DNA of 64,000 bases from NCBI GenBank assembly GCA_034722275.1, contig JAYENW010000001.1, positions 4,418 through 68,417 on the forward strand. Reading direction: 5' to 3'. The notes below the pieces were generated by a model, which saw only the letters and a list, made by a program, of their open reading frames with translations, did no database searches and had not been told where the DNA came from. Each line of letters opens with the position of its first letter. The first letter of the stretch is position 1. Made by a program: the position numbers and the translations under genes. This document shows, one piece after another, positions 1 through 64,000 of this stretch. This stretch comes from Chloroflexota bacterium (lineage in GTDB: Bacteria > Chloroflexota > Dehalococcoidia > GIF9 > AB-539-J10).

Positions 1-368
1 GGGTTCAGGCTCTGCCTCAGGATGAGCTGGCAGCCGAGGCGAAAAATCTGGGTGCTCCTCTGGAGCTGGTTATCGAAGTACACAAAACAGGCAAACTGCC
101 CGTAGTCAATTACGCTGCTGGAGGTGTAGCCACGCCGGCTGACGCCGCCTTGATGATGCAGTTGGGAGCTGAAGGTGTCTTTGTTGGCTCAGGTATCTTC
201 AAGTCGAGCGACCCCGCCCCCAGGGCAAAAGCCGTCGTTGAGGCTACCACCCACTATCAGGATGCCGCCATCATTGCTGAGGTATCCCGAGGTTTAGGGA
301 TGGCTATGCCAGGTCTGGAGATGAAGTCAATACCGCAAGAAGAGCTGCTGGCCACAAGGGGGTGGTAG
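1..368 (+). CDS. pdxS: Pyridoxal 5'-phosphate synthase lyase subunit PdxS, C-terminal part (5' end outside window)
   Basis: Frame open from window edge; translation ...[38 protein letters not shown]... is the conserved PdxS/SNZ C-terminus; no pdxT adjacent. Confidence 0.85.
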
Positions 369-1780
369 CGCGGAAAAAGATGCAGAAGATAACCACTGAT
401 GAATTGACTGCTCTGCTTGATGTTTTGCCTCCGCATATCAGTGAGCCCATTTGCCGGCAGCCTGACTGTGATGAACTGATTGAGGTAGTCCTGGATTCAG
501 GACGTTTGCCCGAAGCTCGTTTTCCTCACCGTGACTTAATACTCGACTCCAGAGAGGTGAACCAGAGTGACATTGATTATGTAGTATCCCGTGTGGGACA
601 GTTTACGGAGGATAATCGCGCCGGGATTGAGCGCACGCTTCATCGCATTTCAGCCATATGCAACAGGAATGGACGCATAATTGGTTTAACCTGCCGTGTG
701 GGCCGAGCTATATCAGGCACGGTCAAAATGATTCAGGACCTCATCGAATCCGGCAAAAGTGTTTTGCTGCTGGGGCGACCTGGTATAGGTAAAACAACCA
801 TGCTGCGGGAAGTTGCCCGGGTGCTGGCCGATGATTGTAAAAAACGCGTCATTGTGATTGATACTTCCAATGAAATCGCCGGTGATGGTGATATTCCTCA
901 TCCTGGGATTGGACATGCCAGGAGAATGCAGGTAGCTCATCCCAGCATGCAGCATGCGGTAATGATTGAAGCTGTGGAAAATCATATGCCCGAGGTCATT
1001 ATCATTGATGAGATTGGCACTGAGCTTGAAGCGCAGGCAGCCCGAACTATCGCGGAACGCGGCGTGCAGTTGATAGGCACCGCTCATGGCAATACTCTGG
1101 AGAACCTGATTATGAATCCCACCCTGTCTGACCTCGTAGGAGGCGTCCAGACGGTCATTCTGGGGGATGAAGAGGCAAAACGGCGCCGCACCCAGAAGTC
1201 TGTCCTGGAGCGTAAGTCACCTCCTACTTTTGATGTGGTTGTCGAATTACTGGATTATTACAAGGTGGCTGTCCATCCTGATGTTGGACAGGCTGTGGAT
1301 GCCATCTTGCATCTGGAGTCTCTGCCAGCGGAAAGTCGCTGGATGGATGAACTGGGAGAGGTGCATAAGGAGAGTTCCGAAGAGCCTTCGCAATCCCTGC
1401 CGTCAGAAGAGGGTAAGGAGGATAAAATGATACGCTTCTATCTTTTTGGCACCAACCGTTATCGTTTGGAACAGGCTGCCAGAGAGAAGCGAAGGAAGTT
1501 GACGGTTATCAGTGAACTCAAAGAGGCCGATATCCTTCTCACCACCAGAAATTTTTACCGCCGCAAGCCGCAGAAGATAAGGGATGCTGAAGTGCTGGGC
1601 ATACCAATTTATGCGCTTCAAAGCAATAACATCACTTACATGAGGCGCTGCCTTGATGCTCTTTATCCTGAAGATGCGCACTCCACCTATATTTCTCACC
1701 TGCAGCATTTGTTGAGCGAGCATGCCCGCCGTGACTCCGATAGGCCTCATTCTGAATCTGCTGCGGATAGAGGAAATTGA
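362..1780 (+). CDS. AAA+/P-loop ATPase with C-terminal R3H-like region (SpoIIIAA/Ycf45-like)
   Basis: 472-aa ORF; Walker [10 protein letters not shown], Walker [10 protein letters not shown], sensor GTAHG; overlaps pdxS stop by 7 nt. Confidence 0.6.
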
Positions 1781-1788
1781 GGTGATTC

Positions 1789-2418
1789 TTGGGCTTGTTT
1801 ATTACTTTTGAGGGTGGTGAGGGATGTGGCAAAAGCACCCAGGCCAGAATCTTGTGGAAGCGATTGTGTGCCCAGGGACTGCCGGCGATATTATTGTATG
1901 AGCCTGGAGGCACAGCGCTGGGCAACAGGATAAAGAGACTGGTTAAGCGAAGAAACATATATCCCCTTTCGCCTCAAGCCGAGTTATTCCTCTTCGTGGC
2001 TTCCCGTGCCCAGTTGGTAGCTGAGGCGATTCTTCCCGCTTTGCAGGAAGGGAAAACAGTCATCTGCGACCGCTTTGCCCATTCTACCCTCGTTTATCAG
2101 GGTTATGGCAGGGAACTCGACTTGAGCACAGTAGCAAAGATTAACAATCTGGCAACGCAGAATCTTAAGCCAGACCTGGTTATCCTTCTGGATATCTCCC
2201 CGGAGCTGGGGCTGTCGCGAAAGCAAAACTCGAAAGACCGCTTTGAACTGGAGGACTTATCCTTTCATCGGCGGGTGAGGGAAGGCTATCTCAAGACAGT
2301 GGACTCTGAGCCCGACCGCTGGCTGTTGATAGATGCCGCACTGCCCAGGGCAACGGTGAGTCAGATTATCTGGAGGAAAGTAGGACAACTGTTGCCTTCT
2401 GCTAAAATGTCACCCTGA
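1789..2418 (+). CDS. tmk: Thymidylate kinase
   Basis: FITFEGGEGCGKSTQ P-loop and LID/DRF-type motifs, 209 aa. Confidence 0.9.
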   Translation: MGLFITFEGGEGCGKSTQARILWKRLCAQGLPAILLYEPGGTALGNRIKRLVKRRNIYPLSPQAELFLFVASRAQLVAEAILPALQEGKTVICDRFAHSTLVYQGYGRELDLSTVAKINNLATQNLKPDLVILLDISPELGLSRKQNSKDRFELEDLSFHRRVREGYLKTVDSEPDRWLLIDAALPRATVSQIIWRKVGQLLPSAKMSP

Positions 2419-2437
2419 GCGAAGCGAAGGGTCTCAA

Positions 2438-3478
2438 TTGACTAAGAAGAAAGTAGCTGTAGCATTGAGTGGGGGAGAGGATTCCTCTATTGCTGCTTTG
2501 CTGCTGAAGAAAGAAGGCTATGAAGTTCTGGGGATATACATGTCTTTGAGTGATGCTCCCTGTTCCCAGCCTCAACTATGCCAGGCGGAACGCGTTTGCC
2601 GTAGCCTGGACATTCCCTTCCATGTAGTTGATTTGCGGAGAGAATTTGAGCGCGGCGTAATTGACTATTTCTCTCAGGAATATCAGCGCGGGCGGACTCC
2701 CAACCCCTGCGTCGCCTGTAATCGGCACATCAAATTTGGGTGCTTGCTGTCCCAAGCGCTCTCTCTGGGTGTTCAATATCTGGCTACAGGTCATTATGCT
2801 CGCATTGAGCATCGTGATGGTCGGTATCATTTGCTTGAAGGTATAGATGCTGCCAAAGACCAGTCCTATTTTCTTTATACTCTGACTCAGGAAAAACTGG
2901 GACATATTCTTTTTCCGCTGGGGGGCTATCAGAAAACCGAGGTTCGCAGGATAGCGCAGCAGGAGGGACTGCCCGCCATTGGGAAGCCCAGCCAGGACAT
3001 CTGCTTTGTCTCTCAAAAAAACTACCGTGACTTCCTCCAGCAGCGCTTTGGGAACACTGCTGGAGATATTGTAGACAGGAAGGGGAAGATACTGGGTCGT
3101 CATCAAGGAGTGGCTTTTTATACTGTTGGGCAGAGGCATGGCCTTGGAGTAGCTTCAGGCAAGCCTCTTTATGTTCTGGAGATTATCCTGGAGGACAACA
3201 GGATTATTCTTGGTGAAGGAGGAGAGCTCTACCACCGGCAAATCGCCGCCAGTAACTTGACCTGGGTGGCAGGAGCAGCGCCATCTGAGCCTGCTGGCAT
3301 CACCGCCAGAATACGCTATCAGTCGCCGCAGGCAGAGGCGGTGCTGTTCCCGCAAGGAGATTTGGCGACGGTCTTCTTTTCCGAGCCGCAATGGGCTGTT
3401 GCCCCGGGTCAGGCTGTTGTGTTCTATAATGGTGAAGAGGTGCTGGGCGGCGGCATCATAGAGAATATGAAGTCATAA
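2438..3478 (+). CDS. mnmA: tRNA-specific 2-thiouridylase MnmA
   Basis: PP-loop SGGEDSS, catalytic Cys region CVACNRHIKF, 346 aa; TTG start at 2438. Confidence 0.9.
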   Translation: MTKKKVAVALSGGEDSSIAALLLKKEGYEVLGIYMSLSDAPCSQPQLCQAERVCRSLDIPFHVVDLRREFERGVIDYFSQEYQRGRTPNPCVACNRHIKFGCLLSQALSLGVQYLATGHYARIEHRDGRYHLLEGIDAAKDQSYFLYTLTQEKLGHILFPLGGYQKTEVRRIAQQEGLPAIGKPSQDICFVSQKNYRDFLQQRFGNTAGDIVDRKGKILGRHQGVAFYTVGQRHGLGVASGKPLYVLEIILEDNRIILGEGGELYHRQIAASNLTWVAGAAPSEPAGITARIRYQSPQAEAVLFPQGDLATVFFSEPQWAVAPGQAVVFYNGEEVLGGGIIENMKS

Positions 3479-3493
3479 ACTGCGGGATGCGAC

Positions 3494-4141
3494 ATGGAAC
3501 CGCCAAATCTAAAACATGAAGATGAGCTTAAACTGCAGGGTTATCAATTCATCGCTGGAATTGATGAGGCTGGCAGAGGAGCCCTCGCCGGTCCTGTGGT
3601 CGCCGGCGCCGTTATTCTGCCTCAAGGTCGTCTTCCCTGGTTCAAGCTGGTTCGTGATAGTAAGCAACTGACCCCCAAGAAGCGTGAGATTCTTTTTGAC
3701 TTAATCCAGAACCAGGCTATGGCTGTGGGAGCGGGAGTTGTTTCTCATAAAGTGATTGATAAGGTGAATATCCTTGAAGCGACCAAGCTAGCTATGATGC
3801 AGGCTGTAGAAAAGCTTCCCCGGCAGCCGCAGTTTCTTCTCATTGACAGACTGACTTTGCCGCGATGCTCCCTTTCCCAGGAAGGGATAACCAGAGGGGA
3901 CAAGCTGTGTCTCTCCATTGCCTGTGCCTCTATTATTGCCAAGGTTACCAGAGACCATATTATGGAACAGTTCGATAAGGTTTATCCTGGTTACGGTTTA
4001 GCCAGACACAAAGGTTATGGAACTAGGGAGCACATTTCCTGCCTGCAAAAGCTGGGACCGACAGCAATTCATCGGCTCTCTTTTGCCCCTGTTAAGGATG
4101 TCATTACGAACCCAGGATATGATAATCTCAAATCGAAATGA
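3494..4141 (+). CDS. rnhB: Ribonuclease HII
   Basis: GIDEAGRGALAGPVV active-site motif, 215 aa. Confidence 0.9.
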   Translation: MEPPNLKHEDELKLQGYQFIAGIDEAGRGALAGPVVAGAVILPQGRLPWFKLVRDSKQLTPKKREILFDLIQNQAMAVGAGVVSHKVIDKVNILEATKLAMMQAVEKLPRQPQFLLIDRLTLPRCSLSQEGITRGDKLCLSIACASIIAKVTRDHIMEQFDKVYPGYGLARHKGYGTREHISCLQKLGPTAIHRLSFAPVKDVITNPGYDNLKSK

Positions 4142-4512
4142 ATCGCCAGGAAGTTGGTAAGCTGGGAGAAAAACTGGCACAGGGATTCCTTAAAAAGAGA
4201 GGCTATCATATTCTGGAAACAGGTTTTCGCTGCCGTAGTGGGGAGATTGACATTGTTGCTCAGCGAAAAGATTGCCTCGTTTTTGTTGAAGTGCGCACCA
4301 AAAGCAATTTAGACTTTGGCACTCCGGAAGAATCGATAACACAAGGCAAAAAGAGGAAACTAACTGCTTCTGCACTGAGCTATATCAGCACTCACCAGGA
4401 CCTGCCGTCGGCATGGCGTATCGATGTCGTTGCTATAGAAATTGATTCTGAGGGCAAAGTAAGACGCATCGCACTTATTGAAAATGCTGTGGAAGAGGAG
4501 CAACCTCTTTAA
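4138..4512 (+). CDS. YraN/UPF0102 family endonuclease-like protein
   Basis: 124 aa, GE.DIVA...LVFVEVR pattern typical of UPF0102; 4-nt overlap with rnhB. Confidence 0.75.
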   Translation: MNRQEVGKLGEKLAQGFLKKRGYHILETGFRCRSGEIDIVAQRKDCLVFVEVRTKSNLDFGTPEESITQGKKRKLTASALSYISTHQDLPSAWRIDVVAIEIDSEGKVRRIALIENAVEEEQPL

Positions 4513-5006
4513 CGCTTGGTGTACTGCGGTGCCTTGCGAGCTCTCTTTAGCCCGTATTTCTTGCGCTCTTTGATTCTGGCATCGCGGGTAAGCAGGCCTT
4601 CTTTTCGCAATGAGAGTTTGAATAGTTCGTTTTCCTTAACCAGCGCTCGGGCAATACCATGGCGGATGGCCTCTGCCTGACCGCTCAGACCGCCCCCTTT
4701 CACCTTTATTGTTGCATGAAACTTACCCAGAGAGTTGACTGCTTCCAGGGGGCTTTCAACTGCGTGCTGGTATTCAAGTCGGGGGAAAGCCTCTTTGTAG
4801 GGTTTCTCATTGACAACTATCTCACCCTTGCCAGAGAAAAGGCGCACCTGGGCTATGGCACACTTGCGTTTGCCTGTTGCCCAAATGTATTGAGACCGTT
4901 TTGTTTTTCTTCTCTTGCGTGTTGTGCCTGGACTTGCTGCAGCAGTGGGTGGAGTCACTTCAGCAGCATTTTGCTGCGATTCAGCGTCGCTAATTTCTTC
5001 GCTCAT
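4509..5006 (-). CDS. rpsI: 30S ribosomal protein S9 (with ~35-aa N-terminal low-complexity extension)
   Basis: C-terminal ...[22 protein letters not shown]...[17 protein letters not shown] canonical uS9. Confidence 0.9.
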
Positions 5007-5434
5007 TGATTATCACCTTTCTTCCCAACCTGAGCCTGGTGTGGATGTTCATTGCCAGGGTAAACCTTGAGCTTCTTGAACATTGCCTCACCGAGGCTGG
5101 TGTGGGGCAGCATTCCTTTAACTGCGTGTTCAACTATATATTGAGGAGATTTATCGAAGATATCTTTGAAGGGGGGACTCTTCAGTCCGTCAGGGTAACC
5201 TGAATGCCGATAGTAAATTTTCTGCTCAGCTTTTCTCCCGGTTATCTTTATTTTGGAGGCGTTGATTACGATAACGTAATCTCCGGTATCGAGATGGGGA
5301 GCGTAGATTGGTTTGTGCTTGCCCATAAGCAAGCTGGCTACCTGGGATGCTACTCTTCCCAGAGTCTTATCTGTGGCATCAATAACATGCCACTCTCTTT
5401 TTATATCTTTAGCCTTAGTGCCATATGTTTTCAT
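5003..5434 (-). CDS. rplM: 50S ribosomal protein L13
   Basis: [20 protein letters not shown]...uL13 N-terminus, 143 aa. Confidence 0.95.
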
Positions 5435-6300
5435 CTGAATTCCTCACAAAGTTGTTCTTGCTCACCATGAAATTGTCTTTCATTGTTAGCTGCAGCAGAA
5501 GAAGGCTCAAAATAAGATAGCGGCTTGGGGTAGTTGACCTTCATGAGGCATAATCCATGAGCGGGGGCTCTGGGACTGGCCAGCCCCAAACTTCTCGCCT
5601 CCATAATATCCCCAAAATCCCTGCCGCTCATCTTCCCTAGCCCCAGTTGCAGCAGGAGACCCACTGTGTTGCGTACTTGGTGAGGCAAGAAGGAGTTAGC
5701 CACCATGTGAAAAACGACAAAATCTCCCTCCCTGGCGACTTTCGCTTGATGGACATAGCGCACAGTGCCTTTGGCCTCCGGAGAGCTGGTAAATGATATA
5801 AAATCATGCTCGCCTTGAATAAACTGACATGCGGCATTCATCGCTTCTATATTTAACATTCTGGGCATAAATAAAGCAAACCTGCGGCTGAGAGGCGATC
5901 TGGTATCGCTGTTCAGGATGTAGTAATGATACTCGCGACTTATGGCATCGCGCCGAACATTAAAATCACCATCACTTATGTAAGCAGCTTTAATAGCAAT
6001 ATCTTGAGGCAAATAGTGGTTTAATGCTTTGACCATGGTCACCGCAGACAAATTTGGTTTAGCCCAAAAATTTACTACCTGTCCCTTGGCGTGTACTCCA
6101 GCATCAGTTCTACTAGCTGCCATAATGCGGCTGCTCCAGCCACAGAATTTCTTCATGGCTTGCTCCAGCTTGCCCTGGATGGTGGGCAAGCCAACCTGCC
6201 ATTCAAAACCATGATATTGTGTACCATCATATTCCACAAGCAGAATATATTTTTGTGGTTCATAAGTATGGATTGCTTCTCTTTGTGAGCTGAACGTCAC
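5431..6300 (-). CDS. truA: tRNA pseudouridine(38-40) synthase TruA
   Basis: [16 protein letters not shown] and catalytic RTDAGVHA motifs; GTG start in ORF track frame; start uncertain. Confidence 0.85.
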
Positions 6301-6318
6301 CTATAATTAATGTGATTC

Positions 6319-6672
6319 CTATTTAACCAATTCAATTTGAACCAGAGGTGCATTATCACCAGCACGTGGGCCTAGTTTTGTTATTCTAGTATAACCTCCA
6401 GCGCGGTCAGCATATGTTGCCGCAAATTCATCAAACACCTTAGACGCCACATTTTTGTCAGTAACGAAAGTTAAAACTCGTCTCCGGGAGGCGAGGCTGC
6501 CCTCTTTCCCCAAAGTGATTATCTTCTCCGTCAGGCCGCGTATTTCTTTAGCCTTGGCTTCTGTAGTAACGATTTTTTCGGAAATCAGAAGGGAAGTAAC
6601 TAAATTGCGATACAGCGCCCAACGGTGGCCTGTGGGCCTGCTTAATTTCCTTCCATCTACACGATGTCTCAT
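6319..6672 (-). CDS. rplQ: 50S ribosomal protein L17
   Basis: [24 protein letters not shown] bL17 N-terminus. Confidence 0.95.
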
Positions 6673-6707
6673 TGAATTGCCCTATGATTTCAATTCCTGG
6701 AAGAAAT

Positions 6708-7649
6708 TCAAGTTTCCTTTTTTCTTTTCTTTTTCTGGGAAATGATAGGAAAACCTAAGCTGGCTAGAGTTGTCTCTACTTCTTCTCTTGATTTTGCTCC
6801 AAGTCCAGGTAACTGTGGCAAGCCTTCTTTGCTCTTATCCAGTAGCTGACCCAGTGTGCCCATACCTGCTCTTTTCAAGCTATTATATGAGCGAACTGAT
6901 AAGTTTAATTCTTCCAGAGGAGTGCTGTATTGTCTTGCTAAAGCACTTGCTTCTTCCCCTTCTGTCTTTACAGGAATCAGGTCTCTGAAAGAAGAAAACT
7001 GACTTATCAATATGTTAGCGCTCTGGTTGATAGCTTCTTCAGGTGAGATAGTACCATCAGTCCAGACTTCTACGCTGAGTTTTTCCGGGCTTCCTTCTTG
7101 GCCACGTCTGATAGGTTCTACCGAGAAGTTGACTTTTCGCACGGGGCTGAAAATGGCGTCTGTGGGTAAGGCTCCTATGGGCAGGCCATTGGATGATCTG
7201 GCCGGCACATAACCTTTACCCAATTCCACATTAAATTCAACCGAGAGCTTAGCCTCAGGAGAATCAACAGTAGCCAGGTAAAGCTCAGGATTGGAGATTC
7301 TAAAATCTGCAGAAGGCTTGATATCAGCGGCATACACTCTGCCTTCACCAGTGACTTCCAGGAATAGTTTCCCTGGTTGTTGGGAAAGGGAGCATATCCT
7401 TAGTTGTTTAACATTCAGTAAGAACTCTATGGTGTCCTCTTTGACATTGGGAATAGGAGAAAATTCGTGTTGAACCCCGTCAATTCTTACCCATGTAACA
7501 GCAGTGCCAGACAGGGAACTCAGGAGTGTGCGGCGGAGAGCGTTGCCCAGGGTGACTCCGAAACCTGGCTCCAGAGGTTCAGCGACGATATGGCCATAAT
7601 TGCCAGCAGCTTCAAGAGCAGTTACTTTGGATATAGATGATTCAAACAT
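6708..7649 (-). CDS. rpoA: DNA-directed RNA polymerase alpha subunit
   Basis: 313 aa, N-terminal dimerisation domain ...VTLGNALRRTLLSSL..., follows rpsD as in alpha operon. Confidence 0.95.
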   Translation of the reverse strand: MFESSISKVTALEAAGNYGHIVAEPLEPGFGVTLGNALRRTLLSSLSGTAVTWVRIDGVQHEFSPIPNVKEDTIEFLLNVKQLRICSLSQQPGKLFLEVTGEGRVYAADIKPSADFRISNPELYLATVDSPEAKLSVEFNVELGKGYVPARSSNGLPIGALPTDAIFSPVRKVNFSVEPIRRGQEGSPEKLSVEVWTDGTISPEEAINQSANILISQFSSFRDLIPVKTEGEEASALARQYSTPLEELNLSVRSYNSLKRAGMGTLGQLLDKSKEGLPQLPGLGAKSREEVETTLASLGFPIISQKKKRKKET

Positions 7650-7652
7650 ACT

Positions 7653-8279
7653 TCACCTGGAATAATATTCAACAATAGCCTGGCTGTTGAACTTGGCATC
7701 AATAACACTCTCATCGGGCAGAGCTAGAACAATCCCGCTCATCTTTTCCTGGTCCAAACTCAACCAGTCGGGAACAGCTACCTGCTTAATTTTCTCAGAA
7801 ACTGTCTTATAGTATTCAGTTTTTGTGCTCGCCTCCTGCCATTTGATGGCATCTCCCTCTTTTACAAGGTATGAAGGTATGTTTACTCTGTGATTGTTAA
7901 CGGCAATATGTCCGTGCTGGACTATCTGCCTCGCCTGTGCACGCGAATCAGCGAAGCCCAGGCGATAGACGGTGTTGTCCAGGCGTCTCTCCAGCAATAT
8001 GAAGAGATTGTTTCCTGTTATGCCTGGAGCTTTCATTGCCTGAGTGAAAAGCCTGCGAAACCGCTGCTCTAAAACACCATAACTGAAGCGCACTTTCTGT
8101 TTCTCTCGTAATTGAGTTCCACGTTCAGAAACCCTGCGTCGTCCTCGGGGGCGTTTTCTTGAGGGAGGTCTTCTTTTTTCCAGAGGGCACTTTGGGGTAT
8201 AACATTTTTCTCCCTTGAGCATTAATTTTTCATCGAGATAGCGGCATTTATGGCAAACAGCTCCGGTATAACGTGCCAT
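7653..8279 (-). CDS. rpsD: 30S ribosomal protein S4
   Basis: MARYTGAVCHKCRYLDEKLMLKGEKCYTPKCP Zn-type uS4; start trimmed to ATG at 8277-8279 because longer ORF overlaps rpsK. Confidence 0.95.
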   Translation of the reverse strand: MARYTGAVCHKCRYLDEKLMLKGEKCYTPKCPLEKRRPPSRKRPRGRRRVSERGTQLREKQKVRFSYGVLEQRFRRLFTQAMKAPGITGNNLFILLERRLDNTVYRLGFADSRAQARQIVQHGHIAVNNHRVNIPSYLVKEGDAIKWQEASTKTEYYKTVSEKIKQVAVPDWLSLDQEKMSGIVLALPDESVIDAKFNSQAIVEYYSR

Positions 8280-8280
8280 G

Positions 8281-8673
8281 CTATACTCTCCTTCTCCCGC
8301 GGGGGCGGCAGCCATCATGTGGGATGGGAGTCACATCTCTGATACTGGTAACGGTAATTCCTGAAGCTTGCAAAGCACGAATAGCTGCTTCACGGCCGCT
8401 GCCTGGCCCTTTGATATCAACTTCGATTTGACGTAAACCATTGTCCATTGCTCTTCTTGCTGCTCCTTGGGCTGCTAGCTGGGCGGCATAAGGAGTGCCT
8501 TTCCGGGAACCTTTAAATCCAGCAGTGCCAGAGCTTCCCCAGGCGATAGCATTGCCTTGAAGGTCTGTTATAGTAACAATAGTATTATTGAAAGTAGATT
8601 GAATATAAGCTCTGCCTTCAATAACTCCCTTACGGAGCCTTCTGGGTCTCCTGCTTTGCTTCTTCTTGGGCAT
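8281..8673 (-). CDS. rpsK: 30S ribosomal protein S11
   Basis: ...[34 protein letters not shown]... uS11. Confidence 0.95.
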
Positions 8674-8685
8674 AATTCAAGCCTC

Positions 8686-9075
8686 CTACTTCTTGGACAG
8701 GCCGCGCTTTTGGCCTCTTCCGGCAACCGTTCTCTTGGCTCCCCTCCTGGTACGGGCATTAGTACGAGTCCTCTGTCCGTGGACAGGCAGATTCATGCGG
8801 TGCCGCGTACCTCGCGTGCTGCCGATCTCTATAAGCCGTTTTATGTTGGATTGAACTTCTCTCCTGAGATCACCTTCTACTTTGTATTGTTTGCCAATGA
8901 TACTATGGATGCGGCCGATTTGCTCTTCAGTGAGGTTTTTAGCTTTGATGCTGTTTTCAACTTCAGCAGCAGCCAGAATTTGCTTACTTGAAGCGGAGCC
9001 AACGCCATAAATATATTGTAAAGCTACCCATATTGGCTTTTCTTTGGGAATATCTACACCGGATATGCGTGGCAT
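8686..9075 (-). CDS. rpsM: 30S ribosomal protein S13
   Basis: [26 protein letters not shown] uS13. Confidence 0.95.
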
Positions 9076-9077
9076 TG

Positions 9078-9191
9078 TTATCCCTGTCTCTGTTTATGCT
9101 TGGGATTTTCACAGATAACCCTGACCACACCCTTCCTTCTGATGATCTGGCATTTTCTGCAACGTTTCTTAACCGAAGCTGCTACTTTCAT
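9078..9191 (-). CDS. rpmJ: 50S ribosomal protein L36
   Basis: Below ORF-track cutoff; manual minus-strand translation [37 protein letters not shown] with C-x2-C...C-x4-H zinc ribbon; ATG 9189-9191, stop 9078-9080. Confidence 0.9.
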
Positions 9192-9251
9192 TTTATCAAC
9201 CTTACAAAACCTGTATCATAGCCTTCTTTATTCAACTTGTCAAAAGGAAAA

Positions 9252-9470
9252 TTATTTCAGCCGATAGGTAATCCTGCCGCGGCTCAAATCATAGGGAGAG
9301 AGCTCCACTAGAACTCTGTCAGCAGGTAAGATTTTAATATAATGTTTCCTCATTTTGCCCGAAATATGGGCCAGCACGATATGCCCATTACTCAACTCAA
9401 CACGAAACATGGTATTAGGCAAACAGGTAATGACTTTGCCCTCGACTTCTATTCGTTCTTTTTTAGCCAT
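9252..9470 (-). CDS. infA: Translation initiation factor IF-1
   Basis: 72 aa, [31 protein letters not shown]1-like OB fold. Confidence 0.95.
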
Positions 9471-9479
9471 CCTTTGCTG

Positions 9480-10217
9480 CTAGGTAAGTATTTCAGGCTC
9501 GTCAGCGTCAATGACGATGGTATGCTCAAAATGTGCCGAAGAGCTTCCATCCGCTGTAAGGACGGTCCATTGATTAGGAGCCAATTTGGTATGCCAGCTT
9601 CCTCTGTTGACCATGGGCTCAATGGCCAGGGTCATTCCCTTACGAAGTAATGAACCCTTACCAAAGGCAAAATTGGGTATCTGTGGGTCTTCATGCAAAT
9701 TTCTGCCTACCCCATGGCCGGTATATTCTCTGACTACGGAAAACCCTCTTGATTCAACATAATCCTGGATGGCGGAGGAGATATCTCCCACATGTGCTCC
9801 GCATTTGGCCTGAGCAATGCCCGCCTTCAAGCTTTCTTTGGTAACTGTTATCAGTTCTTTGTTTTCCTGGCTTATTTCTCCTACGCCCACAGTCACGGCT
9901 GCATCAGCGTGAAAGCCTTTGAATTTTACCCCCAAATCCAGGGAAACGATGTCTCCCTCATGGAGAATCCTCTCCCCGGGTATCCCGTGGACTATTTCAT
10001 CATTCACGGAAACGCATAGATTAGCGGGGAACCCCTGATAATTTTTGAAAGATGGCTGGGCACCTCTCTTATTTATTTCAGCGGCAGCGATGTCATCTAG
10101 GTAGAGGGTTTTGATCCCGGCCTTTATTTCTTTCCTCAGCCTGTCCATAACTGCTGCCCAGATCTTGCCGCATTGACGCATGCTCTCTATTTCTTGTGGT
10201 GATTTAACAATTATCAT
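9480..10217 (-). CDS. map: Methionine aminopeptidase type I
   Basis: 245 aa, pita-bread metal ligands region ...HGIPGERILHEGDIVSLDLG...HFEHT. Confidence 0.9.
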   Translation of the reverse strand: MIIVKSPQEIESMRQCGKIWAAVMDRLRKEIKAGIKTLYLDDIAAAEINKRGAQPSFKNYQGFPANLCVSVNDEIVHGIPGERILHEGDIVSLDLGVKFKGFHADAAVTVGVGEISQENKELITVTKESLKAGIAQAKCGAHVGDISSAIQDYVESRGFSVVREYTGHGVGRNLHEDPQIPNFAFGKGSLLRKGMTLAIEPMVNRGSWHTKLAPNQWTVLTADGSSSAHFEHTIVIDADEPEILT

Positions 10218-10868
10218 CTATTTTTCTTCTTTGAGAATGGAGATTATTTTCTGAGCTACTTCCTCTATGCCCAAATTGCCATTGACTTCAACAAGTTTAT
10301 TCTGGCTCTGGTAGTAATCTATCATGGGAATAGTTTGTGAAAAGAAGACCTTTAAGCGCTCCTTTACCGTCTCTTCTTTGTCATCAGGACGTTGATATAA
10401 TTCACCACCGCATTTGTCGCATATTCCTGGCACTTTGGGTGGTGAGGTCACGATGTGATATGGCGTCTGGCAATTTCGGCAAATCCAGCGCCCGGAGAGC
10501 CTCTTGATAAGCTCTTCATCGGGCACTTTGACGTATATCGCTTCATCCACGCTTTTGCCTTGTAAGGCGAGAGCTTTGTCCAGAGCTTTGGCCTGGTCTA
10601 AAGTCCGGGGGAAACCGTCCAAAAGACAGCTTGAAGCGCAATCGGATGTGTTGATCCTCTTCTGAATCATTTTTATCGTTATTTCGTCAGGAACCAGTTC
10701 TCCCTTCTCCATGTAAGTTTTGGCCGAAAGCCCTAATTCAGTCTTTTTCTCCAAGTTTTGACGGAACAAATCTCCAGAGGCTATATGTGGGAAGCCCATT
10801 TTCTGAGATAGAATATCTGCCTGAGTTCCTTTTCCTGCTCCTGGAGCACCCAATAGGACAATGTACAT
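10218..10868 (-). CDS. adk: Adenylate kinase (zinc-lid type)
   Basis: LLGAPGAGKGTQ P-loop; LID C-x2-C...C-x2-C (CRNCQ...CDKCG). Confidence 0.95.
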   Translation of the reverse strand: MYIVLLGAPGAGKGTQADILSQKMGFPHIASGDLFRQNLEKKTELGLSAKTYMEKGELVPDEITIKMIQKRINTSDCASSCLLDGFPRTLDQAKALDKALALQGKSVDEAIYVKVPDEELIKRLSGRWICRNCQTPYHIVTSPPKVPGICDKCGGELYQRPDDKEETVKERLKVFFSQTIPMIDYYQSQNKLVEVNGNLGIEEVAQKIISILKEEK

Positions 10869-10885
10869 CTTTTTCCTCTCCTTTC

Positions 10886-12208
10886 TTATTTCAGGAAACC
10901 CTCGTAGCGGCGCATAGTTAATTGAGCCTCCAATTGCTTCATAGTATCCAAAGCGACACCTACAGCTATCAATAGGGCAGTGCTGGAGAGAGTTAAAGCG
11001 CGAACATCAGTAATTTCCCGGGCAATAAATGGCATAATTGCCACGATTCCCAGGAAGAGGGCACCACCAAAGGTGAGGTTCTTTATGGTTTTGTTGAGGT
11101 AGTCAGCGGTTGCCTTTCCGGGACGAACCCCGGGAATAAAGCCGCCTTGCTGCTGTAGGGTTTGGGGCAGGCTCATTTGCTCAAATATAATCATGGTATA
11201 GAAATAGGCAAATGCCATCGTTAATAAAAAGTATGGTATCCAGTAGGCTAAGCCTATAGGAGCAGCATTCCCCGAATTGAAAATATAATAGATATTGTTC
11301 CAGAAATTTGGATTTTGGCCTCCTGGGTTCATGAACCAGGTGGCTATCATTCCCGGAAATTGCATCAGAGCTATGGCGAAAATAAGAGGAATCATTCCTG
11401 CGGTATTTACTCGTAGGGGAATATAAGTTGAGCCTGATTGGCGATACAAGCGGCCAGCGCGGAAGCTGCTGCGGGCGTATTGAACCGGGATACGGCGGTG
11501 GGCCTCGGTAAAGATTACTATGAATACCAAAGTTAGCAGGCCCAGTATGATGAAGGTAGTCAACCCCAGGGGATTTGCCTTGGCGATGAAGGCGCTCCCA
11601 ACCATACTGGGCAGGCTGGCTACAATGCCAGCGAAGATTATTAAAGAGATGCCGTTTCCCACTCCGCGTTCAGTAATCAGCTCTCCCAGCCAGACGAGAA
11701 ATATGGTGGTAGCGGTCATTGATAGTATTATACAGGCGGTGGTTGCTGGCTCAAGATTGCTGATGATTGGGGGAGTTTGAGCGCGCAGTATAGCTAGCAG
11801 ACCATAGCCCTGGAGGGCTGCCAAAGGTAAGGTAAGCAGATGAGTAGTTCTGTTGATCTTGCGCTGGCCAGCTTCTCCCTGTTGAGACAAAGCCTGAAGA
11901 GAAGGAATGACCGGAACCAATAATTGCATGATGATAGAAGCGGTGATATAAGGGTAAACACCCATGGCAGCCACGCTGAAACGCTTCATGGCGCCGCCAC
12001 TGAACAGGTCAAGCATGCCGTAAAGTTGATTTTGCCCAAAAAGATTCTCTAATGCATGGATGTCTACACCTGGTAAAGGAACATGAGCCAGGAAACGGAA
12101 AGCTACCAGAATGCCCAAGGTAAAAAGAATCTTTCGCCTCAAGTCTGGCAGAGTGAACATGTCTACCATGGCCTGAATGAGGCGTGGCTGATTTTTTGTG
12201 CGCTGCAT
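10886..12208 (-). CDS. secY: Preprotein translocase subunit SecY
   Basis: 10 TM-type hydrophobic profile, ...IFAGIVASLP..., start trimmed to ATG 12206-12208 (longer ORF overlaps rplO). Confidence 0.9.
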   Translation of the reverse strand: MQRTKNQPRLIQAMVDMFTLPDLRRKILFTLGILVAFRFLAHVPLPGVDIHALENLFGQNQLYGMLDLFSGGAMKRFSVAAMGVYPYITASIIMQLLVPVIPSLQALSQQGEAGQRKINRTTHLLTLPLAALQGYGLLAILRAQTPPIISNLEPATTACIILSMTATTIFLVWLGELITERGVGNGISLIIFAGIVASLPSMVGSAFIAKANPLGLTTFIILGLLTLVFIVIFTEAHRRIPVQYARSSFRAGRLYRQSGSTYIPLRVNTAGMIPLIFAIALMQFPGMIATWFMNPGGQNPNFWNNIYYIFNSGNAAPIGLAYWIPYFLLTMAFAYFYTMIIFEQMSLPQTLQQQGGFIPGVRPGKATADYLNKTIKNLTFGGALFLGIVAIMPFIAREITDVRALTLSSTALLIAVGVALDTMKQLEAQLTMRRYEGFLK

Positions 12209-12209
12209 G

Positions 12210-12653
12210 CTAAATCTTCTGTACTTCCCCCCCGGCAGCGATGATCTTCTTCTCTGCAGTAGCTGAGAGTTTGTTGACCTTAACCAGCAGTGGGCGATGG
12301 ATATCACCTCCACCAAGAATTTTAGTGGGCAGGCCCGCTGATTTAATCAATCTTGCCTGGAATAGCTCTTCGGGAGTCACTGTGGTGTTCGGAGAGAAAA
12401 TGTCGAGCTTTCCTACATTGATGATGTTGTAGTTTACTCTAAATATGTTGGTGAAGCCTCTCTTGCTGGGCAATTTTTTTATCAGTGGCAGTTGGCCACC
12501 CTCGAAGCCAAGGCGTACACCACCACCGGAGCGAGACTTTTGTCCTTTACTGCCTCTTCCTGAATAGCACCCATGCCCACTGCTATCACCTCGCCCTACG
12601 CGCTTTCTCTTGTGTTTGGCACCTGTAGGAGGTTTTAATTCATTTTGCTTCAT
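12210..12653 (-). CDS. rplO: 50S ribosomal protein L15
   Basis: ...KRVGRGDSSGHGCYSGRGSKGQKSRSGGG... uL15 glycine-rich N-terminus. Confidence 0.95.
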   Translation of the reverse strand: MKQNELKPPTGAKHKRKRVGRGDSSGHGCYSGRGSKGQKSRSGGGVRLGFEGGQLPLIKKLPSKRGFTNIFRVNYNIINVGKLDIFSPNTTVTPEELFQARLIKSAGLPTKILGGGDIHRPLLVKVNKLSATAEKKIIAAGGEVQKI

Positions 12654-13155
12654 TTGTTTCAGTTCCTGTTTCTTTGGTTTTTTGGAGATTGGTCAAAGCT
12701 ACCATGGTGGCCTTGACCACATTGATTCGATTTGAACTGCCCAGCGATTTACTGATGATGTTCCTTATGCCAGCCAGTTCCAAAACTGCGTGGATGGTAG
12801 TGCTGGCGATCAAACCAGTTCCCGGCGCTGCTGGTTTTAACAAAACTTTAGATGCTCCAAATTTGGCCAGGATTTCGTGAGGGATGGTGCCATTTAAGAT
12901 GGGTGTTTCAACCATTCTTTTTTTCGCTGTGGCGCTTGCCTTATGGGTGGCATCGGGCACTCCCCCTGCTTTGGCTAAACCAAACCCAACATGCCCCTTC
13001 CCATCGCCGACAACAACCAGAGCCCTGAAACGAGGGTGTTTGCCACCTTTAACAACTTTGGTCACACGGTCAAGGGCTACCAATTTCTCTTCTACTTCAA
13101 GCTCAGAGCTGACATTTTTCAATTTCTCTGTCTGCATCTTGCTAACTGCTTTCAT
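12640..13155 (-). CDS. rpsE: 30S ribosomal protein S5
   Basis: ...[34 protein letters not shown]... uS5; 3' end overlaps rplO start, so no rpmD (L30) in between. Confidence 0.95.
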
Positions 13156-13517
13156 AGCTCTAACCCCGCTTTTCTGGCAGCCTCAGCTAAAGCCTTAACT
13201 CTGCCGTGATACTTGTATCCTCCACGGTCAAAGACAGCATGGTTTATTCCCTTGTTCAGCGCTTTCTGGGCAAGCAGTGTTCCCACTAATTCGGCTCTCT
13301 TTGTTTTAGGCATGCCATTGCTCTTGTTTTTAACTTCGTGCTCAACGGTGCTCGCAGAAACTAAGGTTTGTCCTTTAGAATCATCAATAAGTTGAGCATA
13401 AATGTGATTCAAGCTTCGGAAAACCCCCAGGCGGGGATATGATGTTGTGCCAATTACCTTTTTTCTTACTCGCTTGTGGCGTATTCTGTGCGTTGCTGTT
13501 ATATTTATTTTAGCCAT
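13152..13517 (-). CDS. rplR: 50S ribosomal protein L18
   Basis: ...[29 protein letters not shown]... uL18. Confidence 0.95.
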
Positions 13518-13528
13518 TTTTGCTATAA

Positions 13529-14080
13529 CTACCTCTTACCTAATGCCTTAGCTGATTTGCCGGGCTTGAGATGAAGTTTTTCCCCTCTATATTTAATGCC
13601 TTTCCCTTTATAACGGTCTGGAGGGTGTATGGCTCGAATTTTAGCGGCTACTTCCCCAACAGTTTCTTTATCAATGCCAGTGACATGGATAATATTTGTA
13701 CCTTGGATGCTTACATCCACACTTGGAGGTGGTGAAAATTCTATTGTATTAGCATACCCTACCTGGAATACCAATTTGTTACCAATTTTTTGTGCTTTAT
13801 AGCCTACGCCACTTATCTCCAGAATTTTCTCAAAACCTTTACTCACCCCTTCAACCATATTAGCTAAAAGGCTTCTGGTGAGCCCGTGCAAGGAGCGATG
13901 AACCCTGTTGTCACTGGGCCGGGTCACAAGCAGGCTGCCATCCTCTAAAGTGATGGAAATATCAGGGTGAAAACAGCGCGCTAGTTTTCCCTTGCTTCCT
14001 TCCACCGTTACTTCACTTCCATCAAATTTTACCTTCACATCCTGAGGTACAAGGATGGGAAGGGAACCGATATGTGACAT
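13529..14080 (-). CDS. rplF: 50S ribosomal protein L6
   Basis: 183 aa, [31 protein letters not shown] uL6. Confidence 0.95.
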
Positions 14081-14114
14081 AACTTATTACTCCTGTTCGC
14101 GATTCTTCATCAAT

Positions 14115-14507
14115 TTACCATACACGGCATAAAAATTCTCCACCAAGGTGATTTCTCCATGCCTCCTGGCCACTCATAATACCTTTGGGCGTGGATAGGA
14201 TGGCAATTCCCAGTCCTCCATAGACGCGCGGGATTTCATGTTGTCCAACGTAAACTCTCAAGCCTGGCTTACTCACCCTTTCCAATCCCAGTATCGCTGG
14301 TTGGCCATCTGTATATTTGAGGCTAATTTTTATCATTGGTTGGGGTTTGTTCTTCAGCACTTCGCAGTTGGCAACAAATCCTTCTTGCTTAAGTATCTTG
14401 GCAACGGAGAATTTCATCTCGGAAAAAGGCACAAGCACATCATCATGCCTTACCATTATGGCATTTCGTATTCGAGTCAACATATCAGCAATAGGATCAG
14501 TAACCAT
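14115..14507 (-). CDS. rpsH: 30S ribosomal protein S8
   Basis: [16 protein letters not shown] uS8. Confidence 0.95.
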
Positions 14508-14517
14508 TAAAGACTCC

Positions 14518-14703
14518 TCACCAACTAGATTTCCTTACTCCAGGGATTATGCCATTTACAGCAAGCTGGCGAAAACAAAGACGGCATAAGCCAAATTTGC
14601 GCATATAAGCACGCGGTCTGCCACATAGTTGACAGCGGTTGCGTTGTCGCACTTTATATTTTGGAATGCGCTTCGATTTTGCAATCATACATTTTTTTGC
14701 CAT
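14518..14703 (-). CDS. rpsZ: 30S ribosomal protein S14 type Z (zinc-binding, 61 aa)
   Basis: [46 protein letters not shown] with CxxC...CxxC. Confidence 0.95.
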
Positions 14704-14704
14704 G

Positions 14705-15250
14705 TCAATCTCTCCTAAGCGGCATGCCCATAAGTTCTAGCAAGCTCTTGGCTTCATCACGATTTTTGGCTGTGGTAACGATGGTTACTTGAAGCCCTCG
14801 AAGCTTGTCGATTTTATCGTAATCTACTTCGGGGAAAACTATCTGCTCTTTTATACCTATATTGTAGTTCCCTTGGTTATCAAATGAGTTTTTGGACAAT
14901 CCACGGAAGTCACGAAAACGCGGCAAGACAATGTTAATTAGTTTGTCCAAGAAGTCATACATTTTTTTGCCTCTCAGTGTCGCCATCATGCCGATAGGCA
15001 TTCCTGACCTTACCTTAAATGAGGCAATTGATTTTTTTGCTTTGGTAATCACCGGGTGTTGCCCGCATATCATGGTTAGGTCGCTCTCTGCTGCTTCTAA
15101 AGCTTTGGGATTTTGTGTTGCTTCACCTAAGCCGATATTAATAACCACCTTTTCCAGACGGGGTAGCTGCATCACATTGGTGTAACCCAGCCTTTCTTTA
15201 AGCTCGGGAACTATTTCTTTAAAATATTTTTCTTTAAGTCTGGAAGCCAT
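14705..15250 (-). CDS. rplE: 50S ribosomal protein L5
   Basis: [44 protein letters not shown] uL5. Confidence 0.95.
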
Positions 15251-15286
15251 TAAATACTCTCATATCTTGATAATCAACTAAATAGG

Positions 15287-15598
15287 TTAATCAATTACCT
15301 CCCCACAGGAGTGACAAATTCTCACTTTCTTGCCATCCTCAAGAAAGTGGAAACCCACTCTGGTAGGTTTACCACACTTATTACACATCAACATTACTTT
15401 GGATATGGGGAGTGGGGCTTCGAGTTCGATTATGCCAGCTTGTCGTGCTGCTCTCTGAGCTCGAGAATGGCGTTTAATCATATTAAGCCCTTCCACTATG
15501 ACTTTCTTTTCCTTGGGCAGAACACGCCGCACCTTACCTTTTCCTCCTTTGTCTTTACCAGCAAGGATAACCACAGTATCGTTTTTCCTGATTTTCAT
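15287..15598 (-). CDS. rplX: 50S ribosomal protein L24 (KOW domain; C-terminal Cys4 motif)
   Basis: MKIRKNDTVVILAGKDKGGKGKV KOW; C-terminus CNKCGKPTRV...CHSCGE. Confidence 0.9.
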   Translation of the reverse strand: MKIRKNDTVVILAGKDKGGKGKVRRVLPKEKKVIVEGLNMIKRHSRAQRAARQAGIIELEAPLPISKVMLMCNKCGKPTRVGFHFLEDGKKVRICHSCGEVID

Positions 15599-15599
15599 C

Positions 15600-15968
15600 T
15601 TAAAGCACCTCTGGAGCCAAAGATATTATTTTGGTAAATTTCTTATCTCTGAGCTCACGAGCCACTGGTCCAAAAACACGGCTCCCTTTAGGATTATTTC
15701 TCTCTCCAAGAATAACGACAGCATTATCATCGAATCTTATATAAGAGCCGTCAAAGCGGCGATAAGGCTTAACTACACGCACAACTACAGCTTTAACTAG
15801 CTCTCCTTGTGTTACCATTCCATGAGGCATAGCTTTTTTTACTGTAGCAGTGATAATATCACCAACATGAGCATACCTCTTTCTCGTTCCACCGGGTATG
15901 CCAATACACATAATTTGTTTAGCTCCAGTGTTATCTGTTGCCTTGAGCCTGGTGTAATTCTGAATCAT
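15600..15968 (-). CDS. rplN: 50S ribosomal protein L14
   Basis: [24 protein letters not shown] uL14. Confidence 0.95.
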
Positions 15969-15972
15969 TTCC

Positions 15973-16266
15973 TTAAGTAGCCAGAATCGAAGAACTGCTG
16001 GCTGTTCCCTCTATCGTTTTTGTTTTCTCCTCAGATATGATCTCTGCTACTCGCCACCTCTTTTCTTTAGATAAAGGGCGAGTTTCGATAATCTTTACTT
16101 TATCCCCGATTTGGCAAGTTTCATTCTCGTCATGAGCTTTATATTTCTTGACTATTCTGATTTTTTTGTAGGGTGGATGTGCCTTGAAAGTTTGCACCGT
16201 TACTACTACGGTCTTATCCATGTGAGTGCTCACTACTTGCCCAATTCTAGATTTTCTCTTTGCCAT
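15973..16266 (-). CDS. rpsQ: 30S ribosomal protein S17
   Basis: [26 protein letters not shown]...; start trimmed to ATG 16264-16266 just after rpmC stop. Confidence 0.9.
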
Positions 16267-16271
16267 AGCCT

Positions 16272-16469
16272 TCACCTGATATCCAGTTCTTTTTCTCGCA
16301 AGATAGTCTCTATCCTGGCGATCCTTTTTTTCACCTTGGGAATTTCGCAATGATTGACCAGTTGTCGTGTGGCGAGTCTGAAGCGGAGGTTAAAAAGCTC
16401 CTCATGGGCTTCTTCTAACTTTGTTCGCAGCTCTTTGTCAGTAAGAGATCGAATCTCCTCAACTTTCAT
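16272..16469 (-). CDS. rpmC: 50S ribosomal protein L29
   Basis: [37 protein letters not shown] uL29; ATG 16467-16469. Confidence 0.9.
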
Positions 16470-16884
16470 CTTTATGTCCTTCTTTAAGAACGAAGCTGGT
16501 GGTGATGGGGAGCTTGTGTGAAGCAAGGCGGCTCGCCTCACGAGCTGAGGTCTCCGTGATACCAGTTAACTCGAACATTATTCTGTCCCGCTTGACTACA
16601 GCTACCCAGTGGTCAGGAGCGCCTTTACCACTGCCCATCCTCGTCTCGGCGGGTTTTTTAGTCACAGCCTTATCGGGAAAGATGCGTATCCATAATTTCC
16701 CGCTACGGCGTAGATAGCGTACGAACACGCGACGGGCAGCTTCAATCTGCCTTGCCGTAATCCAGGCAGATTCGTCAGCCCTGAGGCCAAAGTCACCAAA
16801 GGCAACAAAGTTACCCTTTGTGCTTTTGCCTTTCATTCTTCCTCTATGTAGCTTGCGATACTTCACTCGCTTTGGCTGTAACAC
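16459..16884 (-). CDS. rplP: 50S ribosomal protein L16
   Basis: (V)[18 protein letters not shown] uL16 N-terminus; probable GTG start 16882-16884 overlapping rpsC 3' end; start uncertain. Confidence 0.85.
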
Positions 16885-17524
16885 TTCCTTCAGTCCTTTC
16901 AGGAATGATATCACCCCTGTAAATCCATACTTTGACCCCGATGCGTCCCGTGAGGGTATGGGCTTCAGTGAACCCATAATCGACGTCAGAATGTAGTGTA
17001 TGTAGAGGCACACGTTTTTGGCGAACACCCTCTGTGCGGGCAATTTCCGCTCCACCAAGCCTTCCGCTGCATCTTACTTTTATCCCTTTGGCACCGGCCT
17101 CCAGGGTTCTATAAACTGCCTGTCTCATTACTCGACGAAACGGGATGCCATCCTCGATACGGTCGGCCATATTCTGCGCTACAAGGCAAGCCTGGAGTTG
17201 AGGTGTCTCAATTTCTTTAATGGTTAGCCTGATTTTTCCATTAATGGTTTTCTCCAGTTTCCTTTTCAGGTTTTCGACGTTTTGCCCACCTCGCCCAATC
17301 AAAATGCCTGGGCGAGCGGCGTAAAGTGTTATATATATTCCGTCTCCTGGCCGCTCAATTTCTACACGGGCAATGCCTGCTTCTCGGGATTTTAGTTCGA
17401 TAACTTGGCGTAATTTCAGGTCCTCTTGTAGCAGATGAGCAAAATCCTTCTTGGCATACCATTTCGCGTCCCAAGTGCGGAAGGTGCCCAACCTAAAACC
17501 TAGAGGATGCACTTTTTGTCCCAA
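16844..17524 (-). CDS. rpsC: 30S ribosomal protein S3
   Basis: [24 protein letters not shown] uS3 KH domain. Confidence 0.95.
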
Positions 17525-17526
17525 AG

Positions 17527-17865
17527 TTACTTTACCTCCTCATCAACGAAAACTGTGATATGGCTAGACCGTTTTAAAATAGGGCTTATGCGTCCCCGGG
17601 ACTGGGGCCGAAATCTCTTTAAGGTATGTCCTTTATCAGCGGAGATGGCGATGATCTTGAGGTCGGCGGGGGACATCTGGAAATTATTCTCAGCATTGGC
17701 TGCCGCTGATTTGATTACCTTGGCGACAGCTTTAGCTGTTGGTGTGGGGACAAAGTTAAGAATAGTTAGAGCTTCATCCACTTTCTTGCCCCTGACCATA
17801 TCCACCACGAGGCGAACTTTTTGTGGGGAGATACCCACATCTTTAGCTGCAGCTTTGACCTTCAT
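17527..17865 (-). CDS. rplV: 50S ribosomal protein L22
   Basis: MKVKAAAKDVGISPQKVRLVVDMVRGKKVDEAL uL22. Confidence 0.95.
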   Translation of the reverse strand: MKVKAAAKDVGISPQKVRLVVDMVRGKKVDEALTILNFVPTPTAKAVAKVIKSAAANAENNFQMSPADLKIIAISADKGHTLKRFRPQSRGRISPILKRSSHITVFVDEEVK

Positions 17866-17871
17866 GATATC

Positions 17872-18162
17872 TTATTTTCTTTTCTTCTGAACAGTTACCT
17901 GGGCTTTGGTGGTATGCCCATGGAAGGTTCGCGTGGGTGCGAATTCTGCCAGTTTATGCCCCACCATATTTTCAGTAATAAAGACAGGTATGTGCTTTCT
18001 CCCATTATGTACTGCGATAGTATGGCCCAGCATCTGAGGCAGGATGGTGGAAGAGCGTGACCAGGTCTTTATCACTGCCTTCTCTTTAGAGCGGTTGAGC
18101 AATTCTATTTTCTTAAGCAATTTAGCATCGTAGTAAGGGCCTTTTTTAATTGATCGTGACAC
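17872..18162 (-). CDS. rpsS: 30S ribosomal protein S19
   Basis: [19 protein letters not shown]...[33 protein letters not shown] uS19. Confidence 0.95.
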
Positions 18163-18163
18163 T

Positions 18164-18988
18164 CTATTGTCTCCGTTTCACAATTAATTTCCCTGAAGTC
18201 TTGTTGGGACGACGCGTCCTGTGTCCCATAGTTGGCTGTCCCCGGGGACTCTTGGGTGGCATGCCTAGTGGGGCTCTGCCCTCGCCACCTCCATGAGGGT
18301 GGTCGCGAGGTGTCATGGCGGAGCCTCTGACTGTGGGGCGGAAGCCCAACCACCTCTTGCGGCCAGCTTTGCCCAAGATGATATTCTTATGCTCAATGTT
18401 GCCTATTTGACCGACAGTAGCCCAGCATTTGAGGTGAAATTTTCGCAGTTCTTTCGAAGGTAAGCGAAGCAAGGCATAATTGCCCTCTTTGCTTAAAATC
18501 TGAGCTGCAGCTCCGGCACTGTGGACAACCTGCCCCCCTTTACCAGGCACAAATTCAATATTGTGAACTAAGGTACCTGCAGGGATTGAACTCAGAGGCA
18601 AGGCGTTTCCTGGCTTTATCTCCACGTCTTCACCTGCTTTTATTACATCTCCCACGGTGAGTTCTACAGGGGCCAGGATATAGCGTTTTTCTCCATCAGC
18701 ATAATAAATCAAGGCAATCCTGGCTCCCCGATTGGGGTCATATTCAATAGAAGCTATCTTCCCGGGTATGCCGATTTTATCTCTTCTGAAATCGATAAGA
18801 CGCAACTTGCGCTTATTTCCGCCACCGCGGTGGCGCACAGTTATCACTCCCCGACTATTTCGCCCTGCATTCTTCTTTACAGGCAGAAGCAATGACTTCT
18901 CAGGAGACACCTTGGTTATCTCTTCAAAGGTGGCTCGTGACATAAGTCTCCTGCCTGGAGAAGTGGGTTTATAAGTCTTCAATGCCAT
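18164..18988 (-). CDS. rplB: 50S ribosomal protein L2
   Basis: [26 protein letters not shown]...[12 protein letters not shown] uL2. Confidence 0.95.
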
Positions 18989-19150
18989 AATTTATCTCCA
19001 TTCATCACTTGTCTGGCAATGACTTTTCTAAGGATGTTTCCTTTGCCAGCGAGTCTTCTTCAGCCGCTTCTTATACTGATGCTTTGACATTTTTTTCTTT
19101 CTCCACTTAATAACTGAACCCAAATTCTTACTCCTAATAGCTGAAGTAGA

Positions 19151-19435
19151 TTATACTCCTTCAAATAAGGTTATTTTGTATCCCGGTTTCAGGGTGACTA
19201 TTGCCTTTTTCCACGATGAGCTGGTTACTTCGCGCTTGCCCATCCTCCTTGTCTTTCCTGGCATGGTCATCACGTTGACTTCAGCCACTTTTACTTTGAA
19301 GGCTTGTTCCACTGCTTCTTTGATCTGGAGCTTGTTAACTGTGCTGGCTACTTGAAAGGCGTATTTGTTGCTTTCCTGAAGCAAGGTAGCTTTCTCTGTA
19401 ACCAAAGGACGCCGCAGTACTTCATAAAGATGCAT
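19151..19435 (-). CDS. rplW: 50S ribosomal protein L23
   Basis: 94 aa, ...LRRPLVTEKATLLQESNKYAFQV... uL23. Confidence 0.9.
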   Translation of the reverse strand: MHLYEVLRRPLVTEKATLLQESNKYAFQVASTVNKLQIKEAVEQAFKVKVAEVNVMTMPGKTRRMGKREVTSSSWKKAIVTLKPGYKITLFEGV

Positions 19436-20069
19436 GATGAACCTTTTTCCTTCCCCAGATTTCTTCTATGGTCTGTATTCCTGATACAGTGGATATTAAT
19501 GTCTTATAAGAGAGTAAATCTAACACATTGATTAGAGCTGAAGACAGAATCTTAACATTGCTTAAATTTCTAGCTGATTTCACTATGTTGGGCAAGGAAT
19601 GTGAGGTAAGTACTAAAGCAGAGGCATCGACACCAAGCAGCCTTAGAAAGTTGGCCATGTTTTTCGTTTTGGCCTCTTCGAAGTCGAAATCTTCCACTAT
19701 CTTCATATTTCCCTCTCGGAGTTTGTTGGAAAGAAGACATTTGATGGCCAGGCGCCTCATCTTCGTGGGCATTGATTGCCGGGAGGAGCGTGGCTTGGGA
19801 CCAAAAGCTACTCCACCTCCCCTGAGGAGAGGTGATTTTGCATCTCCCCTGCGAGCTCTCCCTGTATGTTTCTGCATGTAGAGTTTTTTGCTGCTGCCTC
19901 TAATTTCGCCTCTGGTTTTGGCGGAAGCAGTACCCTGGCGACTATTGGCTAGCTGTCTTACCATTGCTTGGTGAACCACTGCTTCGTTGAAAGGAATGCC
20001 GAAGATGTCCTCGCTGATTTCCGCTTGGTCAATGACTTCACCCTCTAGATTATAAACTGGAGTTTCCAT
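19422..20069 (-). CDS. rplD: 50S ribosomal protein L4
   Basis: 215 aa uL4, follows rplC. Confidence 0.9.
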   Translation of the reverse strand: METPVYNLEGEVIDQAEISEDIFGIPFNEAVVHQAMVRQLANSRQGTASAKTRGEIRGSSKKLYMQKHTGRARRGDAKSPLLRGGGVAFGPKPRSSRQSMPTKMRRLAIKCLLSNKLREGNMKIVEDFDFEEAKTKNMANFLRLLGVDASALVLTSHSLPNIVKSARNLSNVKILSSALINVLDLLSYKTLISTVSGIQTIEEIWGRKKVHHASL

Positions 20070-20071
20070 TT

Positions 20072-20716
20072 CTATTCTTTGGCTTTCCTGATAATCAATA
20101 ATCCTCTGCTGGCTCCGGGCACTGCCCCTTTAAGTAGGAGCAAATTACGGTTTGGCTCAACTTGCAGGACTTGAATATTGTGTAATGTAATTTTTCTGTT
20201 TCCTAGGTGTCCTGCCATATGTTTACCTTTAAGCACTCGGCCTGGGGATGTTGTGGCACCAATTGAGCCAGGGGCACGGTGGCGGTCAGATTGCCCGTGA
20301 GTTTTAAATCCACCGGCGAAGTGGTAACGCTTTACCACACCGGCGAAGCCTTTACCTTTGGAAAAACCGCTTACGTTTACTAGGTCACCAGATTTTAAAA
20401 AGCTGACATCTACCTTATCACCGCGCTTGACCATCCCGGCATCTTCAATTCGAAACTCGCGCAGATAGCGGAACTTAGTCATATCTTTAAGATGCCCACT
20501 TTCTGGAGCATTAAGGTGTTTCGTTTCCTCAAAGCCTAGCTGGATGGCACTGTAACCATTTTCTGCTTGGGTCTTTAGCTGTGTTACTACACAGGGGCCC
20601 GCTTCCACAGCAGTTACCGCTGCTGCCTCACCACTCTCTTGGAGAAACTGGGTCATTCCTATTTTTCTACCAATAATACCTGTGAACATATCTTTGATGC
20701 CCTCTGTGTCATTCAT
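20072..20716 (-). CDS. rplC: 50S ribosomal protein L3
   Basis: ...FTGIIGRKIGMTQFL... uL3. Confidence 0.95.
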   Translation of the reverse strand: MNDTEGIKDMFTGIIGRKIGMTQFLQESGEAAAVTAVEAGPCVVTQLKTQAENGYSAIQLGFEETKHLNAPESGHLKDMTKFRYLREFRIEDAGMVKRGDKVDVSFLKSGDLVNVSGFSKGKGFAGVVKRYHFAGGFKTHGQSDRHRAPGSIGATTSPGRVLKGKHMAGHLGNRKITLHNIQVLQVEPNRNLLLLKGAVPGASRGLLIIRKAKE

Positions 20717-20766
20717 AATTCTTGAAATTATTTCGACTTATGCGTTCCATTAATTAAGAAAGCTGA

Positions 20767-21075
20767 TTATAGTTTAATATCTATTTCTACTCCAGATGCC
20801 AAATTGAGTTGAGTTAGAGAATCTACGGTTTTAGATGTTGGTTGCAGAATATCAATTAACCTCTTATGGGTTCGAATTTCAAACTGCTCTCTGGAATCCT
20901 TATCGATGTTGGGGGAGCGAATGACACAAAATTTCTCAATATGCGTGGGTAAAGGCACTGGCCCAGCGACTATAGCTCCAGTGCGCTCTGCCGTTTCCAC
21001 TATCTGCCTGGCTGCCTGATCGACCAATCTATGGTCGAAACCTTTCACTTTAACGCGAACTTTTTGACTGCTCAT
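20767..21075 (-). CDS. rpsJ: 30S ribosomal protein S10
   Basis: [29 protein letters not shown] uS10; 11 nt after fusA stop (no tuf between). Confidence 0.95.
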
Positions 21076-21086
21076 TTACCTTACTC

Positions 21087-23153
21087 TTACTTAGTTACAA
21101 TTTGCTCACTCAAGGTAGCGGGTAATTCTTCATAATCGTGAAACTGCATTGTGTGACTTGCCCTTCCCTGGCTGAGAGACCTTAAATCGCTGGTAAAACC
21201 AAAAGTTTCTGCTAATGGGATAAAACAGCGGATGGAGAAGAAATCCTCATGGCTTTCGGTGCGTGTAATACGGGCTCTGCGAGAATTCAGATTTCCCATG
21301 ATATCTCCCAGGAATTCCACAGGAGTCATTATCTCCATTTCCATAATGGGTTCAAGAAGCACAGGTTTAGCTTTCTTTAAGCCACCTTTGATGGCTAAAG
21401 AAGCTGCCATCCTAAAGGCGAGATCTGAGGAATCAACTTCATGGTAACTGCCATCGTACAAAGTTACTTTAATGTCTACTGTGGGGTAACCTGCCAAAAC
21501 TCCGCCTTGTAAAGCCCCTTTCACGCCTGTTTCTACTGCCGGGATAAATTCCCTGGGGATAGTCCCTCCTCGGATTTGCTCTGAAAATTCGAATCCCTTG
21601 CCACGATCGTTGGGCTCAAGTTTAAGCCAGACATGCCCATATTGTCCTTTGCCCCCAGATTGGCGGACAAATTTCCCTTCAGATTCTACCGTGATGGCAA
21701 TCGTTTCTTTGTAAGCTACTTGTGGCCTGCCAACGTTTACCTTTATACCATATTCGCGCAACATTCGTTCCACTAATACTTCAAGGTGAAGCTCGCCCAT
21801 GCCGCAAATAATGTTTTGACCTGTTTCTTGGTCATAGTGAACTTTAAGAGAGGGATCCTCGGCAGTAAGCTTGCTCAGGGTATCGTCTAGTTTATCCTGA
21901 TCAGCTTTGCTTTTGGGTTCAATGGACCTAGAGAGCACGGGCTCAGCAAATCGTATACGTTCAAAAAGCACGGGCCGTGAAACTTCACAAAGACTATCAC
22001 CTGTGGATGTCTTTTTCAGTCCTAAAGCAGCTATAATGCTTCCCGTATCAGCACAATCAACTTCCTTGCGATAATTGGCGTGCATGATATATAGCTTACC
22101 CAGGCGTTCCTTCTCGGCGATAGTGGAGTTAAGAACCTGCGCTCCGACAGGTATTCTGCCTGAGTAGACACGCATGTAAGTCAATCTTCCCATAAAAGGG
22201 TCTGAAACCGTCTTGAATGCTAGAGCTGAGAAAGGTTCATCATCGCTTGGCGTGAGAAAAGCTTCTTTCTCTCCTTTAATCCTTCTGGCGCGTATGCTGG
22301 GGATATCAAGAGGGGAAGGAAGGTAATCTATAATGGCATCAAGCAGTGGGTGAATTCCTTTGCCTCTGAGGGCACTGCCACAAAGAACCGGCACTATTTT
22401 ATTAGAAATGGTCAATCTCCTTATAGCTGTCTTGAGCTTGGAAACGGGTATTTCCTGTCCTTCAAGATATATTGTCATAATGTCATCATCATTCTCAGCC
22501 AACATCTCGATCAATGTCTGGCGGTAACTAGCAGCTGTATTCATAACGTTCTCTGGAATGGGCTTCTCTGTTGGTTCTATATTAGGGTCATCAGAGAAGA
22601 CAAATGCTTTCCTTTCCACAAGGTCTATCAAGCCTTCAAAGGTGTCCTCGGAGCCCAGCGGAATCTGTATCAGCAGTGGGTTAGCCTGCAAGCGTTTATT
22701 GATTGAAGACACGGTGTAGTCAAGATTAGCGCCAGCCCTATCCATTTTGTTGACAAAGCAAATTCTCGCTACTTTATATTTATCTGCCTGCCGCCACACA
22801 GTTTCAGATTGAGCTTCTACTCCAGCCACGCCATCAAAAACTACCACGCCGCCGTCCAAAACTCGAAGGCTGCGTTCTACTTCAACAGTAAAATCTACAT
22901 GACCTGGAGTATCAATTATATTTATGCAGTGGTCACGCCAATAGCAGGTAGTAGCTGCTGCTGTGATGGTGATGCCACGCTCTTTCTCTTGCTCCATCCA
23001 GTCCATTGCTGCTGTTCCTTCGTCCACGTTTCCAATTTTGTAGGTACGCCCTGTACGATAGAGAATCCTCTCTGTAGTCGTGGTCTTACCGGCATCTATG
23101 TGGGCGATAATCCCTATGTTTCTTACCTTCTCCAAAGGAAAAGCCCGTGACAT
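21087..23153 (-). CDS. fusA: Elongation factor G
   Basis: MSRAFPLEKVRNIGIIAHIDAGKTTTTERIL, DTPGHVDF, NKMDR; start trimmed to ATG 23151-23153. Confidence 0.95.
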   Translation of the reverse strand: MSRAFPLEKVRNIGIIAHIDAGKTTTTERILYRTGRTYKIGNVDEGTAAMDWMEQEKERGITITAAATTCYWRDHCINIIDTPGHVDFTVEVERSLRVLDGGVVVFDGVAGVEAQSETVWRQADKYKVARICFVNKMDRAGANLDYTVSSINKRLQANPLLIQIPLGSEDTFEGLIDLVERKAFVFSDDPNIEPTEKPIPENVMNTAASYRQTLIEMLAENDDDIMTIYLEGQEIPVSKLKTAIRRLTISNKIVPVLCGSALRGKGIHPLLDAIIDYLPSPLDIPSIRARRIKGEKEAFLTPSDDEPFSALAFKTVSDPFMGRLTYMRVYSGRIPVGAQVLNSTIAEKERLGKLYIMHANYRKEVDCADTGSIIAALGLKKTSTGDSLCEVSRPVLFERIRFAEPVLSRSIEPKSKADQDKLDDTLSKLTAEDPSLKVHYDQETGQNIICGMGELHLEVLVERMLREYGIKVNVGRPQVAYKETIAITVESEGKFVRQSGGKGQYGHVWLKLEPNDRGKGFEFSEQIRGGTIPREFIPAVETGVKGALQGGVLAGYPTVDIKVTLYDGSYHEVDSSDLAFRMAASLAIKGGLKKAKPVLLEPIMEMEIMTPVEFLGDIMGNLNSRRARITRTESHEDFFSIRCFIPLAETFGFTSDLRSLSQGRASHTMQFHDYEELPATLSEQIVTK

Positions 23154-23195
23154 AAGTCTATCCCTTGCCTTAAGTATTGTCTTCAATATGATTCC

Positions 23196-23669
23196 TCACC
23201 AGCGGAAATGAGCGAAAGCTTTGTTAGCCTGAGCCATCCTGTGAATATCCTCACGCTTTTTGATTGTTGCCCCTCGACCTTCTATCGCATCAACAAGCTC
23301 ATGGGACAACTTTTCCTCTATGGATTTACCCCCACGCGTTCGTGCTGAGGAAATCAGCCAGCGTATAGCGAGGCTTTGCCCACGATGTGGCTCTACCTCC
23401 ATGGGAACCTGATAAGTAGCACCTCCCACGCGGCGGGGTCTAACCATGAGAAGTGGTGTGGCACTTTTGATAGCACCTTCCAGGATTTCTACAGGCTCTT
23501 TACCTAGTTGTTCGCTGGCAAGCTCCAGTGCGCTGTAAACAATGTGCTCTGCTGTAGCTTTTTGTCCTCGCAACATCACCTTGTTAATAAACTTAGCTAT
23601 AGTAACATTATTATATTTAGCCTCTGGAGGCGTTATTCTTTTCGATGTTCTCTTAGTTTTCCTTGGCAT
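23196..23669 (-). CDS. rpsG: 30S ribosomal protein S7
   Basis: MPRKTKRTSKRITPPEAKYNNVTIAKFINKVMLRGQK uS7. Confidence 0.95.
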   Translation of the reverse strand: MPRKTKRTSKRITPPEAKYNNVTIAKFINKVMLRGQKATAEHIVYSALELASEQLGKEPVEILEGAIKSATPLLMVRPRRVGGATYQVPMEVEPHRGQSLAIRWLISSARTRGGKSIEEKLSHELVDAIEGRGATIKKREDIHRMAQANKAFAHFRW

Positions 23670-23680
23670 CTGAGCTCCTG

Positions 23681-24106
23681 TTATTGCGTTGTCGCCTTCA
23701 GCTTCTTGGCTCCATATCTACTGCGGCCTCGTTTTCGGTCGGCCACCCCTTCTGTGTCCAAGGTACCCCGGATGATATGATAGCGAACTCCAGGGACATC
23801 CTTAAGTCTGCCGCCACGAACTAAAACCACTGAATGTTCTTGTAAGTTATGTCCTTCACCGGGAATGTAAGCATTCACCTCCATACCGTTTGTTAACCTT
23901 ACCTTGGCAACTTTGCGCAGTGCCGAATTAGGTTTTTTAGGTGTAACAGTTTTTACCTGGATACATACACCTCTTTTCTGAGGTGATCCCGTGGTCCAGT
24001 TAGTCCTACTCTTCATTGCATTATAGATAAGATGCAATGAAGGCGCTTTACTTCGTTTCTTGCGCTTCACCCGCCCCTTATGTACAAGCTGATTACTCGT
24101 TGGCAT
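23681..24106 (-). CDS. rpsL: 30S ribosomal protein S12 (141 aa, ~13-aa insertion before PQKRGVC)
   Basis: [12 protein letters not shown]...PQKRGVC...[19 protein letters not shown]...[18 protein letters not shown] uS12. Confidence 0.95.
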
Positions 24107-24254
24107 TGTTACTGCTCTTATAAATTTATTTATGCAATCAAAAAGCCGTCTGGTTATACGCCACTCTACTTATTGGAAAAATTTGTGCTCGGTTTTAGCC
24201 AGCCAGCTTTTCTATTTCTCTGGTCTTTTCACCTTAAGTAGACCGCAAACAATC

Positions 24255-24284
24255 AATCTAACATAGATAGATAAAATATGTCAA
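24255..24284 (-). promoter_or_regulatory. Candidate sigma70-like promoter for str operon (TTGACA-N18-TAGATT on minus strand)
   Basis: Minus-strand TTGACA at 24284-24279 and TAGATT at 24260-24255, ~150 nt upstream of rpsL ATG; by-eye only. Confidence 0.25.
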
Positions 24285-24303
24285 ACAAAACGTGTGCTGC
24301 GTG

Positions 24304-25158
24304 TCAGATATGGCTTTGCTCCAGAAGTATGTTATCTATCAATCTTGTCTTGCCTATTTTGACAGCTAGGGAGGCTAGGGCTGGAGGTTTGATTATTTTC
24401 AATTCTTCTAAGGTATTGACATCTACAATGCTGATATAATTGATTTTGGCTAAAGGTTCTTTTTCAATCCGTGAAGTCATCTGGCGGCGAATTTGGTCGG
24501 CATCTTTTTCACCTTGTTGCCACAATTCCTTGGCTAGAGAGAGAGCTTTAAACAGGACTGTAGCCGCCGGGCGCTCTTCAGGATCGAGGTAAGTATTGCG
24601 GCTGCTCATAGCCAGGCCATCGCTTTCTCTCACCGTGGGCACAACCACAATTTCCAAGTCCATGTTGAGGTCAGCAACCATTCTCTTGATAACCATGGAC
24701 TGTTGGGCATCTTTTTGTCCAAAGTAAGCTCTGGTCGGCTGGATGATATTGAATAGTTTACCCACTACTGTGGCTACGCCTCTGAAGTGTCCCGGACGGC
24801 ACGCCCCCTCAAGCTTTGCAGTAATGCCTTCGACATCTATCCAGGTGTTAAACCTTGCAGGATACATCTCTTCTTCAGAAGGAATAAAGACGATGTCTGT
24901 TTTCTCTTGCTCCAGGAGTTTCAAGTCGCGCTTGAGGTCTCGAGGGTAGACAGTGAGATCTTCGCTGGGGGCAAATTGTGTGGGGTTAACAAAGATGCTG
25001 GCTACAACGACACCAGTTTCCGCTCTGGCTTGTTTTACCAGAGCGAGGTGACCATTGTGAAGATAGCCCATGGTGGCTACAAAACCTACTGAACCGCTTA
25101 ACTGCTGCCTTAATTTTCTTATCCCTGAAATTGTCTTTAAAACCTGCATCTTCGCCAT
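24304..25158 (-). CDS. panC: Pantoate--beta-alanine ligase
   Basis: VATMGYLHNGHLAL HIGH-like motif, 284 aa. Confidence 0.9.
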   Translation of the reverse strand: MAKMQVLKTISGIRKLRQQLSGSVGFVATMGYLHNGHLALVKQARAETGVVVASIFVNPTQFAPSEDLTVYPRDLKRDLKLLEQEKTDIVFIPSEEEMYPARFNTWIDVEGITAKLEGACRPGHFRGVATVVGKLFNIIQPTRAYFGQKDAQQSMVIKRMVADLNMDLEIVVVPTVRESDGLAMSSRNTYLDPEERPAATVLFKALSLAKELWQQGEKDADQIRRQMTSRIEKEPLAKINYISIVDVNTLEELKIIKPPALASLAVKIGKTRLIDNILLEQSHI

Positions 25159-25246
25159 TAATCCTCTACTTCTAAAAAGGGACGCCTTATGAGCTTTGTC
25201 TTCAGTAACGGAGGGGGCTAACTTTCATACTGTGAAGCTCTCTTCA

Positions 25247-26089
25247 TCAAGAAAGAGACAAGGTGTCCAGTTCCTTGAGTAGATTTTCATCCATGATGTA
25301 GCTCTGCTTCGTGGTAGGGAAATCAACGGATTTGACTTCAGCCATATAAATTTTGATGGCACTTTGCATTTCCTCAGCTAACTTAGCATATTGCTTGGTG
25401 TGTTTGGGCACGAAGTCGGTGAAGAGGCCTAAAATGTCGCTGATCACTTGAACTTGGCCGTCGCAATCAGGGCCGGCGCCAATGCCAATTGTCGGGATGT
25501 TTGCCTTTTGGCTGATCAGCTTGGACAGAGGTGCTGGTATACATTCCAAAACAATGGAAAATGCGCCAGCTTCCTCCAGGATTTGGGCGTCCAGAAGCAG
25601 TTTTTTAGCCATCTCTGTTGTTTTCCCCTGCACTTTGAACCCGCCTAATTGATATATTGATTGTGGAGTAAGCCCGATGTGCCCCATAACGGGGATTCCG
25701 CAATCAACGATCCTTCTTACTTTTTCAGCAACAACCTCACCCCCCTCCAATTTCACTGCCTGTGCTCCCCCCTCTTGAATAAAGCGCCCCGCATTATATA
25801 GAGCATCGGAAACGCTGGTGTGATAGGTCATGAAAGGCATGTCTCCCACAATTAAGGCTTTTCGGGCACCTCTCACTACAGCTTTGGTGTGATGTAACAT
25901 TTCCTCCATGGTTACCGGGATGGTCGTCTCATATCCCAGGATTACCATGCCGAGGCTATCACCAACTAATATCAAAGGTATACCAGCCTCATCAATCACC
26001 TTGGCAGTGACATAGTCATAAGCAGTGAGCATAGGTATTTTTTCCTTCTTTTGCTTCATCTCTTTTATCTCATTGATGCTGACTCGCAT
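25247..26089 (-). CDS. panB: 3-methyl-2-oxobutanoate hydroxymethyltransferase
   Basis: ...[33 protein letters not shown]... PanB. Confidence 0.9.
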
Positions 26090-26174
26090 AGTATCACCCT
26101 AGCTTTTATTCAGGATTGTTTCGTTACTTCTTTGCTTTGTTTAGAATTTCAACGCACAGTGGCTTACAGGAAGT

Positions 26175-26573
26175 TCAAAAGGACAGTTCGGCTGCTACCA
26201 GGTCTTTCATCCGGGAGTCCTCTTTTAGCTCCAGAATCTCATTTTTACTGTTTACGTAAACCATGGTTGGTATCATGTTCGTCGCTTCATCGTTGGGAAC
26301 CTGACAATAGGACAAGATGATGACTATGTCACCTTTTGCCACCAGTCTGGCAGCAGCGCCATTGATACCGATTACTCCTGAGTTTGCCTCTCCTTCAATA
26401 GTGTAGGTACTGAATCTGGCTCCGTTATTGATGTTTAATACGTCTACCCGCTCAAAAGGTAAAATGTCACTAGCCTCCATGAGGGTTTTGTCGATAGTGA
26501 TGCTGCCTTCATAATCCACATTGACTTCAGTAATCCAGGCTCGGTGAATCTTACTCTTTAACATAACTCTCAT
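26175..26573 (-). CDS. panD: Aspartate 1-decarboxylase
   Basis: [25 protein letters not shown] (self-processing G-S site), 132 aa. Confidence 0.9.
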
Positions 26574-26587
26574 TTTTCCCTCCTTCT

Positions 26588-27445
26588 TTATATTCCAATT
26601 AGAGTCTTTAATTCTTCGGCTTTATTTGCATCAATAGTGCCTTTGGCCAAAGCAATAGGAATAGTCTGAGATGCTAATTCCTTGTAGGTGGTGAGCTTGG
26701 TGGGATCCCTGGCCGCGAGGGCATTCAAGTGCCTGCTTATGGTGCCTATATCTCCACGGGATATAGGTCCTGTGAGGCAGCCAGGTGAGCCAATATTGTC
26801 GATGTTATTTACTGCCCCCTGAAGCAAAGGTAGCAAGGCGTTAGTTGCTCTTGCCGGCGGCACTCCAAAAATTTGCCATAAATCTAAGGCCATCTTAACC
26901 AGGGTTACCAGATAATTAGATACGAAGACAGCGGCTATGTGGTATAGTACCTTATCCTCTGGCTTGAGTTCTACCCAGTTGCCCTTTAACAGTGAAGCAA
27001 ATTCCTTCAGGCTAGATAATAGAGGCTCCTCAGCCTCTAAAGCAAAGGTAGAGCCTGGCAAATTCTTCATAGCCTGTTCGACATTAGCGAAAGTCTGGAG
27101 TGGGTGGAAGGAGCCCACTTTAGCCCCAAATTGCCTGGCCGGTTCTAAGATATCACTGGAATAAGCACCACTACAATGCACTACATTCTGGTCTATGTGC
27201 CATTGAATCTTGTTGGCTGCTTTGGAAATGACGTCATCAGGTGTGGTGATGAAAACTAACTCGGCAACATCAGCCACTTCTTGTGCGCTGTGGTAAATCT
27301 GGCAGCCAGTTACAAGGTTGGCTAAATTTTGTGCTGAGGATAAACTTCGGCTGAACACAGCTATAACTGGGCAGCCTTTTTCAAAGAGCCTTGTTGCTAA
27401 AGCTGTGCCCACCATTCCCGCACCGATGAAGCCAACCTTGTACAT
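26588..27445 (-). CDS. Rossmann-fold NAD(P)-dependent oxidoreductase with DUF2520-like C-terminus; putative alternative ketopantoate reductase (PanG-like)
   Basis: [17 protein letters not shown] dinucleotide-binding fold; sits 14 nt upstream of panD-panB-panC; start taken at ATG 27443-27445 (ORF-track extension runs through a hairpin). Confidence 0.6.
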
Positions 27446-27448
27446 AGT

Positions 27449-27479
27449 AATAAAAAATCCTCTCGGCATAACCGAGAGG
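27449..27479 (-). terminator. GC-rich hairpin + U-tract (intrinsic terminator / RBS-sequestering attenuator candidate)
   Basis: Minus-strand RNA CCUCUCGG-UUAU-GCCGAGAGG followed by AUUUUUUAUU, ending 4 nt before the panG-like ATG; 3' arm contains the GAGAGG SD-like sequence; ~130 nt downstream of surE stop. Confidence 0.5.
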
Positions 27480-27611
27480 ATTTTAAACTGCACTCTTTCT
27501 CCCGTCTCGGTCGTTGCCGATCCAAGCGGAAACTTTATTTATCTTAAATTACACGCTCGCTGCCTTCTAGGTCAACCGCGTTTCTCATCTTAGCATAATT
27601 GGCGTAAATTG

Positions 27612-28397
27612 TCAAAAACTACACAGACCCCCATAAATTGCAGGTAACAAGCTTTGAAGGCGGGTCTTGAGAGAGTTAGCACCAAGACTATTTAACAGGG
27701 GAGTGATGGAGACCTTATCTAGTTGTAAAGCCCATATGTCCGTTCCCTGCTTGGCATAGACACTATCTTTATTATTCCGCAGAATTCGGTAACATTCCTC
27801 CTCACAATTGTAGTCCTTTTCCACTCTATCGCAATAACTTTGGTTGCTCAGCTCGGTAACTTCGATTCCCATAATTTTTTCTGGGGGCAAATTGGGTAGG
27901 GTAATATTAAGTAAAAGTTCTTTTGATAAATCCTTATTCTTAATCTTAGCTGCGAGTAGAGCTACTAGTTTAGCAGCAGCCTCAAAAGTTAAGTTTTCAT
28001 AGGCATAGAGCGAGACTGCTAAGGAGGGGATATTACGCAAATAACCGTGAAAGGCAGCACCCACAGTGCCTGAAATAAAGGCATCATAGCCTAGGTTTGC
28101 TCCTCTATTGATGCCAGAGACGACAAGGTCTAGCTCTTCTGGGAATAATGACCTAGTACCCACGATGACGCAGTCAGCGGGAGTGCCTTCCACAGCGTAA
28201 ACTTCCACTCCGCCCAAGTTAGACTTTGCTCTAGTTACTTTGATAGGGTGCCCCAGCGTGACACTGGTTCCTAGTCCGGCTTGCTCCTGTTGAGGGGCTA
28301 TTACTTTCACCTCTCCTAGTTTGCGGAGCTCCTTGACCATTGCCCAGAGGCCAGGAGCATTGATGCCATCATCATTGGTAGCTAGTATCTTCATCAA
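27612..28397 (-). CDS. surE: 5'/3'-nucleotidase SurE
   Basis: MMKILATNDDGINAPGL SurE N-terminus, 261 aa. Confidence 0.9.
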   Translation of the reverse strand: MMKILATNDDGINAPGLWAMVKELRKLGEVKVIAPQQEQAGLGTSVTLGHPIKVTRAKSNLGGVEVYAVEGTPADCVIVGTRSLFPEELDLVVSGINRGANLGYDAFISGTVGAAFHGYLRNIPSLAVSLYAYENLTFEAAAKLVALLAAKIKNKDLSKELLLNITLPNLPPEKIMGIEVTELSNQSYCDRVEKDYNCEEECYRILRNNKDSVYAKQGTDIWALQLDKVSITPLLNSLGANSLKTRLQSLLPAIYGGLCSF

Positions 28398-28422
28398 AAT
28401 TCAAAAATAGTTTCTAGTATTT

Positions 28423-28908
28423 TTATATCTGTTCTACCTTGGTGGTTATCTTCTGTAATTTATCTGGGCTCTCTATGTGATCAATGTATAAGGTGCCGTC
28501 AAGATGGTCTATTTCATGTTCCAAAGCTTGGGCGAGAAGCTCTTCGCCTTTAACATAGAATTTCTTGCCTTGGAAGTTCTGTGCCTTGACCTTAACCTTT
28601 AACGAACGTTTTAGCTCTCCCTGGTATCCGGGTACGCTTAGACAGGCCTCTGTTACTACTCTTTCTCCTTCCCTCTTGGTTATCTCGGGATTGATGAGGG
28701 TGAGGACGTCTTCTCCAGGCATTTCAATAACCGCGATGCGTAGAGATTCTCCCACCTGAGGAGCGGCTAAGCCCACTCCCGAGGCAGATCGCATGGTCTC
28801 AACCATGTTATTGATCAATCTCTGGATTGAACCATCAATAGTTGTTACGCGTTTGGCTTTGCGACGTAACACTGGATCGGGCAAGACGCGGAGCTTCAAT
28901 ACTGCCAT
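28423..28908 (-). CDS. def: Peptide deformylase
   Basis: GVGLAAPQVG, EACLSVPG, HEIDHLDG motifs. Confidence 0.95.
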   Translation of the reverse strand: MAVLKLRVLPDPVLRRKAKRVTTIDGSIQRLINNMVETMRSASGVGLAAPQVGESLRIAVIEMPGEDVLTLINPEITKREGERVVTEACLSVPGYQGELKRSLKVKVKAQNFQGKKFYVKGEELLAQALEHEIDHLDGTLYIDHIESPDKLQKITTKVEQI

Positions 28909-29288
28909 GACTTATTTTTGAAGGCTGGCAAGCGAATTTACATGAACCCCTTCTGGCTAACCTCGACATGTGTTTCAAGAAACTAGCAACTATAATACCT
29001 TTGGCTTCATCCTGTGTCAAGCTGGTTCACATAGTTTGAAAAGAAAAATTTACTTTCTCCAAAGTTGCCCGGAATTGGGCTGAATACTCTGTTTACTTCG
29101 AAGTCTCTGCTGGTCTATGATTTAGATACTTTTCGTATGAGGATCTTTTCGGGTGGTCAAGCAAGTATGGTTGCCAACCGGGATAGGGGCGAATATCACC
29201 TGGTAATGCTCGCATTCTCTTTCATTATAGCCTTTTTATTGCGCCGTGCTGACTCTTGATAGTTGCTTAATGAGGAAACCTGGAGATA

Positions 29289-29317
29289 TTGACATCGGAA
29301 GGAGAAGCAGCTATCGT
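29289..29317 (+). promoter_or_regulatory. Candidate sigma70-like promoter (TTGACA-N17-TATCGT) upstream of MFS transporter
   Basis: TTGACA 29289-29294, 17-nt spacer, TATCGT 29312-29317, ~45 nt upstream of ATG 29361; by-eye. Confidence 0.25.
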
Positions 29318-29360
29318 CATACCAAGCCGGAAAATCTAAACTGACAGAAGGAGAGATGCT

Positions 29361-30608
29361 ATGGCACGGAGTATGTCGCTGGAAACAAGGAAGTGGCTTA
29401 CACTCCTAAGTTGTGGTCTTGTTACCTGGATGCCGGGTGCCATAACCTTTGGTTTGATAGGGCTGCTCATACCTTATTGGGTAGAGAAATTTAATACCGG
29501 GGTGGCCAATGTTGCCTTAGTTATGACATTTCTCATATTATCTTTGGGGTGCGTTATGCCCTTTGCCGGGCGCATATCTGACAGGCTAGGGGCCAGAAAA
29601 ACTATGACTATCGGGGCTTTCGCAGATGCAGCTGCTGTTCTTCTTTTTCTGATTGTTCCCAATGTTCAGACGTTGTATCTATTTGCATTCCTATTTGGCG
29701 CTGGAACTTGTTTTCTGTATATACCAGCACTGACTAGTGCGCAGAAATGGCTTCAGGGGAAAAGAGGATTAGCAGCGGGAGCGGTTGACTTGTTTTTTGG
29801 TTTATCAGCAGCGTGTATGATTCCAGCTTTCCGGATGATATTTGTTAGTCATGGCTACGCTGCGGTAATAGTATTTGCCGCGGCACTTTTATTCGGAGTT
29901 TGTTTGGCATTTGCTCAATTTTCAGAATTTCCAGAGCGTACCCCTCATGGAAAGAGCATAAATTCCCGGCAAGATAAGGAAGATAAGAGTATAAGAGCAA
30001 GGGAAGAGATATCCTTCACGGTAAAACAAGCGGCAAGATGTATGCCCTTTTGGCAAATATGGATTTGTTGGGCTGCAGTGGGAGCAGCGGGAATAGGGAT
30101 GGCAGGGCTTACCACATCAATCGGTGGGTCGCTGGGTCTCACTCCCGGATTGGCAGCTACATGTTTGGTAGCTTTCAGCATAACAAATGGTGTCGGAAGG
30201 TTCGCTATGGGGGCTTTATCGGACAAAATAGGTAGAATATATACCTTGTTTTCGGCCTTTCTCATAGGAATACTAGGTTTCTTCGTCCTTGCGTTCCTTT
30301 CATCAGCTAATTTTCCTCTGATATTCACATGCGCTCTTTTTGCTGGCCTTATGTTTGGGACGCTATTTGCTATTTCAGCTTCTCTGATTATGGACTTGTT
30401 TGGAACAAAGCATTATGGGGCAATTTTCGGAATTATCTTCACAGCATACGGATTTATTGCAAGCTGGGCAGGTCCTTTCATAGGAGGCCTTCTAATGGAT
30501 AGGTCTGGAGGCAGTACCTGGACATGTGTATTGTTTGGTATTTATGCTGTGATAGCGGCGGTGGTAATTCTTTTCATCAGACATCCTGTGACAAAGAAAA
30601 TAGTGTAA
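29361..30608 (+). CDS. MFS transporter (oxalate/formate antiporter-like family)
   Basis: 415 aa, 12 hydrophobic segments, GRISDRLGARK loop 2-3 MFS motif. Confidence 0.8.
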   Translation: MARSMSLETRKWLTLLSCGLVTWMPGAITFGLIGLLIPYWVEKFNTGVANVALVMTFLILSLGCVMPFAGRISDRLGARKTMTIGAFADAAAVLLFLIVPNVQTLYLFAFLFGAGTCFLYIPALTSAQKWLQGKRGLAAGAVDLFFGLSAACMIPAFRMIFVSHGYAAVIVFAAALLFGVCLAFAQFSEFPERTPHGKSINSRQDKEDKSIRAREEISFTVKQAARCMPFWQIWICWAAVGAAGIGMAGLTTSIGGSLGLTPGLAATCLVAFSITNGVGRFAMGALSDKIGRIYTLFSAFLIGILGFFVLAFLSSANFPLIFTCALFAGLMFGTLFAISASLIMDLFGTKHYGAIFGIIFTAYGFIASWAGPFIGGLLMDRSGGSTWTCVLFGIYAVIAAVVILFIRHPVTKKIV

Positions 30609-30925
30609 CTTTTTTGGCCCTTATGGCTTTATAGAAATCCTTGAAATGGCTGGGTTATCTCCTTATCCTCAACTCAACCCGATGCCATTGCTGGCGCACT
30701 ACCACAGGGGAATGTCCAGTGCTCTGCTTGCTACAGATTCTCGCTGTTTTTGAATTACGTATTCTGCTGCCCAGTGGATATCATCCTATGGTTGAATCTT
30801 AATGTGTCGGAAGCTAGATCACGGTAGCTTGTCAGGAAAAGCGTCTCGCCCTGGATGTCTTACAAATGGAGGTCACTGCCTATCCCCGAGATGGCTAGGG
30901 ATCAAAGGTGCAGTCCCCATAGAAT

Positions 30926-32062
30926 TTAGCTCCACTGAACAAACATGGGCATAATGACGTGAACATAATTATCTACGCCTATAGGGCGTATGACTCCTGG
31001 GCTTGATGAAGTGGTCACTTCCAAGGCAACTTGGGCCTGAGGAACCACGGCTAAAACATCAGAAAGATATTTAGCGTTGAAGGCGATTTTGGCTTCATCC
31101 CCGTCAACCAGAGCATCGATTTCAGCGACGTTTCCACCAACTTCCTCAGCCTGAGCAGAAACGGTTATTTTACCCCTGCTGAGTTCACTACCTGCGGTGA
31201 TAATCACACGGACTATGCCGCTGGCATCGCGAGCAAAAACTGAAGATATTTTTATCACTCGCATGAATTCACCAACATCTACGACTGCTCTGGTACTATA
31301 GCTTTGGGGGATAACCTGGGAATAATTAGGGAAAGAACCTGGAATAAGCTGAGAGACTAATTCGGCATTCTTCAAGCGAAAGAGCACCTGGCTTTTCTGT
31401 TGATTTATGATTATTTCCACTGGTTCTTCCTGGTCACCAAGAATGCGATTTACTTCATTGAAGGTTCTTGCTGGGATGATTACCGTAGTTGCTTCCTTAA
31501 CTGCTGAGGCAAGCGTTGTTTTATGCATGGCCAGTCTGAAGCCATCAGCAGTAACCAATGTCAGCCTTTCATTCTCAAGCTCAGTATTGATACCAGTCAG
31601 CACTGGGCGAGACTCCTCGGTAGCAGTGGCAAAAGCGACCTGCTTAATTCCCTCCCTGAGATTAGCTGCCGCAATGCTGGTAGCTATGCCATCGCTTACT
31701 TCAGGAGTGGGTGGGAAATCTTGGGCGTCAATGCCATTAATGTGAGCCTGAAAACGGCCGCTCTTGAGTTCCAGGGCATGACTGTCGGGTGGCAGGGCGA
31801 TTTCGATTAAATCGTTGGGCAACGAATTGACGAAATCTATCAGCAGTCGTGCTGGAACAGTTATGCTTCCTTCTTGGTCTACCTTGGCGCCAATCCATGA
31901 TGTAGTGGCAATTTCTAGATTGGTGGCTGATAACTTGAGGCGTGAGGGTTCAGCAGCTAAAAGAACATTCTGAGTTATTGGCAAAGTTGACCTCGTGGCT
32001 ACAGCCCGGCCCACTATGCTTAGCCCTCTGTTTAAGTTTTCTTGCAAACAGGATAACTTCAT
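30926..32062 (-). CDS. dnaN: DNA polymerase III beta sliding clamp
   Basis: 378 aa, MKLSCLQENLNRGLSIVGRAV... three-domain clamp pattern; not adjacent to dnaA/recF/gyrB. Confidence 0.9.
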   Translation of the reverse strand: MKLSCLQENLNRGLSIVGRAVATRSTLPITQNVLLAAEPSRLKLSATNLEIATTSWIGAKVDQEGSITVPARLLIDFVNSLPNDLIEIALPPDSHALELKSGRFQAHINGIDAQDFPPTPEVSDGIATSIAAANLREGIKQVAFATATEESRPVLTGINTELENERLTLVTADGFRLAMHKTTLASAVKEATTVIIPARTFNEVNRILGDQEEPVEIIINQQKSQVLFRLKNAELVSQLIPGSFPNYSQVIPQSYSTRAVVDVGEFMRVIKISSVFARDASGIVRVIITAGSELSRGKITVSAQAEEVGGNVAEIDALVDGDEAKIAFNAKYLSDVLAVVPQAQVALEVTTSSSPGVIRPIGVDNYVHVIMPMFVQWS

Positions 32063-32102
32063 AATCTACCTCCCATCCTTATATGTGAATGTGAGTATAC
32101 TA

Positions 32103-32723
32103 TTAACAATGGTGACAGTCAATAAGCCGGTTGTGGAGTTGTCGTAATATCTGCTCTGCTTTATGTGCAGCTTGAGCACGGTGGCTGATGCGATTTTTCA
32201 CTTCGAAGGAGAGTTCGGCCATAGTCTTACCCATTTCTGGAAGATAAAAAATGGGATCATAACCGAAGCCACTCTTCCCTTGGGCATTAAAGGCAATTAT
32301 GCCATGACACTCGCCATAACATAACTCTAATTTGCCTTTGGGTGTAGCTATGGCAATAACGCACTTGAAACAAGCAGTTCTTTTTTCCCAGAGGACACCG
32401 CTGAGCCGATCTAAGAGAAACTTTACCTTATCTTCATCGCTGGCAGCTTCACCGGCAAAGCGAGCTGACTGTATACCAGGCTCACCACCCAGAGCATCTA
32501 CTTCAAGCCCTGAGTCATCGGCAAGGGTAATCAATTGACCGGGTTTGGCGTAGGCCATGGCTTTTATACGGGCATTATCTTCATAGCTATGCCCTGTTTC
32601 CGCTGTTGTTTTGTTTATTCCCAGTTCTTTTGGGCTAACTATATTGAACCCCGATTGTTTCAAAAGGAAATGATATTCCCTTATCTTGCCGGGGTTATTG
32701 CTGGCTATGAGTAGTTTGGGCAC
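32103..32723 (-). CDS. rdgB: dITP/XTP pyrophosphatase (RdgB/Ham1)
   Basis: LLIASNNPGKIREY...FGYDPIF Ham1 motifs. Confidence 0.9.
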   Translation of the reverse strand: MPKLLIASNNPGKIREYHFLLKQSGFNIVSPKELGINKTTAETGHSYEDNARIKAMAYAKPGQLITLADDSGLEVDALGGEPGIQSARFAGEAASDEDKVKFLLDRLSGVLWEKRTACFKCVIAIATPKGKLELCYGECHGIIAFNAQGKSGFGYDPIFYLPEMGKTMAELSFEVKNRISHRAQAAHKAEQILRQLHNRLIDCHHC

Positions 32724-32751
32724 TTTGTTTAGGTATTGAGGCAGAGTTTGG

Positions 32752-33849
32752 CTAAATATCCTGGAATCTTGAAGCCAGTTTCTTCACTACCTCTGGCATG
32801 GTGGTGTATTCCATTTCCTCCAGTGGCAAGCGATGTGGTTCGAATGGGCCCAGACAGCGCAAGAAATTGGCGATTTCGTTTGCCTGCTGCCGTGCCAAAT
32901 TGAAAGCTGGGTCATCGAAAAGGTCACTAGGCCCGACCAGCTTACCATCTGCCAATTGAAAACCAGCAGCTATCACTCTTGGTGGACCATCGAAGCGAGT
33001 AGCTCTGGCTTCATGGAAGCAAACTGGCATTAAGGGGCCGTGGTGAGAGCCGCGCATCCAGCCTTTAACTATATTTGGTGAAGCGAAGGGCTCGAGTATT
33101 TCACCTACTGCAGGGAATTTGCCCTGTGACCTGACAATGCACACCGGGTCGTCCTTACCTACATATCTTCCCGCGATCAGAGACAGATGCTGGGTAGAAG
33201 AGGAGGCAGCGATTTCCCCGCTTTCCTTGTGGTATACTGCTTTAGTGGCGTAGCGGTTTGTTGAACCCACGAAGACCAGCATGTCGTATATTTCTTCAGG
33301 GGTGTTGAATGTGATTTTCTTCTTTTGCAGGACATCATGAACCTCAAATGTGAAACCAGAATGCATGTTGGAGGCGATCACCAGTCCAATGGTGTTGAAG
33401 GGGTCAGCAAATATCTTGTACAAGGGCAAATTCCAGGCGCCAGAAGCTGTTTTATCTGCCATGAAGATAATAATTGTTTCTGCCTCGCGTTCTGTGAAGC
33501 GCATTTCGGCCACACCTGGCCCCATACCACGCACATTACCAGAAAAAGCATCGGTAAGAAGGTCTTGCCCGGCACCATGCAGCTTTAAACTCTTAGCCAC
33601 ATTGGTGCAGTCTACGAAAGTATCCCAAGCCAGCTTGTGGATTTGCTCATTGTCTTCACCTTCTTTATGAGTCATGATTAATTGCAGGTCGTCGCCGCAA
33701 GCTAAAACACAGTAGTCAATAAGCAATCTCTCTCTCTTGGCGCGCTCCAGATTTTCTCTAGCTTTCTGCAATGCATCCGGATGAGATGAAGAATGCCCTA
33801 CATAGCCACCAATATCAGCTTTGATTATACTTAGAGTAACATCCATCAC
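32752..33849 (-). CDS. fbp: Fructose-1,6-bisphosphate aldolase/phosphatase (class V, archaeal-type FBPA/P)
   Basis: N-terminal TLSIIKADIGGYVGHSSSHPD hallmark of FBP aldolase/phosphatase family, 365 aa. Confidence 0.85.
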   Translation of the reverse strand: MMDVTLSIIKADIGGYVGHSSSHPDALQKARENLERAKRERLLIDYCVLACGDDLQLIMTHKEGEDNEQIHKLAWDTFVDCTNVAKSLKLHGAGQDLLTDAFSGNVRGMGPGVAEMRFTEREAETIIIFMADKTASGAWNLPLYKIFADPFNTIGLVIASNMHSGFTFEVHDVLQKKKITFNTPEEIYDMLVFVGSTNRYATKAVYHKESGEIAASSSTQHLSLIAGRYVGKDDPVCIVRSQGKFPAVGEILEPFASPNIVKGWMRGSHHGPLMPVCFHEARATRFDGPPRVIAAGFQLADGKLVGPSDLFDDPAFNLARQQANEIANFLRCLGPFEPHRLPLEEMEYTTMPEVVKKLASRFQDI

Positions 33850-33932
33850 ACCTCCTTTATTTAAAAAACGGTAATGTTAAGATTAATTATCTTTGACCAA
33901 CATGCCCAGTTTAGCAGGATGGAGGTTCAGGG

Positions 33933-34568
33933 TCAATGGGGAACGAAAATCAATCCCTCTTCGCTGCTGCCTAGTGCATCTGCCTTGCCCTGGTAGTGAA
34001 GGAAAGCGGTATGAGCTGCTATGGCAGCATCACATAGGTCGTGATTGAACATGCTAAGGTATTGTTTGAGGCTTGGCAAAATATCTGCTACCCGTTCTTT
34101 TAGGAAAACCATTCCTTGAGGTGTATTTTTTCTCGGTATTTCTTTGCCAAACAAGCGGACTTTGCTGGCGTAGGGATACACTTCGATGACTTCGAATCCC
34201 AAATGGCTGAGTTCGTTTTTAAGCTTGATGCCGCGATAAATCAAGTTTTTTATGAAGCTTTTTTTGCTGGTAGGGTAACAAGAGATTCCTTCATGTATTA
34301 GTTCCCGATCGCATTGTCTGTTTTTCCTATTAAATTTTGGTTGGCAGGTGCAGTTCTCTTCAAGGCAACATAACCCTGATGGCAAACTCAAAGGGGCATC
34401 AATGGCTATCACTTTGGGTGAGTAAAATTTCATGGTGGAGATAATGTCATGGTCATCGGAGATAAAACCAAAGTAAGTGAGCTCGAGCCGGTTGTCTAGT
34501 CCCAAACAGGCGCTGGGCTTGGCTGAAGTTGAGGTCAGGTCGATGCCAAAAACCAATTGAAGTTGCAT
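33933..34568 (-). CDS. DUF429-like RNase H-fold protein with Cys cluster
   Basis: VFGIDLTS...VIAIDAPLSLP...DAAIAAHTA pattern of RNase H-like DUF429; CCLEENCTC...C cluster. Confidence 0.5.
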   Translation of the reverse strand: MQLQLVFGIDLTSTSAKPSACLGLDNRLELTYFGFISDDHDIISTMKFYSPKVIAIDAPLSLPSGLCCLEENCTCQPKFNRKNRQCDRELIHEGISCYPTSKKSFIKNLIYRGIKLKNELSHLGFEVIEVYPYASKVRLFGKEIPRKNTPQGMVFLKERVADILPSLKQYLSMFNHDLCDAAIAAHTAFLHYQGKADALGSSEEGLIFVPH

Positions 34569-34601
34569 TATTGTGCTCGCAGTGATCGGCTTTAGAGCAG
34601 C

Positions 34602-35996
34602 CTATTGTCCCTTACCTAGCCGTCTTAATATTTCTCTAGCTGTTATTACGCCTGAGGCTGAAGCCTGCACCAACCCTCGACTTATGCCGGCACCATCACC
34701 GGCAGCGAACATATTGCCAATTTCGGTCTCAAGGCTGGGAGTCAATTTGAGCTGGTTGGAATAGAATTTAACCTCTATTCCATAAAGTAAAGTATGAGGT
34801 GAAGCGATGCCGGGAGCTAGTTTATCCATAGCCTGGAGCATTTCTACGATGCTCTTTAGGTAACGGTAGGGAAGAGCGAAACTCAAATCTCCTGGGGTTG
34901 CTGACTTCAGACTTGGCTCTATCAAGCTGTGCTGTATGCGAGATGATGTAGAACGGCGGCCATCCATTAAGTCTCCCAGTCGTTGCATCAGAACACCGCC
35001 ACTGAGGATATTAGCGAGTCGTGCCAGATATTTACCATAAGCGATGGGTTCCTGGAAGGGTTCGGTGAAGGTTGTGCTTACCAGAATAGCGAAGTTGGTA
35101 TTTTTCGTTTTGGGTTCGGCGTAGCCGATCCCATTAACGGTAACTACGGGGTCGGAGCCTCCTGTGGATTCCATAACTACTTCACCGCCGGGACACATGC
35201 AGAAGGTTCTCACGCGGTCATCAAAACTTCGGGAATAGAACTCAAGTTTTGCTTCATATAACACCGCGGTTAATTTCTCCATAACTGCCATTGGTACTTC
35301 CACTCTCACCCCTACATCAATAGGGTTGGAATTGAGGCTCAGTTTGAGTTCTTTGATTTCTTCTACTAACCATTCTGAACCTTCTCTACCTGGGGCTAAA
35401 ATGAGGTAGCGGCAGCCAAACCTTTCGCCAGTGGTCGTTTCAATGGCCTGGATTTTGCCTTTATCAGTGATGATATTGTTGGCTACTGTTCCCAGCCTGA
35501 TATCTATTTTGGATAAGAGGTAGTTGTAAGTTGATTTCAGCATCTGGTAGCAGTTCTCAGTTCCCATGTGGCGCAACTTCATGGGAATTAATTTGAGTCC
35601 GGCCAAGGTAGCCTGACGTTCTAAGTCGGCTATCTCTTCTCCTGCTCCGTAAAGTTGATGGGGAGCGCCAAATTTGAGATAAGTTGAGTCAACATACTCA
35701 ATGAGTTCTTCGGTTTGGCTATGTCCTACTAACTCTTGAAGCCGTCCACCTACTTCTGAGGACAGAGTCAATTTGCCATCACTGAAAGCTCCAGCACCCC
35801 CAAAGCCGCTTACCAAATGGCAGGGAGAGCAAAGGATACAGGGCCCACTTTTTTTCTGTATGGGACAGATGCGGGTATCGATTCCTCTTCCCTTGTCTAG
35901 AAGTAGTATATTGAGGCCGGCGTGGCATAATTCTAAACTGGCGAAGATGCCTGCTGGACCGGCTCCAACGATGATGACATCGTAGTCTTTGGTCAA
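34602..35996 (-). CDS. FAD-dependent oxidoreductase (COG2509-like, uncharacterised)
   Basis: DVIIVGAGPAGIFASLEL FAD Rossmann motif; Cys-rich CPIQKKSGPCILCSPC; C-terminal GDGAG. Confidence 0.7.
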   Translation of the reverse strand: MTKDYDVIIVGAGPAGIFASLELCHAGLNILLLDKGRGIDTRICPIQKKSGPCILCSPCHLVSGFGGAGAFSDGKLTLSSEVGGRLQELVGHSQTEELIEYVDSTYLKFGAPHQLYGAGEEIADLERQATLAGLKLIPMKLRHMGTENCYQMLKSTYNYLLSKIDIRLGTVANNIITDKGKIQAIETTTGERFGCRYLILAPGREGSEWLVEEIKELKLSLNSNPIDVGVRVEVPMAVMEKLTAVLYEAKLEFYSRSFDDRVRTFCMCPGGEVVMESTGGSDPVVTVNGIGYAEPKTKNTNFAILVSTTFTEPFQEPIAYGKYLARLANILSGGVLMQRLGDLMDGRRSTSSRIQHSLIEPSLKSATPGDLSFALPYRYLKSIVEMLQAMDKLAPGIASPHTLLYGIEVKFYSNQLKLTPSLETEIGNMFAAGDGAGISRGLVQASASGVITAREILRRLGKGQ

Positions 35997-36017
35997 AAGT
36001 TCAATCCTTTGAGGCCT

Positions 36018-36992
36018 TCAATAATTTTGATACCAATTTTCATCTACCTCGCTGGCTTCGAACTTGGTGTGCCAGGGGGTTCCGTAGGTATTAGCTAACT
36101 GGGTCAGATTTGTTAACCTGCCGACCACAGTGGTCTCTAAGAAATTCAGTCTTTCTTGTTGGGAGCTGATCTGAGTAGCTTCCTGCCATAAGGCACGGCC
36201 ACCCAAAAATCCTGAAGCTCCAGTCTGACAGGCTATTTCAACTTGCTGGTAAAAGATATCGTAGTTCACACCAGCGCTGAGAATAACCCAGGGTACACGG
36301 CTTGCCTCATTGAGTTGTTGACATAAATCCAGCCATTTGTGTTTATCCCTCTCGTACTCCGCATCGGTGGGAAACTCCACCTTGAGCAAGTCTATAGGGA
36401 GGGAGGTAATTTGCTTCGCGGTCTCTATGACTAACTTTGGTTTTATCTCGGCAAAACTTCGTTTATCTTCTTTCACACGGTAGCTTACTGGCTCAACCAC
36501 AAAAGGAATGTCCTCGACGAAGCAATTATCGGCCAATCTTTTCACTGTATCCAGTTGTTTTGTGGCAACGTCAACATCGGGCCGGTAATAGAGCAAGAGC
36601 TTAACTGCTGATGCTCCCATTTTTTTAATTTTATGTGCATTCCAGTGGGGCAGCAAATTGGTAATTCGCCCTCCGGCATCACCCGAGTAGCCGCTCTCTT
36701 CTGAACTCACCAGCAACCCCGTGCTTTTGGGCAGGATAGCGGCGGCGATTGCCTGACCTGCTCCGTAAATAGGGTCAAGTAGAATAGCACTGGCATGAGG
36801 CGCTAAAATTTGGCACAGCTCTAGCTTGAAAGCAACCATCATTTGGTAGCTGATATTTCCGGGGTTCTCCCCGCCGAGCATTTTCTTAAGTGAGCCTCTG
36901 TGGTCAAGGGCACACATTGTCATCATGCCCTTGTCGTTTGCTAGCTGTTGCAGACCTCTTAATTTGCCTATGGATAATTTTGTCATATTCAC
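36018..36992 (-). CDS. Class I aldolase, LacD/DeoC family (tagatose/fructose-1,6-bisphosphate aldolase-like)
   Basis: MCALDHRGSLKKML resembles LacD ALAFDQRGAL; 324 aa; 4-nt overlap with pfkA. Confidence 0.65.
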   Translation of the reverse strand: MNMTKLSIGKLRGLQQLANDKGMMTMCALDHRGSLKKMLGGENPGNISYQMMVAFKLELCQILAPHASAILLDPIYGAGQAIAAAILPKSTGLLVSSEESGYSGDAGGRITNLLPHWNAHKIKKMGASAVKLLLYYRPDVDVATKQLDTVKRLADNCFVEDIPFVVEPVSYRVKEDKRSFAEIKPKLVIETAKQITSLPIDLLKVEFPTDAEYERDKHKWLDLCQQLNEASRVPWVILSAGVNYDIFYQQVEIACQTGASGFLGGRALWQEATQISSQQERLNFLETTVVGRLTNLTQLANTYGTPWHTKFEASEVDENWYQNY

Positions 36993-37957
36993 GCTGCCAA
37001 TGCCTTGATTAACTTCAACAAATTAGTGTCCATCTCTTTACTCTTCTCCCAGGTCTCTCTCAAAGGCGTTAAAGTTATCTCACCTTTTACTTCTCCCACC
37101 ATATAGCTTGTTTTCCCACTAACCAAGGCATCCACGGCGGCGGCTCCCAATTTACTTGCCAAAATCCTGTCTCTGGCTGTGGGAGAGCCACCCCTTTGTA
37201 TGTATCCCAGAACGCAAATTCGGTATTCGAGGCGCAACCTTTCCCAGACCTGTTGGGCGATGGGAAATACTCCACCGGCCTCGTCTCCCTCAGCAACCAC
37301 CACGATGTTACATTTTTTGCCCCGCTGGAAACTTTGTCTTATATCCCGGGAAAGCTCTTCTATTTTCGTCTCGGTTTCGGGTATCAAGATGTTTTCGGCC
37401 CCAGAAGCGAGACCTACATCCAAAGCGATGAAGCCTCTATTTCTGCCCATGACTTCAACAAAGAAAGTACGCTGCAAAGACCCCGCGGTATCTCTGATTT
37501 TATCTATGGCATCCAGGGCGGTGTTTAAAGCGGTATCGAATCCGATGCTGTAATCAGTACCGTAAATGTCATTGTCTATGCTGCCAGGGATGCCGATTAT
37601 CTTTATATCTCCCGCCTCCGCCAAAGCTGTGGCGCCTCGGAAAGTGCCGTTCCCCCCTATAGTTATTAACCCCGCGATATCTCTTTGTTGCAGCGTGTGT
37701 ATTGCCTTTTTAATGCCTTGGGGTGTTTTCATCTCTTCACAGCGAGCGGTCTCTAAAAAAGTGCCTCCTCGCTGAATGATATTGGCCACGGATCTGGGCT
37801 CCAACTTTACAAAGTCGCTCTCGATCAGGCCAAGGTAGCCTCGCCGAACCCCCTCTACTTCAAGTTTGTGCTTGGCCCCACAGCGAACGATTGCTCTGAT
37901 GCAAGCATTCATCCCCGGAGCATCACCACCGCTGGTTAGAACAGCAATCCTTCGCAT
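36989..37957 (-). CDS. pfkA: ATP-dependent 6-phosphofructokinase
   Basis: RIAVLTSGGDAPGMNA, GGNGT, PGSIDNDI, MGR PfkA motifs. Confidence 0.9.
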   Translation of the reverse strand: MRRIAVLTSGGDAPGMNACIRAIVRCGAKHKLEVEGVRRGYLGLIESDFVKLEPRSVANIIQRGGTFLETARCEEMKTPQGIKKAIHTLQQRDIAGLITIGGNGTFRGATALAEAGDIKIIGIPGSIDNDIYGTDYSIGFDTALNTALDAIDKIRDTAGSLQRTFFVEVMGRNRGFIALDVGLASGAENILIPETETKIEELSRDIRQSFQRGKKCNIVVVAEGDEAGGVFPIAQQVWERLRLEYRICVLGYIQRGGSPTARDRILASKLGAAAVDALVSGKTSYMVGEVKGEITLTPLRETWEKSKEMDTNLLKLIKALAA

Positions 37958-38085
37958 TATCTTAATAATTATAGCACAAAGTGCGGGCGTCCCATCTTCA
38001 TAGTCACCTTGGCCTGTTGAGGAACTGGAGAACGGAGATTCTTGCCTATGTTCAGCGTGAGAACAAAAAGGTGGTTCACATAAAG

Positions 38086-38715
38086 TTATAACGCTGAAGA
38101 GAGAAAAGAGGTCACTTTAGCGGCAACAATGTCTTCGTATCTCCACCGGAAATGGTCTGCTGCCTCGACGATTTCGTATTCTTTGGGTTCGGGCAGCGTT
38201 TGGCAGAATTCAAGAAAACGAGGTTGCGTGGTGAAGTCGTCTCTGCTTCCTGAAATTAGCAGCTTATGTTTAGGACAATTTTGTAAGAAGTTGAAGTTGA
38301 ACATATCAAGAGGTGGAGAAATTGCCACAAGAGCCTTTATTCGGTCATCTTCAAAAGCGATGGAGAGGCCAAAGGCGGCACCAGCGGAATAACCAACAAC
38401 TGCCATCTTGCTCAGGTCTACTTCCTTAACCGAGCTTACCAAAGAAATGGCTGCGGCGACATCCTCTTGTTCACCTGTGCCCTGGCTGAACTCTCCCTCG
38501 CTTGCTCCCATGCCACGGAAGTTGAATTTAAGCGAGATGAAGGATGCCCGCGCTAGGGTGCTGAAAACGGCGTTAACCACGGTGCTGTCCATGCTGCCCC
38601 CGTAGAGAGGATGCGGATGACAGATTACCGCTGCTAGGAAGGGACAGGAACCTTGGGGAACATTCAATATCCCTTCGAGGGAAAGCTCGCCACTGCTGAA
38701 CTTAACTTTTTTCAT
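38086..38715 (-). CDS. Alpha/beta hydrolase (COG2945-like)
   Basis: 209 aa, nucleophile elbow GYSAGA, ...HPHPLYGG... Confidence 0.7.
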   Translation of the reverse strand: MKKVKFSSGELSLEGILNVPQGSCPFLAAVICHPHPLYGGSMDSTVVNAVFSTLARASFISLKFNFRGMGASEGEFSQGTGEQEDVAAAISLVSSVKEVDLSKMAVVGYSAGAAFGLSIAFEDDRIKALVAISPPLDMFNFNFLQNCPKHKLLISGSRDDFTTQPRFLEFCQTLPEPKEYEIVEAADHFRWRYEDIVAAKVTSFLSSAL

Positions 38716-39012
38716 CTGCTTGTCTAATTATGGTAGGTTTGCATCTGTGAGGAAATTTGTGTCTCAAGCATTCCTTTTCCATCTTGAGTGTCAAAATCGG
38801 CTCTATAAATTGTTGAGATACTGTCGATGATTCCCAATAGTCTGTGGTAAATTACCTGAGACTACTGCTGGTAAAGTTTAGTCAGATAAGCTCTGAGAGT
38901 GCTCTGAATTGGTCGGATAGCTATCATCGCTTTTGGGTATAACACCACTGACGTATTTATCAGATTAAATTTGGTCTGGCCATTGAATACTGTATTGAGG
39001 ATGGAACCTGCT

Positions 39013-39468
39013 CTATCTTGGTATCAATTCTTCTTCTGGGATGACTTCGATTCCGTTTCTCTTCAGTAAGGCAACAGTAACGCCATCGCCATCAACCCAT
39101 TTGTTGGAAAAGGTACCATTATATATTTGCCCGCAAGCGCATGATGGGCTTCTAGATTTTCCTATGAATTGACTGGCGTTAAGAAGCTTGGCAATCCTCA
39201 AAGTTTCCTCTGCTCCTCTAATGAATGCTTGTGTTACATCCTCTCCATTTATATTCTTCACCTTAAACCTGCCATCAAGAATATCCTCACCACTGCCCCC
39301 TTGAATTTCCTGAGGTGGTCTGGGTGTCTTCAGGCCTCCCAGCTGCTCGGGACAGATAGGAATCACGATCTCGCCTTTTAGAATTTCGATGGCCCTCTCA
39401 TTCCTGTATTTATCTGTGCCATCCCAGGTACATTTAATTCCTAATAGGCAAGCACTTATAAGTTTCAT
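39013..39468 (-). CDS. DUF523 family protein (TudS-like [4Fe-4S] 2-thiouracil desulfidase family)
   Basis: MKLISACLLGIKCTWDG N-terminal DUF523 signature, 151 aa. Confidence 0.7.
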   Translation of the reverse strand: MKLISACLLGIKCTWDGTDKYRNERAIEILKGEIVIPICPEQLGGLKTPRPPQEIQGGSGEDILDGRFKVKNINGEDVTQAFIRGAEETLRIAKLLNASQFIGKSRSPSCACGQIYNGTFSNKWVDGDGVTVALLKRNGIEVIPEEELIPR

Positions 39469-39477
39469 AGAGATATT

Positions 39478-39708
39478 CTACCTCCTTGTTATTTTTCCTG
39501 AATGGATAAAGGAGCGTTGTTTCATTTTGATCCATCTCCCTTCATCAATCCCAATTAAATTGCCGCATTGACACTTAATTTCATTTCCATCTCGAACACT
39601 ATAATCCTCTACTATTCGTTCTTTCCAGCAGTGCGATAGTCGCCCTTTACCAATCTTTATATATTTAAAGACTTTGCCCTTACACCTGGCACACTTTATC
39701 ATTATCAT
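39478..39708 (-). CDS. Small zinc-ribbon protein (hypothetical)
   Basis: 76 aa, CARC...HC...CQC Cys/His pattern; 9 nt upstream of DUF523 gene on same strand. Confidence 0.45.
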   Translation of the reverse strand: MIMIKCARCKGKVFKYIKIGKGRLSHCWKERIVEDYSVRDGNEIKCQCGNLIGIDEGRWIKMKQRSFIHSGKITRR

Positions 39709-40130
39709 TTTAGGTGCCGTAACGGTGAATAAGCTTTCTAACTGAATCAGATGCCAAACTGGAGCAAATCAGTTTCATCTCTCTCATCATTACCCTTATA
39801 AAGTTATCATAATCAAGGGTAATTAGTATAACATTGACCTTGAAGTGTAGATAGAGATACTCATTGCGAAAACGCTGCGTGTTCAGGTATTATGCTGTGC
39901 CAACGAATCAAAGGTAATCAACAGTCTGATTGAATTATCTAGAATAATTACATCCTTGTGGGATAACAATGCTGCTTGAGGAAAGATTCTACCAAGCTAT
40001 AGACTGGTTACCTCGCTCCATATGCTGTTCTGAACCAGTAAAATGTTAATATTCATATATTATATCTCCCCGTTTGGGCATCAAGATGCTTTACAGAACT
40101 GTGAAGAAAAACATGAAGGAGGACCGTTAA

Positions 40131-40394
40131 ATGGCTGAGGATTTTGGCTCCCGAGTGGTCGGGACTATTACCAAGACGAAAGGGGAATGTGCTGTAGGGC
40201 ATAAGGTGGGGGATAAATTTGAGCTACATGGTCGTAGTTCTGATGGGTTATGTGGTTATTTCTATCACAATATATTCCCATATATCATCATGCTGCAATG
40301 CGGTGGAACCTGGCCTGGTAAAGATGGGCTTCCTGAATTCGATTGTCCCGACGTGGCTAATGCCGTAACCATAAGACTTCAGCGAGTGCAGTAA
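40131..40394 (+). CDS. Small Cys-containing protein, TIGR04076-like (function unknown)
   Basis: 87 aa, G.CA.GHKVGD.F...G.C...L.GG.WP...CPD.N pattern; AAGGAGG RBS 8 nt upstream. Confidence 0.5.
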   Translation: MAEDFGSRVVGTITKTKGECAVGHKVGDKFELHGRSSDGLCGYFYHNIFPYIIMLQCGGTWPGKDGLPEFDCPDVANAVTIRLQRVQ

Positions 40395-40475
40395 AGGCAG
40401 CCAGTGTAGCGGACCATTTAAGTAGACGTTCATCTCCAATTTGTCCGGTGGTTTCTCTATATCCTGGCCCCCAGT

Positions 40476-40507
40476 GCTTCCTCAACGGTGCTGTTTTTAG
40501 CAAGGTC
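40476..40507 (+). terminator. Weak hairpin + U-tract downstream of TIGR04076-like gene
   Basis: CAGUGC-UUCCUCAAC-GGUGCUG followed by UUUUU; stem needs two G.U pairs. Confidence 0.25.
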
Positions 40508-40589
40508 TACTATAAGGTTGTTGAATAAGAGCTATCCTGTGATGCTCTTCCTGTAAGCTTATTTTCTCTTACTTAGGGGAATATTGATC

Positions 40590-41570
40590 TCAGGTATGAA
40601 ATTCAATAATGTCCCTGTCTTGAAGTACATGCCTTTTGCCCACTCTTTGTCCCTCGTATTTACCCGAGCCCCAGATAACGGCGTACTTCAGCTTGGCGCG
40701 AATGTCTTTGTGGATGTCCTCGGCGGCCTCTTCTACAGTGCTGTCTTTCTTCAGTATCATGGGGTCGCTCAGGTCAACTTTGCTTCCGGGACTTTTGGTG
40801 TAAACCCGAATGATGTCCAAGAGTTCAAAAATTGTCTTTTTAAGCTCTTCCAGCCTGTTGCCTTCTTTGGCTGAAATGGAAATCGTGGGAAATATAGTAG
40901 CATACTGGTAATGCAATATATCCCAATTATTATTTGAACCTTCAAGGTCATCCTTGTTCCCCACGATGAGCATTTTCTTGGGGTAGTTTCCTGGCGTTAT
41001 CTCTCCTATGTCTTTTCGCAATGGCTCTATCCTCGCCTCTCCAAGTTCTCGCAGTGTACTTTCTAACTGGCTCAGTGGCTCCCAAGACAAATCTATTACG
41101 ATGGCAATAAGATCAGCACCTCTCAATGTGTTGGACAGCAGGATTCGCATTTCTTTGTATCCTATGGGAGGTGTGTCTACTAATTGAATCTGGATGTCCT
41201 CAAACCTCATCATCCCGGGCAGGGGAGTTTTAGTAGTGAAAGGGTAGGCAGCTATTGTGGTGAGCGCCTCAGTCAATGCTACCAATATCTGTGATTTGCC
41301 GCTGCTGGGAGGGCCTATTAACATTACCTGCCCGGCGCCTTCCCTTTTGATGTAGAATCCTGCCCTTCTGGCTGTGGCATATTTCCTTTCCGCCTCTTGT
41401 GAAAATTTGGCAATCTTCCGTCTCAGTCCAGCGTGGAGCTTGTCAGTGCCTTTGTGTCTGGGCATAATGGCGAGCATGGCTTCCAGCGCCCTGATTTTCT
41501 CCTCGGGGTCCTTAGCTGTACGATAGCGTTTTTCAGCTTCGAAATACTGCGGCGGCAAATTTGCTGGCAT
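40590..41570 (-). CDS. TGS-domain P-loop GTPase of DRG/Rbg1-like type (Obg superfamily)
   Basis: G1 GPPSSGKS, G2 YPFTT, G3 DTPP, G4 NKDD; N-terminal helical region and C-terminal IRVYTKSPG...TGS domain mirror eukaryotic/archaeal DRG. Confidence 0.65.
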   Translation of the reverse strand: MPANLPPQYFEAEKRYRTAKDPEEKIRALEAMLAIMPRHKGTDKLHAGLRRKIAKFSQEAERKYATARRAGFYIKREGAGQVMLIGPPSSGKSQILVALTEALTTIAAYPFTTKTPLPGMMRFEDIQIQLVDTPPIGYKEMRILLSNTLRGADLIAIVIDLSWEPLSQLESTLRELGEARIEPLRKDIGEITPGNYPKKMLIVGNKDDLEGSNNNWDILHYQYATIFPTISISAKEGNRLEELKKTIFELLDIIRVYTKSPGSKVDLSDPMILKKDSTVEEAAEDIHKDIRAKLKYAVIWGSGKYEGQRVGKRHVLQDRDIIEFHT

Positions 41571-41728
41571 ATATTCATTTTAACACTATGCCCTTGAATG
41601 AATCTTTGCTATTATGGAAAGGGTTGGCGGGAATTTTGAGAAAGACAAAAATTAAGCAGACTGAATTTTCTAAAGCCAAGTGACTCCATCCCTGAGAATC
41701 CCTCTGGTTTCGGTAAGATAGCGGTAGA

Positions 41729-43009
41729 ATGAATCCAATACGAGCTACTGATGATGCATGCAAGGAGCCATTTCAGTTTTTTCATTATGGTTGGGTTATT
41801 GTCATCGGCGGTTTTCTTTGCCAGGCGTGCTTTGGTGTCAGTCGGCATTTATACCCCTATGTTCTCCCTACCATGGAAGTTGAACTGAATCTGCTTCATG
41901 AGCAATCGGGGAGTATTGCCTCTGCTTATTTCATTGGCTACGCCATTATGACCTTTGTCTGGGGAATTCTTACGGATAGGATTGGGTCGCGAAGATGCAT
42001 GCTGATGGGGCAGTGCGTTCTCCTTGCTGGTCTAACAGGCATGGGCTTTATAGCAACGCTCATACTCGCCTCTTTGTGTTACTTTCTCTGTGGTGCCGGT
42101 GCCGCTGGATTATTCGTGCCCTTGGCTCCCCTTATCTCACGATGGTTTGGGAAGAAGCGGAGAGGCACTGCACTGGGTATCGCTATGGCTGGAACCGGCC
42201 TAGTAACCTTGGTGCTGAGTTTCATCATCCCGGGGTTGTTGGCCAGTTATTCATGGAGATGGTCTTGGTGGATTGGTGCTGTCTTTGTTCTCGCCATGGT
42301 CATCATATGTTGGTTTTTATTGGTGGATAGTCCTGGAGAAAAACACTTGACTCCCATGGGAATAGATAAAGGAATCCCAGCAGGACAGGATGTGATGGGA
42401 AACTACCAGCAGACAAAGCCCAGAGTGAGCATGAAGCGTATTTTGAAGCGAGGAGTGCTGTGGAACTTGGCTGGAATTTACTTTACGCGTGCCATTGGCT
42501 ATACAATTTTCATGACGTTTGCTGTGCGCTATCTGGAAGAGATTGGGTGGCAAGAAGAACTGGCAGCGGCTGTTTTCGGCGTATGGGGAGCGTTACAAAT
42601 ACCTTCTCCGGTAGTCTGGGGTGTTATCGCCGATCATCTACCTAAGAAATATGCCTTTGCTATAGCATTGGCGCTGGATGCGGGAGGCGTGTTTATTTTC
42701 CTCTCTGGCAGCGCGGTGGGCTGCTATTTGGGAGCAGCTATTATTGGATTTGCCGATGTTGGCGTTCCCACGATAATGGCAGCATCCATGGCGGATTATT
42801 TCGAGCCGGCAATCATCGGCACTGCCTTAGGATTTGTAACCCTCATATTTGGAATCGGGTGTATAGTGGCTCCTAGCATAGGGGGATATCTGGGAGATAT
42901 GACAGGAACGCTACACACTGCTATCATGTTAAGTTTGGGAGCGATTAGCGCCGCACTTATTCTTGCGCTGCTGTTGAAGAAACCATCCACGAAGCCTCTA
43001 TCTCACTGA
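41729..43009 (+). CDS. MFS transporter
   Basis: 426 aa, 12 TM, GILTDRIGSRR motif; convergent with hyuB. Confidence 0.8.
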   Translation: MNPIRATDDACKEPFQFFHYGWVIVIGGFLCQACFGVSRHLYPYVLPTMEVELNLLHEQSGSIASAYFIGYAIMTFVWGILTDRIGSRRCMLMGQCVLLAGLTGMGFIATLILASLCYFLCGAGAAGLFVPLAPLISRWFGKKRRGTALGIAMAGTGLVTLVLSFIIPGLLASYSWRWSWWIGAVFVLAMVIICWFLLVDSPGEKHLTPMGIDKGIPAGQDVMGNYQQTKPRVSMKRILKRGVLWNLAGIYFTRAIGYTIFMTFAVRYLEEIGWQEELAAAVFGVWGALQIPSPVVWGVIADHLPKKYAFAIALALDAGGVFIFLSGSAVGCYLGAAIIGFADVGVPTIMAASMADYFEPAIIGTALGFVTLIFGIGCIVAPSIGGYLGDMTGTLHTAIMLSLGAISAALILALLLKKPSTKPLSH

Positions 43010-43045
43010 GAGCTGGCACTGAATCAGTTTGATAGCAAGACTATT

Positions 43046-44770
43046 TCAAGACTTCTTCAGGGAGTTGCGCAATTTCTCAGTAGCTGCGGCATCCACTTTC
43101 ATGGTCTTGGGGTTGATGATGACACCATAGTCCTCTTTGGCTTTTTCAAGAGTCACATATTCACTGATAACATCGCTCTCCACGAATTCTGGCTCGCGCT
43201 CCAGAGGGTCTCCGTATCCTCCACCGCCGGCGGCATCAATGGTCACTACATCACCCGGTCCAAACTGTGTTAATCCATAGGGATCGCCAGGTTTATCATT
43301 CACCATGAAATGCCCTTTCATACTTGGTTTGCCGCCGAATAGACCTTCGGCGGGATAGCGATATCTTCCTGCCTGGATTCCCAGATTGACCGGCGGAGTG
43401 GGAGCATATTCATCGTCCGGTGCTCTGAATACGACTCGCCTTCCCAATCCTCCCTTCATCTTGCCTGCACCTCCTGAATCAGGAATGAGCTCTCTCCTTT
43501 CTACAATTAACGGAGTGTCACTTTCAAAGATTTCCACTGGTGTGTTAGCGCCATTGGCTGGGAAGATGACATCATAATAGCCATCATACTTGTGGCTGGC
43601 ACCCAAACCGCCACCTCTGATTATCACGCAATGCCAGGGGTTTCCATCATGACGCTTGCCATAAAAAACGTTCATAGCTGCTGGTGTACCACCGCTGCCC
43701 GCTATAACTTGGTTTGGCACCGCTGGAGACAATGCTCGATAAATCATCTCAGTCATGAAATGTCCTATTTGCATTCGAGCAGCAACAGCAGCGGGGAACT
43801 TGCAATTGACCACGGTCCCCTCAGGGGCCTTCAAGGTTATCGGTCGTGCCGCGCCATCATTGTTGGGCAACTCCGGGTCAAAGATACTCTTCATAGCCAT
43901 AAAGACATAGGCATAGGTGAAGTTGTAAACTACATTACCTCCCCAATCCACCTGAGGTGACGATCCAGCGAGGTCAACTATGATATCGCTTCCTTTCACC
44001 TCCACGGCCATTTTGATGTGTATATCTTCTTTTCCTTCGGGTTGTTCAATAATTCCCTCGTAAGGGTAAACGCCATCAGGTACTTTGGCAATGGAGTCCC
44101 TTATGCTTTTTTCCGTGCGCCCGATAATTTCATCGGCCAGGTCATCCAGGGTATCTAGTCCAGTATCTTCCAGCATCTCCGCTATCTTCTGTGCGCACAC
44201 ATGATTGGCTGCGATTTGCGAGCGAATATCACCGATGACCTCATCTGGCGTGCGAACGTTCCAGCGGATCATTTCAAAAACGGCTTCATTCGGGATGCCG
44301 CCGTCATAAAGTTTTACCAACGGAATAAACAAGCCATCTTCAAAGACATCATGATTGTCGGATGCTACTCGTCCACCTATATCTGAGTGGTGGAAGACAC
44401 ACGCTGTAAAAGCTACTACCTTATCCTTATAGAAAATTGGGCTCATTACACAGACGTCGTTGAGATGACCGGCAAGAAGCCAGGGATCGTTGGTGATGAA
44501 AATATCACCTGGCTTGTAACTTTCCAGGGGGAACTTACTAACGATATTCTTGATTCCTATTGCCATCGCCCCAGATTGCCCTGGTGTGGCAAGTGTTCCC
44601 TGGGCTAATTCTCGTCCTTTTTCATCGGTGAACATGCAGGTGTAATCGTGGGCATCACGCGTTAGGCTGGAAAATGCCGTCCGAGCTACAGACGCGTCAG
44701 ACTCATCCACGATGGAAATTAATCTGCGCCAGAGGATCTCCAGTGTTATAGGGTCAAATTTCTGCGTCAT
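43046..44770 (-). CDS. hyuB: Hydantoinase B/oxoprolinase family protein (HyuB/OplB-like)
   Basis: 574 aa, ...KPGDIFITNDPW... Hydantoinase_B family pattern; 2 nt after hyuA. Confidence 0.85.
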   Translation of the reverse strand: MTQKFDPITLEILWRRLISIVDESDASVARTAFSSLTRDAHDYTCMFTDEKGRELAQGTLATPGQSGAMAIGIKNIVSKFPLESYKPGDIFITNDPWLLAGHLNDVCVMSPIFYKDKVVAFTACVFHHSDIGGRVASDNHDVFEDGLFIPLVKLYDGGIPNEAVFEMIRWNVRTPDEVIGDIRSQIAANHVCAQKIAEMLEDTGLDTLDDLADEIIGRTEKSIRDSIAKVPDGVYPYEGIIEQPEGKEDIHIKMAVEVKGSDIIVDLAGSSPQVDWGGNVVYNFTYAYVFMAMKSIFDPELPNNDGAARPITLKAPEGTVVNCKFPAAVAARMQIGHFMTEMIYRALSPAVPNQVIAGSGGTPAAMNVFYGKRHDGNPWHCVIIRGGGLGASHKYDGYYDVIFPANGANTPVEIFESDTPLIVERRELIPDSGGAGKMKGGLGRRVVFRAPDDEYAPTPPVNLGIQAGRYRYPAEGLFGGKPSMKGHFMVNDKPGDPYGLTQFGPGDVVTIDAAGGGGYGDPLEREPEFVESDVISEYVTLEKAKEDYGVIINPKTMKVDAAATEKLRNSLKKS

Positions 44771-44772
44771 AT

Positions 44773-46866
44773 TTATACCTCCTTGAAGCTAATCCATACA
44801 AATCCATATTCGTCTACAGAAATAGAAGTATCTTCCCCGGCGATGACAGTTGATTCTCTTTCCTCGATAATAGCGGGGCCTTCGAATGTTGCTCCCGGGA
44901 AGAGGCTATAACGGTCGTACACAGTATAAGGGATATAGTCTTTGGCAAGTGGTGAATAAGCCGAACGCTGCCCTTTAATTGTATCGTTGAGAGAGGCTGC
45001 TTTCTTTGCGATTTTGGGTAATTGCAGGAGGCGACGCGGGAGGCTAACCCTTACTCTAAAGCTTACAAATTCCACCTGGGACTCGGGATAGGTTCTTCCG
45101 TACAGGTTCTTATATACCTCGTCAAAGCGATTGCGTACCTCTTCCCTTGTTATCTGGGAGAAGTCTTTTCTGGGAATGGAGACGCTGGTTTCCGAGCCTT
45201 GCCCTATGAAGCGCAGATCCAGCGACCTTTCGTATACAATATTTTCCTGGCCTCCAGTCCTTTCCAGAGTTCTGGCACCATCTGCTTCTATTTCCTGGAA
45301 TATTTTCTCGATTTCAGACAAGTCTGCATCTTCAAGACTGACCTTATGGCTTCTCACTAAATCGAAAGCTCTGGGAGCGGTGAAGAAACCCAGGGCTGAC
45401 CCCACACCAGCTATAGGTGGAACGAGAATCTTAGGGGCTCCCAGCTTCTTGGTTAATCCATAGGCGTGAACCGGGCCGGCTCCGCCAAAAGCGGCAATAG
45501 TGACGATCTTTGGGTTCCCTCCTTTTTCGGCGATGTGCGTCTTGGCTGCTGCAGCCATCGTCTCGTTGATGACGTCATGAATACCCCAGGCAGCCTGTGT
45601 GAGCGATACATCCAAGGGTTTGGCGATCTGTTCCTCGATGCCCTGCCTGGCTCCCTCCTTATCGAGCTTCATCTCTCCACCCAGGAAGTAGTTTTCATCC
45701 AGGTAGCCCAATATCAGGTCAGCATCAGTCACTCCAGGGCCTGTGCCGCCTCTGGCATAACAAATGGGGCCGGGGTCAGCTCCAGAGCTTTCCGGGCCTA
45801 CCTGCAGGGTTCCCATTTTGCTTATTTTGGCGATGCTGCCACCGCCAGCTCCAATCTCCATCAAGTCAACCACTGGCACCTGTATAGTGAGCCCACTTCC
45901 CTTCATAAACCTTTGCACACGGCCTACCTCAAAAGTTGGCACCACTCCAGCTACTCCTTTTTGAATCAGACAGGATTTGGCTGTGGTTCCTCCCATGTCA
46001 AAGCAGAAGATGTCTTTAATGTTGAACATTTTGCCATAGTACTGACCGGCAATAACTGCTGCTGTTGGCCCGGATTCAATAACTCTTACCGGGAACTCTT
46101 CAGCAGTCTCGGCTGAGGTAATTCCACCGCTAGCAAGCATAATAAAAAGCTTGCCTGTGGACCCCAGTGACTTTAGGCGATCATCTAGCTTGGCCAAATA
46201 TTTTCCCGTTAATGGTTTAACATAGGCATTGGTCGCTGTCGTGCTCGTTCTTTCGTATTCCCTTATCTGGGGCAGGACTTCATAAGAGATTGAAATGGAC
46301 ATGTCGGGTGCTTCTTTTAAGGTGATGTCCTTAAGCATAAGTTCATGAACAGGGTTCTCATAGGAATTTAAGAGGCAAACTGCTATCGAGTTAACCCCCA
46401 TATCAATTAATTTATGTACGATCTCTTTTGCTTCTTCTGGGTTCAATGGCTTCAGGACCGTGCCATCGCTGCGAAGTCTTTCATTTACTTCCAGGCGAAG
46501 TGGTCTCGGGATAAGTGGTACCGGGTACTCGGAAAAAATGTCATAAGGAGCATATCGTATTTCCCGTCCCAATTCCAGGATATCTCTAAATCCTTTGGTG
46601 GTAATTAAACCTGCTTTGGCCCCTTTCCTTTCGATGATGGCATTGATCACCAGAGTAGTGCCGTGTATCACTTCATCTAATTCCTCAACGAAGCCAGGGG
46701 TCTTCTTGGTTAATGCCACGACTCCTTCTTCCACGGCATCTGAGGGGTCTTTGGGAGTGGTTAAACACTTATGGATTTTTATTTCCCCGGTTTTATCATT
46801 TAGCAAGACGAAATCGGTGAAAGTGCCTCCAATGTCACACCCAAGCCGATAAATTTTATCAGACAT
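44773..46866 (-). CDS. hyuA: Hydantoinase A/oxoprolinase family protein (HyuA/OplA-like)
   Basis: 697 aa, N-terminal YRLGCDIGGTFTDFVL and internal DMGGTTAKS ASKHA motifs; AGGAGG RBS. Confidence 0.85.
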   Translation of the reverse strand: MSDKIYRLGCDIGGTFTDFVLLNDKTGEIKIHKCLTTPKDPSDAVEEGVVALTKKTPGFVEELDEVIHGTTLVINAIIERKGAKAGLITTKGFRDILELGREIRYAPYDIFSEYPVPLIPRPLRLEVNERLRSDGTVLKPLNPEEAKEIVHKLIDMGVNSIAVCLLNSYENPVHELMLKDITLKEAPDMSISISYEVLPQIREYERTSTTATNAYVKPLTGKYLAKLDDRLKSLGSTGKLFIMLASGGITSAETAEEFPVRVIESGPTAAVIAGQYYGKMFNIKDIFCFDMGGTTAKSCLIQKGVAGVVPTFEVGRVQRFMKGSGLTIQVPVVDLMEIGAGGGSIAKISKMGTLQVGPESSGADPGPICYARGGTGPGVTDADLILGYLDENYFLGGEMKLDKEGARQGIEEQIAKPLDVSLTQAAWGIHDVINETMAAAAKTHIAEKGGNPKIVTIAAFGGAGPVHAYGLTKKLGAPKILVPPIAGVGSALGFFTAPRAFDLVRSHKVSLEDADLSEIEKIFQEIEADGARTLERTGGQENIVYERSLDLRFIGQGSETSVSIPRKDFSQITREEVRNRFDEVYKNLYGRTYPESQVEFVSFRVRVSLPRRLLQLPKIAKKAASLNDTIKGQRSAYSPLAKDYIPYTVYDRYSLFPGATFEGPAIIEERESTVIAGEDTSISVDEYGFVWISFKEV

Positions 46867-46960
46867 ATTCGCCTCCTGTTGTTATTGTTTTTTTAGCAAA
46901 GGTAGTAAGTTTACGAATTTTGCCAGGTCTTTGTCAAACACTCTGCGTTCCTCTTCTAGC

Positions 46961-48781
46961 TTAATCATAGATGGTCTTACATTCCAGTAACCTTACTGGT
47001 ATCCTCACCTCCCTTTCTATATCAAGATATACTCTTCCGGTCAGGTCTCTTGCCCAGTTTCCTAAAGTGAAAGGCGATGATGGTATTATTATTAAATCGG
47101 GCTCGGGTTGCCGCTTCAGGTAGTTTTTAATGTGGTCAATGAAGTCTTGAACTACAAGGAGATCACCCATGAATACATTGCCACCGAAATAATTATTCCG
47201 AGGAACCTCAATGTTTATTCTGAGTTCACTTGAGCTGAATAAATGGGATTCTCTGAGACACTGCTCAAACGTCGGCTTCATCAATTCAGAGGAAAGGAAA
47301 AGAATATTCCTGGCCTTCTCTTTGTCTATTATCTCCTTTAGCCTCTCAATGTAACTCAACCTTAGTCCGGTGTCCATGAAGATTACTCCGAGGTGCCGAT
47401 CAAATTCTCTGGAGAAGGGATAGTCGGAGTTATCTAAATCTACTGTCAGGTCAATTTCTTGGCTTTCCCTCTGGACGGTGAAACTAGCTGTTTTTTGCGT
47501 GCTCCTTTGTAACATATAAAGCATGTCTCTGGCTTGTGGTCTTGTCTTTATCTGGATGTTATTTATTCTACTGATAATGTCCCCCCTTTTAAAGCCGCTG
47601 CGAGCGACGGGAGAATTCCTGACTAATCCTATTATTCTCGGTAAGTTCTTGCACTTTTCATACAAATTTTCCTCATACATGCTGGGCATGGCTACAACAG
47701 GACATTCTATTTCTTCCCTCAATTGTCTTATGATGGAAATGCAGGCTTCCCAGACCTCGTCTAGGTCAAAAATTTCTTGAGATGAAAACCATTTGGAATA
47801 GCCGGGGAGATTAACCTCAATGAGATGTGCGCCACAATTATCGGCGTAGATTGCCGTTTTGTGGAAGTCTTGACACATCTCATTTATTGAATCCACAGGC
47901 CAGGGAACGATAACGATGGCATAGGGGATACCTTTGTCCTGTAATAATTTTGGGGCAGAAATAGCGATGTCAGGTTCGTTGTCCCTCATCAAATTTTTGC
48001 GACGCTCAGGAGATGAGCTATTTAAGGAAAGATAGATATATATCGGCTTGAGATTTACCAGCTCGCTTATTGTCTCGGGCGTTAGATTCTTGCCATTGGT
48101 GGTTATTCTTAGCGGGCTTGAAGTTCTTTCCCTCAAAGAGCAGAGAATTTCTCTGAAATGGGGATGAGCTAGGAAATCGTAACTTAGAGGTGGGTTGGGG
48201 AAAAGGCTCATACCTTTATCAGGAGAGAAGTAGCGGAGCCTTGTTTTAATTTCATCGCGTTCATCTTTGGCAGTCCTTTTTGGGTGTCTTAAACCGAGAG
48301 ACGACGGATTCCCCTTATTGTAACAAAAGGCGCAGTCACAATTACACCGAGATGCGGCATATTCCAAGATCTCACTGGGGTCGCAAGCATCAGGAATAAG
48401 CCAATCAGAAAGATTTTTTAATTTGAACCCGTCAACGTGGATGACCTCTCCTTTGCTTTCCAGCTCTACAACGGATAACAGGCCTTCAAGTTGTCTCTTG
48501 ATGAATTCTATTCTTGGTTCATATATAGAAGTGCTATCTGAGAGAGGTGATGAGCAACCTTCTCTAGGATATCTCAGGTCATGTACAGATATCCTGTCTG
48601 AGAGCAGTTTGAACCCATCAGGGTCTGTCTCTCTGTTGTTCTTTGTCAGGATGATGAGGTCTAACAGGTTTTGCAGTTGGTTTCTGACCAGTTCTAAGAG
48701 AGCATCATTGTACGGCTGCTCTTTTTTTTCTTGTAGTTCATAATGGAAGTCATGTTCTCTCATTGAACTAATAAAGCTCAT
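46961..48781 (-). CDS. Radical SAM protein with internal PDZ-like domain (unusual architecture)
   Basis: 606 aa; CNCDCAFC (CX3CX2C) at ~res 148-155; PDZ-like GLVRNSPVARSGFKRGDIISRINNIQI ~res 385-415; extra N- and C-terminal regions. Confidence 0.7.
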   Translation of the reverse strand: MSFISSMREHDFHYELQEKKEQPYNDALLELVRNQLQNLLDLIILTKNNRETDPDGFKLLSDRISVHDLRYPREGCSSPLSDSTSIYEPRIEFIKRQLEGLLSVVELESKGEVIHVDGFKLKNLSDWLIPDACDPSEILEYAASRCNCDCAFCYNKGNPSSLGLRHPKRTAKDERDEIKTRLRYFSPDKGMSLFPNPPLSYDFLAHPHFREILCSLRERTSSPLRITTNGKNLTPETISELVNLKPIYIYLSLNSSSPERRKNLMRDNEPDIAISAPKLLQDKGIPYAIVIVPWPVDSINEMCQDFHKTAIYADNCGAHLIEVNLPGYSKWFSSQEIFDLDEVWEACISIIRQLREEIECPVVAMPSMYEENLYEKCKNLPRIIGLVRNSPVARSGFKRGDIISRINNIQIKTRPQARDMLYMLQRSTQKTASFTVQRESQEIDLTVDLDNSDYPFSREFDRHLGVIFMDTGLRLSYIERLKEIIDKEKARNILFLSSELMKPTFEQCLRESHLFSSSELRINIEVPRNNYFGGNVFMGDLLVVQDFIDHIKNYLKRQPEPDLIIIPSSPFTLGNWARDLTGRVYLDIEREVRIPVRLLECKTIYD

Positions 48782-48793
48782 AAGAAGCTGCGT

Positions 48794-49795
48794 TTAGGTG
48801 GCTAGCAAAGCTTTGCATTTCTCGATCAAGGCAGGTATAGCTTGCTTGTAATCACCAACTAAACCGAAATCAGCTTCCTTGAAAATGTGGGCATCGGGGT
48901 CTTTATTTATGGCTACGATATGCTTTGAACCAGAGCATCCAGCCATATGTTGTACTGCCCCTGAAATGCCCACCGCAATATAGAGATCGGGCCCTACAAT
49001 GCGACCGGTTTGTCCAATTTCCAACGTCATCGGCATCCATCCTTCATCACAGGGGACTCTGGTTACTCCCACGGTGCCGCCAAGTACATGGGCCAATTCC
49101 TGTAGCATTTCAAATCCTTCAGTGCCACCGATGCCTCCACCACCGGATATAATAACTTTGGCATCCTCGAGCTTTATACCCGCGACCTCCTCTTTCACTG
49201 TTTCCACGAGTTTGCCTTTAATCGAGGAGTCTTTTACCTCTACAGTAAAGGACTCAATCTGACCTTTCCTGGAGGTGTCTGGCTCAGCAGGTGCCACTGA
49301 CCTTGGTCTCATGGTAATTATCTGAGGTTGACAGGATTCGGAGGCCCATACTGCCAGAGCATTGCCACCGTAAACTGGCCGTGTTTGCAGCAGCAGTTTG
49401 CTCTCTGAGTCTATAACCAAGTCAACGCAATCCATAGCTGCTGTAGTTTTCAACCTCGCTGCCAGCCTGGGTGCAATATCACGTCCTATGTCAGTCTGAC
49501 CTAAAAGAACGATGGATGGCAGCAATTGATCACAGGCGCCGGTAATCATAGCAACATAGAGATCAGGATGGGAATTGGCAAAGGTGGGGCCATCAATTAT
49601 ATATACTTTGTCAGCACCGAGGGCAATAACTTCCTTGGCTTCTTCTTCGATATTCTTTCCGATAAGTAAGGCCTTCAGTGGTTGTCCCAGGCTATTGCCT
49701 AGTTTCCTGCCCACACTTAATAATTCTCTGGTAATGGCGGCAATCTTTCCATCCACAACCTCCCCACAGATTAATATGCCATTGTATTCAGCCAT
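48794..49795 (-). CDS. etfA: Electron transfer flavoprotein alpha subunit
   Basis: 333 aa, C-terminal FAD domain ...PDLYIAVGISGAVQHMAG... Confidence 0.9.
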   Translation of the reverse strand: MAEYNGILICGEVVDGKIAAITRELLSVGRKLGNSLGQPLKALLIGKNIEEEAKEVIALGADKVYIIDGPTFANSHPDLYVAMITGACDQLLPSIVLLGQTDIGRDIAPRLAARLKTTAAMDCVDLVIDSESKLLLQTRPVYGGNALAVWASESCQPQIITMRPRSVAPAEPDTSRKGQIESFTVEVKDSSIKGKLVETVKEEVAGIKLEDAKVIISGGGGIGGTEGFEMLQELAHVLGGTVGVTRVPCDEGWMPMTLEIGQTGRIVGPDLYIAVGISGAVQHMAGCSGSKHIVAINKDPDAHIFKEADFGLVGDYKQAIPALIEKCKALLAT

Positions 49796-49817
49796 TAAAT
49801 TACCTCCTTAGCGTGAT

Positions 49818-50624
49818 CTATATTATCCTGGCTTCCCTCAGTTTTTCTGCCAGTTTAGCTGCTGCCTCAGCGGTGGTTTCTCCTTCAACAAGTTCACACT
49901 TGCGCTCTCTTGCCGGGATAAAAAGCTTCAACAGTTTTCTGCGCGCTGCTGCAGCTCCAACTTGAGCTGGATCGACATCGATATCCGCAGCTTTCCACAC
50001 AGGAATCTGCCTCCTGGCTGCAGATATGATTCCCAACCCAGATGGAAGTCGGGCCTGGCCAACTTCGTTACTGACTGTTACTACTGCTGGTGTTGGAACG
50101 ACAAATACTTGGTAGCCATCGAGTGTTACTCTCTTCACCTTCAATCCCTCTTCGACAAGCTCTGCATCTTCAGCCAATATCACTAAAGATGAACTTAGAT
50201 TCTCGGCGATTATTGAACCCACCAAGCCTTCATCCCAATCTGCTGCCTGTCGCCCACACAGGACAAGGTCATATTCTCCAATTTTTTGTATTGCTTTGGT
50301 CAGGATATAAGCTGCCCCAAAGCTATCCGATCCTTCGAATGCTGCGTCGTTTAGAACAAATCCATCGTCAGCTCCCATTGATATAGCGTGTTTAACAACC
50401 TTCTCAGCACCATCACCACCTGCCGTTAACACGGTTATCTTGCCTCCATTCCTCTCTTTTAATCTCAGCGCCAGTTCAACTGCCTGTGCATCATATGGAT
50501 TTATCACTGGTGGTATACCCTCTGGAGGTACAACTTGCTTTGCTTCGGAATTAACCTTGAACTTTGCTGGTGGAATATCTGGATCGAGTACTTGTTTAAC
50601 ACAAACTATGATATTCATTTGCAC
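49818..50624 (-). CDS. etfB: Electron transfer flavoprotein beta subunit
   Basis: 268 aa, MNIIVCVKQVLD EtfB N-terminus. Confidence 0.9.
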   Translation of the reverse strand: MQMNIIVCVKQVLDPDIPPAKFKVNSEAKQVVPPEGIPPVINPYDAQAVELALRLKERNGGKITVLTAGGDGAEKVVKHAISMGADDGFVLNDAAFEGSDSFGAAYILTKAIQKIGEYDLVLCGRQAADWDEGLVGSIIAENLSSSLVILAEDAELVEEGLKVKRVTLDGYQVFVVPTPAVVTVSNEVGQARLPSGLGIISAARRQIPVWKAADIDVDPAQVGAAAARRKLLKLFIPARERKCELVEGETTAEAAAKLAEKLREARII

Positions 50625-50630
50625 TCCTTT

Positions 50631-50909
50631 CTATCCGTACTGATAGCATATGCCAAATCCAGGTCTTGGTAGAGTCCAGTCAATGGCTCCTTTATCACAT
50701 GCAATGTGACAACTGCCGCATTCCAGGCAGCCTTCATAAGAGAAGGTAATGTGTCCTTCACTCAGTTTGTAGCAGTTGGCAGGACAAACATATAGACATA
50801 CATGTTCTTGACAGGATTTGCAAATGTCCTCGTTTATCTTGATATGGACATCTTTGTCTATATCGAACTTATTAACTGATAATTTATCTTCGATGCTGAT
50901 AGTACTCAT
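50631..50909 (-). CDS. fixX: Ferredoxin-like protein FixX
   Basis: 92 aa, CKSCQEHVCLYVCP and CLECGSCHIAC cysteine motifs. Confidence 0.85.
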   Translation of the reverse strand: MSTISIEDKLSVNKFDIDKDVHIKINEDICKSCQEHVCLYVCPANCYKLSEGHITFSYEGCLECGSCHIACDKGAIDWTLPRPGFGICYQYG

Positions 50910-52195
50910 ATAGCCCCTTTACCCCGTATTAAGTCTGGAACTATTTGCCACAGCGAAGCCTTGTCTTCTAGCGACCTCTTAAACAAATTCCATGTTGTCC
51001 TCCTCGGCTGACCATCGCTGATGAAGATTCTCTGTGCCAAGTCGCAGGCCAAATCGGGATACAGATTGTAAATGTGAGGGCTTTCCAAAAAATGTGGTGC
51101 CTTCTTAAAAGTTTTCAGGTCTTTGAGCACGAAGTTATCTTCAAGTAATCGTTTATAATAAGAAAGAGATTCCTCTGAAAAATCGTTCTCTTGTTTGGCT
51201 CTGATTATGGTCTGGGCTGCGGCTATGCCAGAGGCAATGGCGAAATTAGCTCCCTCTAGTATTAATCCAGTTCCTAGAACCATGGCGGCGGCATCGCCGG
51301 CGACGAGAAAACCATCACTGTATAACTTGGGCAGCATATTGATTCCGGAAACTGGGATAAGGTGTCCGGAGTATTCTACGAGCTTACCTCCTTTGATTAC
51401 CTTGGCTACTTCCGGGTGGGTCTTAAATTTTTCAAGTAAGTCATTGGCTTGAATTTTTCTTTCAGCAAGGGCGTTTAATTGAGCCACGACTCCTATCGAT
51501 AGGCTATCTTTATTGGTATAGATAAAGCCACCGCCCGGTAATCCTTCTGTACAGGAACCAACGAACGCCCATGACATACCCTCATCACCAGTTAAATTGA
51601 AACGCTGTTCAAGTATTTCCCGGGGAAACTCTATAATCTCTTTCACTCCTTGCTTTATATCTTCTGGCGAGAGTTCTTCCCTGAGCCCGGCTTTTTGAGC
51701 CAAAACGGAGTTCACGCCATCGCAAGCAACAACTACACTAGCTGGTAGCTCATCGCCACCTGCCCTTATGCCTGTCACTCGGTTCTCGTTCCAGAGGAGG
51801 TCATCAGCTCCTAACCCCGGTGCCACGATAGCACCTGCTTCTTGAACTTTATCGGCAAGCCAGCGGTCAAATTTGGAACGCAGAATAATGAAGCCATTGT
51901 GTGAGGGCTGGCTGAATTTAGGAGTCGTGAATTCTAGAGAGAGACAATCCTCATCGGAGAGAAATGAAATCCTCTGGCGAGTAACGTATCTTTCAAAAGG
52001 CGCTTCTTCACAAAAATTTGGGAATAGCTTGAGCAATTCTGGGCCATAAAAGGCGCCACCCCACATGTTTTTTGCACCGGCAAATTTTCCCCTCTCCACC
52101 ACCAATGTTTGCAACCCGGCCTGCGCTAGCTTATAGCCACAGGCACAACCGGCTGGCCCTGCCCCCACTATTATGGCATCGAATCCTTGTTCCAT
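50906..52195 (-). CDS. fixC: FixC-type FAD-dependent oxidoreductase (ETF-quinone oxidoreductase-like)
   Basis: FDAIIVGAGPAGCACGYKLA FAD motif, 429 aa, 4-nt overlap with fixX. Confidence 0.85.
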   Translation of the reverse strand: MEQGFDAIIVGAGPAGCACGYKLAQAGLQTLVVERGKFAGAKNMWGGAFYGPELLKLFPNFCEEAPFERYVTRQRISFLSDEDCLSLEFTTPKFSQPSHNGFIILRSKFDRWLADKVQEAGAIVAPGLGADDLLWNENRVTGIRAGGDELPASVVVACDGVNSVLAQKAGLREELSPEDIKQGVKEIIEFPREILEQRFNLTGDEGMSWAFVGSCTEGLPGGGFIYTNKDSLSIGVVAQLNALAERKIQANDLLEKFKTHPEVAKVIKGGKLVEYSGHLIPVSGINMLPKLYSDGFLVAGDAAAMVLGTGLILEGANFAIASGIAAAQTIIRAKQENDFSEESLSYYKRLLEDNFVLKDLKTFKKAPHFLESPHIYNLYPDLACDLAQRIFISDGQPRRTTWNLFKRSLEDKASLWQIVPDLIRGKGAI

Positions 52196-52206
52196 GGCGA
52201 CATATA

Positions 52207-53364
52207 TTATGAGGTGAAGGCTGGCATCTCAAGAAGTCGCTGCCCGACGGTTAATTTGTGTATGTTGCCTGTACCGCCAAGTATGGTGGCGGTGATGATA
52301 TCCTGATAGTGATGGCCTACAGGGTAGTCATCGAAGGTGCCGAATGAGCCATGAATCTTGACCGCCTCTGCTGTTATCCAGAGCGCGCTTTCGGTGGCAA
52401 AATACTTGGCATAAGACATCTCTTTGATATGGCGCACTCCTCGGCTCTTAAGGTCGGCAACATAATAAGTAAGCCACCTAGCTGCCTCGATCTTTGTTGC
52501 CATTTCAGCTATTGTACCCTGTATTAACTGGTGACCACCTAAAGGCTTGCCGAATTGCACGCGTTCCTTGGCATATTTTATAGAGGCATCGAGGCAACTC
52601 TGAGCAACACCGACAGCACCTGCAGCTAAGAAAAGACGGGCGGTATCAATGCCTCGCAGGGCATCTCTGAGGCCACGCCCTGCCTCTGAAAGCTGATTTT
52701 CCAGTGGTATCTTACAGTCGGTAAATCTCATCATACCCTCGCTACCGCCCCGCCAGCTTATTCTCCCTATCTGGGCTGTGCTGGAATATCCTGGCGTGCC
52801 TTTCTCAACGAGAAAAGAAGCTAGTCCTCTGACCCCCTTGCTTTTATCTGTTTGTGCTACAACTATGGCTACATCAGCCTCGGCACCATTGGTAATGAAA
52901 ATTTTATTACCATTGAGAACCCAGTAGTTTCCATCCCGCACCGCCATGGTTTCAATCAGGGAGGAATCGCTGCCAGCATTGGACTCAACTACAGCCCCAG
53001 ATAGAATTTTCTCGCCCTTACACACAGGGGGTAGCCACTTCCTCTTCTGTTCCTCAGTGCCAGCATCGAGGAGATTGGTTCCCGGCTGTATCGGGCCGCT
53101 GCTTGCTGCCTGTGTTACGGCAAGACTGGCCCAGCAAAGCTGTTCCCAGATAATGCAGGTGGTGATGTAATCAAGCCCCAATCCGCCGTATTCCTGGGGC
53201 AAATGCGGTGCCAGCAGTCCGACATCGCCCATCTTCTTAATAAGCCCTATGTCGAACTTCTCCTGCCGCTCATTTTCCTTGAGATTTGGTAGAATCTCCT
53301 GCTCGGCGAACTTGCGCGCCATATCACGGAACATTATCTGCTCTTCACTGAATTCAAAATTCAT
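52207..53364 (-). CDS. Acyl-CoA dehydrogenase family protein (atypical catalytic-base positions)
   Basis: 385 aa ACAD fold throughout; C-terminal ILGGTGNIHKLTVGQRLL where canonical YEGT Glu is Gly. Confidence 0.8.
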   Translation of the reverse strand: MNFEFSEEQIMFRDMARKFAEQEILPNLKENERQEKFDIGLIKKMGDVGLLAPHLPQEYGGLGLDYITTCIIWEQLCWASLAVTQAASSGPIQPGTNLLDAGTEEQKRKWLPPVCKGEKILSGAVVESNAGSDSSLIETMAVRDGNYWVLNGNKIFITNGAEADVAIVVAQTDKSKGVRGLASFLVEKGTPGYSSTAQIGRISWRGGSEGMMRFTDCKIPLENQLSEAGRGLRDALRGIDTARLFLAAGAVGVAQSCLDASIKYAKERVQFGKPLGGHQLIQGTIAEMATKIEAARWLTYYVADLKSRGVRHIKEMSYAKYFATESALWITAEAVKIHGSFGTFDDYPVGHHYQDIITATILGGTGNIHKLTVGQRLLEMPAFTS

Positions 53365-53402
53365 TCTTTATACCTCCAGAATTTAGGCTATCACAATTAC
53401 CT

Positions 53403-53804
53403 TTATTCTTCTTTTTGCACCAGCTCAACGAGAATGCCGTTGGTACCTTTCGGGTGAAGAAAGACGCTCATGCCCTCTGCCCCCGGTTTCGGAGTTCCGA
53501 TGGACTGCAGCCCTTTGGATTTCAGCCATTCGAGCTCTGCGTTTATATCATCTACCTCGAGGCAAACATGGTGAATTCCCTCACCGCGCTTTTCCAGAAA
53601 CTTCGCCATTACACTTGTGTCGGTGAGTGGTTGTATCAATTCCAGTGTGGCGCGGCCAACTTTTACCAGGCTTACTTTGAGATCTCTTTCATTACCTCCA
53701 ATTATGGGTGCAGCCGGCTCAAGCTGCAAAACTGAGCGATAGAAATCCATAGCTTTTTCTAGGTCCTTCACTGCAAGGCCAAGATGACTAATCTGTTTTA
53801 TCAT
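53403..53804 (-). CDS. mce: Methylmalonyl-CoA epimerase (VOC/glyoxalase fold)
   Basis: 133 aa, ISHLGLAVKDLEKAMDFY...GIHHVCLEVDDI... Confidence 0.8.
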   Translation of the reverse strand: MIKQISHLGLAVKDLEKAMDFYRSVLQLEPAAPIIGGNERDLKVSLVKVGRATLELIQPLTDTSVMAKFLEKRGEGIHHVCLEVDDINAELEWLKSKGLQSIGTPKPGAEGMSVFLHPKGTNGILVELVQKEE

Positions 53805-53853
53805 TTGTACCCTCCTATTTAAAATAGTATCTTTCTATGCTGGCCACCAACAC

Positions 53854-55602
53854 TTACAACTCAGGCTGCTGGTAGAGACCAAATACCTCTGTGAAGACAT
53901 TGCTTATCTCGCCTATGGTAGCGTAGGTCTCAACGGCCTCCACTAAGGCAGGAATGGTATTGGCACTCTCATCTCGGGCTACCTCCTTTAGCTGCTTGAG
54001 ACTCGCCTTCACTGCCTCGTTATTTCTTTCTTTCTTTATCTTTTCCAGATTAGCAAGTTGTTCTTCCTCAGCTTTTGCTCTCTTCGCGGCGTCGTAAGGA
54101 TTTGGCACCATTCTATTAATACTGATTTCCAGTTCATTCTCGCCGGTGAATTTGTTAACACCTACAACAGTTTTTTTGCCACTCTCTATATCCTTCTGGT
54201 GTTCGTAGGCAGATTTAGCCAGCTCTCTCATGACCCAACCTGACTCAACGGCGGCTGGCATACCACCCATCTTGTCAATCTGGTCAATTATTTCGAAAGC
54301 CTCCTTCTCATATTTGTCGGTCAGGTATTCTACATAATAGGAACCAGCCAGGGGGTCAGATACATCGCATAACCTGGATTCGAACATTATGATTCGAGCT
54401 GCATCCTGTTCCAACTGGATGGCTTCCATGCTGTGCCCCAAGCCCAAAGCTTCATCGAAGGGCGGATAGCAAGTTGGAACATACCCGGATAATGCCTCGG
54501 CAACACCACCTATCACGCTGCGCGTCAGGTTGTTCAGTGGTCTCTGCTTGGTGCAATTATCGTGCCCCATGGTGCAGCCGCCAACATCACGGTAAATCAG
54601 ACCTCTGGGGTCCTTGGCTCCAAACCTCTCCTTCAGAATTCTAGCCCACATGCGGCGGGCTGCTCTGAGCACCGCTACTTCTTTCAACATTTCCATGGTG
54701 CCACTCAAATCGTTGAAGCTCATCAATGGTGCAACTGTATCAATATCCAGTCCTGCATCTAACCCCAACTGGCCATAGGCAATGGCAGCTGACAGAGAAA
54801 AGCCCAACACCTGAGCTCGCGTCGCTCCTGCTTCACGGAAGTGGTGGCCGTTAATGCTTACTGGGTGCATCCTTGGCATCTCTTTAGCCGCCCATATGAT
54901 GGTATCCCTGGTTAACCTCATCTGAGGCTTAACCGGCCATATTGGCGTTCCTCTGGAATCATATTCCTTCAAGTTATCGTTTTGAGGTGTACATCTTAGT
55001 TTGTTGATGGGGATGCCCCTCTTCTTGGCTAGAGCGATATATAGCGCCACAAGAGTATTGGCTTCGGGATTTATCGTCCACGCGGAGTTAATCTTGTCCA
55101 GATCGGAGCCATCCTTGAAGGGTGCATAGAGTATCTCCCAGTCTCTTAAAGTGTCTATTGCTACTCCAGTCTTTCCCACTTCACCTTTGACTTCAGGGGC
55201 ATCAGAGTCATAGCCACATTGAGTTGGCAAATCAAGAGCTAGGTTCATACCTGGGACTCGTCCATAAGACATCATTGCTTGATAATATTCTGCGGTATCT
55301 GCAGCGGTGCCATATCCTGAATATCGCCCTGCTCTTACCAAACCGCCGCCAGCTAATGAATGGCCACCACCTACTGCTGGTGCGGCACCGGGTGCCTGGC
55401 AGGCATACTTACCAGCAGTGTAAGGATACTCTCCAGGAAAGCCAACGTCCTTTAAGAAATCAAATTTCTTTACATCTGGAGGCGCATAGAACTCAGTGGT
55501 GCTTTCACTTACTCCAAACCGTTTCAGAGTCTGTTTAAGTGGCCCTTCCTCCCATTCTTTCCTTTTCCTTTCAATCTCTTTTAACTCTTCTTCGCTGAAC
55601 AT
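53854..55602 (-). CDS. Methylmalonyl-CoA mutase family catalytic (large) subunit, no fused B12 domain
   Basis: 582 aa; LALDLPTQCGYDSD, TPQNDNLKEY; Gly/Ala-rich insertion CQAPGAAPAVGGGHSLAGGGLVRAG. Confidence 0.85.
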   Translation of the reverse strand: MFSEEELKEIERKRKEWEEGPLKQTLKRFGVSESTTEFYAPPDVKKFDFLKDVGFPGEYPYTAGKYACQAPGAAPAVGGGHSLAGGGLVRAGRYSGYGTAADTAEYYQAMMSYGRVPGMNLALDLPTQCGYDSDAPEVKGEVGKTGVAIDTLRDWEILYAPFKDGSDLDKINSAWTINPEANTLVALYIALAKKRGIPINKLRCTPQNDNLKEYDSRGTPIWPVKPQMRLTRDTIIWAAKEMPRMHPVSINGHHFREAGATRAQVLGFSLSAAIAYGQLGLDAGLDIDTVAPLMSFNDLSGTMEMLKEVAVLRAARRMWARILKERFGAKDPRGLIYRDVGGCTMGHDNCTKQRPLNNLTRSVIGGVAEALSGYVPTCYPPFDEALGLGHSMEAIQLEQDAARIIMFESRLCDVSDPLAGSYYVEYLTDKYEKEAFEIIDQIDKMGGMPAAVESGWVMRELAKSAYEHQKDIESGKKTVVGVNKFTGENELEISINRMVPNPYDAAKRAKAEEEQLANLEKIKKERNNEAVKASLKQLKEVARDESANTIPALVEAVETYATIGEISNVFTEVFGLYQQPEL

Positions 55603-55618
55603 CTCTTTTTACCTCCTT

Positions 55619-57121
55619 TTAAGTCTTCATTGTCCCTTTTCCTGCTAACCTTTGGTGGAAATCAAAGGCCTTGCTCAATATGTGTGGTTCATGTCCTCCT
55701 TTAACCTCAGCTTCGTGGAAGTAATCCCATAAGAGTGGCTTGTAATCAGGGTGAGCACACTTTTCTATGATCTCTTTGGCTCGCTCTCTGGGATCCAAAC
55801 CTCTGAGATCTGCTAAACCTTGCTCAGTTACTACAGCGCTTACTTCGTGTTCTGTATGGTCAACATGGGAAACCATGGGAACTATGGCAGAAATAGCACC
55901 TTTTCTAGCTGTGGAAGGGCTCATGAATATGGAGAGGTACCCATTTCTGGAAAACTCTATAGAGCCGGCTACACCTGTCATGATGTGTGTCCCGCTCACA
56001 TGGCTGCTGTTTATGTGTCCGTAAATGTCCATCTCTATGGCGGTGTTTAATGCAATTACCCCCAATCTGCGAATTACCTCAGGGCTATTGACTATATCTA
56101 TGGGCCTGAGGATGATCTTTTCCTTATATCTTTCCACGTTCTTCACGAGTTTTTGTAAAGCTTCGTCTGTGAAGAAAAGTCCTACGCCATCGGCGGCTCT
56201 TATCTTACCGCTGTCGATAAGATCGAGCACACCATCATCTATCAAAGCTGAGTGTACCTCCAAATTTTCGAATTTTGATTGCTCAAGCTCGCTGAGGATA
56301 GCTCCTCCCAGTGCTCCCAAACCTGTCTGGAAGGGAAGGAGGTTTTCAGGCAACCTCTTGGCTTGCACTTCCTGTTCAAAGAAACTGACTATGTTCTTGG
56401 CTATTGTTCTGCTTATCTCGTCTATAGTAGCCCTGCCGGAAGGGTTTGTTTTCTTATAGGAAACAATGATTCCCTTAACCTTTTCTGGGGCTACTTCCAT
56501 ATATGGCGTTCCAATCCTATCACTCACGCTGTTCAGAGGAATGGGTTTTCTATTTGGTGGAGAATCCGGGATATAGATATCGTGCATGCCACTTAATTCC
56601 AGAGGCATGTTCAGGTTAATCTCAACAATGACATTATCCGCATATCGTAAAAATGTGGCTTCGTCACCAACGTTGATGGTAGGAACAACGTACCCTTGAT
56701 CGGTTATCTCTACTGCCTCAACGACGGCAAAATCCAGCTTGCCCAGAGAACCTTTCCTTACTTCGAGGGGAACCCAGGCGGCTCCCATATCGGCATAATG
56801 AATCTCTCCCTTGTTGGCCGCCTTAGCCAAAACAGGATTCGCTTGATGGGCAAGTCTCCTATTAAGCATACCAGTCTCTGCTAATTTACCATCGACTTCG
56901 GGGCTCAATGGAGCGCAGGACCAGAGGTCTACTTTGAATCTTTCACCCTGCTCTGCTCGTCTGGTGAGTGCTTCAAAAAATGAGATGGGACAGCCAGCGG
57001 TGGGTGTCCCACAAGTTCCAATGCGCATTCCATTTTCCACGAATTTTGCTGCTTCCTCAGCAGATAATATCTTTTCTCTTAGTGGTTCGAATTTAATTCT
57101 TTCTTTTACCGATTCGTCCAT
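55619..57121 (-). CDS. Acetyl-CoA hydrolase/transferase family CoA-transferase (succinyl-CoA:acetate / propionyl-CoA:succinate type)
   Basis: 500 aa, two-domain AcetylCoA_hydro pattern. Confidence 0.75.
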   Translation of the reverse strand: MDESVKERIKFEPLREKILSAEEAAKFVENGMRIGTCGTPTAGCPISFFEALTRRAEQGERFKVDLWSCAPLSPEVDGKLAETGMLNRRLAHQANPVLAKAANKGEIHYADMGAAWVPLEVRKGSLGKLDFAVVEAVEITDQGYVVPTINVGDEATFLRYADNVIVEINLNMPLELSGMHDIYIPDSPPNRKPIPLNSVSDRIGTPYMEVAPEKVKGIIVSYKKTNPSGRATIDEISRTIAKNIVSFFEQEVQAKRLPENLLPFQTGLGALGGAILSELEQSKFENLEVHSALIDDGVLDLIDSGKIRAADGVGLFFTDEALQKLVKNVERYKEKIILRPIDIVNSPEVIRRLGVIALNTAIEMDIYGHINSSHVSGTHIMTGVAGSIEFSRNGYLSIFMSPSTARKGAISAIVPMVSHVDHTEHEVSAVVTEQGLADLRGLDPRERAKEIIEKCAHPDYKPLLWDYFHEAEVKGGHEPHILSKAFDFHQRLAGKGTMKT

Positions 57122-57123
57122 TT

Positions 57124-58011
57124 CTACCTTCTTGATTTCTTCAAAGCTTCTTTAGCCAGAGAGGCTACCTCTTTCGCTGTTTTGGCTACTGGCACCCCGG
57201 CTTTCTCTAGGGCTTTCACCTTAGAATCATATGAGCCTCTTCCTCCAGTGATAATAGCTCCAGCATGGCCCATGATCTTGCCTGGAGGTGCTGTCCTTCC
57301 GGCTATAATTGCCACTACCGGCTTGGAAATATCGCTCTGGATATACTCTGCTGCCTCTTCTTCACTGGTGCGGCCAATCTCACCAATAAGCACGATTACC
57401 TTTGTCTCTGGGTCTTGCTCGTATAATTTCAAGATATCCACAAAATTACTGCCTGTAACTGGATCTCCTCCTATCCCTAGTGAAGAAGTTTCCCCTAGGC
57501 CGGCTCTAGTAATCTCGTCGCCAACCTGATAGGAAAAAGTTCCACTGCGGGATACTATGCCCACTGGTCCTTTGCGATAAATATCGCCCGGGAAATACCC
57601 CATGGAGCATTCTTCAGCGCTGATTATTCCTGGGGAGTTAGGACCTATTAAAGTTGTGTTTGTTCCTTCCAATGCCTGCTTCACCAGCATCATGTCCTTA
57701 ACAGGCATCCGCTCCACTGCAACCACGATCACTTTAAGTTCGGCTTCTAAAGCCTCAAAGATCGCTTCTTTAACGAAAGCGGGAGGGACAAATAGAATCG
57801 AGGCATCAATCTGGTGAGAATTTACCGCCTCTCTCACTGTATTGTAGATGGGAACCCCCATGGTTTCGCTGCCGCCTTTGCCGGGAGTGATTCCAGCTAC
57901 TACTTTGGTGCCGTATTCCATCATTCTCTCTGTAGCAAAGTTACCCAGCTTCCCTGTGATTCCTTGGGCAAGTACTTTGGTGTCTTTATTTATCAGAATA
58001 CTCATTTTCAT
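57124..58011 (-). CDS. sucD: Succinyl-CoA synthetase alpha subunit
   Basis: 295 aa, CoA-binding ...VLAQGITGKLG...; catalytic His loop MGHAGAII. Confidence 0.9.
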   Translation of the reverse strand: MKMSILINKDTKVLAQGITGKLGNFATERMMEYGTKVVAGITPGKGGSETMGVPIYNTVREAVNSHQIDASILFVPPAFVKEAIFEALEAELKVIVVAVERMPVKDMMLVKQALEGTNTTLIGPNSPGIISAEECSMGYFPGDIYRKGPVGIVSRSGTFSYQVGDEITRAGLGETSSLGIGGDPVTGSNFVDILKLYEQDPETKVIVLIGEIGRTSEEEAAEYIQSDISKPVVAIIAGRTAPPGKIMGHAGAIITGGRGSYDSKVKALEKAGVPVAKTAKEVASLAKEALKKSRR

Positions 58012-59153
58012 TGTCCTCCCAGTTCGATTACTTTATGCACTGCATCCTCAACTTCCGCTTCGAGATGCAGGTAAGGAGATTTAGAGGCTGATAATATTTT
58101 CATTCCCTCTTTATTATAGCGGCCATGGAGGGTAGCTACTATGGGAACGCGCAAGCTTTTTTCCTTCTCCATCTCGTCGAGAGCTTCTATGATACCACTG
58201 GCAATGACATCACATCTCGGCCCTCCGGCAAATATGTAAATTAACAGTGCGGTCACATTGTGATTTTCCAGAACAATCTTGATACCATTTTTGATGGTGA
58301 CTGCCTGCGTTGCCTGTCCTCCCAAATCCAGAAAGTTGGCTGGGCTGCTGCCGTACTCCCGCATGAAGTCCATGGCTGCCATGGTAAGTCCGGCACCATT
58401 GCTTATTATGCCAATATTCCCATCCAGTAATACATAACTCAGCCCCAGTTCAGCAGCGCGCTCTTCGATATTTTTAGCTGGTCTTTTAGGAAGCTCAGGG
58501 TGTCTGGGAAGTCCACTATTATCGATATTGAATTTAGCGTCAGCGGCGACAACTTTTCCTTCATTTGTTACCACCAAGGGATTAATTTCAATGAGTTCTC
58601 CGTCCATATCCCAGTAGGTTTGATAGAGCCGCCGCGCTACATTAATAATCCCGTTGTGAAGTTCCTTGGGAAGTCCTGCTTCCTGAAGCTCGAATTGAAG
58701 CTGATAACCGAATAACCCATATCTAGGATCGATAAGAACCCTTTTGATAGCCGCGGGTTTCTGTGAGGCTAAATCTTCAATCTCCATTCCTCCTTCAGCG
58801 CTGAACATCAGAAGAGGGCAGCCTTCGTCGGGGTCAGTTATAATACCAAGATAGTATTCTCGCTTTATATCGAGGGCTTTCTCTACCAATATTTTCTCTA
58901 CGGGAACCCCCTTTATCTGCATGCGGAACAATTGCCCTGCCATTTCATAGGCTTCCTTTTCTGATTTGGGGAATTTTATGCCACCTGCCTTGCCTCTACC
59001 TCCTACAAGAACTTGGGATTTGAGTACCACATTTCCCCCCAAATCGCTATAGGCCTTTCTTGCTTCCTCTGCTGTCTGAGCAACCACTCCTTCTGGTACT
59101 GGAATTCCTGCTTTTCGGAAAAACCCTTTCGCTTCAAATTCGAGCAATTTCAT
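58008..59153 (-). CDS. sucC: Succinyl-CoA synthetase beta subunit (ATP-grasp)
   Basis: 381 aa, MKLLEFEAKGFFRKAGIPVPEG ATP-grasp N-terminus; 4-nt overlap with sucD. Confidence 0.9.
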   Translation of the reverse strand: MKLLEFEAKGFFRKAGIPVPEGVVAQTAEEARKAYSDLGGNVVLKSQVLVGGRGKAGGIKFPKSEKEAYEMAGQLFRMQIKGVPVEKILVEKALDIKREYYLGIITDPDEGCPLLMFSAEGGMEIEDLASQKPAAIKRVLIDPRYGLFGYQLQFELQEAGLPKELHNGIINVARRLYQTYWDMDGELIEINPLVVTNEGKVVAADAKFNIDNSGLPRHPELPKRPAKNIEERAAELGLSYVLLDGNIGIISNGAGLTMAAMDFMREYGSSPANFLDLGGQATQAVTIKNGIKIVLENHNVTALLIYIFAGGPRCDVIASGIIEALDEMEKEKSLRVPIVATLHGRYNKEGMKILSASKSPYLHLEAEVEDAVHKVIELGGQ

Positions 59154-59233
59154 GCTAACCTCCGTTTATCGCGTGAGCAGATCACAAATAATATTTCGTA
59201 ATGAGAAACATCCTGATTTCAAAATGTAATCAT

Positions 59234-59629
59234 CTAGGACTTGACATTCTGCTGAATATAATCTGCTACTTCTTTAATCGTTGACCCTTGGTCAAAGACC
59301 TCGTGTATTCCTTTCTCTTTCAAAAAAGGGACATCTTCATCCGGGATATTGCCGCCAGCCATGAATAAGACCTTATTCAGCCCCTTTTTCTTGGCCAACT
59401 CAACTACTCTGGGAAGGAGTTCCTTATGCGCTCCCGAGAGGATACTCATGCCTATCGCATCCGCCTTTTCCTTGATGGCCCGCTCCACTATTTCTTCCGG
59501 GGTTTTCCGCAGCCCGGTGTAGACGACATCCATCCCTTCATCTCTCAAACCCAGGGTCAGAACCCTCGCTCCACGCTCATGACCATCCAGTCCTGGCTTG
59601 GCAATGAGAACTTTTATCTTTTCTTTCAT
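59234..59629 (-). CDS. B12-binding domain protein (methylmalonyl-CoA mutase small/C-terminal-domain subunit)
   Basis: 131 aa, KVLIAKPGLDGHERGARV DxHxxG cobalamin-binding motif. Confidence 0.8.
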   Translation of the reverse strand: MKEKIKVLIAKPGLDGHERGARVLTLGLRDEGMDVVYTGLRKTPEEIVERAIKEKADAIGMSILSGAHKELLPRVVELAKKKGLNKVLFMAGGNIPDEDVPFLKEKGIHEVFDQGSTIKEVADYIQQNVKS

Positions 59630-59647
59630 GATACCTCCTCAATCTTT

Positions 59648-61954
59648 CTAGCCTGATTTTTCCTTGAGAGCTTTAAGGATTTTCTCTGGTGTTGCCGGCA
59701 GGTCCTTTATCCACACTCCGATGGCATCGTGGATGGCGTTGCCTATAGCTGGAGCGATGCCAACAAGGCCTGGCTCGCCAACCCCTTTAGCTCCGAAGGG
59801 GCCTTTAGGATCAGGCTTGTCAATAATTATTATTTTGGTATTCTCGGGCATATCCATGGTTCCCGGCATCTTGTAGGTAGTAAAGTTGTCGCTTTCCACA
59901 GCACCGGTATTCTTGTTAATGACATAATCCTCAGTTAAACCATAGCCTATGCCTTGTTGTACCCCTCCTTCGCATTGTCCTTCCACAGTCATTGGATTTA
60001 TCGCTTTACCACAGTCCACAGCCGTTATGAAGTTTAATACCTTCACCTCACCAGTCTCGGTATCCACTTCTACCTCAGCAAAATAAGCTGCTGTTGGTAT
60101 CGAATTATAATGAGAGGCCCAGGAGGATTTTCCTGATATGTTCAGAGATTCTCCCTTTAAATTCCAGATAGATTGAAAACATACGTCGGCCACAGAAGTC
60201 TTCTTTTCCGGGTTCGATTTCACATAAATTTGTCTGTCCTTGATATCTAAATCATCGGGTGATTCTGACAGCATCTTGCCTGCTCGCTCCAGAAGCTGCC
60301 TTTTAGCCTGTCGTGCTGCCTCCAGAACCGCGTTCCCGGTGACATAGGTTGACCGACTGGCATGGGAGCCAAGGTCGAACATGGTCTTATCTGTTTCACC
60401 GGTAACTATATAGATATCTTCAGCAGGAATTCCGAGTTCCTCAGCAGCAATTTGTGAGAGCGTGCCCCAGATATGAGTGCCAGGAGAACCTGGGTTTACC
60501 GTCAAGTCAGCCGTGCCATCCTCGTTAAACTTTATGAAGGCATTGGAGTGCTCTATGAGCAATGGCCAAGCACCACTGCAATGTGTCATAGTGGCCATGC
60601 CTACACCTCGTTTTAGTGTTCCTTTTCCACCTTTGTTCTTGCCCAGCTTTTCGTTCCAGCCTATAGCCTTGGCGCCCTCTCCAATACAGTCATCTATGTA
60701 GCTGCTCTCGATAGGAAGCCCCATATTAGCCATTTCACCAGTGTGCTTGGTATTCTTCAACCTGATTTCCACAGGGTCCATTCCTAGTTTTTCTGCTGCC
60801 ATATCCACCACCTCTTCCACACCCCACATTATCGCTGGATTTCCGAAACCTCGACCAGCGCCTGCCACTGTGGTATTGGTGTAGATAACATCACATGACC
60901 CATTCATATTGGGGCAATGGTAGTGTCCCAAAGCCCAGATAAGGGTGATGCCACCGGCCAACTGGGCACGGCTTAAGTAGCCTCCAGCCCAAGTTGTAAC
61001 ATCTACCGTCATGGCATTGAGTGTGCCATCTTCCTTAAAGCCCATCTTTACGGTGTAATAATGCGGCGTTCTGGTATCAATGGTGGTGAAGTCCTCTTCC
61101 TTAGAGTACACTAGCTTCACCGGCTTATGCACTTTCATCGCCAGCGCAATGCAAATAGGCTCGTTGTGACAGCTTAGTCGGCAGCCAAAGCTGCCGCCAA
61201 CAAAGGGATTAACCACATTTATCTTGCCCACGGGTATGTTGAACATCTTCCCCAGTTCCCTCCTGAAGGGATGGGCTAGCTGACAGGGACTGTAACAGGT
61301 CACCTTCCCGCTACTGTCAACGCTGGTGACACATGACTGCGTTTCCATCTGGCAAGCCACCTGTTTTGAGGCGAAAAATTTCTCCTCTACTACGACATCA
61401 GATTCGGTAAAGCCCTTTTCCACATTCCCTTTAACTAGAAAAGGAGGAGGAGTAAGATGCACTGCGATGTTATTCTTAGCGTAATCATGCATCAGAGGAG
61501 CACCGGGTTTCACGGCTTCGAAAGGGTCGAGCACGAAAGGCAATTGCTCATACTCCACTTCAATCAGGTCCAATGCTTCTTCAGCAGTTTTCTCATCCAC
61601 GGCTGCTACAGCAGCTATGGGATCCCCAACGTAGCGCGCTTTGTCAGCGAGAATATACTCATCAGCATGCTGCAGAGCCCCGCTGGGAGCCATAGGCATG
61701 TCACGAAAAGAACGGGCCCAGAGTATTTTAGGCGTGTCTTCTACTGTAATCACAGTAGCTACTCCTGAGAGTTTTTCGGCTTTGGATTTGTCTATTTTCT
61801 TGATTTTGGCATGAGGATAAGGGCTATGAAGCACTTTCCCCCAGAGCATTCCTGGTAATCTCACGTCGGGCACATATCTTGCCTCTCCCGTAGCTTTAAG
61901 CACCACATCTTTCTGGGTAATTCGTTTCCCTACACAAGTGAGTTCCTGGCTCAT
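59648..61954 (-). CDS. Xanthine dehydrogenase-family molybdopterin-binding large subunit (CoxL/HcrA-like; not a bona fide CO dehydrogenase)
   Basis: 768 aa; GGSFGCR Mo-cofactor loop, C-terminal QCEGGVQQGIGYGLTED; CODH active-site loop AYRCSFR/AYRGAGR absent. Confidence 0.85.
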   Translation of the reverse strand: MSQELTCVGKRITQKDVVLKATGEARYVPDVRLPGMLWGKVLHSPYPHAKIKKIDKSKAEKLSGVATVITVEDTPKILWARSFRDMPMAPSGALQHADEYILADKARYVGDPIAAVAAVDEKTAEEALDLIEVEYEQLPFVLDPFEAVKPGAPLMHDYAKNNIAVHLTPPPFLVKGNVEKGFTESDVVVEEKFFASKQVACQMETQSCVTSVDSSGKVTCYSPCQLAHPFRRELGKMFNIPVGKINVVNPFVGGSFGCRLSCHNEPICIALAMKVHKPVKLVYSKEEDFTTIDTRTPHYYTVKMGFKEDGTLNAMTVDVTTWAGGYLSRAQLAGGITLIWALGHYHCPNMNGSCDVIYTNTTVAGAGRGFGNPAIMWGVEEVVDMAAEKLGMDPVEIRLKNTKHTGEMANMGLPIESSYIDDCIGEGAKAIGWNEKLGKNKGGKGTLKRGVGMATMTHCSGAWPLLIEHSNAFIKFNEDGTADLTVNPGSPGTHIWGTLSQIAAEELGIPAEDIYIVTGETDKTMFDLGSHASRSTYVTGNAVLEAARQAKRQLLERAGKMLSESPDDLDIKDRQIYVKSNPEKKTSVADVCFQSIWNLKGESLNISGKSSWASHYNSIPTAAYFAEVEVDTETGEVKVLNFITAVDCGKAINPMTVEGQCEGGVQQGIGYGLTEDYVINKNTGAVESDNFTTYKMPGTMDMPENTKIIIIDKPDPKGPFGAKGVGEPGLVGIAPAIGNAIHDAIGVWIKDLPATPEKILKALKEKSG

Positions 61955-61955
61955 G

Positions 61956-62438
61956 TCATTTACCTCCTTCGTTCATTTCCTTGGCTGCGGCCAACACAGC
62001 GTCAATTATCTTGACATAGCCCGTACATCTACACAGATTACCGGCCAGGTATGCTTTGACCTCTTCCCTGGTGGGATTTGGGTTTTCATCTAGCAAGGCT
62101 TTGGCTGTAAGAATCATTCCTGGTGTGCAAAAGCCGCATTGTATAGCACCGTGTTCTATAAAAGCTTTTTGGATGGGGTGTAACTCGCCACCCTTGGCTA
62201 AACCCTCTATGGTGAGAATGTTCTTGTCTTTGGCGGTTATAGCTAGGGTACAGCAAGAGAGCATAGGTTTGCCCTCAATTAAGACGGTACAAGCCCCGCA
62301 TTCACCAGCTCCACAGCTGAATTTTGTCCCGGTAAGGTCCAGTTGCTCTCTCAAAACCTCATTCAACGTCATCTGTGGTTCTACGGCTACTTCGTATGGT
62401 GTACCATTTATGGTGAAATTTATGATTTCTTTTTTCAT
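61956..62438 (-). CDS. (2Fe-2S)-binding small subunit of XDH-family hydroxylase
   Basis: 160 aa, CGAGECGACTV and CGFCTPG/LCRCTGY motifs. Confidence 0.9.
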   Translation of the reverse strand: MKKEIINFTINGTPYEVAVEPQMTLNEVLREQLDLTGTKFSCGAGECGACTVLIEGKPMLSCCTLAITAKDKNILTIEGLAKGGELHPIQKAFIEHGAIQCGFCTPGMILTAKALLDENPNPTREEVKAYLAGNLCRCTGYVKIIDAVLAAAKEMNEGGK

Positions 62439-62454
62439 GATGCTACCTCCTTAC

Positions 62455-63327
62455 CTATGCCTTCGCTCTTTCCAGCGCTTTCTCTAATACGCGTTTCACC
62501 AACACTCTGGTTGTTTCCTTTCTATACTCGGCTGTTGAGCGAAGGTCAGTTATCGGCTTCGCCTCCCCCGCTGCCGTTTCAGCAGCCTTTTCGATCAGTT
62601 TCTGATCGAGCTTCTGTCCCTTTAGCATTCCCTCTGCTTTTTTAGCTCTGAATACCGTGGGAGCCACGGAGCCAACGGCTATCCGAACTTCTTTACAGGT
62701 GTCATCTGTTATGGTTAATGTTGCTGCCGCGTTAACCTTGGCGATATCAGCCACTGTTCTCACCAGCTTTAGAAATGCCCCGCCTGTTTTGGCTGGGAGT
62801 TTTGGCAACAATATTTCGGTTATTATTTCGTTTGTTTGCAAAACGGTTTGCCCCACTCCAGTATAAAAGTTCTCGATGGGCACTGTCTTCTCAACGGAAG
62901 GAGCAGCCACCCTAAATTTAGCATCTAAAACAAATAAAGCTGGTGCCACATCTGATGCCGGCGTAGCTACACACAAGTTACCTACAGCGGTACCCTGTGT
63001 CTTTACCTGGATTGAGGCTATGCTGTGGATGGCTTCACTTAGCACCATGTAGTTTTTCTTAACCAGTGGTGAAAGCTCTATAGAGCGCAGGGAAGATAAG
63101 GCGCCGATACTCAAGCCTTCGGCATTTTCCTTAATTGCATCCAGTCCTTTAATTTGTTGAATGTTTACCATATATTTTGGATGGATTTGACGTTTTCGCA
63201 TTCTGGGTACTAAATCCACACCAGCGGCATATGCCTTTGCTTTTGTGCCATATTTGGATAAAGTCTCCGTAGCCTCTTCTATGGTTTTTGGCTCAAAGTA
63301 CTCGAATGGTTTTAGTGTTCTAAACAT
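62455..63327 (-). CDS. FAD-binding medium subunit of XDH-family hydroxylase (CoxM-like)
   Basis: 290 aa, FAD_binding_5/CO_deh_flav_C pattern. Confidence 0.85.
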   Translation of the reverse strand: MFRTLKPFEYFEPKTIEEATETLSKYGTKAKAYAAGVDLVPRMRKRQIHPKYMVNIQQIKGLDAIKENAEGLSIGALSSLRSIELSPLVKKNYMVLSEAIHSIASIQVKTQGTAVGNLCVATPASDVAPALFVLDAKFRVAAPSVEKTVPIENFYTGVGQTVLQTNEIITEILLPKLPAKTGGAFLKLVRTVADIAKVNAAATLTITDDTCKEVRIAVGSVAPTVFRAKKAEGMLKGQKLDQKLIEKAAETAAGEAKPITDLRSTAEYRKETTRVLVKRVLEKALERAKA

Positions 63328-63631
63328 ATAAACCTCCTTCCATTGTAATTCTTTCTAGAAATAGTGCAAATAAGGATATAATGCGTTTCTCTTCTTCCCC
63401 CATGGCCTCCTTTCTTTTCCTTGATGTGGAGCAAAACAGCTTAATTCCCAGTATGCAGTTTAACATGATTTGGCAAATTCTCTCAAAGTCTCGCCCATGA
63501 TCCTATGCTTGGCTTAAAGGTAAGGTAGTCTATCATACTTTGGTAGATTTCATCAAGAAATCACGCTGGAGGTTCCCTCGCAAGGTTTGTCGACAGCACA
63601 GGAATCAAGAAAGGTATCTATAGCAGGAGCC

Positions 63632-63660
63632 TTGACATGTCATGAGCAAGTTTTTATAAT
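63632..63660 (+). promoter_or_regulatory. Consensus sigma70 promoter TTGACA-N17-TATAAT for phd/yefM operon
   Basis: TTGACA 63632-63637, exact 17-nt spacer, TATAAT 63655-63660; ATG 63697 with GGAG 6 nt upstream. Confidence 0.7.
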
Positions 63661-63663
63661 TTA

Positions 63664-63686
63664 TGTACATAAAAGTGTACATAAAT
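63664..63686 (+). promoter_or_regulatory. Operator: two direct copies of palindromic TGTACA core (aTGTACATaaa / gTGTACATaaa)
   Basis: ATGTACAT is self-complementary; TGTACATAAA repeated at 63665-63674 and 63677-63686, immediately downstream of the -10. Confidence 0.55.
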
Positions 63687-63696
63687 TGGAGAAAAA

Positions 63697-63960
63697 ATGT
63701 TAGGAGCAATTCCCATAACCCAAGCCAGGAAAAACTTCCTTCCCTCTATTGAAAAGGTTGCTGATGAACTACATAAGTTCGTGGTGACCAAGCATGGAAA
63801 GCCGGTGGCGGTTGTTTTAAGTTATGAAGAATATTCTCGTATGGTGGAGACGTTAAAGCTCTTGGAGAATGAGAAATTAACTCGAAAGGTGAGGCAGGGG
63901 CTGAGGCAAGTTGAGAGAGGCGAACTCATACCATTAAAGCATGTGAACCACAATGGCTAA
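63697..63960 (+). CDS. Type II antitoxin, Phd/YefM family
   Basis: 87 aa, ITQARKNFLPSIEKV...KHGKPVAVVLSYEEYSRMVETLKLLEN typical Phd/YefM fold. Confidence 0.8.
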   Translation: MLGAIPITQARKNFLPSIEKVADELHKFVVTKHGKPVAVVLSYEEYSRMVETLKLLENEKLTRKVRQGLRQVERGELIPLKHVNHNG

Positions 63961-64000
63961 ACTCTCGCTAAGCGCACAAGCTTACTCGAGATTGATAAAG
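63957..64000 (+). CDS. Start of cognate toxin gene (truncated by window end)
   Basis: ATG at 63957 overlapping antitoxin stop (ATGGCTAAACTCTCGCTAAGCGCACAAGC... = MAKLSLSAQAYSRLIK); family not determinable from 14 codons. Confidence 0.4.

Follow-up and report, generated by a model that had tools for sequence, protein, structure and literature searches.

According to reviews of DRG GTPases, DRG does not occur in bacteria (PMC8629797, PMC4263083), and Obg is treated as the bacterial functional counterpart, which is the basis of a cross-domain argument (2026 preprint, 10.64898/2026.05.13.724932). A gene from a Chloroflexota genome raises the question of whether this holds: is its product a DRG, how did it come to be in a bacterium, and what might it do there? 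The gene lies in a window (the whole stretch of DNA that was analysed) of 64,000 nucleotides. A sequence-only reading had described it as a DRG-type GTPase in a bacterial ribosomal-protein context and, since such proteins were held to be rare in bacteria, had proposed either lateral acquisition or an under-studied bacterial DRG lineage. As checks it had named an HMM comparison, a phylogeny and a comparison of GC content and codon usage with the neighbouring genes; a standard bacterial family as the best hit, or a chimeric contig, was to count against it. We consider it likely that the gene is native and chromosomal and that its product belongs to a large sister branch, in bacteria, of the DRG (Rbg) subfamily within the Obg superfamily of GTPases; the product would act by the mechanism proposed below.

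The gene is an intact ORF that starts with ATG and codes for 326 aa, followed by a stop codon. This length is the mode of the family, and the protein is found with 100% identity in an NCBI MAG ("TGS domain-containing protein [Chloroflexota bacterium]"). The window is bacterial, as had been stated: its L2, S7, L17, RpoA, SecY and EF-G are of the bacterial type and pass the NCBIfam cut-offs, while bL36 and IF-1 correspond to ORFs at 9078-9191 and 9252-9470 (read by sequence, without a profile test). The supposed ribosomal-protein context is not found at the gene itself, because the str/S10/spc/alpha cluster extends from ~6.3 to 24.1 kb and ends ~16 kb away. Its immediate surroundings comprise genes for an MFS transporter (divergent), a TIGR04076 protein (convergent), a 2-thiouracil desulfurase, an alpha/beta hydrolase, PFK and hydantoinase A/B. 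No flanking mobile-element genes were seen. A promoter and terminator scan around the gene found no minus-strand signal beyond the level expected from shuffled sequence, and Rfam and tRNA scans detected no element related to it. Within the window, it is an ordinary, native, single-copy gene of the housekeeping type. Its features are listed in Table 1.

Table 1. Features of the DRG-like gene and its product; coordinates refer to the window.
Feature	Residues	Coordinates	Strand	Basis
DRG-like GTPase, complete CDS		40590..41570	-	ORF list; 100% identical MAG protein
N-terminal tail MPANLPPQY, strictly conserved	1-9	41544..41570	-	Alignment of 72 sequences
N-terminal helical (HTH) domain with basic helix KLHAGLRRKIAKF	7-69	41364..41552	-	AlphaFold2; Rbg alignment
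HTH-apex motif PRHKGT (family consensus PKHKGT)	37-42	41445..41462	-	Alignments
G domain	78-252	40815..41339	-	Pfam MMR_HSR1; AlphaFold2 alpha/beta fold; Foldseek superposition on Rbg1 G domain
G1/P-loop GPPSSGKS	86-93	41292..41315	-	Conservation in family
G2/switch I YPFTT	109-113	41232..41246	-	T113 invariant or nearly so in all sets examined
Non-canonical G3 DTPP, then shortened switch II	132-135	41166..41177	-	Motif counts in short forms
Short linker/hairpin where DRGs carry ~56-aa S5D2L	179-199	40974..41036	-	G3-G4 spacing; profile alignment
G4 NKDD, guanine-specificity motif	205-208	40947..40958	-	(N/T)KxD conserved across family
C-terminal TGS domain	254-326	40593..40811	-	Pfam TGS

Among characterized families, the protein is closest to DRG/Rbg, as the sequence-only reading had supposed; HflX, like Obg, YchF and NOG1, scores far below. 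A phmmer search of the PDB with the single sequence retrieves Rbg2 (3.5e-32) and Rbg1 (9e-28) far ahead of Obg (3e-8). A family profile scores Rbg2 at 167 bits and Rbg1 at 155, as against 86 for MTG2/Obg (the best of the Obg type), 66 for NOG1, 48 for 1wxq and 39 for YchF. The AlphaFold2 model (pLDDT 85.7) has Rbg1 (1.3e-20, TM 0.65), ribosome-bound Rbg1 and Rbg2 as its top Foldseek matches, with NOG1 and Obg at TM ~0.4. The protein aligns over its full length, at 36-44% identity, with archaeal DRGs from Thermococcus and Bathyarchaeia, and these match Rbg1/2 end to end (~277 bits). A neighbor-joining (NJ) tree with its root on Obg unites all DRG-like sequences in a single clade (87% bootstrap). 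The bacterial sequences, which lack the S5D2L insert and are called short forms here, are split from the archaeal and yeast DRGs at 89% bootstrap when two atypical short forms are left out. This tree is NJ only, with limited outgroups, and its archaeal sampling is confined to the sequences nearest the query.

An ordinary bacterial Obg, YchF, HflX or EngA GTPase might be suspected from the NCBIfam search, which lists the YchF-related PRK09602 (64 bits) and ObgE (54 bits) first. Both scores, however, fall far short of the curated thresholds (387 and 406), and the query does not reach the threshold of any NCBIfam family. The Obg equivalog models reach 38-54 bits against cut-offs of 280-406, and TIGR00092 reaches 17.5 bits against 279. 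The PDB profile favours Rbg1/2 by ~80 bits. Neither an Obg fold nor the coiled-coil insert of YchF is seen in the model, the N-terminus of which is helical, so that the glycine-rich N-domain of Obg is indeed absent. The HMM comparison thus yields no standard bacterial family as the best hit, and assignment to any of these four families was rejected.

The claim of a DRG architecture stands for the order of HTH, G domain and TGS. The HTH region aligns with residues 4-60 of the Rbg2/Rbg1 HTH, and its predicted helices (7-18, 22-35 and 40-69) confirm the helical segment with a basic helix that had been noticed. At the apex of the modelled HTH, H39, K40, G41 and T42 are invariant in the family, and the motif aligns with QKNKAT of yeast Rbg. 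The conserved apex lysine of DRG is hydroxylated by JMJD7 (PMC8629797); K40 would be the corresponding residue. Ahead of the HTH is a tail in which P2, A3, N4, L5, P7 and Y9 are invariant among 72 aligned sequences. Archaeal DRGs have the same tail as MPTN(V/L), while yeast Rbg1/2 are devoid of it, their alignment beginning at query residue ~24. At the other end, the TGS domain that had been recognized from IRVYTKSPG...IIEF is confirmed by Pfam (54.3 bits, 1.4e-14), matches the human DRG1 TGS structure 2eki (phmmer against the PDB, 9e-13) and is modelled with pLDDT mostly >90.

The G domain is recognized by Pfam MMR_HSR1 at residues 81-178 (1.5e-15). All G1-G4 strings quoted in the sequence-only reading are present, and the key residues of G1 (GxxxxGKS), G2 (Thr) and G4 (NKxD) are invariant across the family; in G1, these are G86, G91, K92 and S93. 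From its G4 motif, the protein is predicted to be guanine-specific. At position 89, in the K+-loop, 126 of 127 representatives and all 120 profile hits have Asn; the query has Ser, as do 16 of its 120 closest relatives. This deviation from nearly all relatives was counted against our preferred explanation. DTPP had been taken for an ordinary G3 motif, which cannot be upheld since the canonical form is DxxG. In the short forms, the position of the canonical glycine is occupied by Pro in 339 of 367 sequences, otherwise by Ala or Ser, and never by Gly (0/367). Instead of DxPG with a glycine-rich switch II (EGAxxGxGxG), the short forms have a 5-aa deletion that takes out the switch II segment EGAxxGKGxG, which is kept in archaeal DRG, yeast Rbg and Obg.

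The S5D2L domain, expected between G3 and G4, is also missing. G3 and G4 are 73 aa apart in the query and 127-132 aa apart in archaeal DRGs, and in the profile search nothing in the query family aligns with Rbg2 residues ~182-242. The Pfam domain MMR_HSR1_Xtn (PF16897), the N-terminal half of which represents S5D2L, reaches 17.7 bits where 35.2 would be needed, and the match is limited to the G4/G5 half (profile positions 57-105). The linker in its place is modelled as two short strands with lower confidence (mean pLDDT ~69 over residues 181-190). Two DRG hallmarks of the reviews (S5D2L; canonical G3 with glycine-rich switch II) are therefore lacking, which was likewise counted against our preferred explanation. 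The protein is a bacterial relative of DRG but not a canonical DRG, because S5D2L is absent and G3/switch II are altered.

The family is native to bacteria and widespread in them, contrary to the DRG reviews. Scoring covered about 8000 clusters of the family (90% identity), and a GTDB scan gave at least 600 matches. Among the best 80 species-genome matches alone, more than 15 named lineages of bacteria are represented (Chloroflexota, Desulfobacterota, Nitrospirota, Nitrospinota, Acidobacteriota, Zixibacteria, Aerophobetes, Poribacteria, Ignavibacteria and Clostridia, among others). The assumed rarity in bacteria is thus not borne out, while the alternative of an under-studied bacterial lineage proved essentially right. 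Such proteins already carry the label "ribosome-interacting GTPase 1" in databases, and a literature search for bacterial DRG or DRG-like GTPases returned no paper describing the short forms. Among the cluster members of 30 representatives, the named ones include MAGs and Thermococcus, and no cultured bacterium was found. The only recurrent neighbour is uvrC, which in 18 of 81 loci precedes the gene by 1-17 bp on the same strand. This linkage is limited to a subset of mostly Dehalococcoidales and is absent from this window. Neither a DFRP-like partner nor a translation gene was found as a conserved neighbour in the 81 loci (ORFs >=70 aa); this, too, was counted against our preferred explanation.

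How the gene came to be in this genome can be approached at several levels. A chimeric or contaminated contig was rejected: an independent Logan assembly has the same neighbours in the same order, the composition is native, and homologues are found on bacterial contigs as long as 1.4-1.7 Mb. Together with the ordinary-GTPase identities dealt with above, this explanation is regarded as refuted. Recent lateral transfer from an archaeon or a eukaryote would fit the classical restriction of DRG to these two domains (PMC8629797, PMC4263083) and the fact that the nearest S5D2L-bearing relatives are archaeal. It is nevertheless effectively refuted. Compared with 42 other genes of the window, the gene is typical in GC content (z = 0.16), GC3 (z = 1.41) and codon-usage log-likelihood (z = 0.31), so that there is no sign of recent transfer. 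The top 120 matches are orthologues of nearly equal length (nearly all 326 aa, 72-88% identical), assigned to Dehalococcoidia or Chloroflexota where an organism is named. The separate clade of the short forms and the absence of flanking mobile-element genes also argue against it. An ancient event is a different matter and concerns the origin of the family, not its function: a single archaeal DRG might have been transferred to bacteria, lost S5D2L, acquired a remodelled switch II and then spread from phylum to phylum; alternatively, the last common ancestor already had a DRG-like gene from which the family descends. When Obg serves as the outgroup, prokaryotic short and long forms group together at 89%, and the short clade sits among archaeal long forms that are paraphyletic with respect to it; such an NJ tree with its biased archaeal sample cannot, however, be polarized. 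The short forms retain a vestige of S5D2L, namely of its first strand (ARIEPL in the query, GIRLNK in Rbg), one long form with S5D2L (P0217) already has DTPP, and the bacterial distribution looks patchy, the named organisms among the best 80 matches being mostly uncultured anaerobic lineages. On the other hand, mean identity is 40% between short forms, 41% between long forms and 37% between the two; the short forms are as diverse as the long ones, which fits an equally old bacterial branch. We consider an ancient transfer possible, though somewhat less likely than not.

As to function, the intact G1, G2 and G4 motifs would allow binding of a guanine nucleotide with Mg2+, and HTH, G domain and TGS would dock the protein on the GTPase-associated centre of the ribosome, as in yeast Rbg1/Rbg2. 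It may thus be a stand-alone translation factor for 70S ribosomes that have paused or stalled, and would lack the contact with A-site tRNA that S5D2L makes in eukaryotes. Rbg1 function requires HTH and TGS, while deletion of S5D2L impairs Rbg1 only partly (PMC8629797). The Pro at G3 would take away the main-chain NH by which the gamma-phosphate is normally sensed; with this NH lost, nucleotide sensing or hydrolysis is probably coupled in a way unlike that of canonical DRGs. This Pro could also mean that GTP hydrolysis is weak or absent, or that the role is a non-switch one, which was counted against our preferred explanation. The same substitution, along with the shortened switch II, might point to a pseudo-GTPase with a nucleotide-sensing or regulatory task off the ribosome, be it a TGS-mediated sensor of tRNA or an alarmone, or a DNA-repair factor. 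Binding of tRNA or of other ligands is reported for TGS domains of other families, such as RelA/SpoT and ThrRS, and the proximity of uvrC might hint at DNA repair. We consider such a role unlikely. The strict conservation of G1, G2 and G4 speaks against it, as does the restriction of the uvrC linkage to one subset that does not include this locus; moreover, the most conserved regions are the HTH-apex motif and the TGS domain, which are ribosome-contacting, essential parts of Rbg1.

For the putatively ribosome-associated DRG branch that we favour, a more far-reaching scenario may be put forward as speculation, and we are doubtful of it as a whole. The short forms would be an ancient, mechanistically distinct ribosome-binding branch in which the Pro at G3 and the truncated switch II make sensing or hydrolysis dependent on the ribosome or another partner; the MPANLxPxY tail would probe a functional site of the ribosome. 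If this is true, a DRG-type factor would predate the split of bacteria and archaea, and Obg would not be the sole bacterial counterpart of DRG. A large, conserved bacterial DRG-like branch in any case changes the picture given in the reviews, and it bears on whether the last common ancestor had a DRG-type factor or transfer occurred between domains. For dissecting the core action on the ribosome, it also supplies a DRG that is minimal by nature, having HTH, G domain and TGS but no S5D2L and apparently no DFRP; for the study of switch II, it supplies a natural Gly-to-Pro variant of G3.

Compared with known systems, YchF/OLA1 and Ygr210-type proteins (PRK09602) resemble the query in having an Obg-family G domain followed by a C-terminal TGS-like domain, but differ by their helical or coiled-coil insert; the G4 of the query, being of the NKxD type, also sets it apart from them. 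Bacterial Obg/CgtA belongs to the same G-domain superfamily and is a ribosome-associated GTPase. It has, however, the glycine-rich N-terminal Obg fold, scores ~80 bits below Rbg in the profile search and has no HTH and no TGS (10.64898/2026.05.13.724932), both of which are present in the query. Eukaryotic DRG1/DRG2 (yeast Rbg1/Rbg2; PDB 4a9a, 7rr5, 7nrc) and the query have the same domain order and share the HTH-apex lysine motif, G1, G2, G4 and the TGS core RVYTK.PG. In contrast to the eukaryotic proteins, the query is devoid of ~56-60 residues at the position of S5D2L, has DxPP instead of DLPG at G3 with the glycine-rich switch II deleted, carries an additional, strictly conserved tail of ~20 residues (MPANLPPQY...), has no evident DFRP partner and comes from a bacterium with 70S ribosomes. 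Archaeal DRGs (e.g., a 388-aa "GTP-binding protein" from Thermococcus, and those from Bathyarchaeia) differ from the query in having S5D2L (MMR_HSR1_Xtn at 49-74 bits) and a G3 of the form E-x-P-(A/G), and most of them retain the glycine-rich switch II; with the query they share the MP(A/T)N tail, PKHKGT, G1, G2, G4 and TGS.

The gene for the DRG-like GTPase is an intact ORF, and every motif quoted for it in the sequence-only reading was found, including KLHAGLRRKIAKF and the C-terminal IRVYTKSPG...IIEF (see the table for the others). NCBI already lists the identical protein, named "TGS domain-containing protein [Chloroflexota bacterium]", from a MAG contig of 202 kb, and the gene order of the locus is reproduced in an independent Logan assembly.

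Features of the query gene, its product and the surrounding window
Feature	Window position	Strand	Query residues	Remarks
DRG-like GTPase ORF	40590..41570	minus		ATG start, 326 aa, MPANLPPQYFEAEKRY...IIEFHT
N-terminal tail MPANLPPQY	41544-41570	minus	1-9	
G1 GPPSSGKS	within 40590..41570	minus	86-93	read in query protein
G2 YPFTT	within 40590..41570	minus	109-113	read in query protein
G3 position DTPP	41166-41177	minus	132-135	read in query protein
G4 NKDD	within 40590..41570	minus	205-208	read in query protein
Pfam MMR_HSR1			81-178	1.5e-15
Pfam TGS			254-326	1.4e-14
bL36 ORF	9078-9191			read by sequence
IF-1 ORF	9252-9470			read by sequence
Pantothenate operon	24304-27493	minus		DUF2520 oxidoreductase-panD-panB-panC
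Rfam pan motif RF01749	27498-27580	minus		44.9 bits
76-aa ORF	39478-39708	minus		CxxC...CxC pairs
TIGR04076 gene	40131-40394	plus		convergent with query gene
MFS transporter gene	41729-43009	plus		divergent from query gene
Hydantoinase A/B pair	43046-46866	minus		
606-aa protein	46961-48781	minus		radical SAM, PDZ, DUF512

Among solved structures, the single query sequence matches Rbg2 (3.5e-32) and Rbg1 (9e-28) best in phmmer, followed by Obg (3e-8); the TGS domain of human DRG1 is matched at 9e-13. A profile of 72 family sequences gives the same order (Rbg2 167 bits, Rbg1 155 bits, MTG2/Obg 86 bits, NOG1 66 bits, YchF 39 bits). The AlphaFold2 model (mean pLDDT 85.7, pTM 0.73) starts with three helices (7-18, 22-35, 40-69); the G domain occupies 81-251 and the TGS domain, which is β-rich, 253-325. 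Foldseek matches it to Rbg1 (1.3e-20, TM 0.65) and Rbg2 (5e-14), the next best being the NOG1-like PH1320 (TM 0.40); Rbg1 on the ribosome (7rr5) is among the top matches. These searches clearly place the query with DRG, and we are highly confident of the homology and of the architecture described here. None of the curated NCBIfam families reached its cut-off; the top ones were PRK09602 (YchF-related; 64 bits, cut-off 387) and ObgE (54 bits, cut-off 406).

The DRG-like character proposed earlier thus stands on sequence, profile and fold, but the full DRG architecture does not: the S5D2L insert is absent and G3 reads DTPP. Pfam MMR_HSR1_Xtn scores 17.7 bits in the query (cut-off 35.2), with the match confined to the G4/G5 half. 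An exhaustive search of 1.84 billion representatives (E ≤ 1e-30) found 521 relatives. In the best 150 of these, the spacing from G3 to G4 is bimodal: 11 long forms have 127-132 aa, and the class of the query (short forms) has 73-74 aa. The five long forms that were scanned all score above the MMR_HSR1_Xtn cut-off (49-74 bits), and the long forms that are named are all archaeal (Thermococcus species, Bathyarchaeia). Since Rbg1 and Rbg2 are both matched end to end by the long-form profile (~277 bits), the long forms are genuine archaeal DRGs. Their full-length identity to the query is 36-44%. Seven members of 350-361 aa (P0137, P0169, P0189, P0192, P0203, P0242, P0263) have 20-30 extra residues exactly at the S5D2L site, as low-complexity, acidic or Ala/Pro-rich linkers. 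A long form of 392 aa (P0217) has S5D2L, yet its G3 is already DTPP; it looks like an intermediate state.

At the DxxG glycine, a universally conserved residue, 339 of 367 short forms have Pro and the rest Ala or Ser; Gly does not occur (0/367). The nearest archaeal DRGs mostly have ExPA. G1, G2 (T113) and G4 ((N/T)KxD) are conserved across the family. The K+-loop Asn in G1 is near-invariant, with Ser in the query and 16 of its 120 closest relatives. Because two defining features, S5D2L and a canonical G3, were tested and are lacking, the query is not filed as a canonical DRG; it belongs to a bacterial DRG-related subfamily without S5D2L and with DxPP at G3.

DRG members had been considered rare in bacteria. 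However, ~8000 family clusters were scored at 90% identity, many of them labelled "ribosome-interacting GTPase 1" by JGI, and 79 of the best 80 GTDB loci carry a bacterial label. These 79 come from Chloroflexota (Dehalococcoidia, Anaerolineae), Desulfobacterota, Nitrospirota, Nitrospinota, Acidobacteriota (Aminicenantes, Terriglobia), Zixibacteria, Aerophobetes, Poribacteria, Hydrothermota, Ignavibacteria, Binatia, Vulcanimicrobiota and Clostridia. The scan of GTDB species genomes gave at least 600 matches; archaeal DRGs are part of this count, since they too have the PKHKGT motif. On a 5.6-kb contig labelled Candidatus Iainarchaeum archaeon (L024, JAGHAR010000032.1), a bacterial-type uvrC precedes a short-form gene, with the same synteny as in Dehalococcoidales; this contig is probably bacterial and mis-binned, and not DPANN archaeal DNA.

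Lateral acquisition, as suggested earlier, is not borne out in the form of a recent transfer. The gene is compositionally native when compared with 42 other genes of the window (GC z = 0.16, GC3 z = 1.41, synonymous-codon log-likelihood z = 0.31). Mean identity is 40% within short forms and 41% within the sampled archaeal forms, an equal depth. A recent transfer is therefore excluded. In a neighbor-joining tree (100 bootstraps, Obg as comparison group), all DRG-like sequences group together against Obg (87%). Short forms separate from archaeal and yeast DRGs (89%) when two atypical ones are left out, one of which, P0152, falls in a cluster that takes its name from a Euryarchaeota MAG. Around the short clade, the archaeal long forms make up a paraphyletic group. 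The family may stem from an ancient inter-domain transfer or from vertical descent, either of which fits the present data.

The window is bacterial, as had been read: bacterial-type L2, S7, L17, RpoA, SecY, EF-G, adenylate kinase and methionine aminopeptidase score above NCBIfam cut-offs, and bL36 and IF-1 were recognized by sequence. The proposed ribosomal-protein context has to be dropped, since that cluster ends at ~24.1 kb, ~16 kb from the query gene, with unrelated operons between. The query gene stands alone; beyond its two immediate neighbors lie genes for 2-thiouracil desulfurase, an alpha/beta hydrolase, PFK and hydantoinase A/B. A zinc-ribbon-like 76-aa ORF between the 2-thiouracil desulfurase and TIGR04076 genes has no match in Pfam or NCBIfam. 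The radical SAM/PDZ/DUF512 gene is upstream of the hydantoinase pair. The pan motif directly precedes the pantothenate operon, its ordinary, expected context. Across 81 related loci (ORFs ≥ 70 aa), no DFRP-like partner is apparent, and uvrC is the only recurrent neighbor. In 18 of these loci, mostly from Dehalococcoidales, uvrC precedes the DRG-like gene on the same strand at a distance of 1-17 bp (L012, L014, L016-L018, L020-L022, L024-L029, L031, L034, L036, L041), which looks like a lineage-specific operon; the adjacency is absent from the query window.

The bacterial protein could be a stand-alone, ribosome-associated guanine-nucleotide-binding factor that would act on 70S ribosomes. A proline at G3 cannot supply a backbone NH to the gamma-phosphate, so the protein probably couples switch II in a different way. 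The alternative is a non-ribosomal sensor or a pseudo-GTPase. The parts essential in Rbg1 (HTH and TGS) are all kept and are also the most conserved regions of the bacterial protein, which is why the ribosome-associated factor is favored; we give this role an even chance, and the alternative seems rather unlikely.

DRGs have been stated to be absent from bacteria (PMC8629797, PMC4263083), and Obg is treated as their bacterial counterpart (2026 preprint, 10.64898/2026.05.13.724932). A literature search for a bacterial DRG found no paper mentioning one. The similarity itself is already recognized in databases through a JGI/KEGG-style name, NCBI naming being generic only; what is new is the S5D2L-less subfamily with DxPP at G3. 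The earlier observation is largely confirmed and its interpretation partly supported. At the HTH apex, the motif PKHKGT does not vary within the family; it aligns with QKNKAT of yeast Rbg. The conserved apex lysine of DRGs is hydroxylated by JMJD7 (PMC8629797), and it would correspond to K40 of the query. A 5-residue deletion in short forms takes out the glycine-rich switch II segment EGAxxGKGxG, which is retained in archaeal DRG, in yeast Rbg and in Obg. The N-terminal tail MPANLxPxY, a peptide that may contact the ribosome, hardly varies between bacterial phyla; archaeal DRGs have it too, whereas yeast Rbg1 and Rbg2 lack it.

Follow-up and report, generated by a model that had tools for sequence, protein, structure and literature searches.

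A seventeen-gene array of an uncultured Chloroflexota bacterium, interpreted as a composite of a molybdenum-enzyme/HyuAB module and an acyl-CoA mutase module

Closest described systems

The nicotinate fermentation cluster of Eubacterium barkeri, said to have been described by Alhapel et al. in 2006, reportedly combines an XDH-family Mo-hydroxylase giving a lactam-type product, a cyclic-amide hydrolase and a B12 carbon-skeleton mutase. A comparable trio is predicted for the array described here, and this anaerobic catabolic cluster is the nearest conceptual precedent for assigning such genes to one pathway. It nevertheless operates on free acids, not CoA esters, and its mutase is a 2-methyleneglutarate mutase, whereas that of the window (the whole stretch of 64,000 nucleotides analysed) is an acyl-CoA mutase. 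Its ring opener is an enamidase, i.e. an amidohydrolase, instead of HyuAB, and it is devoid of SucCD, acyl-CoA dehydrogenase (ACAD), Etf, FixCX and radical SAM (rSAM) genes. Moreover, the three functions are combined in one cluster in E. barkeri, whereas in the window the link between the Mo-enzyme/HyuAB module (M1) and the mutase module (M2) is putative.

The succinate/propionate operons are the counterparts of M2. As in the window, E. coli sbm-ygfDGH/scpABC and loci of Propionigenium, Veillonella and Phascolarctobacterium (L031, L039, L064) group the split mutase, its B12 subunit and the epimerase with either a ScpC-type CoA-transferase or SucCD. The window differs from them by the absence of MeaB/ArgK and of a decarboxylase, by a mutase about 40% identical to theirs with an additional Gly-rich insertion, and by the addition of ACAD, Etf, FixCX and rSAM genes. 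A Bcd-like ACAD next to EtfBA and FixC/FixX is also found in the bifurcating Bcd-EtfAB/CarCDE systems, in EtfABCX (T. maritima, 7koe) and in E. coli caiA-fixABCX, but the order ACAD-fixC-fixX-etfB-etfA inside an acyl-CoA mutase operon is unlike these systems, and bifurcation is putative.

HyuA and HyuB have the two-subunit architecture of N-methylhydantoinase (7hk5) and caprolactamase CapAB (6yra), their best sequence matches, but score 543 and 244 bits against the caprolactamase equivalogs, far below the cut-off of 1000. The three-subunit organisation of the Mo enzyme is that of 4-hydroxybenzoyl-CoA reductase (4-HBCR, 1rm6), whose alpha subunit is the nearest solved Mo subunit (346 bits), whereas the FAD subunit is devoid of the 4-HBCR [4Fe-4S] insertion, and TIGR03194 reaches 506 bits, below its cut-off of 995. 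The DUF512/Mmp10 enzymes (9cg1, 9cg2, 7qbs; PMC11659888) share with the rSAM protein a CxxxCxxC core, a C-terminal Rossmann-like domain and a PDZ domain. The window protein is arranged differently: it carries two small N-terminal repeats and has the order rSAM-PDZ-DUF512-like, where the DUF512 enzymes show PDZ-rSAM-DUF512. It is also embedded in acyl-CoA/mutase operons.

Layout of the array

The window comes from the MAG of an uncultured, Dehalococcoidia-related Chloroflexota bacterium, of a lineage described as uncultured sediment Chloroflexota. Seventeen ORFs run on its minus strand from 63327 to 43046, exactly as an earlier sequence-only reading had implied, and all the gene identities proposed there were reproduced by Pfam and NCBIfam assignment of the 17 proteins. 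The features are as follows.

62455..63327, minus: M1, FAD subunit of an XDH-family Mo-hydroxylase, CoxM-like, 290 aa (Pfam FAD_binding_5 and CO_deh_flav_C)
61956..62438, minus: M1, 2x[2Fe-2S] subunit, 160 aa (Pfam Fer2 and Fer2_2)
59648..61954, minus: M1, molybdopterin subunit of an orphan clade, 768 aa (Pfam Ald_Xan_dh_C and MoCoBD_1/2)
59234..59629, minus: M2, B12-binding small subunit of a split acyl-CoA mutase, 131 aa (Pfam B12-binding)
58008..59153, minus: M2, SucC, succinate-CoA ligase beta subunit (NF001913, 395 bits, cut-off 370)
57124..58011, minus: M2, SucD, succinate-CoA ligase alpha subunit (NF004230, 394.5 bits, cut-off 336)
55619..57121, minus: M2, ScpC/YgfH-type succinyl-CoA CoA-transferase, 500 aa (NF053853 (ScpC), 604 bits, cut-off 500; Pfam AcetylCoA_hydro and AcetylCoA_hyd_C)
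53854..55602, minus: M2, large catalytic subunit of a divergent acyl-CoA mutase subclade, 582 aa (Pfam MM_CoA_mutase, E = 2.5e-129)
53403..53804, minus: M2, methylmalonyl-CoA epimerase, 133 aa, Glyoxalase_4 (TIGR03081 barely passed, 115.1 bits, cut-off 114.95)
52207..53364, minus: M2, short-chain Bcd-like acyl-CoA dehydrogenase, 385 aa (four of four ACAD Pfam domains)
50906..52195, minus: M2, FixC/Etf-quinone-oxidoreductase-like flavoprotein (NF007450, 411 bits, below the cut-off of 466; Pfam ETFQO_UQ-bd)
50631..50909, minus: M2, FixX-like ferredoxin, 92 aa (NF011993 (FixX), 64.6 bits, below the cut-off of 166; weak Fer4 matches)
49818..50624, minus: M2, EtfB, bifurcating-type (best solved matches CarD (6fah_B), 4kpu_B, 5ol2_B, 7koe_A and LctB)
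48794..49795, minus: M2, EtfA (Pfam ETF and ETF_alpha)
46961..48781, minus: M2, radical SAM-PDZ-DUF512-like (cobalamin-type) enzyme, 606 aa (Pfam Radical_SAM and PDZ_2 passed)
44773..46866, minus: M1, HyuA, ATP-dependent hydantoinase/lactamase alpha subunit, 697 aa (Pfam Hydant_A_N, Hydantoinase_A and Hydant_A_C)
43046..44770, minus: M1, HyuB, beta subunit, 574 aa (Pfam Hydantoinase_B, E = 1e-146)
46908..46937, minus: promoter-like site TTGACA-18-TAAACT, 10/12 matches (consensus scan, pattern match only)
63342..63486, minus: two promoter-like sites 5' of the FAD-subunit gene, 63486..63457 and 63370..63342 (pattern matches only)
63632..63960, plus: divergent unit, perfect TTGACA-17-TATAAT (12/12), then a Phd-type antitoxin-like ORF, 63697-63960 (phd_fam)

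From the first to the last gene, the intergenic gaps are 16, 1, 18, 80, -4, 2, 16, 49, 38, 11, -4, 6, 22, 12, 94 and 2 nt; the maximum of 94 nt agrees with the limit of about 95 nt announced earlier, and there are two 4-nt overlaps, one of them between fixX and fixC. A GGAGG ribosome-binding site precedes the majority of the 17 genes, no terminator-like hairpin was found within the intergenic gaps, and none of the 17 genes encodes a regulator. Since 42 of the 51 other genes of the window (82%) also lie on the minus strand and 78% of their same-strand neighbours are separated by 95 nt or less, co-directionality alone means little in a genome as compact as this one. What suggests one or two transcription units is that short gaps follow one another without a break across 20 kb. 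The two sites upstream of the FAD-subunit gene are candidate cluster promoters, and the site in the 94-nt rSAM-hyuA gap is a possible internal hyuAB promoter. Past the window edge, on the same contig, the divergent unit leads to a MocA-like Mo-cofactor cytidylyltransferase gene (TIGR03310, 142 bits, below the cut-off of 186) and a MoCF_biosynth gene.

Two start sites are probably misplaced in the ORF coordinates. The rSAM protein probably starts at Met7 (600 aa), as its homologues are 600 aa long, and fixC probably starts 9 codons further downstream, its public gene call of 420 aa carrying ETF-QO_FixC_C.

Two modules across related genomes

The orthologous loci show two ARRANGEMENTS, type I and type II. 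In type I, represented by the window, L088 (96%) and L002/L003 (Mo 79%), M2 stands between the Mo and hyuAB genes. In type II (L116/L123, L124, L090 and L089), FAD-FeS-Mo-HyuA-HyuB form one contiguous operon (identity 70-72% for Mo, 77% for HyuA and 74% for HyuB), while M2 is convergent, a few kb off, with the rSAM gene at its end. M2 travels as a block, its 12-gene order being preserved at 69-80% identity; one relative (L091) lacks fixCX. Members of the Mo clade at 60-70% identity have very different neighbourhoods, in which M2 was never found, M2-like blocks without M1 exist, and both modules are adjacent in one lineage only. We slightly favour the explanation that the array is composite, its two modules having evolved separately before they were joined into one or two transcription units in one Chloroflexota lineage.

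The sequence-only reading had proposed one regulon serving one dedicated pathway. Spelled out, an N-heterocycle (e.g. thymine via 5-methylbarbiturate to methylmalonate) would be hydroxylated by the Mo enzyme and opened by HyuAB, and the acid would be CoA-activated by the CoA-transferase or SucCD, epimerised and rearranged to succinyl-CoA, the ACAD electrons passing to EtfAB-FixCX. This scheme appears rather unlikely, even if the insertion of M2 between the Mo and hyuA genes in type I, with gaps of 18 and 94 nt and no terminator, would make co-transcription nearly unavoidable, and even if both modules are still neighbours in the rearranged type II genomes. The absence of any (de)carboxylase would suit a pathway that takes in a free dicarboxylate (e.g. 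methylmalonate or succinate) and not propionyl-CoA, and an archaeal Mo orthologue (65%) abuts sucDC. Against a single pathway stand the variable neighbourhoods of the Mo clade, the M1-free M2 blocks, the one-lineage linkage and the promoter-like site before hyuA. Furthermore, synteny between type I and type II genomes extends over a wider region that includes an unrelated TudS-like gene (68% identity), so that shared descent accounts for the M1-M2 proximity as well as selection does, and this proximity may be inherited rather than selected. As for thymine, nothing points to it: the scheme leaves the ACAD/Etf/FixCX and rSAM genes without a role, ureidomalonase and urea-handling genes are missing, and the DHO_dh that, paired with PyrK, adjoins hyuB in relatives passes the equivalog of biosynthetic PyrD.

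The opposite view, pure accident, would have independent housekeeping units (propionate/succinate metabolism, beta-oxidation, an orphan oxidoreductase and a 5-oxoprolinase-type repair enzyme) adjoin by chance in a genome that is compact and biased to one strand. The strand and gap figures given above agree with it, as do the lack of a regulator gene, a GC content similar to that of the remaining window and the core genes that flank the cluster (ribosomal operon, pantothenate genes, PFK, FBPase and dnaN), which locate it in a core-genome region. It is nonetheless very improbable, as the contiguous Mo-HyuAB operon of type II makes at least M1 a functional unit, the M2 gene order is conserved, and the position of M2 inside M1 without terminators indicates that co-expression is tolerated.

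Predicted chemistry of the modules

The Mo-hydroxylase subunits miss every NCBIfam equivalog cut-off widely. The Mo subunit best matches XdhA (629 bits, below the cut-off of 780); it retains the catalytic Glu of GVGEPG and displays GGSFGCR where xanthine dehydrogenases have GGGFGGKE. The FAD subunit passes no NCBIfam equivalog, and its top match, like that of the FeS subunit, is an archaeal glyceraldehyde dehydrogenase subunit. For HyuA, the nearest solved structures are N-methylhydantoinase (385 bits) and caprolactamase (367), carboxylases reaching at most 306 bits; the corresponding values for HyuB are 224 and 187 bits, versus at most 100 for carboxylases. Judged by sequence similarity, HyuAB belongs to the ATP-dependent lactamase/hydantoinase branch and not to the carboxylases.

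Across lineages, the same Mo clade is adjoined by three non-homologous candidate ring-hydrolases: HyuAB (L123), a D-hydantoinase/dihydropyrimidinase-like amidohydrolase (L122) and a DUF6282 protein also matched by the PTE family (L004). The PTE family is a member of the amidohydrolase superfamily. The operon of L122 and L125-127 also includes proline-racemase-like, Asp/Glu/hydantoin-racemase and TRAP transporter genes. These alternative hydrolases support a "hydroxylate, then open the cyclic amide" sequence, and the proposal that the Mo-hydroxylase works with HyuAB is strengthened by the five-gene operon of relatives and by the hydrolase branch of HyuAB.

The nearest solved Mo subunit comes from an enzyme that reductively dehydroxylates a CoA ester, so that reactions other than the hydroxylation of a free heterocycle have to be considered. 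The Mo enzyme could instead be an aldehyde oxidoreductase that forms the acid from, e.g., the semialdehyde of (methyl)malonate or of succinate, or a reductive dehydroxylase resembling 4-HBCR or urolithin dehydroxylase, with SucCD or the CoA-transferase supplying its CoA-ester substrate. Besides the 4-HBCR and glyceraldehyde dehydrogenase matches, this option draws on the sucCD-like genes that abut the Mo genes of the window as well as those of one archaeon, and on the XDH-family dehydroxylases known from anaerobes (PMC12658268). It seems improbable, however, given the wide margins to all equivalogs and a FAD subunit that has only 2 Cys and no counterpart of the 4-Cys, [4Fe-4S]-type insertion by which the beta subunit of 4-HBCR is defined. 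The recurrent cyclic-amide hydrolase candidates would also be hard to account for with an aldehyde oxidase.

In M2, SucC, SucD, ScpC and the epimerase pass their NCBIfam equivalog cut-offs, which upholds the methylmalonyl-CoA reading of these middle genes except for the mutase specificity. The B12 subunit contains DGHERG (DxHxxG) and scores 147 bits for TIGR00640 (cut-off 57). Canonical clusters of CoA-transferase or SucCD, mutase, B12 subunit and epimerase are found in Propionigenium, Veillonella, Phascolarctobacterium and syntroph loci. By its sequence, the mutase is a member of a divergent, Dehalococcoidia-centred subclade: it scores 339 bits with HcmA and 278 with human MCM, where a canonical split MCM scores 570 and 517. 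Its distance from these characterised enzymes is close to that between ICM and a canonical MCM (295 bits). It retains Tyr89, Arg207 and His244, has a His at the Tyr243 position, which is variable within the subclade, bears a 14-residue Gly-rich insertion and has its CoA-binding MYxxRxWTxRQ stretch replaced. Owing to this divergence and this replacement, its methylmalonyl-CoA specificity is not secure; Arg207 and Tyr89 are compatible with any 2-carboxy-acyl-CoA and have no power to separate substrate models. In relatives, the subclade mutase adjoins OAD gamma, biotin-carrier and OAD beta decarboxylase subunits (L099, L093, L098), and MeaB lies two genes off (L111) or about 4 kb away (L117). As the 17-gene cluster contains no carboxylase, decarboxylase, transcarboxylase, MeaB or thiolase, M2 by itself is not a complete known pathway.

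The divergence of the mutase from every characterised MCM, its variable His and its remodelled CoA-binding stretch would also suit a C5 or branched dicarboxylyl-CoA as M2 substrate instead of methylmalonyl-CoA. The C5 version could be a reversed ethylmalonyl-CoA segment, from mesaconyl- or itaconyl-CoA to methylsuccinyl-CoA (ACAD/Etf, reductive) and then to ethylmalonyl-CoA (mutase and epimerase). Elsewhere, the subclade mutase and the rSAM gene accompany PrpD/MmgE paralogues, family-III CoA-transferases, enoyl-CoA hydratases, TRAP/Tct di-/tricarboxylate transporters and Na+-decarboxylase subunits, and mutase/ACAD/epimerase triplets recur across Dehalococcoidia (L019, L040, L118). This substrate is considered unlikely in view of the succinate- or methylmalonyl-specific equivalogs passed and of the absence of PrpD, family-III transferase and hydratase from the window itself. 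In addition, the window ACAD is Bcd-like, plain and 385 aa long, unlike the extended methylsuccinyl-CoA dehydrogenase (MCD).

The ACAD and Etf are most similar to bifurcating Bcd/Etf, CarCDE and EtfABCX. Among solved structures, the ACAD comes nearest to the Bcd enzymes of A. fermentans (4l1f) and C. difficile (5ol2_C) and to CarC, its top NCBIfam match being AcrC (350 bits, below the cut-off of 640). All the best solved matches of EtfB come from bifurcating complexes, non-bifurcating Etfs scoring about half, which fits the possible bifurcation suggested from the sequence.

The rSAM protein, previously left as a bystander on the hyuAB side, is assigned by synteny to the mutase/acyl-CoA genes. 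Its C146-x3-C150-x2-C153 motif is invariant, and its DUF512 Pfam score (22.9 bits) lies below the gathering cut-off of 25. Only its PDZ domain was matched among PDB sequences. The AF2 model (pLDDT 79.8) best matches the folds of pfDUF512 (9cg2, E = 3.9e-10), csDUF512 (9cg1, 4e-9) and Mmp10 (7qbs, 9e-7), so that the modelled fold is that of the little-known DUF512/Mmp10 cobalamin-dependent rSAM enzymes; cobalamin binding by the DUF512 domain was demonstrated experimentally (PMC11659888). The family is found only in Chloroflexota/Dehalococcoidia, where the gene recurs near the subclade mutase, enoyl-CoA hydratase, decarboxylase and dicarboxylyl-CoA operons and not near HyuAB: the subclade mutase lies within 10 kb in about 12 of 20 rSAM loci, and an enoyl-CoA hydratase is directly upstream in about 11 of 20. 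Five GTDB loci have the subclade mutase without a nearby rSAM gene, and housekeeping genes frequently come after it; the association is statistical, not obligate.

Returning to the composite explanation, M1, i.e. the FAD, 2Fe-2S and Mo subunits with HyuA and HyuB and the divergent upstream MocA-like cofactor-maturation gene, would use water to hydroxylate an sp2 carbon adjoining the ring nitrogen of an N-heterocyclic, probably carboxylated, compound. The electrons would travel via 2Fe-2S and FAD, and the cyclic amide would then be opened by the ATP-dependent HyuAB hydrolase. In M2, the B12 subunit, SucCD, the ScpC-type transferase, mutase and epimerase would interconvert succinate, succinyl-CoA and (R/S)-methylmalonyl-CoA, or a close dicarboxylyl-CoA analogue, with substrate-level ATP from SucCD, while the Bcd-like short-chain ACAD would be wired to the bifurcating-type EtfAB and FixCX. 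The rSAM enzyme would serve the mutase/acyl-CoA genes, by analogy most likely as a radical methylase that depends on cobalamin and has a protein or CoA ester of that block as its target. In this Chloroflexota lineage, where both modules are joined, the product of M1 may feed M2, a connection that we consider somewhat less likely than not.

Layout and surroundings of the cluster

The seventeen open reading frames run on the minus strand from 63327 down to 43046, exactly at the positions implied by the sequence-only reading, whose gene assignments are all reproduced by Pfam and NCBIfam models run on the 17 proteins. Intergenic gaps are 16, 1, 18, 80, -4, 2, 16, 49, 38, 11, -4, 6, 22, 12, 94 and 2 nt, and GGAGG precedes most start codons. 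No terminator-like hairpin is found in any of these gaps, and Rfam detects neither a cobalamin nor any other riboswitch at the cluster. Consensus pattern matching places two promoter-like sites 5' of the first gene and another, TTGACA-18-TAAACT, within the 94-nt gap 5' of hyuA. Since 42 of the 51 other genes of the window share the strand and 78% of same-strand gaps are 95 nt or shorter, co-directionality alone is weak evidence for the cluster as a unit.

The remaining window is core genome, including a ribosomal-protein operon, EF-G, panBC with a pan motif, PFK, class V FBPase, dnaN, def and surE. GC content is uniform over the window, so the cluster forms no obvious island. The pan motif is the sole Rfam match within the 64-kb window, and no tRNA gene was found in it. 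Divergently upstream of the cluster stand a Phd-like ORF, a MocA-like Mo-cofactor cytidylyltransferase gene and a MoCF_biosynth gene, a set consistent with a Mo enzyme whose cofactor is in the molybdopterin cytosine dinucleotide (MCD) form. An antitoxin-like gene at the head of a Mo-cofactor maturation operon is odd. The features outside the cluster are as follows.

27498-27580, minus strand: pan motif RF01749 (44.9 bits), 5' of a DUF2520/Rossmann gene and panB/panC
32752-33849, minus strand: class V FBPase (PF01950), near the PFK and the DeoC/LacD-type aldolase
36018-36992: DeoC/LacD-type aldolase
36989-37957: PFK
39013-39468, minus strand: TudS-like gene (PF04463, 2-thiouracil desulfurase family), with a counterpart at 2652-3098 of the related contig L123
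40590-41570, minus strand: 326-aa GTPase, MMR_HSR1 with a C-terminal TGS domain (DRG-like architecture)
63632-63660, plus strand: perfect sigma-70 consensus TTGACA-17-TATAAT, 37 nt 5' of the Phd-type antitoxin-like ORF
63697-63960, plus strand: Phd-type antitoxin-like ORF, overlapping the start of the MocA-like gene on the source contig

FBPases of class V (PF01950) are of the bifunctional FBP aldolase/phosphatase type known from archaea and deep-branching bacteria. None of the cut-offs for bacterial Obg, Era and YchF is reached by the 326-aa GTPase, whose DRG-like architecture is commoner in archaea and eukaryotes.

Two gene arrangements and the molybdenum hydroxylase with HyuAB

The genes occur in two arrangements. 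The first, type I, reads FAD-FeS-Mo, then B12-sucCD-CoAT-mutase-epimerase-ACAD-fixCX-etfBA-rSAM, then hyuAB, and is carried by the window, by locus L088 (96% identity) and by loci L002/L003 (Mo subunit 79%). In type II (contigs L116/L123, L124, L090 and L089; identity to the window of 70-72% for the Mo subunit, 77% for HyuA, 74% for HyuB and 69-70% for the radical SAM protein), FAD-FeS-Mo-HyuA-HyuB are contiguous in a single operon. There, hyuB is followed, in this order, by a pyrK/pyrD pair in convergent orientation, a 225-aa gene, a FadB-like gene and the same acyl-CoA block, of 11-12 genes with the radical SAM gene last. Thus, the Mo-hydroxylase and HyuAB form one unit (M1) and the CoA genes another (M2), which in the window's lineage separates the two halves of M1.

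The Mo-hydroxylase belongs to the XDH/CODH family, with FAD_binding_5/CO_deh_flav_C, two 2Fe-2S domains and Ald_Xan_dh_C plus MoCoBD_1/2 scoring far over the Pfam gathering thresholds. The catalytic-Glu motif GxGE appears near the C-terminus of the Mo subunit as KGVGEPG, its Glu being, as we presume from the motif rather than from a structural alignment, the counterpart of bovine Glu1261. Xanthine dehydrogenase finds no support as an identity: the XdhA and PucD equivalogs score 629 and 410 against NCBIfam cut-offs of 780 and 784, and the Mo subunit reads GGSFGCR against GGGFGGK plus Glu802, without the xanthine-specific Glu after GGxFG. The closest solved relative of the Mo subunit is the alpha subunit of 4-hydroxybenzoyl-CoA reductase (4-HBCR), whose equivalogs likewise fall short in NCBIfam (506 vs 995, 116 vs 405 and 192 vs 258). 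The FAD subunit, of 290 aa with 2 Cys, lacks the 4-Cys [4Fe-4S] insertion of the 4-HBCR beta subunit, and the enzyme is therefore not a 4-HBCR. It constitutes an orphan clade. More generally, family membership is clear for the Mo-enzyme subunits, the ACAD, FixC/FixX, EtfAB and HyuAB, and none of them passes a function-specific NCBIfam cut-off.

HyuA and HyuB carry the Hydantoinase A and B domains of Pfam, place with the ATP-dependent hydrolases and are much nearer to N-methylhydantoinase and caprolactamase than to acetone/acetophenone carboxylases (385/367 and 224/187 bits against solved hydrolases, 306/245 and 100/70 bits against carboxylases). A specific identity as caprolactamase, N-methylhydantoinase or 5-oxoprolinase is not supported; CapA and CapB reach 543 and 244, each against an NCBIfam cut-off of 1000. 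The sequence-only reading proposed hydroxylation next to a ring nitrogen followed by opening of the cyclic amide. This putative chemistry draws its best backing from the recurrence, beside the Mo clade in different phyla, of three non-homologous hydrolase candidates, namely HyuAB, a dihydropyrimidinase/hydantoinase-type amidohydrolase, and a DUF6282 protein that also matches the phosphotriesterase (PTE) family.

Elsewhere, at 60-70% identity, members of the Mo clade neighbour sucDC and Mo-cofactor genes in a Hecatellales archaeon, and aconitase and Mo-cofactor genes at another locus. In a Bacillota MAG (GCA_050952425.1, loci L004/L005), the 70% identical Mo-hydroxylase lies inside a PucR-regulated cluster with an indoleacetate-decarboxylase-like glycyl-radical enzyme, its activase, a DUF6282 protein, two PreA-like flavoproteins and a uracil-type permease, which looks like an undescribed anaerobic heterocycle pathway. 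Four further contigs share a proline-racemase-like gene followed by FAD-FeS-Mo; in three of them (L125-L127), TRAP DctPQM genes, a TIGR04076-family gene and an Asp/Glu/hydantoin racemase lie downstream, and in the fourth (L122, Desulfatiglandales-type) the set adjoins a D-hydantoinase-like amidohydrolase and bacterial microcompartment (BMC) shell proteins. Judging by the racemase and TRAP neighbours, M1 may act on a heterocyclic carboxylate derived from an amino acid.

Thymine degradation, put forward earlier as a candidate, gains nothing from the DHO_dh-family neighbours. The DHO_dh beside hyuB in the type II contig L116 passes the biosynthetic PyrD equivalog (389 vs 269 bits) and is partnered by PyrK, which marks it as a housekeeping gene, and the pyrD/pyrK pair, being biosynthetic by this test, gives pyrimidine catabolism no support. 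The PreA-like genes of the Bacillota locus, which are below cut-off and neighbour PyrE/PyrF and the glycyl-radical enzyme, are uninformative on this link.

The acyl-CoA genes, the divergent mutase and the radical SAM-PDZ protein

The canonical methylmalonyl-CoA layout (CoA-transferase or SucCD, split mutase, B12 subunit and epimerase), found in Propionigenium, Veillonella, Phascolarctobacterium, Fusibacter and syntroph loci, is present as the same set in the window, but the mutase there shares only about 40% identity with those of the canonical loci. Among the 17 proteins, equivalog cut-offs of NCBIfam are passed by SucC and SucD (395 vs 370 and 394.5 vs 336), the ScpC-type CoA-transferase (NF053853, ScpC/YgfH, 604 vs 500; the TIGR03458 subfamily model gives 618, under its 659 cut-off) and, barely, the methylmalonyl-CoA epimerase (TIGR03081, 115.1 vs 114.95). 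The B12 subunit keeps the base-off/His-on DxHxxG motif as DGHERG.

The 582-aa large subunit of the mutase (53854-55602, minus strand) passes an NCBIfam subfamily-domain model only. It matches a protein of an NCBI "Chloroflexota bacterium" MAG at 100% identity, its nearest relatives are in Dehalococcoidia MAGs, and it belongs to a divergent subclade. Against HcmA it reaches 339 bits and against human MCM 278, whereas a canonical split MCM gives 570 and 517, with 295 to IcmF. Tyr89, Arg207 and His244 (P. shermanii numbering) are kept as Y94, R217 and H254, invariant in the subclade, while the Tyr243 position of MCM is His253. The CoA-binding stretch MYxxRxWTxRQ before Tyr89 is replaced by PGxxPxxGGGHxxxGGGLVRAGR, a Gly-rich 14-residue insertion standing where this stretch would be. 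The longer motif PGxxPxxGGGHxxxGGGLVRAGRYSGYGT (residues ~66-93), in place of the CoA-phosphate-binding stretch of MCM/HCM, is nearly invariant in the subclade.

In HCM, the residues replacing Tyr89/Arg207 and setting specificity are Ile90, Asp117 and Gln208, and in ICM Phe80 and Gln198. The alignment places Tyr, Ala and Arg at these diagnostic positions of the mutase, which speaks against both identities. Proximity to HcmA does not make it a hydroxyisobutyryl-CoA mutase either: a canonical MCM, that of Propionigenium, likewise has HcmA as its closest match, and the mutase lacks the residues specific to HCM. Methylmalonyl-CoA interconversion, as first proposed, keeps the canonical layout and the SucC, SucD, ScpC and epimerase equivalogs on its side and has against it the divergence of the mutase, the His at Tyr243 and the replaced CoA-binding stretch. 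By default, methylmalonyl-CoA is probably the substrate, by a modest preference; a related dicarboxylyl-CoA is a live alternative.

A scan of GTDB genomes with the mutase profile returned mostly canonical MCMs, with at least five subclade loci among the matches listed, the window's own genome not being among these. Relatives in the subclade adjoin Na+-decarboxylase subunits, with MeaB, epimerase, PrpD paralogues and family-III CoA-transferases nearby. No (de)carboxylase, thiolase or MeaB/ArgK G-protein chaperone is found by Pfam among the 17 genes; MeaB lies near a subclade mutase in loci L117 and L111.

The ACAD is Bcd-like. Among solved structures, EtfB is nearest to the CarD, Bcd-Etf and EtfABCX proteins, all bifurcating; EtfB/EtfA are closest to bifurcating complexes and adjoin FixC and FixX (ETF-QO_FixC_C), as in group 2 Etf. 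The suggestion of a bifurcating mode is thus borne out at the level of homology. At locus L091 (radical SAM protein 68% identical), the order is ACAD-etfB-etfA-rSAM without fixC/fixX in between, so some lineages can dispense with FixCX.

The radical SAM-PDZ protein (46961-48781, minus strand) has a CxxxCxxC motif whose C146, C150 and C153 do not vary across 43 sequences. Two alike small alpha/beta units (residues ~27-60 and ~89-121) lie N-terminal to the radical SAM core. Pfam DUF512 scores 22.9 bits against a cut-off of 25, and some homologues carry PF04459. The AF2 model (pLDDT 79.8) has as its top three Foldseek PDB matches 9cg2 (pfDUF512), 9cg1 (csDUF512) and 7qbs (Mmp10), at E 3.9e-10 to 9e-7 and TM(target) 0.48-0.60, and the predicted fold is that of DUF512/Mmp10 overall, including the C-terminal Cbl-binding Rossmann-like domain. 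The domain order is rSAM-PDZ-DUF512-like, whereas that of csDUF512 is PDZ-rSAM-DUF512. Mmp10 acts on methyl-coenzyme M reductase and, to our knowledge, is the only DUF512 cobalamin-dependent radical SAM enzyme with a known physiological substrate. DUF512 is experimentally proven as a cobalamin-binding domain of radical SAM enzymes, probably methylases, from four proteins, none of this locus, and Mmp10 is proven to contain a DUF512-type domain (PMC11659888).

The family is small and found in Chloroflexota only. At about 20 loci compared, its gene closes acyl-CoA operons, with enoyl-CoA hydratase directly upstream at ~11, a subclade mutase within 10 kb at ~12 and Na+-decarboxylase subunits at ~8; housekeeping genes often follow, and hyuAB lie 3' of it in the window and its 96% relative only. 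It is absent at five subclade mutase loci among the GTDB matches listed, and its association with the mutase is not obligate. At loci L097 and L110, three PrpD/MmgE paralogues and an OYE-type enoate reductase precede a homologue, with no mutase there. A role as MeaB replacement is rejected, MeaB directly adjoining the gene in L117 and lying near it in L111. Recognition of the mutase C-terminal tail as a PDZ ligand is likewise dropped: subclade and canonical mutases alike end in hydrophobic residues. It may be a methylase of proteins or of CoA esters, or may handle the cofactor of the mutase.

Linkage of the two modules

The earlier proposal of one regulon and pathway is unproven. M1 and M2 are co-located, tightly in type I genomes, where they are almost certainly co-transcribed; against a single pathway, the Mo clade has other neighbours elsewhere, and M2-like gene sets exist without M1. 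Conservation of the neighbourhood cuts both ways, as the modules are near each other in type I and type II relatives, but the unrelated TudS-like gene, at a distance of a few kb, is equally syntenic (68% identity between type I and type II contigs). This gene being conserved in both arrangements, the whole region is syntenic by descent. That M1 feeds its product to M2 is put forward tentatively, as somewhat the less probable case. The literature searched yielded nothing relevant on this module combination or on a Mo-hydroxylase paired with a hydantoinase or oxoprolinase, and a plasmid search for annotated HyuB homologues beside Mo-hydroxylases gave Proteobacteria only, at ~40% identity, which is uninformative.

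The sequence-only reading consequently holds in its observations, that is, the gene run and its assignments, and partly in its interpretation: ring hydroxylation and opening gains support, thymine finds none, and the single pathway is unproven. At this locus, known kinds of enzyme are combined in a new way, as a candidate pathway. The Mo-hydroxylase and the mutase each represent an orphan clade, and a DUF512-type radical SAM enzyme gains a genomic context. In the most far-reaching reading, which is unlikely, uncultured sediment Dehalococcoidia would have an undescribed anaerobic route in which the Mo-hydroxylase and an ATP-dependent HyuAB lactamase open an amino-acid-derived N-heterocyclic carboxylate, the carbon passing as CoA esters through a new mutase subclade reliant for activity or maturation on a dedicated cobalamin-dependent radical SAM/PDZ enzyme, with redox handled by bifurcating EtfAB-FixCX. 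Within this route, by analogy with the action of Mmp10 on methyl-coenzyme M reductase, the radical SAM protein might methylate the mutase or a partner enzyme after translation.

In anoxic sediments, Dehalococcoidia-related Chloroflexota rank with the most abundant heterotrophs that are uncultured, and annotations are for the most part the only guide to what they consume. The orphan Mo clade, repeatedly paired with ring-opening hydrolases, points to anaerobic, water-dependent degradation of N-heterocyclic carboxylates. The specificity of the mutase subclade is not safely methylmalonyl-CoA, which touches every "propionate pathway" call in such genomes. One branch of the DUF512 cobalamin-dependent radical SAM enzymes receives its first genomic context. 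If the two modules are unrelated, long co-directional arrays in compact, strand-biased genomes are not to be taken as single pathways.

Follow-up and report, generated by a model that had tools for sequence, protein, structure and literature searches.

The window, the whole 64,000-nucleotide stretch of Chloroflexota DNA analysed here, contains a gene for a radical SAM protein that is wedged between etfA and hyuA. Which chemistry does this protein serve, that of the two flanking genes or another one? The first-pass annotation, made from the letters alone, placed the gene 12 nt after etfA and 94 nt before hyuA, which matches the ORF coordinates, and linked it functionally to both neighbours. The NCBI entry of the protein, MEA3441931.1, reads just 'radical SAM protein [Chloroflexota bacterium]'. 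The gene and the parts of its product are as follows:

46961..48781, minus strand: gene of the radical SAM/PDZ/DUF512-like protein, 606 aa, ATG start (ORF list and translation)
48578..48703, minus strand: N-terminal repeat 1, residues ~27–68 (AF2 helix 21–34 and strands 37–62; repeat HMM)
48401..48517, minus strand: N-terminal repeat 2, residues ~89–127 (AF2 helix 83–96 and strands 99–115; repeat HMM)
47684..48376, minus strand: radical SAM core, residues ~136–366 (Pfam, AF2, Foldseek)
48323..48346, minus strand: CNCDCAFC, the CX3CX2C [4Fe-4S] motif, residues 146–153 (translation and conservation)
47435..47626, minus strand: PDZ domain of the HtrA/RseP type, residues 386–449 (Pfam, profile, Foldseek)
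46982..47359, minus strand: DUF512-like domain with putative cobalamin binding, residues ~475–600 (Pfam, AF2, Foldseek)
47144..47191, minus strand: YFGGNVFMGDLLVVQD motif of the FFGGN..G.LL...D type (translation and HMM alignment)

The product is 600 aa long if Met7 (48763) is the start codon. Most homologues have 600 aa and the N-terminus MREHDF, which corresponds to Met7 of the window protein, and the true start may therefore be 48763. The AF2 model, whose secondary-structure positions are given in the 600-aa numbering, has a pLDDT of 84 and a pTM of 0.83. The homologue search returned more than 120 relatives with 48–96% identity and E-values down to 0, and 368 cluster representatives with E<1e-30. 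All 37 aligned homologues contain both the radical SAM and the PDZ domain in full-length alignments. Homologues of 700–747 aa have an extra 100–250 N-terminal residues with no Pfam domain and weak repeat matches at most, and thus provide no informative domain fusion. Residue conservation was counted over 67 non-identical family members.

The initial description of the product, a radical SAM protein in which a PDZ domain is embedded, holds, as Radical_SAM and PDZ_2 both score above their Pfam cut-offs. Radical_SAM (PF04055) matches residues 145–302 with an E-value of 6.6e-14 (52.9 bits, cut-off 29.5 bits). In the AF2 model, the core is composed of alternating β and α elements, and its Foldseek matches are the radical SAM domains of SuiB, SkfB, NifB, and viperin-like enzymes. 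The first-pass annotation recognized CX3CX2C within CNCDCAFC, but the motif occupies residues 146–153 and not 148–155. C146 and C150 are present in 67 of 67 family members, C153 in 66, and C148 in 47. These counts define the cluster motif as C146-X3-C150-X2-C153 and bear out its conservation among homologues, on which the first-pass annotation had made its assignment depend. The three cysteines are the putative [4Fe-4S] ligand set, as in the radical SAM superfamily. Outside the motif, C601 is the sole broadly conserved cysteine. Neither Pfam nor NCBIfam gave an above-threshold match to SPASM, and there is no Cys-rich auxiliary-cluster domain. The BioB/LipA-like families, which the first-pass annotation had named as the competing assignment in the absence of a PDZ domain, gave sub-threshold matches only in Pfam and NCBIfam, as did SPASM, viperin, MoaA-like, and Mmp10 equivalogs.

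The PDZ domain is inserted between the radical SAM core and the C-terminal domain. PDZ_2 matches it with an E-value of 1.8e-8 (35 bits, cut-off 27 bits), the family profile aligns to the PDZ domain of RseP at 8.9e-13, and Foldseek matches the segment to the PDZ domains of RseP, DegQ, and MucP. The hydrophobic-Gly-hydrophobic carboxylate-binding loop is present (IIGLV), with G385 in 66 of 67 members.

The C-terminal segment of about 170 aa, which the first-pass annotation could not assign to a family, turned out to be DUF512-like. It is formed by a helix followed by a four-stranded Rossmann-like α/β/α fold (AF2: helix 469–482; strands 486–490, 515–519, 557–562, and 590–594). The three best Foldseek matches are 9cg2 (8.9e-11), 9cg1 (1.9e-10), and Mmp10, 7qbs (8.5e-7), and the profile of the domain matches 9cg1 with an E-value of 1.3e-3. 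Pfam DUF512 (PF04459) aligns to residues 478–571 over profile positions 83–173 of 202, with an E-value of 5.7e-5. Its score of 22.9 bits is under the 25-bit cut-off, which was counted against a class II assignment. PF04459 is nevertheless found at E<=0.01 in 36 of 37 homologues, the best at 1.6e-6. By its sequence, the C-terminal domain is a divergent relative of DUF512 that Pfam as curated misses. A recorded DUF512 match is present for only some homologues, and the sub-cut-off scores imply that much of the family would have escaped the Pfam-based DUF512 network of about 6000 sequences.

Solved DUF512 domains bind cobalamin, and four DUF512 proteins were shown to bind cobalamin and form methylcobalamin from SAM (PMC11659888). 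HMM alignments pair the YFGGNVFMGDLLVVQD motif of the window protein with NNFFGKTITVAGLITAND of 9cg1 and NEFFGGNIGTAGLLTGRD of 9cg2. In the sequence alignment, L541 is matched with L366 of csDUF512 and L286 of pfDUF512, the leucine of ..AGL.., which lies under the cobalt in both proteins (PMC11659888). L541 is found in 65 of the 67 sequences, with a gap in the other two, and G533, G534, N535, G539, D540, L541, and D546 are each shared by 65 or more of them. As judged from these alignments, L541 is the putative counterpart of the lower-axial leucine of class II enzymes. In class II enzymes, a Thr or Ser forms a hydrogen bond with N3 of the displaced dimethylbenzimidazole (T323 of csDUF512, T252 of pfDUF512, and T291 of Mmp10; PMC11659888). 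Mere candidates for this residue in the window protein are S/T497 and the invariant S498, at the end of the first strand of the domain, as the HMM alignment to 9cg1 begins two residues past T323.

The closest structural match of the window protein is pfDUF512 from Pyrococcus furiosus (9CG2; Foldseek E 8.9e-11, target TM 0.65), in which a radical SAM core is likewise followed by a C-terminal DUF512 domain that binds cobalamin (PMC11659888). The family profile matches the radical SAM core of pfDUF512 with an E-value of 2.7e-6, and the FFGGNI..G.LL...D motif with the lower-axial leucine is common to both. However, pfDUF512 has 358 aa, lacks the PDZ domain and the N-terminal repeats, and is only ~15% identical to the window protein. 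csDUF512 from Clostridium sporogenes (9CG1; Foldseek E 1.9e-10) shares all of the PDZ, radical SAM, and DUF512 domains with the window protein, and differs from it in their order, which is PDZ-rSAM-DUF512 in csDUF512 (PMC11659888) and rSAM-PDZ-DUF512 in the window protein. The PDZ domain of csDUF512 is N-terminal and completes a truncated β3-α4 barrel, whereas that of the window protein is located between a longer radical SAM core and the C-terminal domain. The window protein also has ~130 additional N-terminal residues and another genomic context.

Both csDUF512 and the window protein have an aromatic residue after the third cysteine. F95 of csDUF512 and Y47 of pfDUF512 are placed at this position, between the cluster and cobalamin (PMC11659888). 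In the window family, position 154 is Tyr in 48 of 67 members, including Y154 of the window protein, and Cys in 19, so the aromatic residue is not universal. The stretch after C153, YNKGNPSSLGLRHPKRTAKDERDE, lacks the DDD motif that proteins of the csDUF512/COG1625 type carry ~18 residues past the third cysteine; it has the conserved E174 and E177 at a similar distance. Mmp10 (7QBS), the methyl-coenzyme M reductase arginine C-methyltransferase, is a class II enzyme with a C-terminal four-stranded cobalamin domain and a lower-axial leucine, and resembles the window protein with a Foldseek E-value of 8.5e-7. It has neither a PDZ domain nor N-terminal repeats, and methyl-coenzyme M reductase cannot be the target of the window enzyme. 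The Mmp10 equivalog TIGR03278 scores just 19 bits against a cut-off of 350 bits, and the window protein is therefore not an Mmp10 orthologue.

The N-terminal ~140 aa indeed fall outside any Pfam or PDB family, as the first-pass annotation stated; they do not form the single region described there, since the N-terminus is a tandem duplication of a ~45-aa unit made of a helix and a β-meander. The repeat 1 block has a pLDDT of about 84–86. Repeat 2 is found in nearly every family member, and its residues P89, R90, F119, and W127 are conserved to at least 97%. The repeat HMM detects one or two copies per protein. In eight other loci, the unit is encoded as a stand-alone ORF of 81–84 aa directly upstream of the radical SAM gene. 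A small N-terminal module that is either fused or a stand-alone upstream ORF of ~80 aa recalls the separable recognition domain of radical SAM systems of the PqqE/PqqD type.

The complete order in the window protein, according to Pfam and the AF2 model, is N-terminal repeats, radical SAM, PDZ, and DUF512-like domain. As proposed in the first-pass annotation, this order is unlike that of the PDZ-rSAM-DUF512 proteins. It is previously undescribed, and a literature search returned no paper on the rSAM-PDZ-DUF512 architecture or its association with the mutase described below.

The genes around the radical SAM gene in the window are as follows:

59234..59629, minus strand: mutase small subunit, B12-binding, 131 aa, with LDGHERG as the DxHxxG motif (TIGR00640, 147.5 bits, cut-off 57)
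53854..55602, minus strand: acyl-CoA mutase large subunit, MM_CoA_mutase (Pfam 2.5e-129), 5.1 kb upstream of the radical SAM gene
53403–53804, minus strand: methylmalonyl-CoA epimerase (Pfam/NCBIfam)
52207–53364, minus strand: acyl-CoA dehydrogenase (Pfam/NCBIfam)
50906–52195, minus strand: FixC (Pfam/NCBIfam)
50631–50909, minus strand: FixX (Pfam/NCBIfam)
49818–50624, minus strand: EtfB (Pfam/NCBIfam)
48794–49795, minus strand: EtfA (Pfam/NCBIfam), stop codon 12 nt before the radical SAM gene
44773–46866, minus strand: hyuA, hydantoinase/oxoprolinase family (Pfam 5.6e-81), start 94 nt past the radical SAM gene
43046–44770, minus strand: hyuB, hydantoinase/oxoprolinase family (Pfam 1.2e-146)

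The mutase large subunit scores 454 bits with TIGR00641, and just 381 bits against the 876 required for the methylmalonyl-CoA mutase (MCM) equivalog. The search of the window for RNA families found no cobalamin riboswitch and nothing else of relevance.

We counted neighbours within 10 kb at 75 loci of the radical SAM gene from several phyla. The genes that keep recurring around it encode a split B12 acyl-CoA mutase, enoyl-CoA hydratase (ECH), MmgE/PrpD, family III CoA-transferase, and MeaB. A mutase subunit is encoded within 10 kb at 50 of the 75 loci, at 32 of the 37 loci having at least 5 kb on both sides, and no more than 200 bp from the radical SAM gene at 26 loci. The gene immediately upstream encodes the mutase large subunit in 16 loci and ECH in 20; in the position immediately downstream, 13 loci have the gene of the B12-binding subunit and eight that of the large subunit. 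The radical SAM gene is often sandwiched by the genes of the two mutase subunits. MeaB is present in 17 of 75 loci, directly downstream of the radical SAM gene in three. EtfA is found within 10 kb at eight of 75 loci and HyuA at five. These are the closest relatives throughout, as exemplified by locus L006, whose radical SAM protein is 62% identical to that of the window. The ETF/hyuA neighbourhood is confined to a small subclade.

These counts bear on the view of the first-pass annotation, according to which the radical SAM protein either shares the substrate of ETF/FixABCX and HyuAB and works with them, or acts in the maturation of one of the two. The genes are on the same strand with gaps of 12 and 94 nt, and the upstream array 48794..53804 has an arrangement common only to the closest relatives L005, L006, and L007, in which the order is kept. 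Nevertheless, the rarity of EtfA and HyuA beside the frequent mutase, together with a promoter-like site at 46937–46908 in the gap before hyuA (a consensus match only), makes this link very unlikely. The radical SAM gene should not be assigned to ETF or hydantoinase chemistry in annotation.

The window conforms to the mutase association at larger distances. Its mutase large subunit falls in the mutase clade linked to the radical SAM gene, and the small subunit is a member of cluster 5, which is found in 32 of 75 loci; they are encoded 5 kb and 10 kb from the radical SAM gene, respectively. With its genes in rearranged orders, the association is found again and again in Chloroflexota, Thermodesulfobacteriota, Bacillota, Nitrospinota, and Actinobacteria. 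In Thermodesulfobacteriota, the recurring order is GntR, mutase large subunit, radical SAM, B12-binding small subunit, ECH, PrpD, CoA-transferase, and MeaB. The genes flanking the radical SAM–mutase pair vary by lineage, and comprise ETF, acyl-CoA dehydrogenase, and Hyu genes, a Na+-decarboxylase set, or PrpD and CoA-transferase. At locus L071, the mutase near the radical SAM gene belongs to a different clade. In the reverse comparison, the radical SAM gene is present at two of four loci of the linked mutase clade and at none of the 39 other-mutase loci that have 2 kb or more of sequence on either side (Fisher p=0.0066); the numbers are small, as eight of 80 returned loci belong to the clade and four of these eight have enough flank. 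The family is the first class II branch found here with a genomic partner that is both strong and recurrent, namely split B12 acyl-CoA mutases of a distinct clade, from strictly anaerobic Chloroflexota, Thermodesulfobacteriota, and Bacillota. Concrete candidate substrates follow from the link: the mutase as a protein, the cofactor it uses, or the acyl-CoAs it converts.

Several observations were counted against a role in serving the mutase. The mutase-clade loci L081 and L083 have no radical SAM gene within 10 kb, distant relatives of the protein occur in mutase-free contexts, and the subunit genes in the window lie 5 kb and 10 kb away. At locus L071, the mutase near the radical SAM gene belongs to a different clade.

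We tentatively favour, at somewhat less than even confidence, a reading in which the protein belongs to the class II cobalamin-dependent radical SAM enzymes (Mmp10/DUF512 type) and works in the service of the mutase, probably through Mmp10-like protein modification. The proposed mechanism is modelled on Mmp10 and the DUF512 proteins. Cobalamin would be bound base-off by the C-terminal domain. The reduced cluster would cleave SAM, and the resulting 5'-deoxyadenosyl radical would abstract a hydrogen atom from the target. A second SAM would methylate cobalamin, from which the methyl group would pass to the target radical. Anatomy and context suggest that a protein, most likely the co-encoded mutase, would be recognized through the PDZ domain and the N-terminal repeats. 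In that case, the radical SAM protein would mature or modify the mutase, in the way that Mmp10 acts on methyl-coenzyme M reductase, and would take no step in ETF or hydantoinase chemistry. Enzyme or cofactor maturation, one of the candidates listed in the first-pass annotation, is thus still live. To our knowledge, no post-translational modification of B12 mutases is known, and a protein modifier would be the first modification enzyme of a B12 mutase. Among the class II cobalamin-dependent radical SAM enzymes, Mmp10 alone has a known substrate, and it methylates a protein (PMC11659888).

Besides this precedent, the pointers to a protein target are the PDZ domain, the separable N-terminal repeat, and a CbbQ/NorQ-type AAA+ and VWA chaperone pair directly upstream of the radical SAM gene in three loci. 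The C-terminus of the mutase large subunit was considered as a PDZ ligand. It ends in a hydrophobic residue in 32 of 32 sequences, as the only conserved neighbour for which this is always so. Mutases without the radical SAM link also end hydrophobic (65 of 71), and the feature is therefore non-discriminating and was rejected as evidence for a PDZ ligand.

ECH is near the radical SAM gene in 46 of 75 loci and is as frequent a neighbour as the mutase, so the protein could instead have a small-molecule role in the same pathway. Its substrate would be a (di)carboxylyl-CoA or free acid on which the CoA-transferase, mutase, hydratase, and PrpD-like enzyme of the neighbourhood also act, and the reaction would be a methylation, epimerization, or rearrangement. 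We consider this possible but rather doubtful. Cobalamin-dependent radical SAM enzymes that do not methylate exist, such as OxsB (PMC11659888). The operons look catabolic, with family III CoA-transferase, ECH (directly upstream in the 20 loci), MmgE/PrpD, TRAP or Tct transporters, and GntR, and the CoA-transferase is closest to succinyl-CoA:mesaconate and succinate-glutarate enzymes. Against such a role, it would be unusual for a small-molecule enzyme to carry a PDZ domain together with a separable module at its N-terminus. The enzymes around the radical SAM–mutase pair change with the lineage, and genes for ECH, PrpD, and a family III transferase are all lacking near the radical SAM gene of the window. 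The E. coli-type succinate-to-propionate set of mutase, MeaB, crotonase-type decarboxylase, and CoA-transferase is not known to need such a radical SAM protein, and stoichiometric use of SAM for methylation would presumably be costly in catabolism.

The position of the gene between those of the mutase subunits and beside MeaB would also fit a role in supply or repair of the mutase cofactor. The protein would make AdoCbl from SAM on base-off cobalamin and hand it over with MeaB, replacing an ATP-dependent adenosyltransferase. Chemically, the 5'-deoxyadenosyl radical could recombine with cob(II)alamin, or cob(I)alamin could attack C5' of SAM. The MeaB/adenosyltransferase system of methylmalonyl-CoA mutase is similarly encoded beside B12 mutases as accessory genes, but is unrelated to the radical SAM protein in sequence and fold. 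The DUF512-like domain would put a hydrophobic leucine at the position of the lower axial ligand, and known adenosyltransferases follow the same strategy, with a hydrophobic residue in this place. Purified DUF512 proteins contained 38–44% AdoCbl, and 5'-dA is located above cobalt in 9CG2 (PMC11659888); however, the AdoCbl may stem from the E. coli host, and every tested DUF512 protein formed methylcobalamin from SAM (PMC11659888). The PduO-type adenosyltransferase motif GDxGxT is missing from all radical SAM loci, but also from 71 of 72 control mutase loci, with one containing it, and its absence is therefore uninformative. We know of no precedent for SAM-based AdoCbl synthesis of this kind. 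On balance, a role in cofactor supply or repair is unlikely. If true, cofactor handling would change the picture of B12 trafficking. The more specific proposal of a SAM-dependent AdoCbl synthase or repair factor that builds the coenzyme on its DUF512-like domain, docks via the PDZ domain and N-terminal repeats, and delivers the product to the mutase together with MeaB, is less likely still. Such a synthase would open up another route to coenzyme B12, one independent of ATP, and would be the first DUF512-type function assigned outside methanogens.

Distant relatives with identical domain order and 30–33% identity are encoded in housekeeping contexts, beside tmk-holB-PSP1 or NAD synthase genes, with no mutase. 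The protein might accordingly have a housekeeping role, for example in RNA or general protein modification, and the mutase synteny would be an inherited order without functional meaning. The same role may hold for canonical DUF512 proteins. The N-terminal unit resembles Sm-like folds very weakly and below significance, which would be in line with such a role. We regard it as improbable. Inheritance alone hardly explains an association that recurs in several phyla in rearranged orders, and the radical SAM gene is absent from all 39 of the other-mutase loci.

The radical SAM protein (rSAM) is encoded on the minus strand at 46961-48781 and comprises 606 residues from the ATG at 48781. Its true start may be Met7, at 48763, because most homologues are 600 residues long and begin with MREHDF, corresponding to residue 7 of the window protein, and a 600-residue version of the window sequence is also recorded. 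Neither ATG is preceded by an obvious Shine-Dalgarno sequence, and the start codon is ambiguous. The window protein is identical to NCBI MEA3441931.1, whose sole annotation is 'radical SAM protein [Chloroflexota bacterium]'. The first-pass annotation described the protein correctly overall, with residue numbers slightly offset and the strand omitted. The Pfam domains are as follows.

Residues 145-302: Radical_SAM, E 6.6e-14, above cut-off
Residues 386-449: PDZ_2, E 1.8e-8, above cut-off
Residues 478-571: DUF512, E 5.7e-5, 22.9 bits, below the cut-off of 25

The C-terminal region, left without a family in the first-pass annotation, is DUF512-like. In an AlphaFold2 model generated from 84 homologues (mean pLDDT 84, pTM 0.83), residues ~475-600 consist of one helix and, after it, four strands interspersed with helices. 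The first three ranks of a Foldseek search against the PDB are pfDUF512 from Pyrococcus furiosus (9CG2, E 8.9e-11), csDUF512 from Clostridium sporogenes (9CG1, E 1.9e-10), and Mmp10, which modifies methyl-coenzyme M reductase (7QBS, E 8.5e-7). These three are the class II cobalamin-dependent radical SAM enzymes with known structure (PMC11659888, PMC12931638). A profile restricted to the C-terminal region matches 9CG1 at E 1.3e-3, and 36 of 37 homologues match PF04459 at E<=0.01. The motif FFGGN..MGDLLVVQD, nearly invariant in the relatives, aligns with NNFFGKTITVAGLITAND of csDUF512 and NEFFGGNIGTAGLLTGRD of pfDUF512, so that L541 falls on the leucine beneath the cobalt in those structures. 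This leucine is present in 65 of 67 relatives, and the remaining two have a gap. The Ser/Thr contacting the displaced base is probably provided by S/T497-S498, a candidate pair that the alignment stops short of.

The sequence CNCDCAFC occupies residues 146-153 of the translated window protein. Across several phyla, all 67 non-identical relatives have C146 and C150 (67/67 each) and 66 keep C153, while 19 have Leu, Ile or Ala in place of C148. A cluster motif of C146-X3-C150-X2-C153 follows from this pattern, and the CX3CX2C site recognized earlier is conserved among homologues. The third cysteine is followed by Y154 (Cys in 19 of the 67 relatives), in the same way as it is directly followed by F95 in csDUF512 and Y47 in pfDUF512. 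We consider it very likely that rSAM is an Mmp10/DUF512-class radical SAM enzyme, a judgment that concerns the class assignment alone. By analogy, rSAM would hold cobalamin base-off and would use SAM twice, for the generation of the 5'-deoxyadenosyl radical and for cobalt methylation. The use of SAM as both radical source and cobalt methyl donor was shown for Mmp10 and proposed for DUF512 proteins (PMC11659888).

The domains of rSAM are ordered as N-terminal repeat(s) of ~45 residues (a helix and a β-meander), radical SAM core, PDZ domain, and Cbl domain. The PDZ domain of csDUF512 sits at the N-terminus, where it completes a truncated barrel, and pfDUF512 and Mmp10 lack a PDZ domain (PMC11659888). 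In contrast, the PDZ domain of rSAM is located between the radical SAM core and the Cbl domain, which bears out the earlier remark that the order departs from PDZ-radical SAM-DUF512. Furthermore, rSAM lacks the DDD motif of csDUF512, reaches only 19 of the 350 bits required by the Mmp10 equivalog model, and has no SPASM domain detectable in the window protein by Pfam and NCBIfam profile searches. Architecturally, rSAM is therefore a divergent variant within the class, and its domain arrangement is new. None of the NCBIfam models attains its cut-off on the window protein, and rSAM belongs to no curated family.

The rSAM gene is one of the last in a long array of minus-strand genes, listed here 5' to 3' from its head.

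1. 59648-63327, minus: molybdenum hydroxylase, CoxMSL-like / xanthine-CO dehydrogenase type (three genes; FAD, 2Fe-2S and Mo subunits)
2. 59234-59629, minus: B12-binding mutase small subunit
3. Between 2 and 4, minus: sucC, sucD
4. Minus: scpC-type CoA-transferase
5. 53854-55602, minus: mutase large subunit
6. Minus: methylmalonyl-CoA epimerase
7. Minus: acyl-CoA dehydrogenase
8. Minus: fixC, fixX, etfB, etfA
9. Minus: rSAM
10. Minus, downstream of rSAM: hyuA, hyuB

The previously reported spacing is correct: rSAM begins 12 nt after etfA and ends 94 nt ahead of hyuA. The 94-nt gap contains no terminator-like site; it includes a promoter-like TTGACA-18-TAAACT (46908-46937, minus strand, 10/12 matches), although the region as a whole has no more of these sites than is expected from shuffled sequence. 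The genes of the two mutase subunits are 3.6 kb apart in the window, separated by sucC, sucD and the scpC-type CoA-transferase gene, whereas they are adjacent in most other loci. The acyl-CoA dehydrogenase gene and the following fixC, fixX, etfB and etfA (48794-53364, minus strand) constitute a complete FixABCX-type module beside a dehydrogenase, the kind of set that serves electron bifurcation. The dehydrogenase is nearest to the acryloyl-CoA reductase and glutaryl-CoA dehydrogenase models, with scores below their cut-offs. Elsewhere in the window, a pan motif (Rfam RF01749; 27498-27580, minus strand; 44.9 bits against a gathering score of 36.2) is situated just upstream of the ORF 26588-27493.

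To describe the gene surroundings of the family, ORFs were called in 74 related loci, one genome per species, and in four from assemblies, and all encoded proteins were clustered.

Neighbours present within 10 kb of rSAM (n = 75 loci)
Mutase large subunit: 47/75
Enoyl-CoA hydratase: 46/75
MmgE/PrpD: 36/75
Family III CoA-transferase: 33/75
B12-binding small subunit: 32/75
MeaB: 17/75
EtfA: 8/75
HyuA: 5/75

A mutase gene is present in 32 of the 37 loci that extend at least 5 kb on each side of rSAM, and lies within 200 bp of it in 26 loci. Directly upstream of rSAM, the hydratase gene is found in 20 loci and the mutase large-subunit gene in 16; directly downstream, 13 loci have the small-subunit gene and 8 the large-subunit gene. 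The order GntR, mutase large subunit, rSAM, B12-binding small subunit, enoyl-CoA hydratase, PrpD, CoA-transferase, MeaB recurs in Thermodesulfobacteriota. rSAM is thus genomically coupled to B12 acyl-CoA mutases and not, as first suggested, to ETF or HyuAB; the arrangement with ETF and Hyu genes is limited to the closest relatives (loci L005-L007). One Chloroflexota lineage (L003, L008, L010, L013, L014, L024, L025, L068) has a sodium-pumping acyl-CoA decarboxylase gene set ahead of rSAM, made up of carboxyltransferase, biotin carrier, OAD-beta subunit and enoyl-CoA hydratase genes. In Peptococcaceae-type loci (L023, L035, L071), rSAM is directly preceded by genes for a CbbQ/NorQ-type AAA+ ATPase of 286 residues, a VWA-domain protein of 565 residues and a 112-residue zinc-ribbon protein, and the nearby mutase belongs to a different clade, which for the L071 mutase (5401-7038) is HcmA-like.

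The rSAM-linked mutase large subunits form one clade of 577-586 residues and 52-100% identity. The MCM equivalog model requires 876 bits, and they score about 380-390; among solved structures, HcmA is the closest to them (E 1e-102). The clade is missing the canonical RG.YP.MYR stretch and retains the Tyr and Arg matching Y89 and R207 of methylmalonyl-CoA mutase; the substrate is therefore likely to carry a free carboxylate. In the reverse test, the mutase profile was scanned against metagenomes and found eight clade members along with 72 other mutases. Where the locus extends for 2 kb or more on each side, rSAM is directly adjacent to two of four clade members vs none of 39 others (Fisher p=0.0066). 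The window large subunit deviates from the main clade at two active-site stretches (NGHHFREAGAT vs GGYHIREAGAT, and DSRGTPIWPV vs IARGTYIFPP), and the L006 and L002 mutases are related variants. The window mutase may act on a different substrate from other clade members. Split mutases in general have a large subunit with a hydrophobic C-terminus, considered here as a PDZ ligand, and adenosyltransferase genes are scarce near all mutases; neither feature discriminates the rSAM loci.

A functional link between rSAM and the mutase is probable. We tentatively propose that rSAM could act on a protein, most likely the mutase, since it contains a PDZ domain and a separable N-terminal module, the sole class member whose substrate is known is a protein-modifying enzyme, the mutase persists beside rSAM while the surrounding enzymes vary between lineages, and chaperone-type genes adjoin rSAM in some loci. 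The hydratase is an equally frequent neighbour, as would suit the main competing explanation, a small-molecule step of the same pathway performed by rSAM, which we regard as unlikely. Formation or repair of adenosylcobalamin using SAM is chemically plausible and suits the position beside MeaB, but lacks precedent and direct support, and we consider it highly improbable. We found neither the rSAM architecture nor its mutase association described in the searchable literature. According to reviews, what DUF512 enzymes catalyse is unknown (PMC13331322), and the rSAM family is of interest because it provides testable partners for this uncharacterised enzyme class.

In the eight Dehalococcoidia loci listed below, the first N-terminal repeat is encoded by a stand-alone ORF of 81-84 residues directly upstream of a 531-residue rSAM, which itself holds one repeat; the two are a split or fused gene pair.

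Stand-alone repeat ORFs (coordinates within each locus)
L003: 9729-9980
L004: 583-834
L008: 9989-10243
L010: 9998-10243
L011: 1483-1728
L013: 5423-5674
L014: 9989-10240
L024: 9989-10243

Distant relatives with 30-33% identity (L073 9746-11443, L076, and L072 4440-6182), from Sumerlaeota, Eisenbacteria and an unclassified bacterium, keep the radical SAM-PDZ-DUF512 order. They have no mutase nearby and reside in housekeeping contexts, next to tmk-holB-PSP1 or NAD synthase genes. L073 additionally carries a stand-alone repeat ORF of 71 residues.
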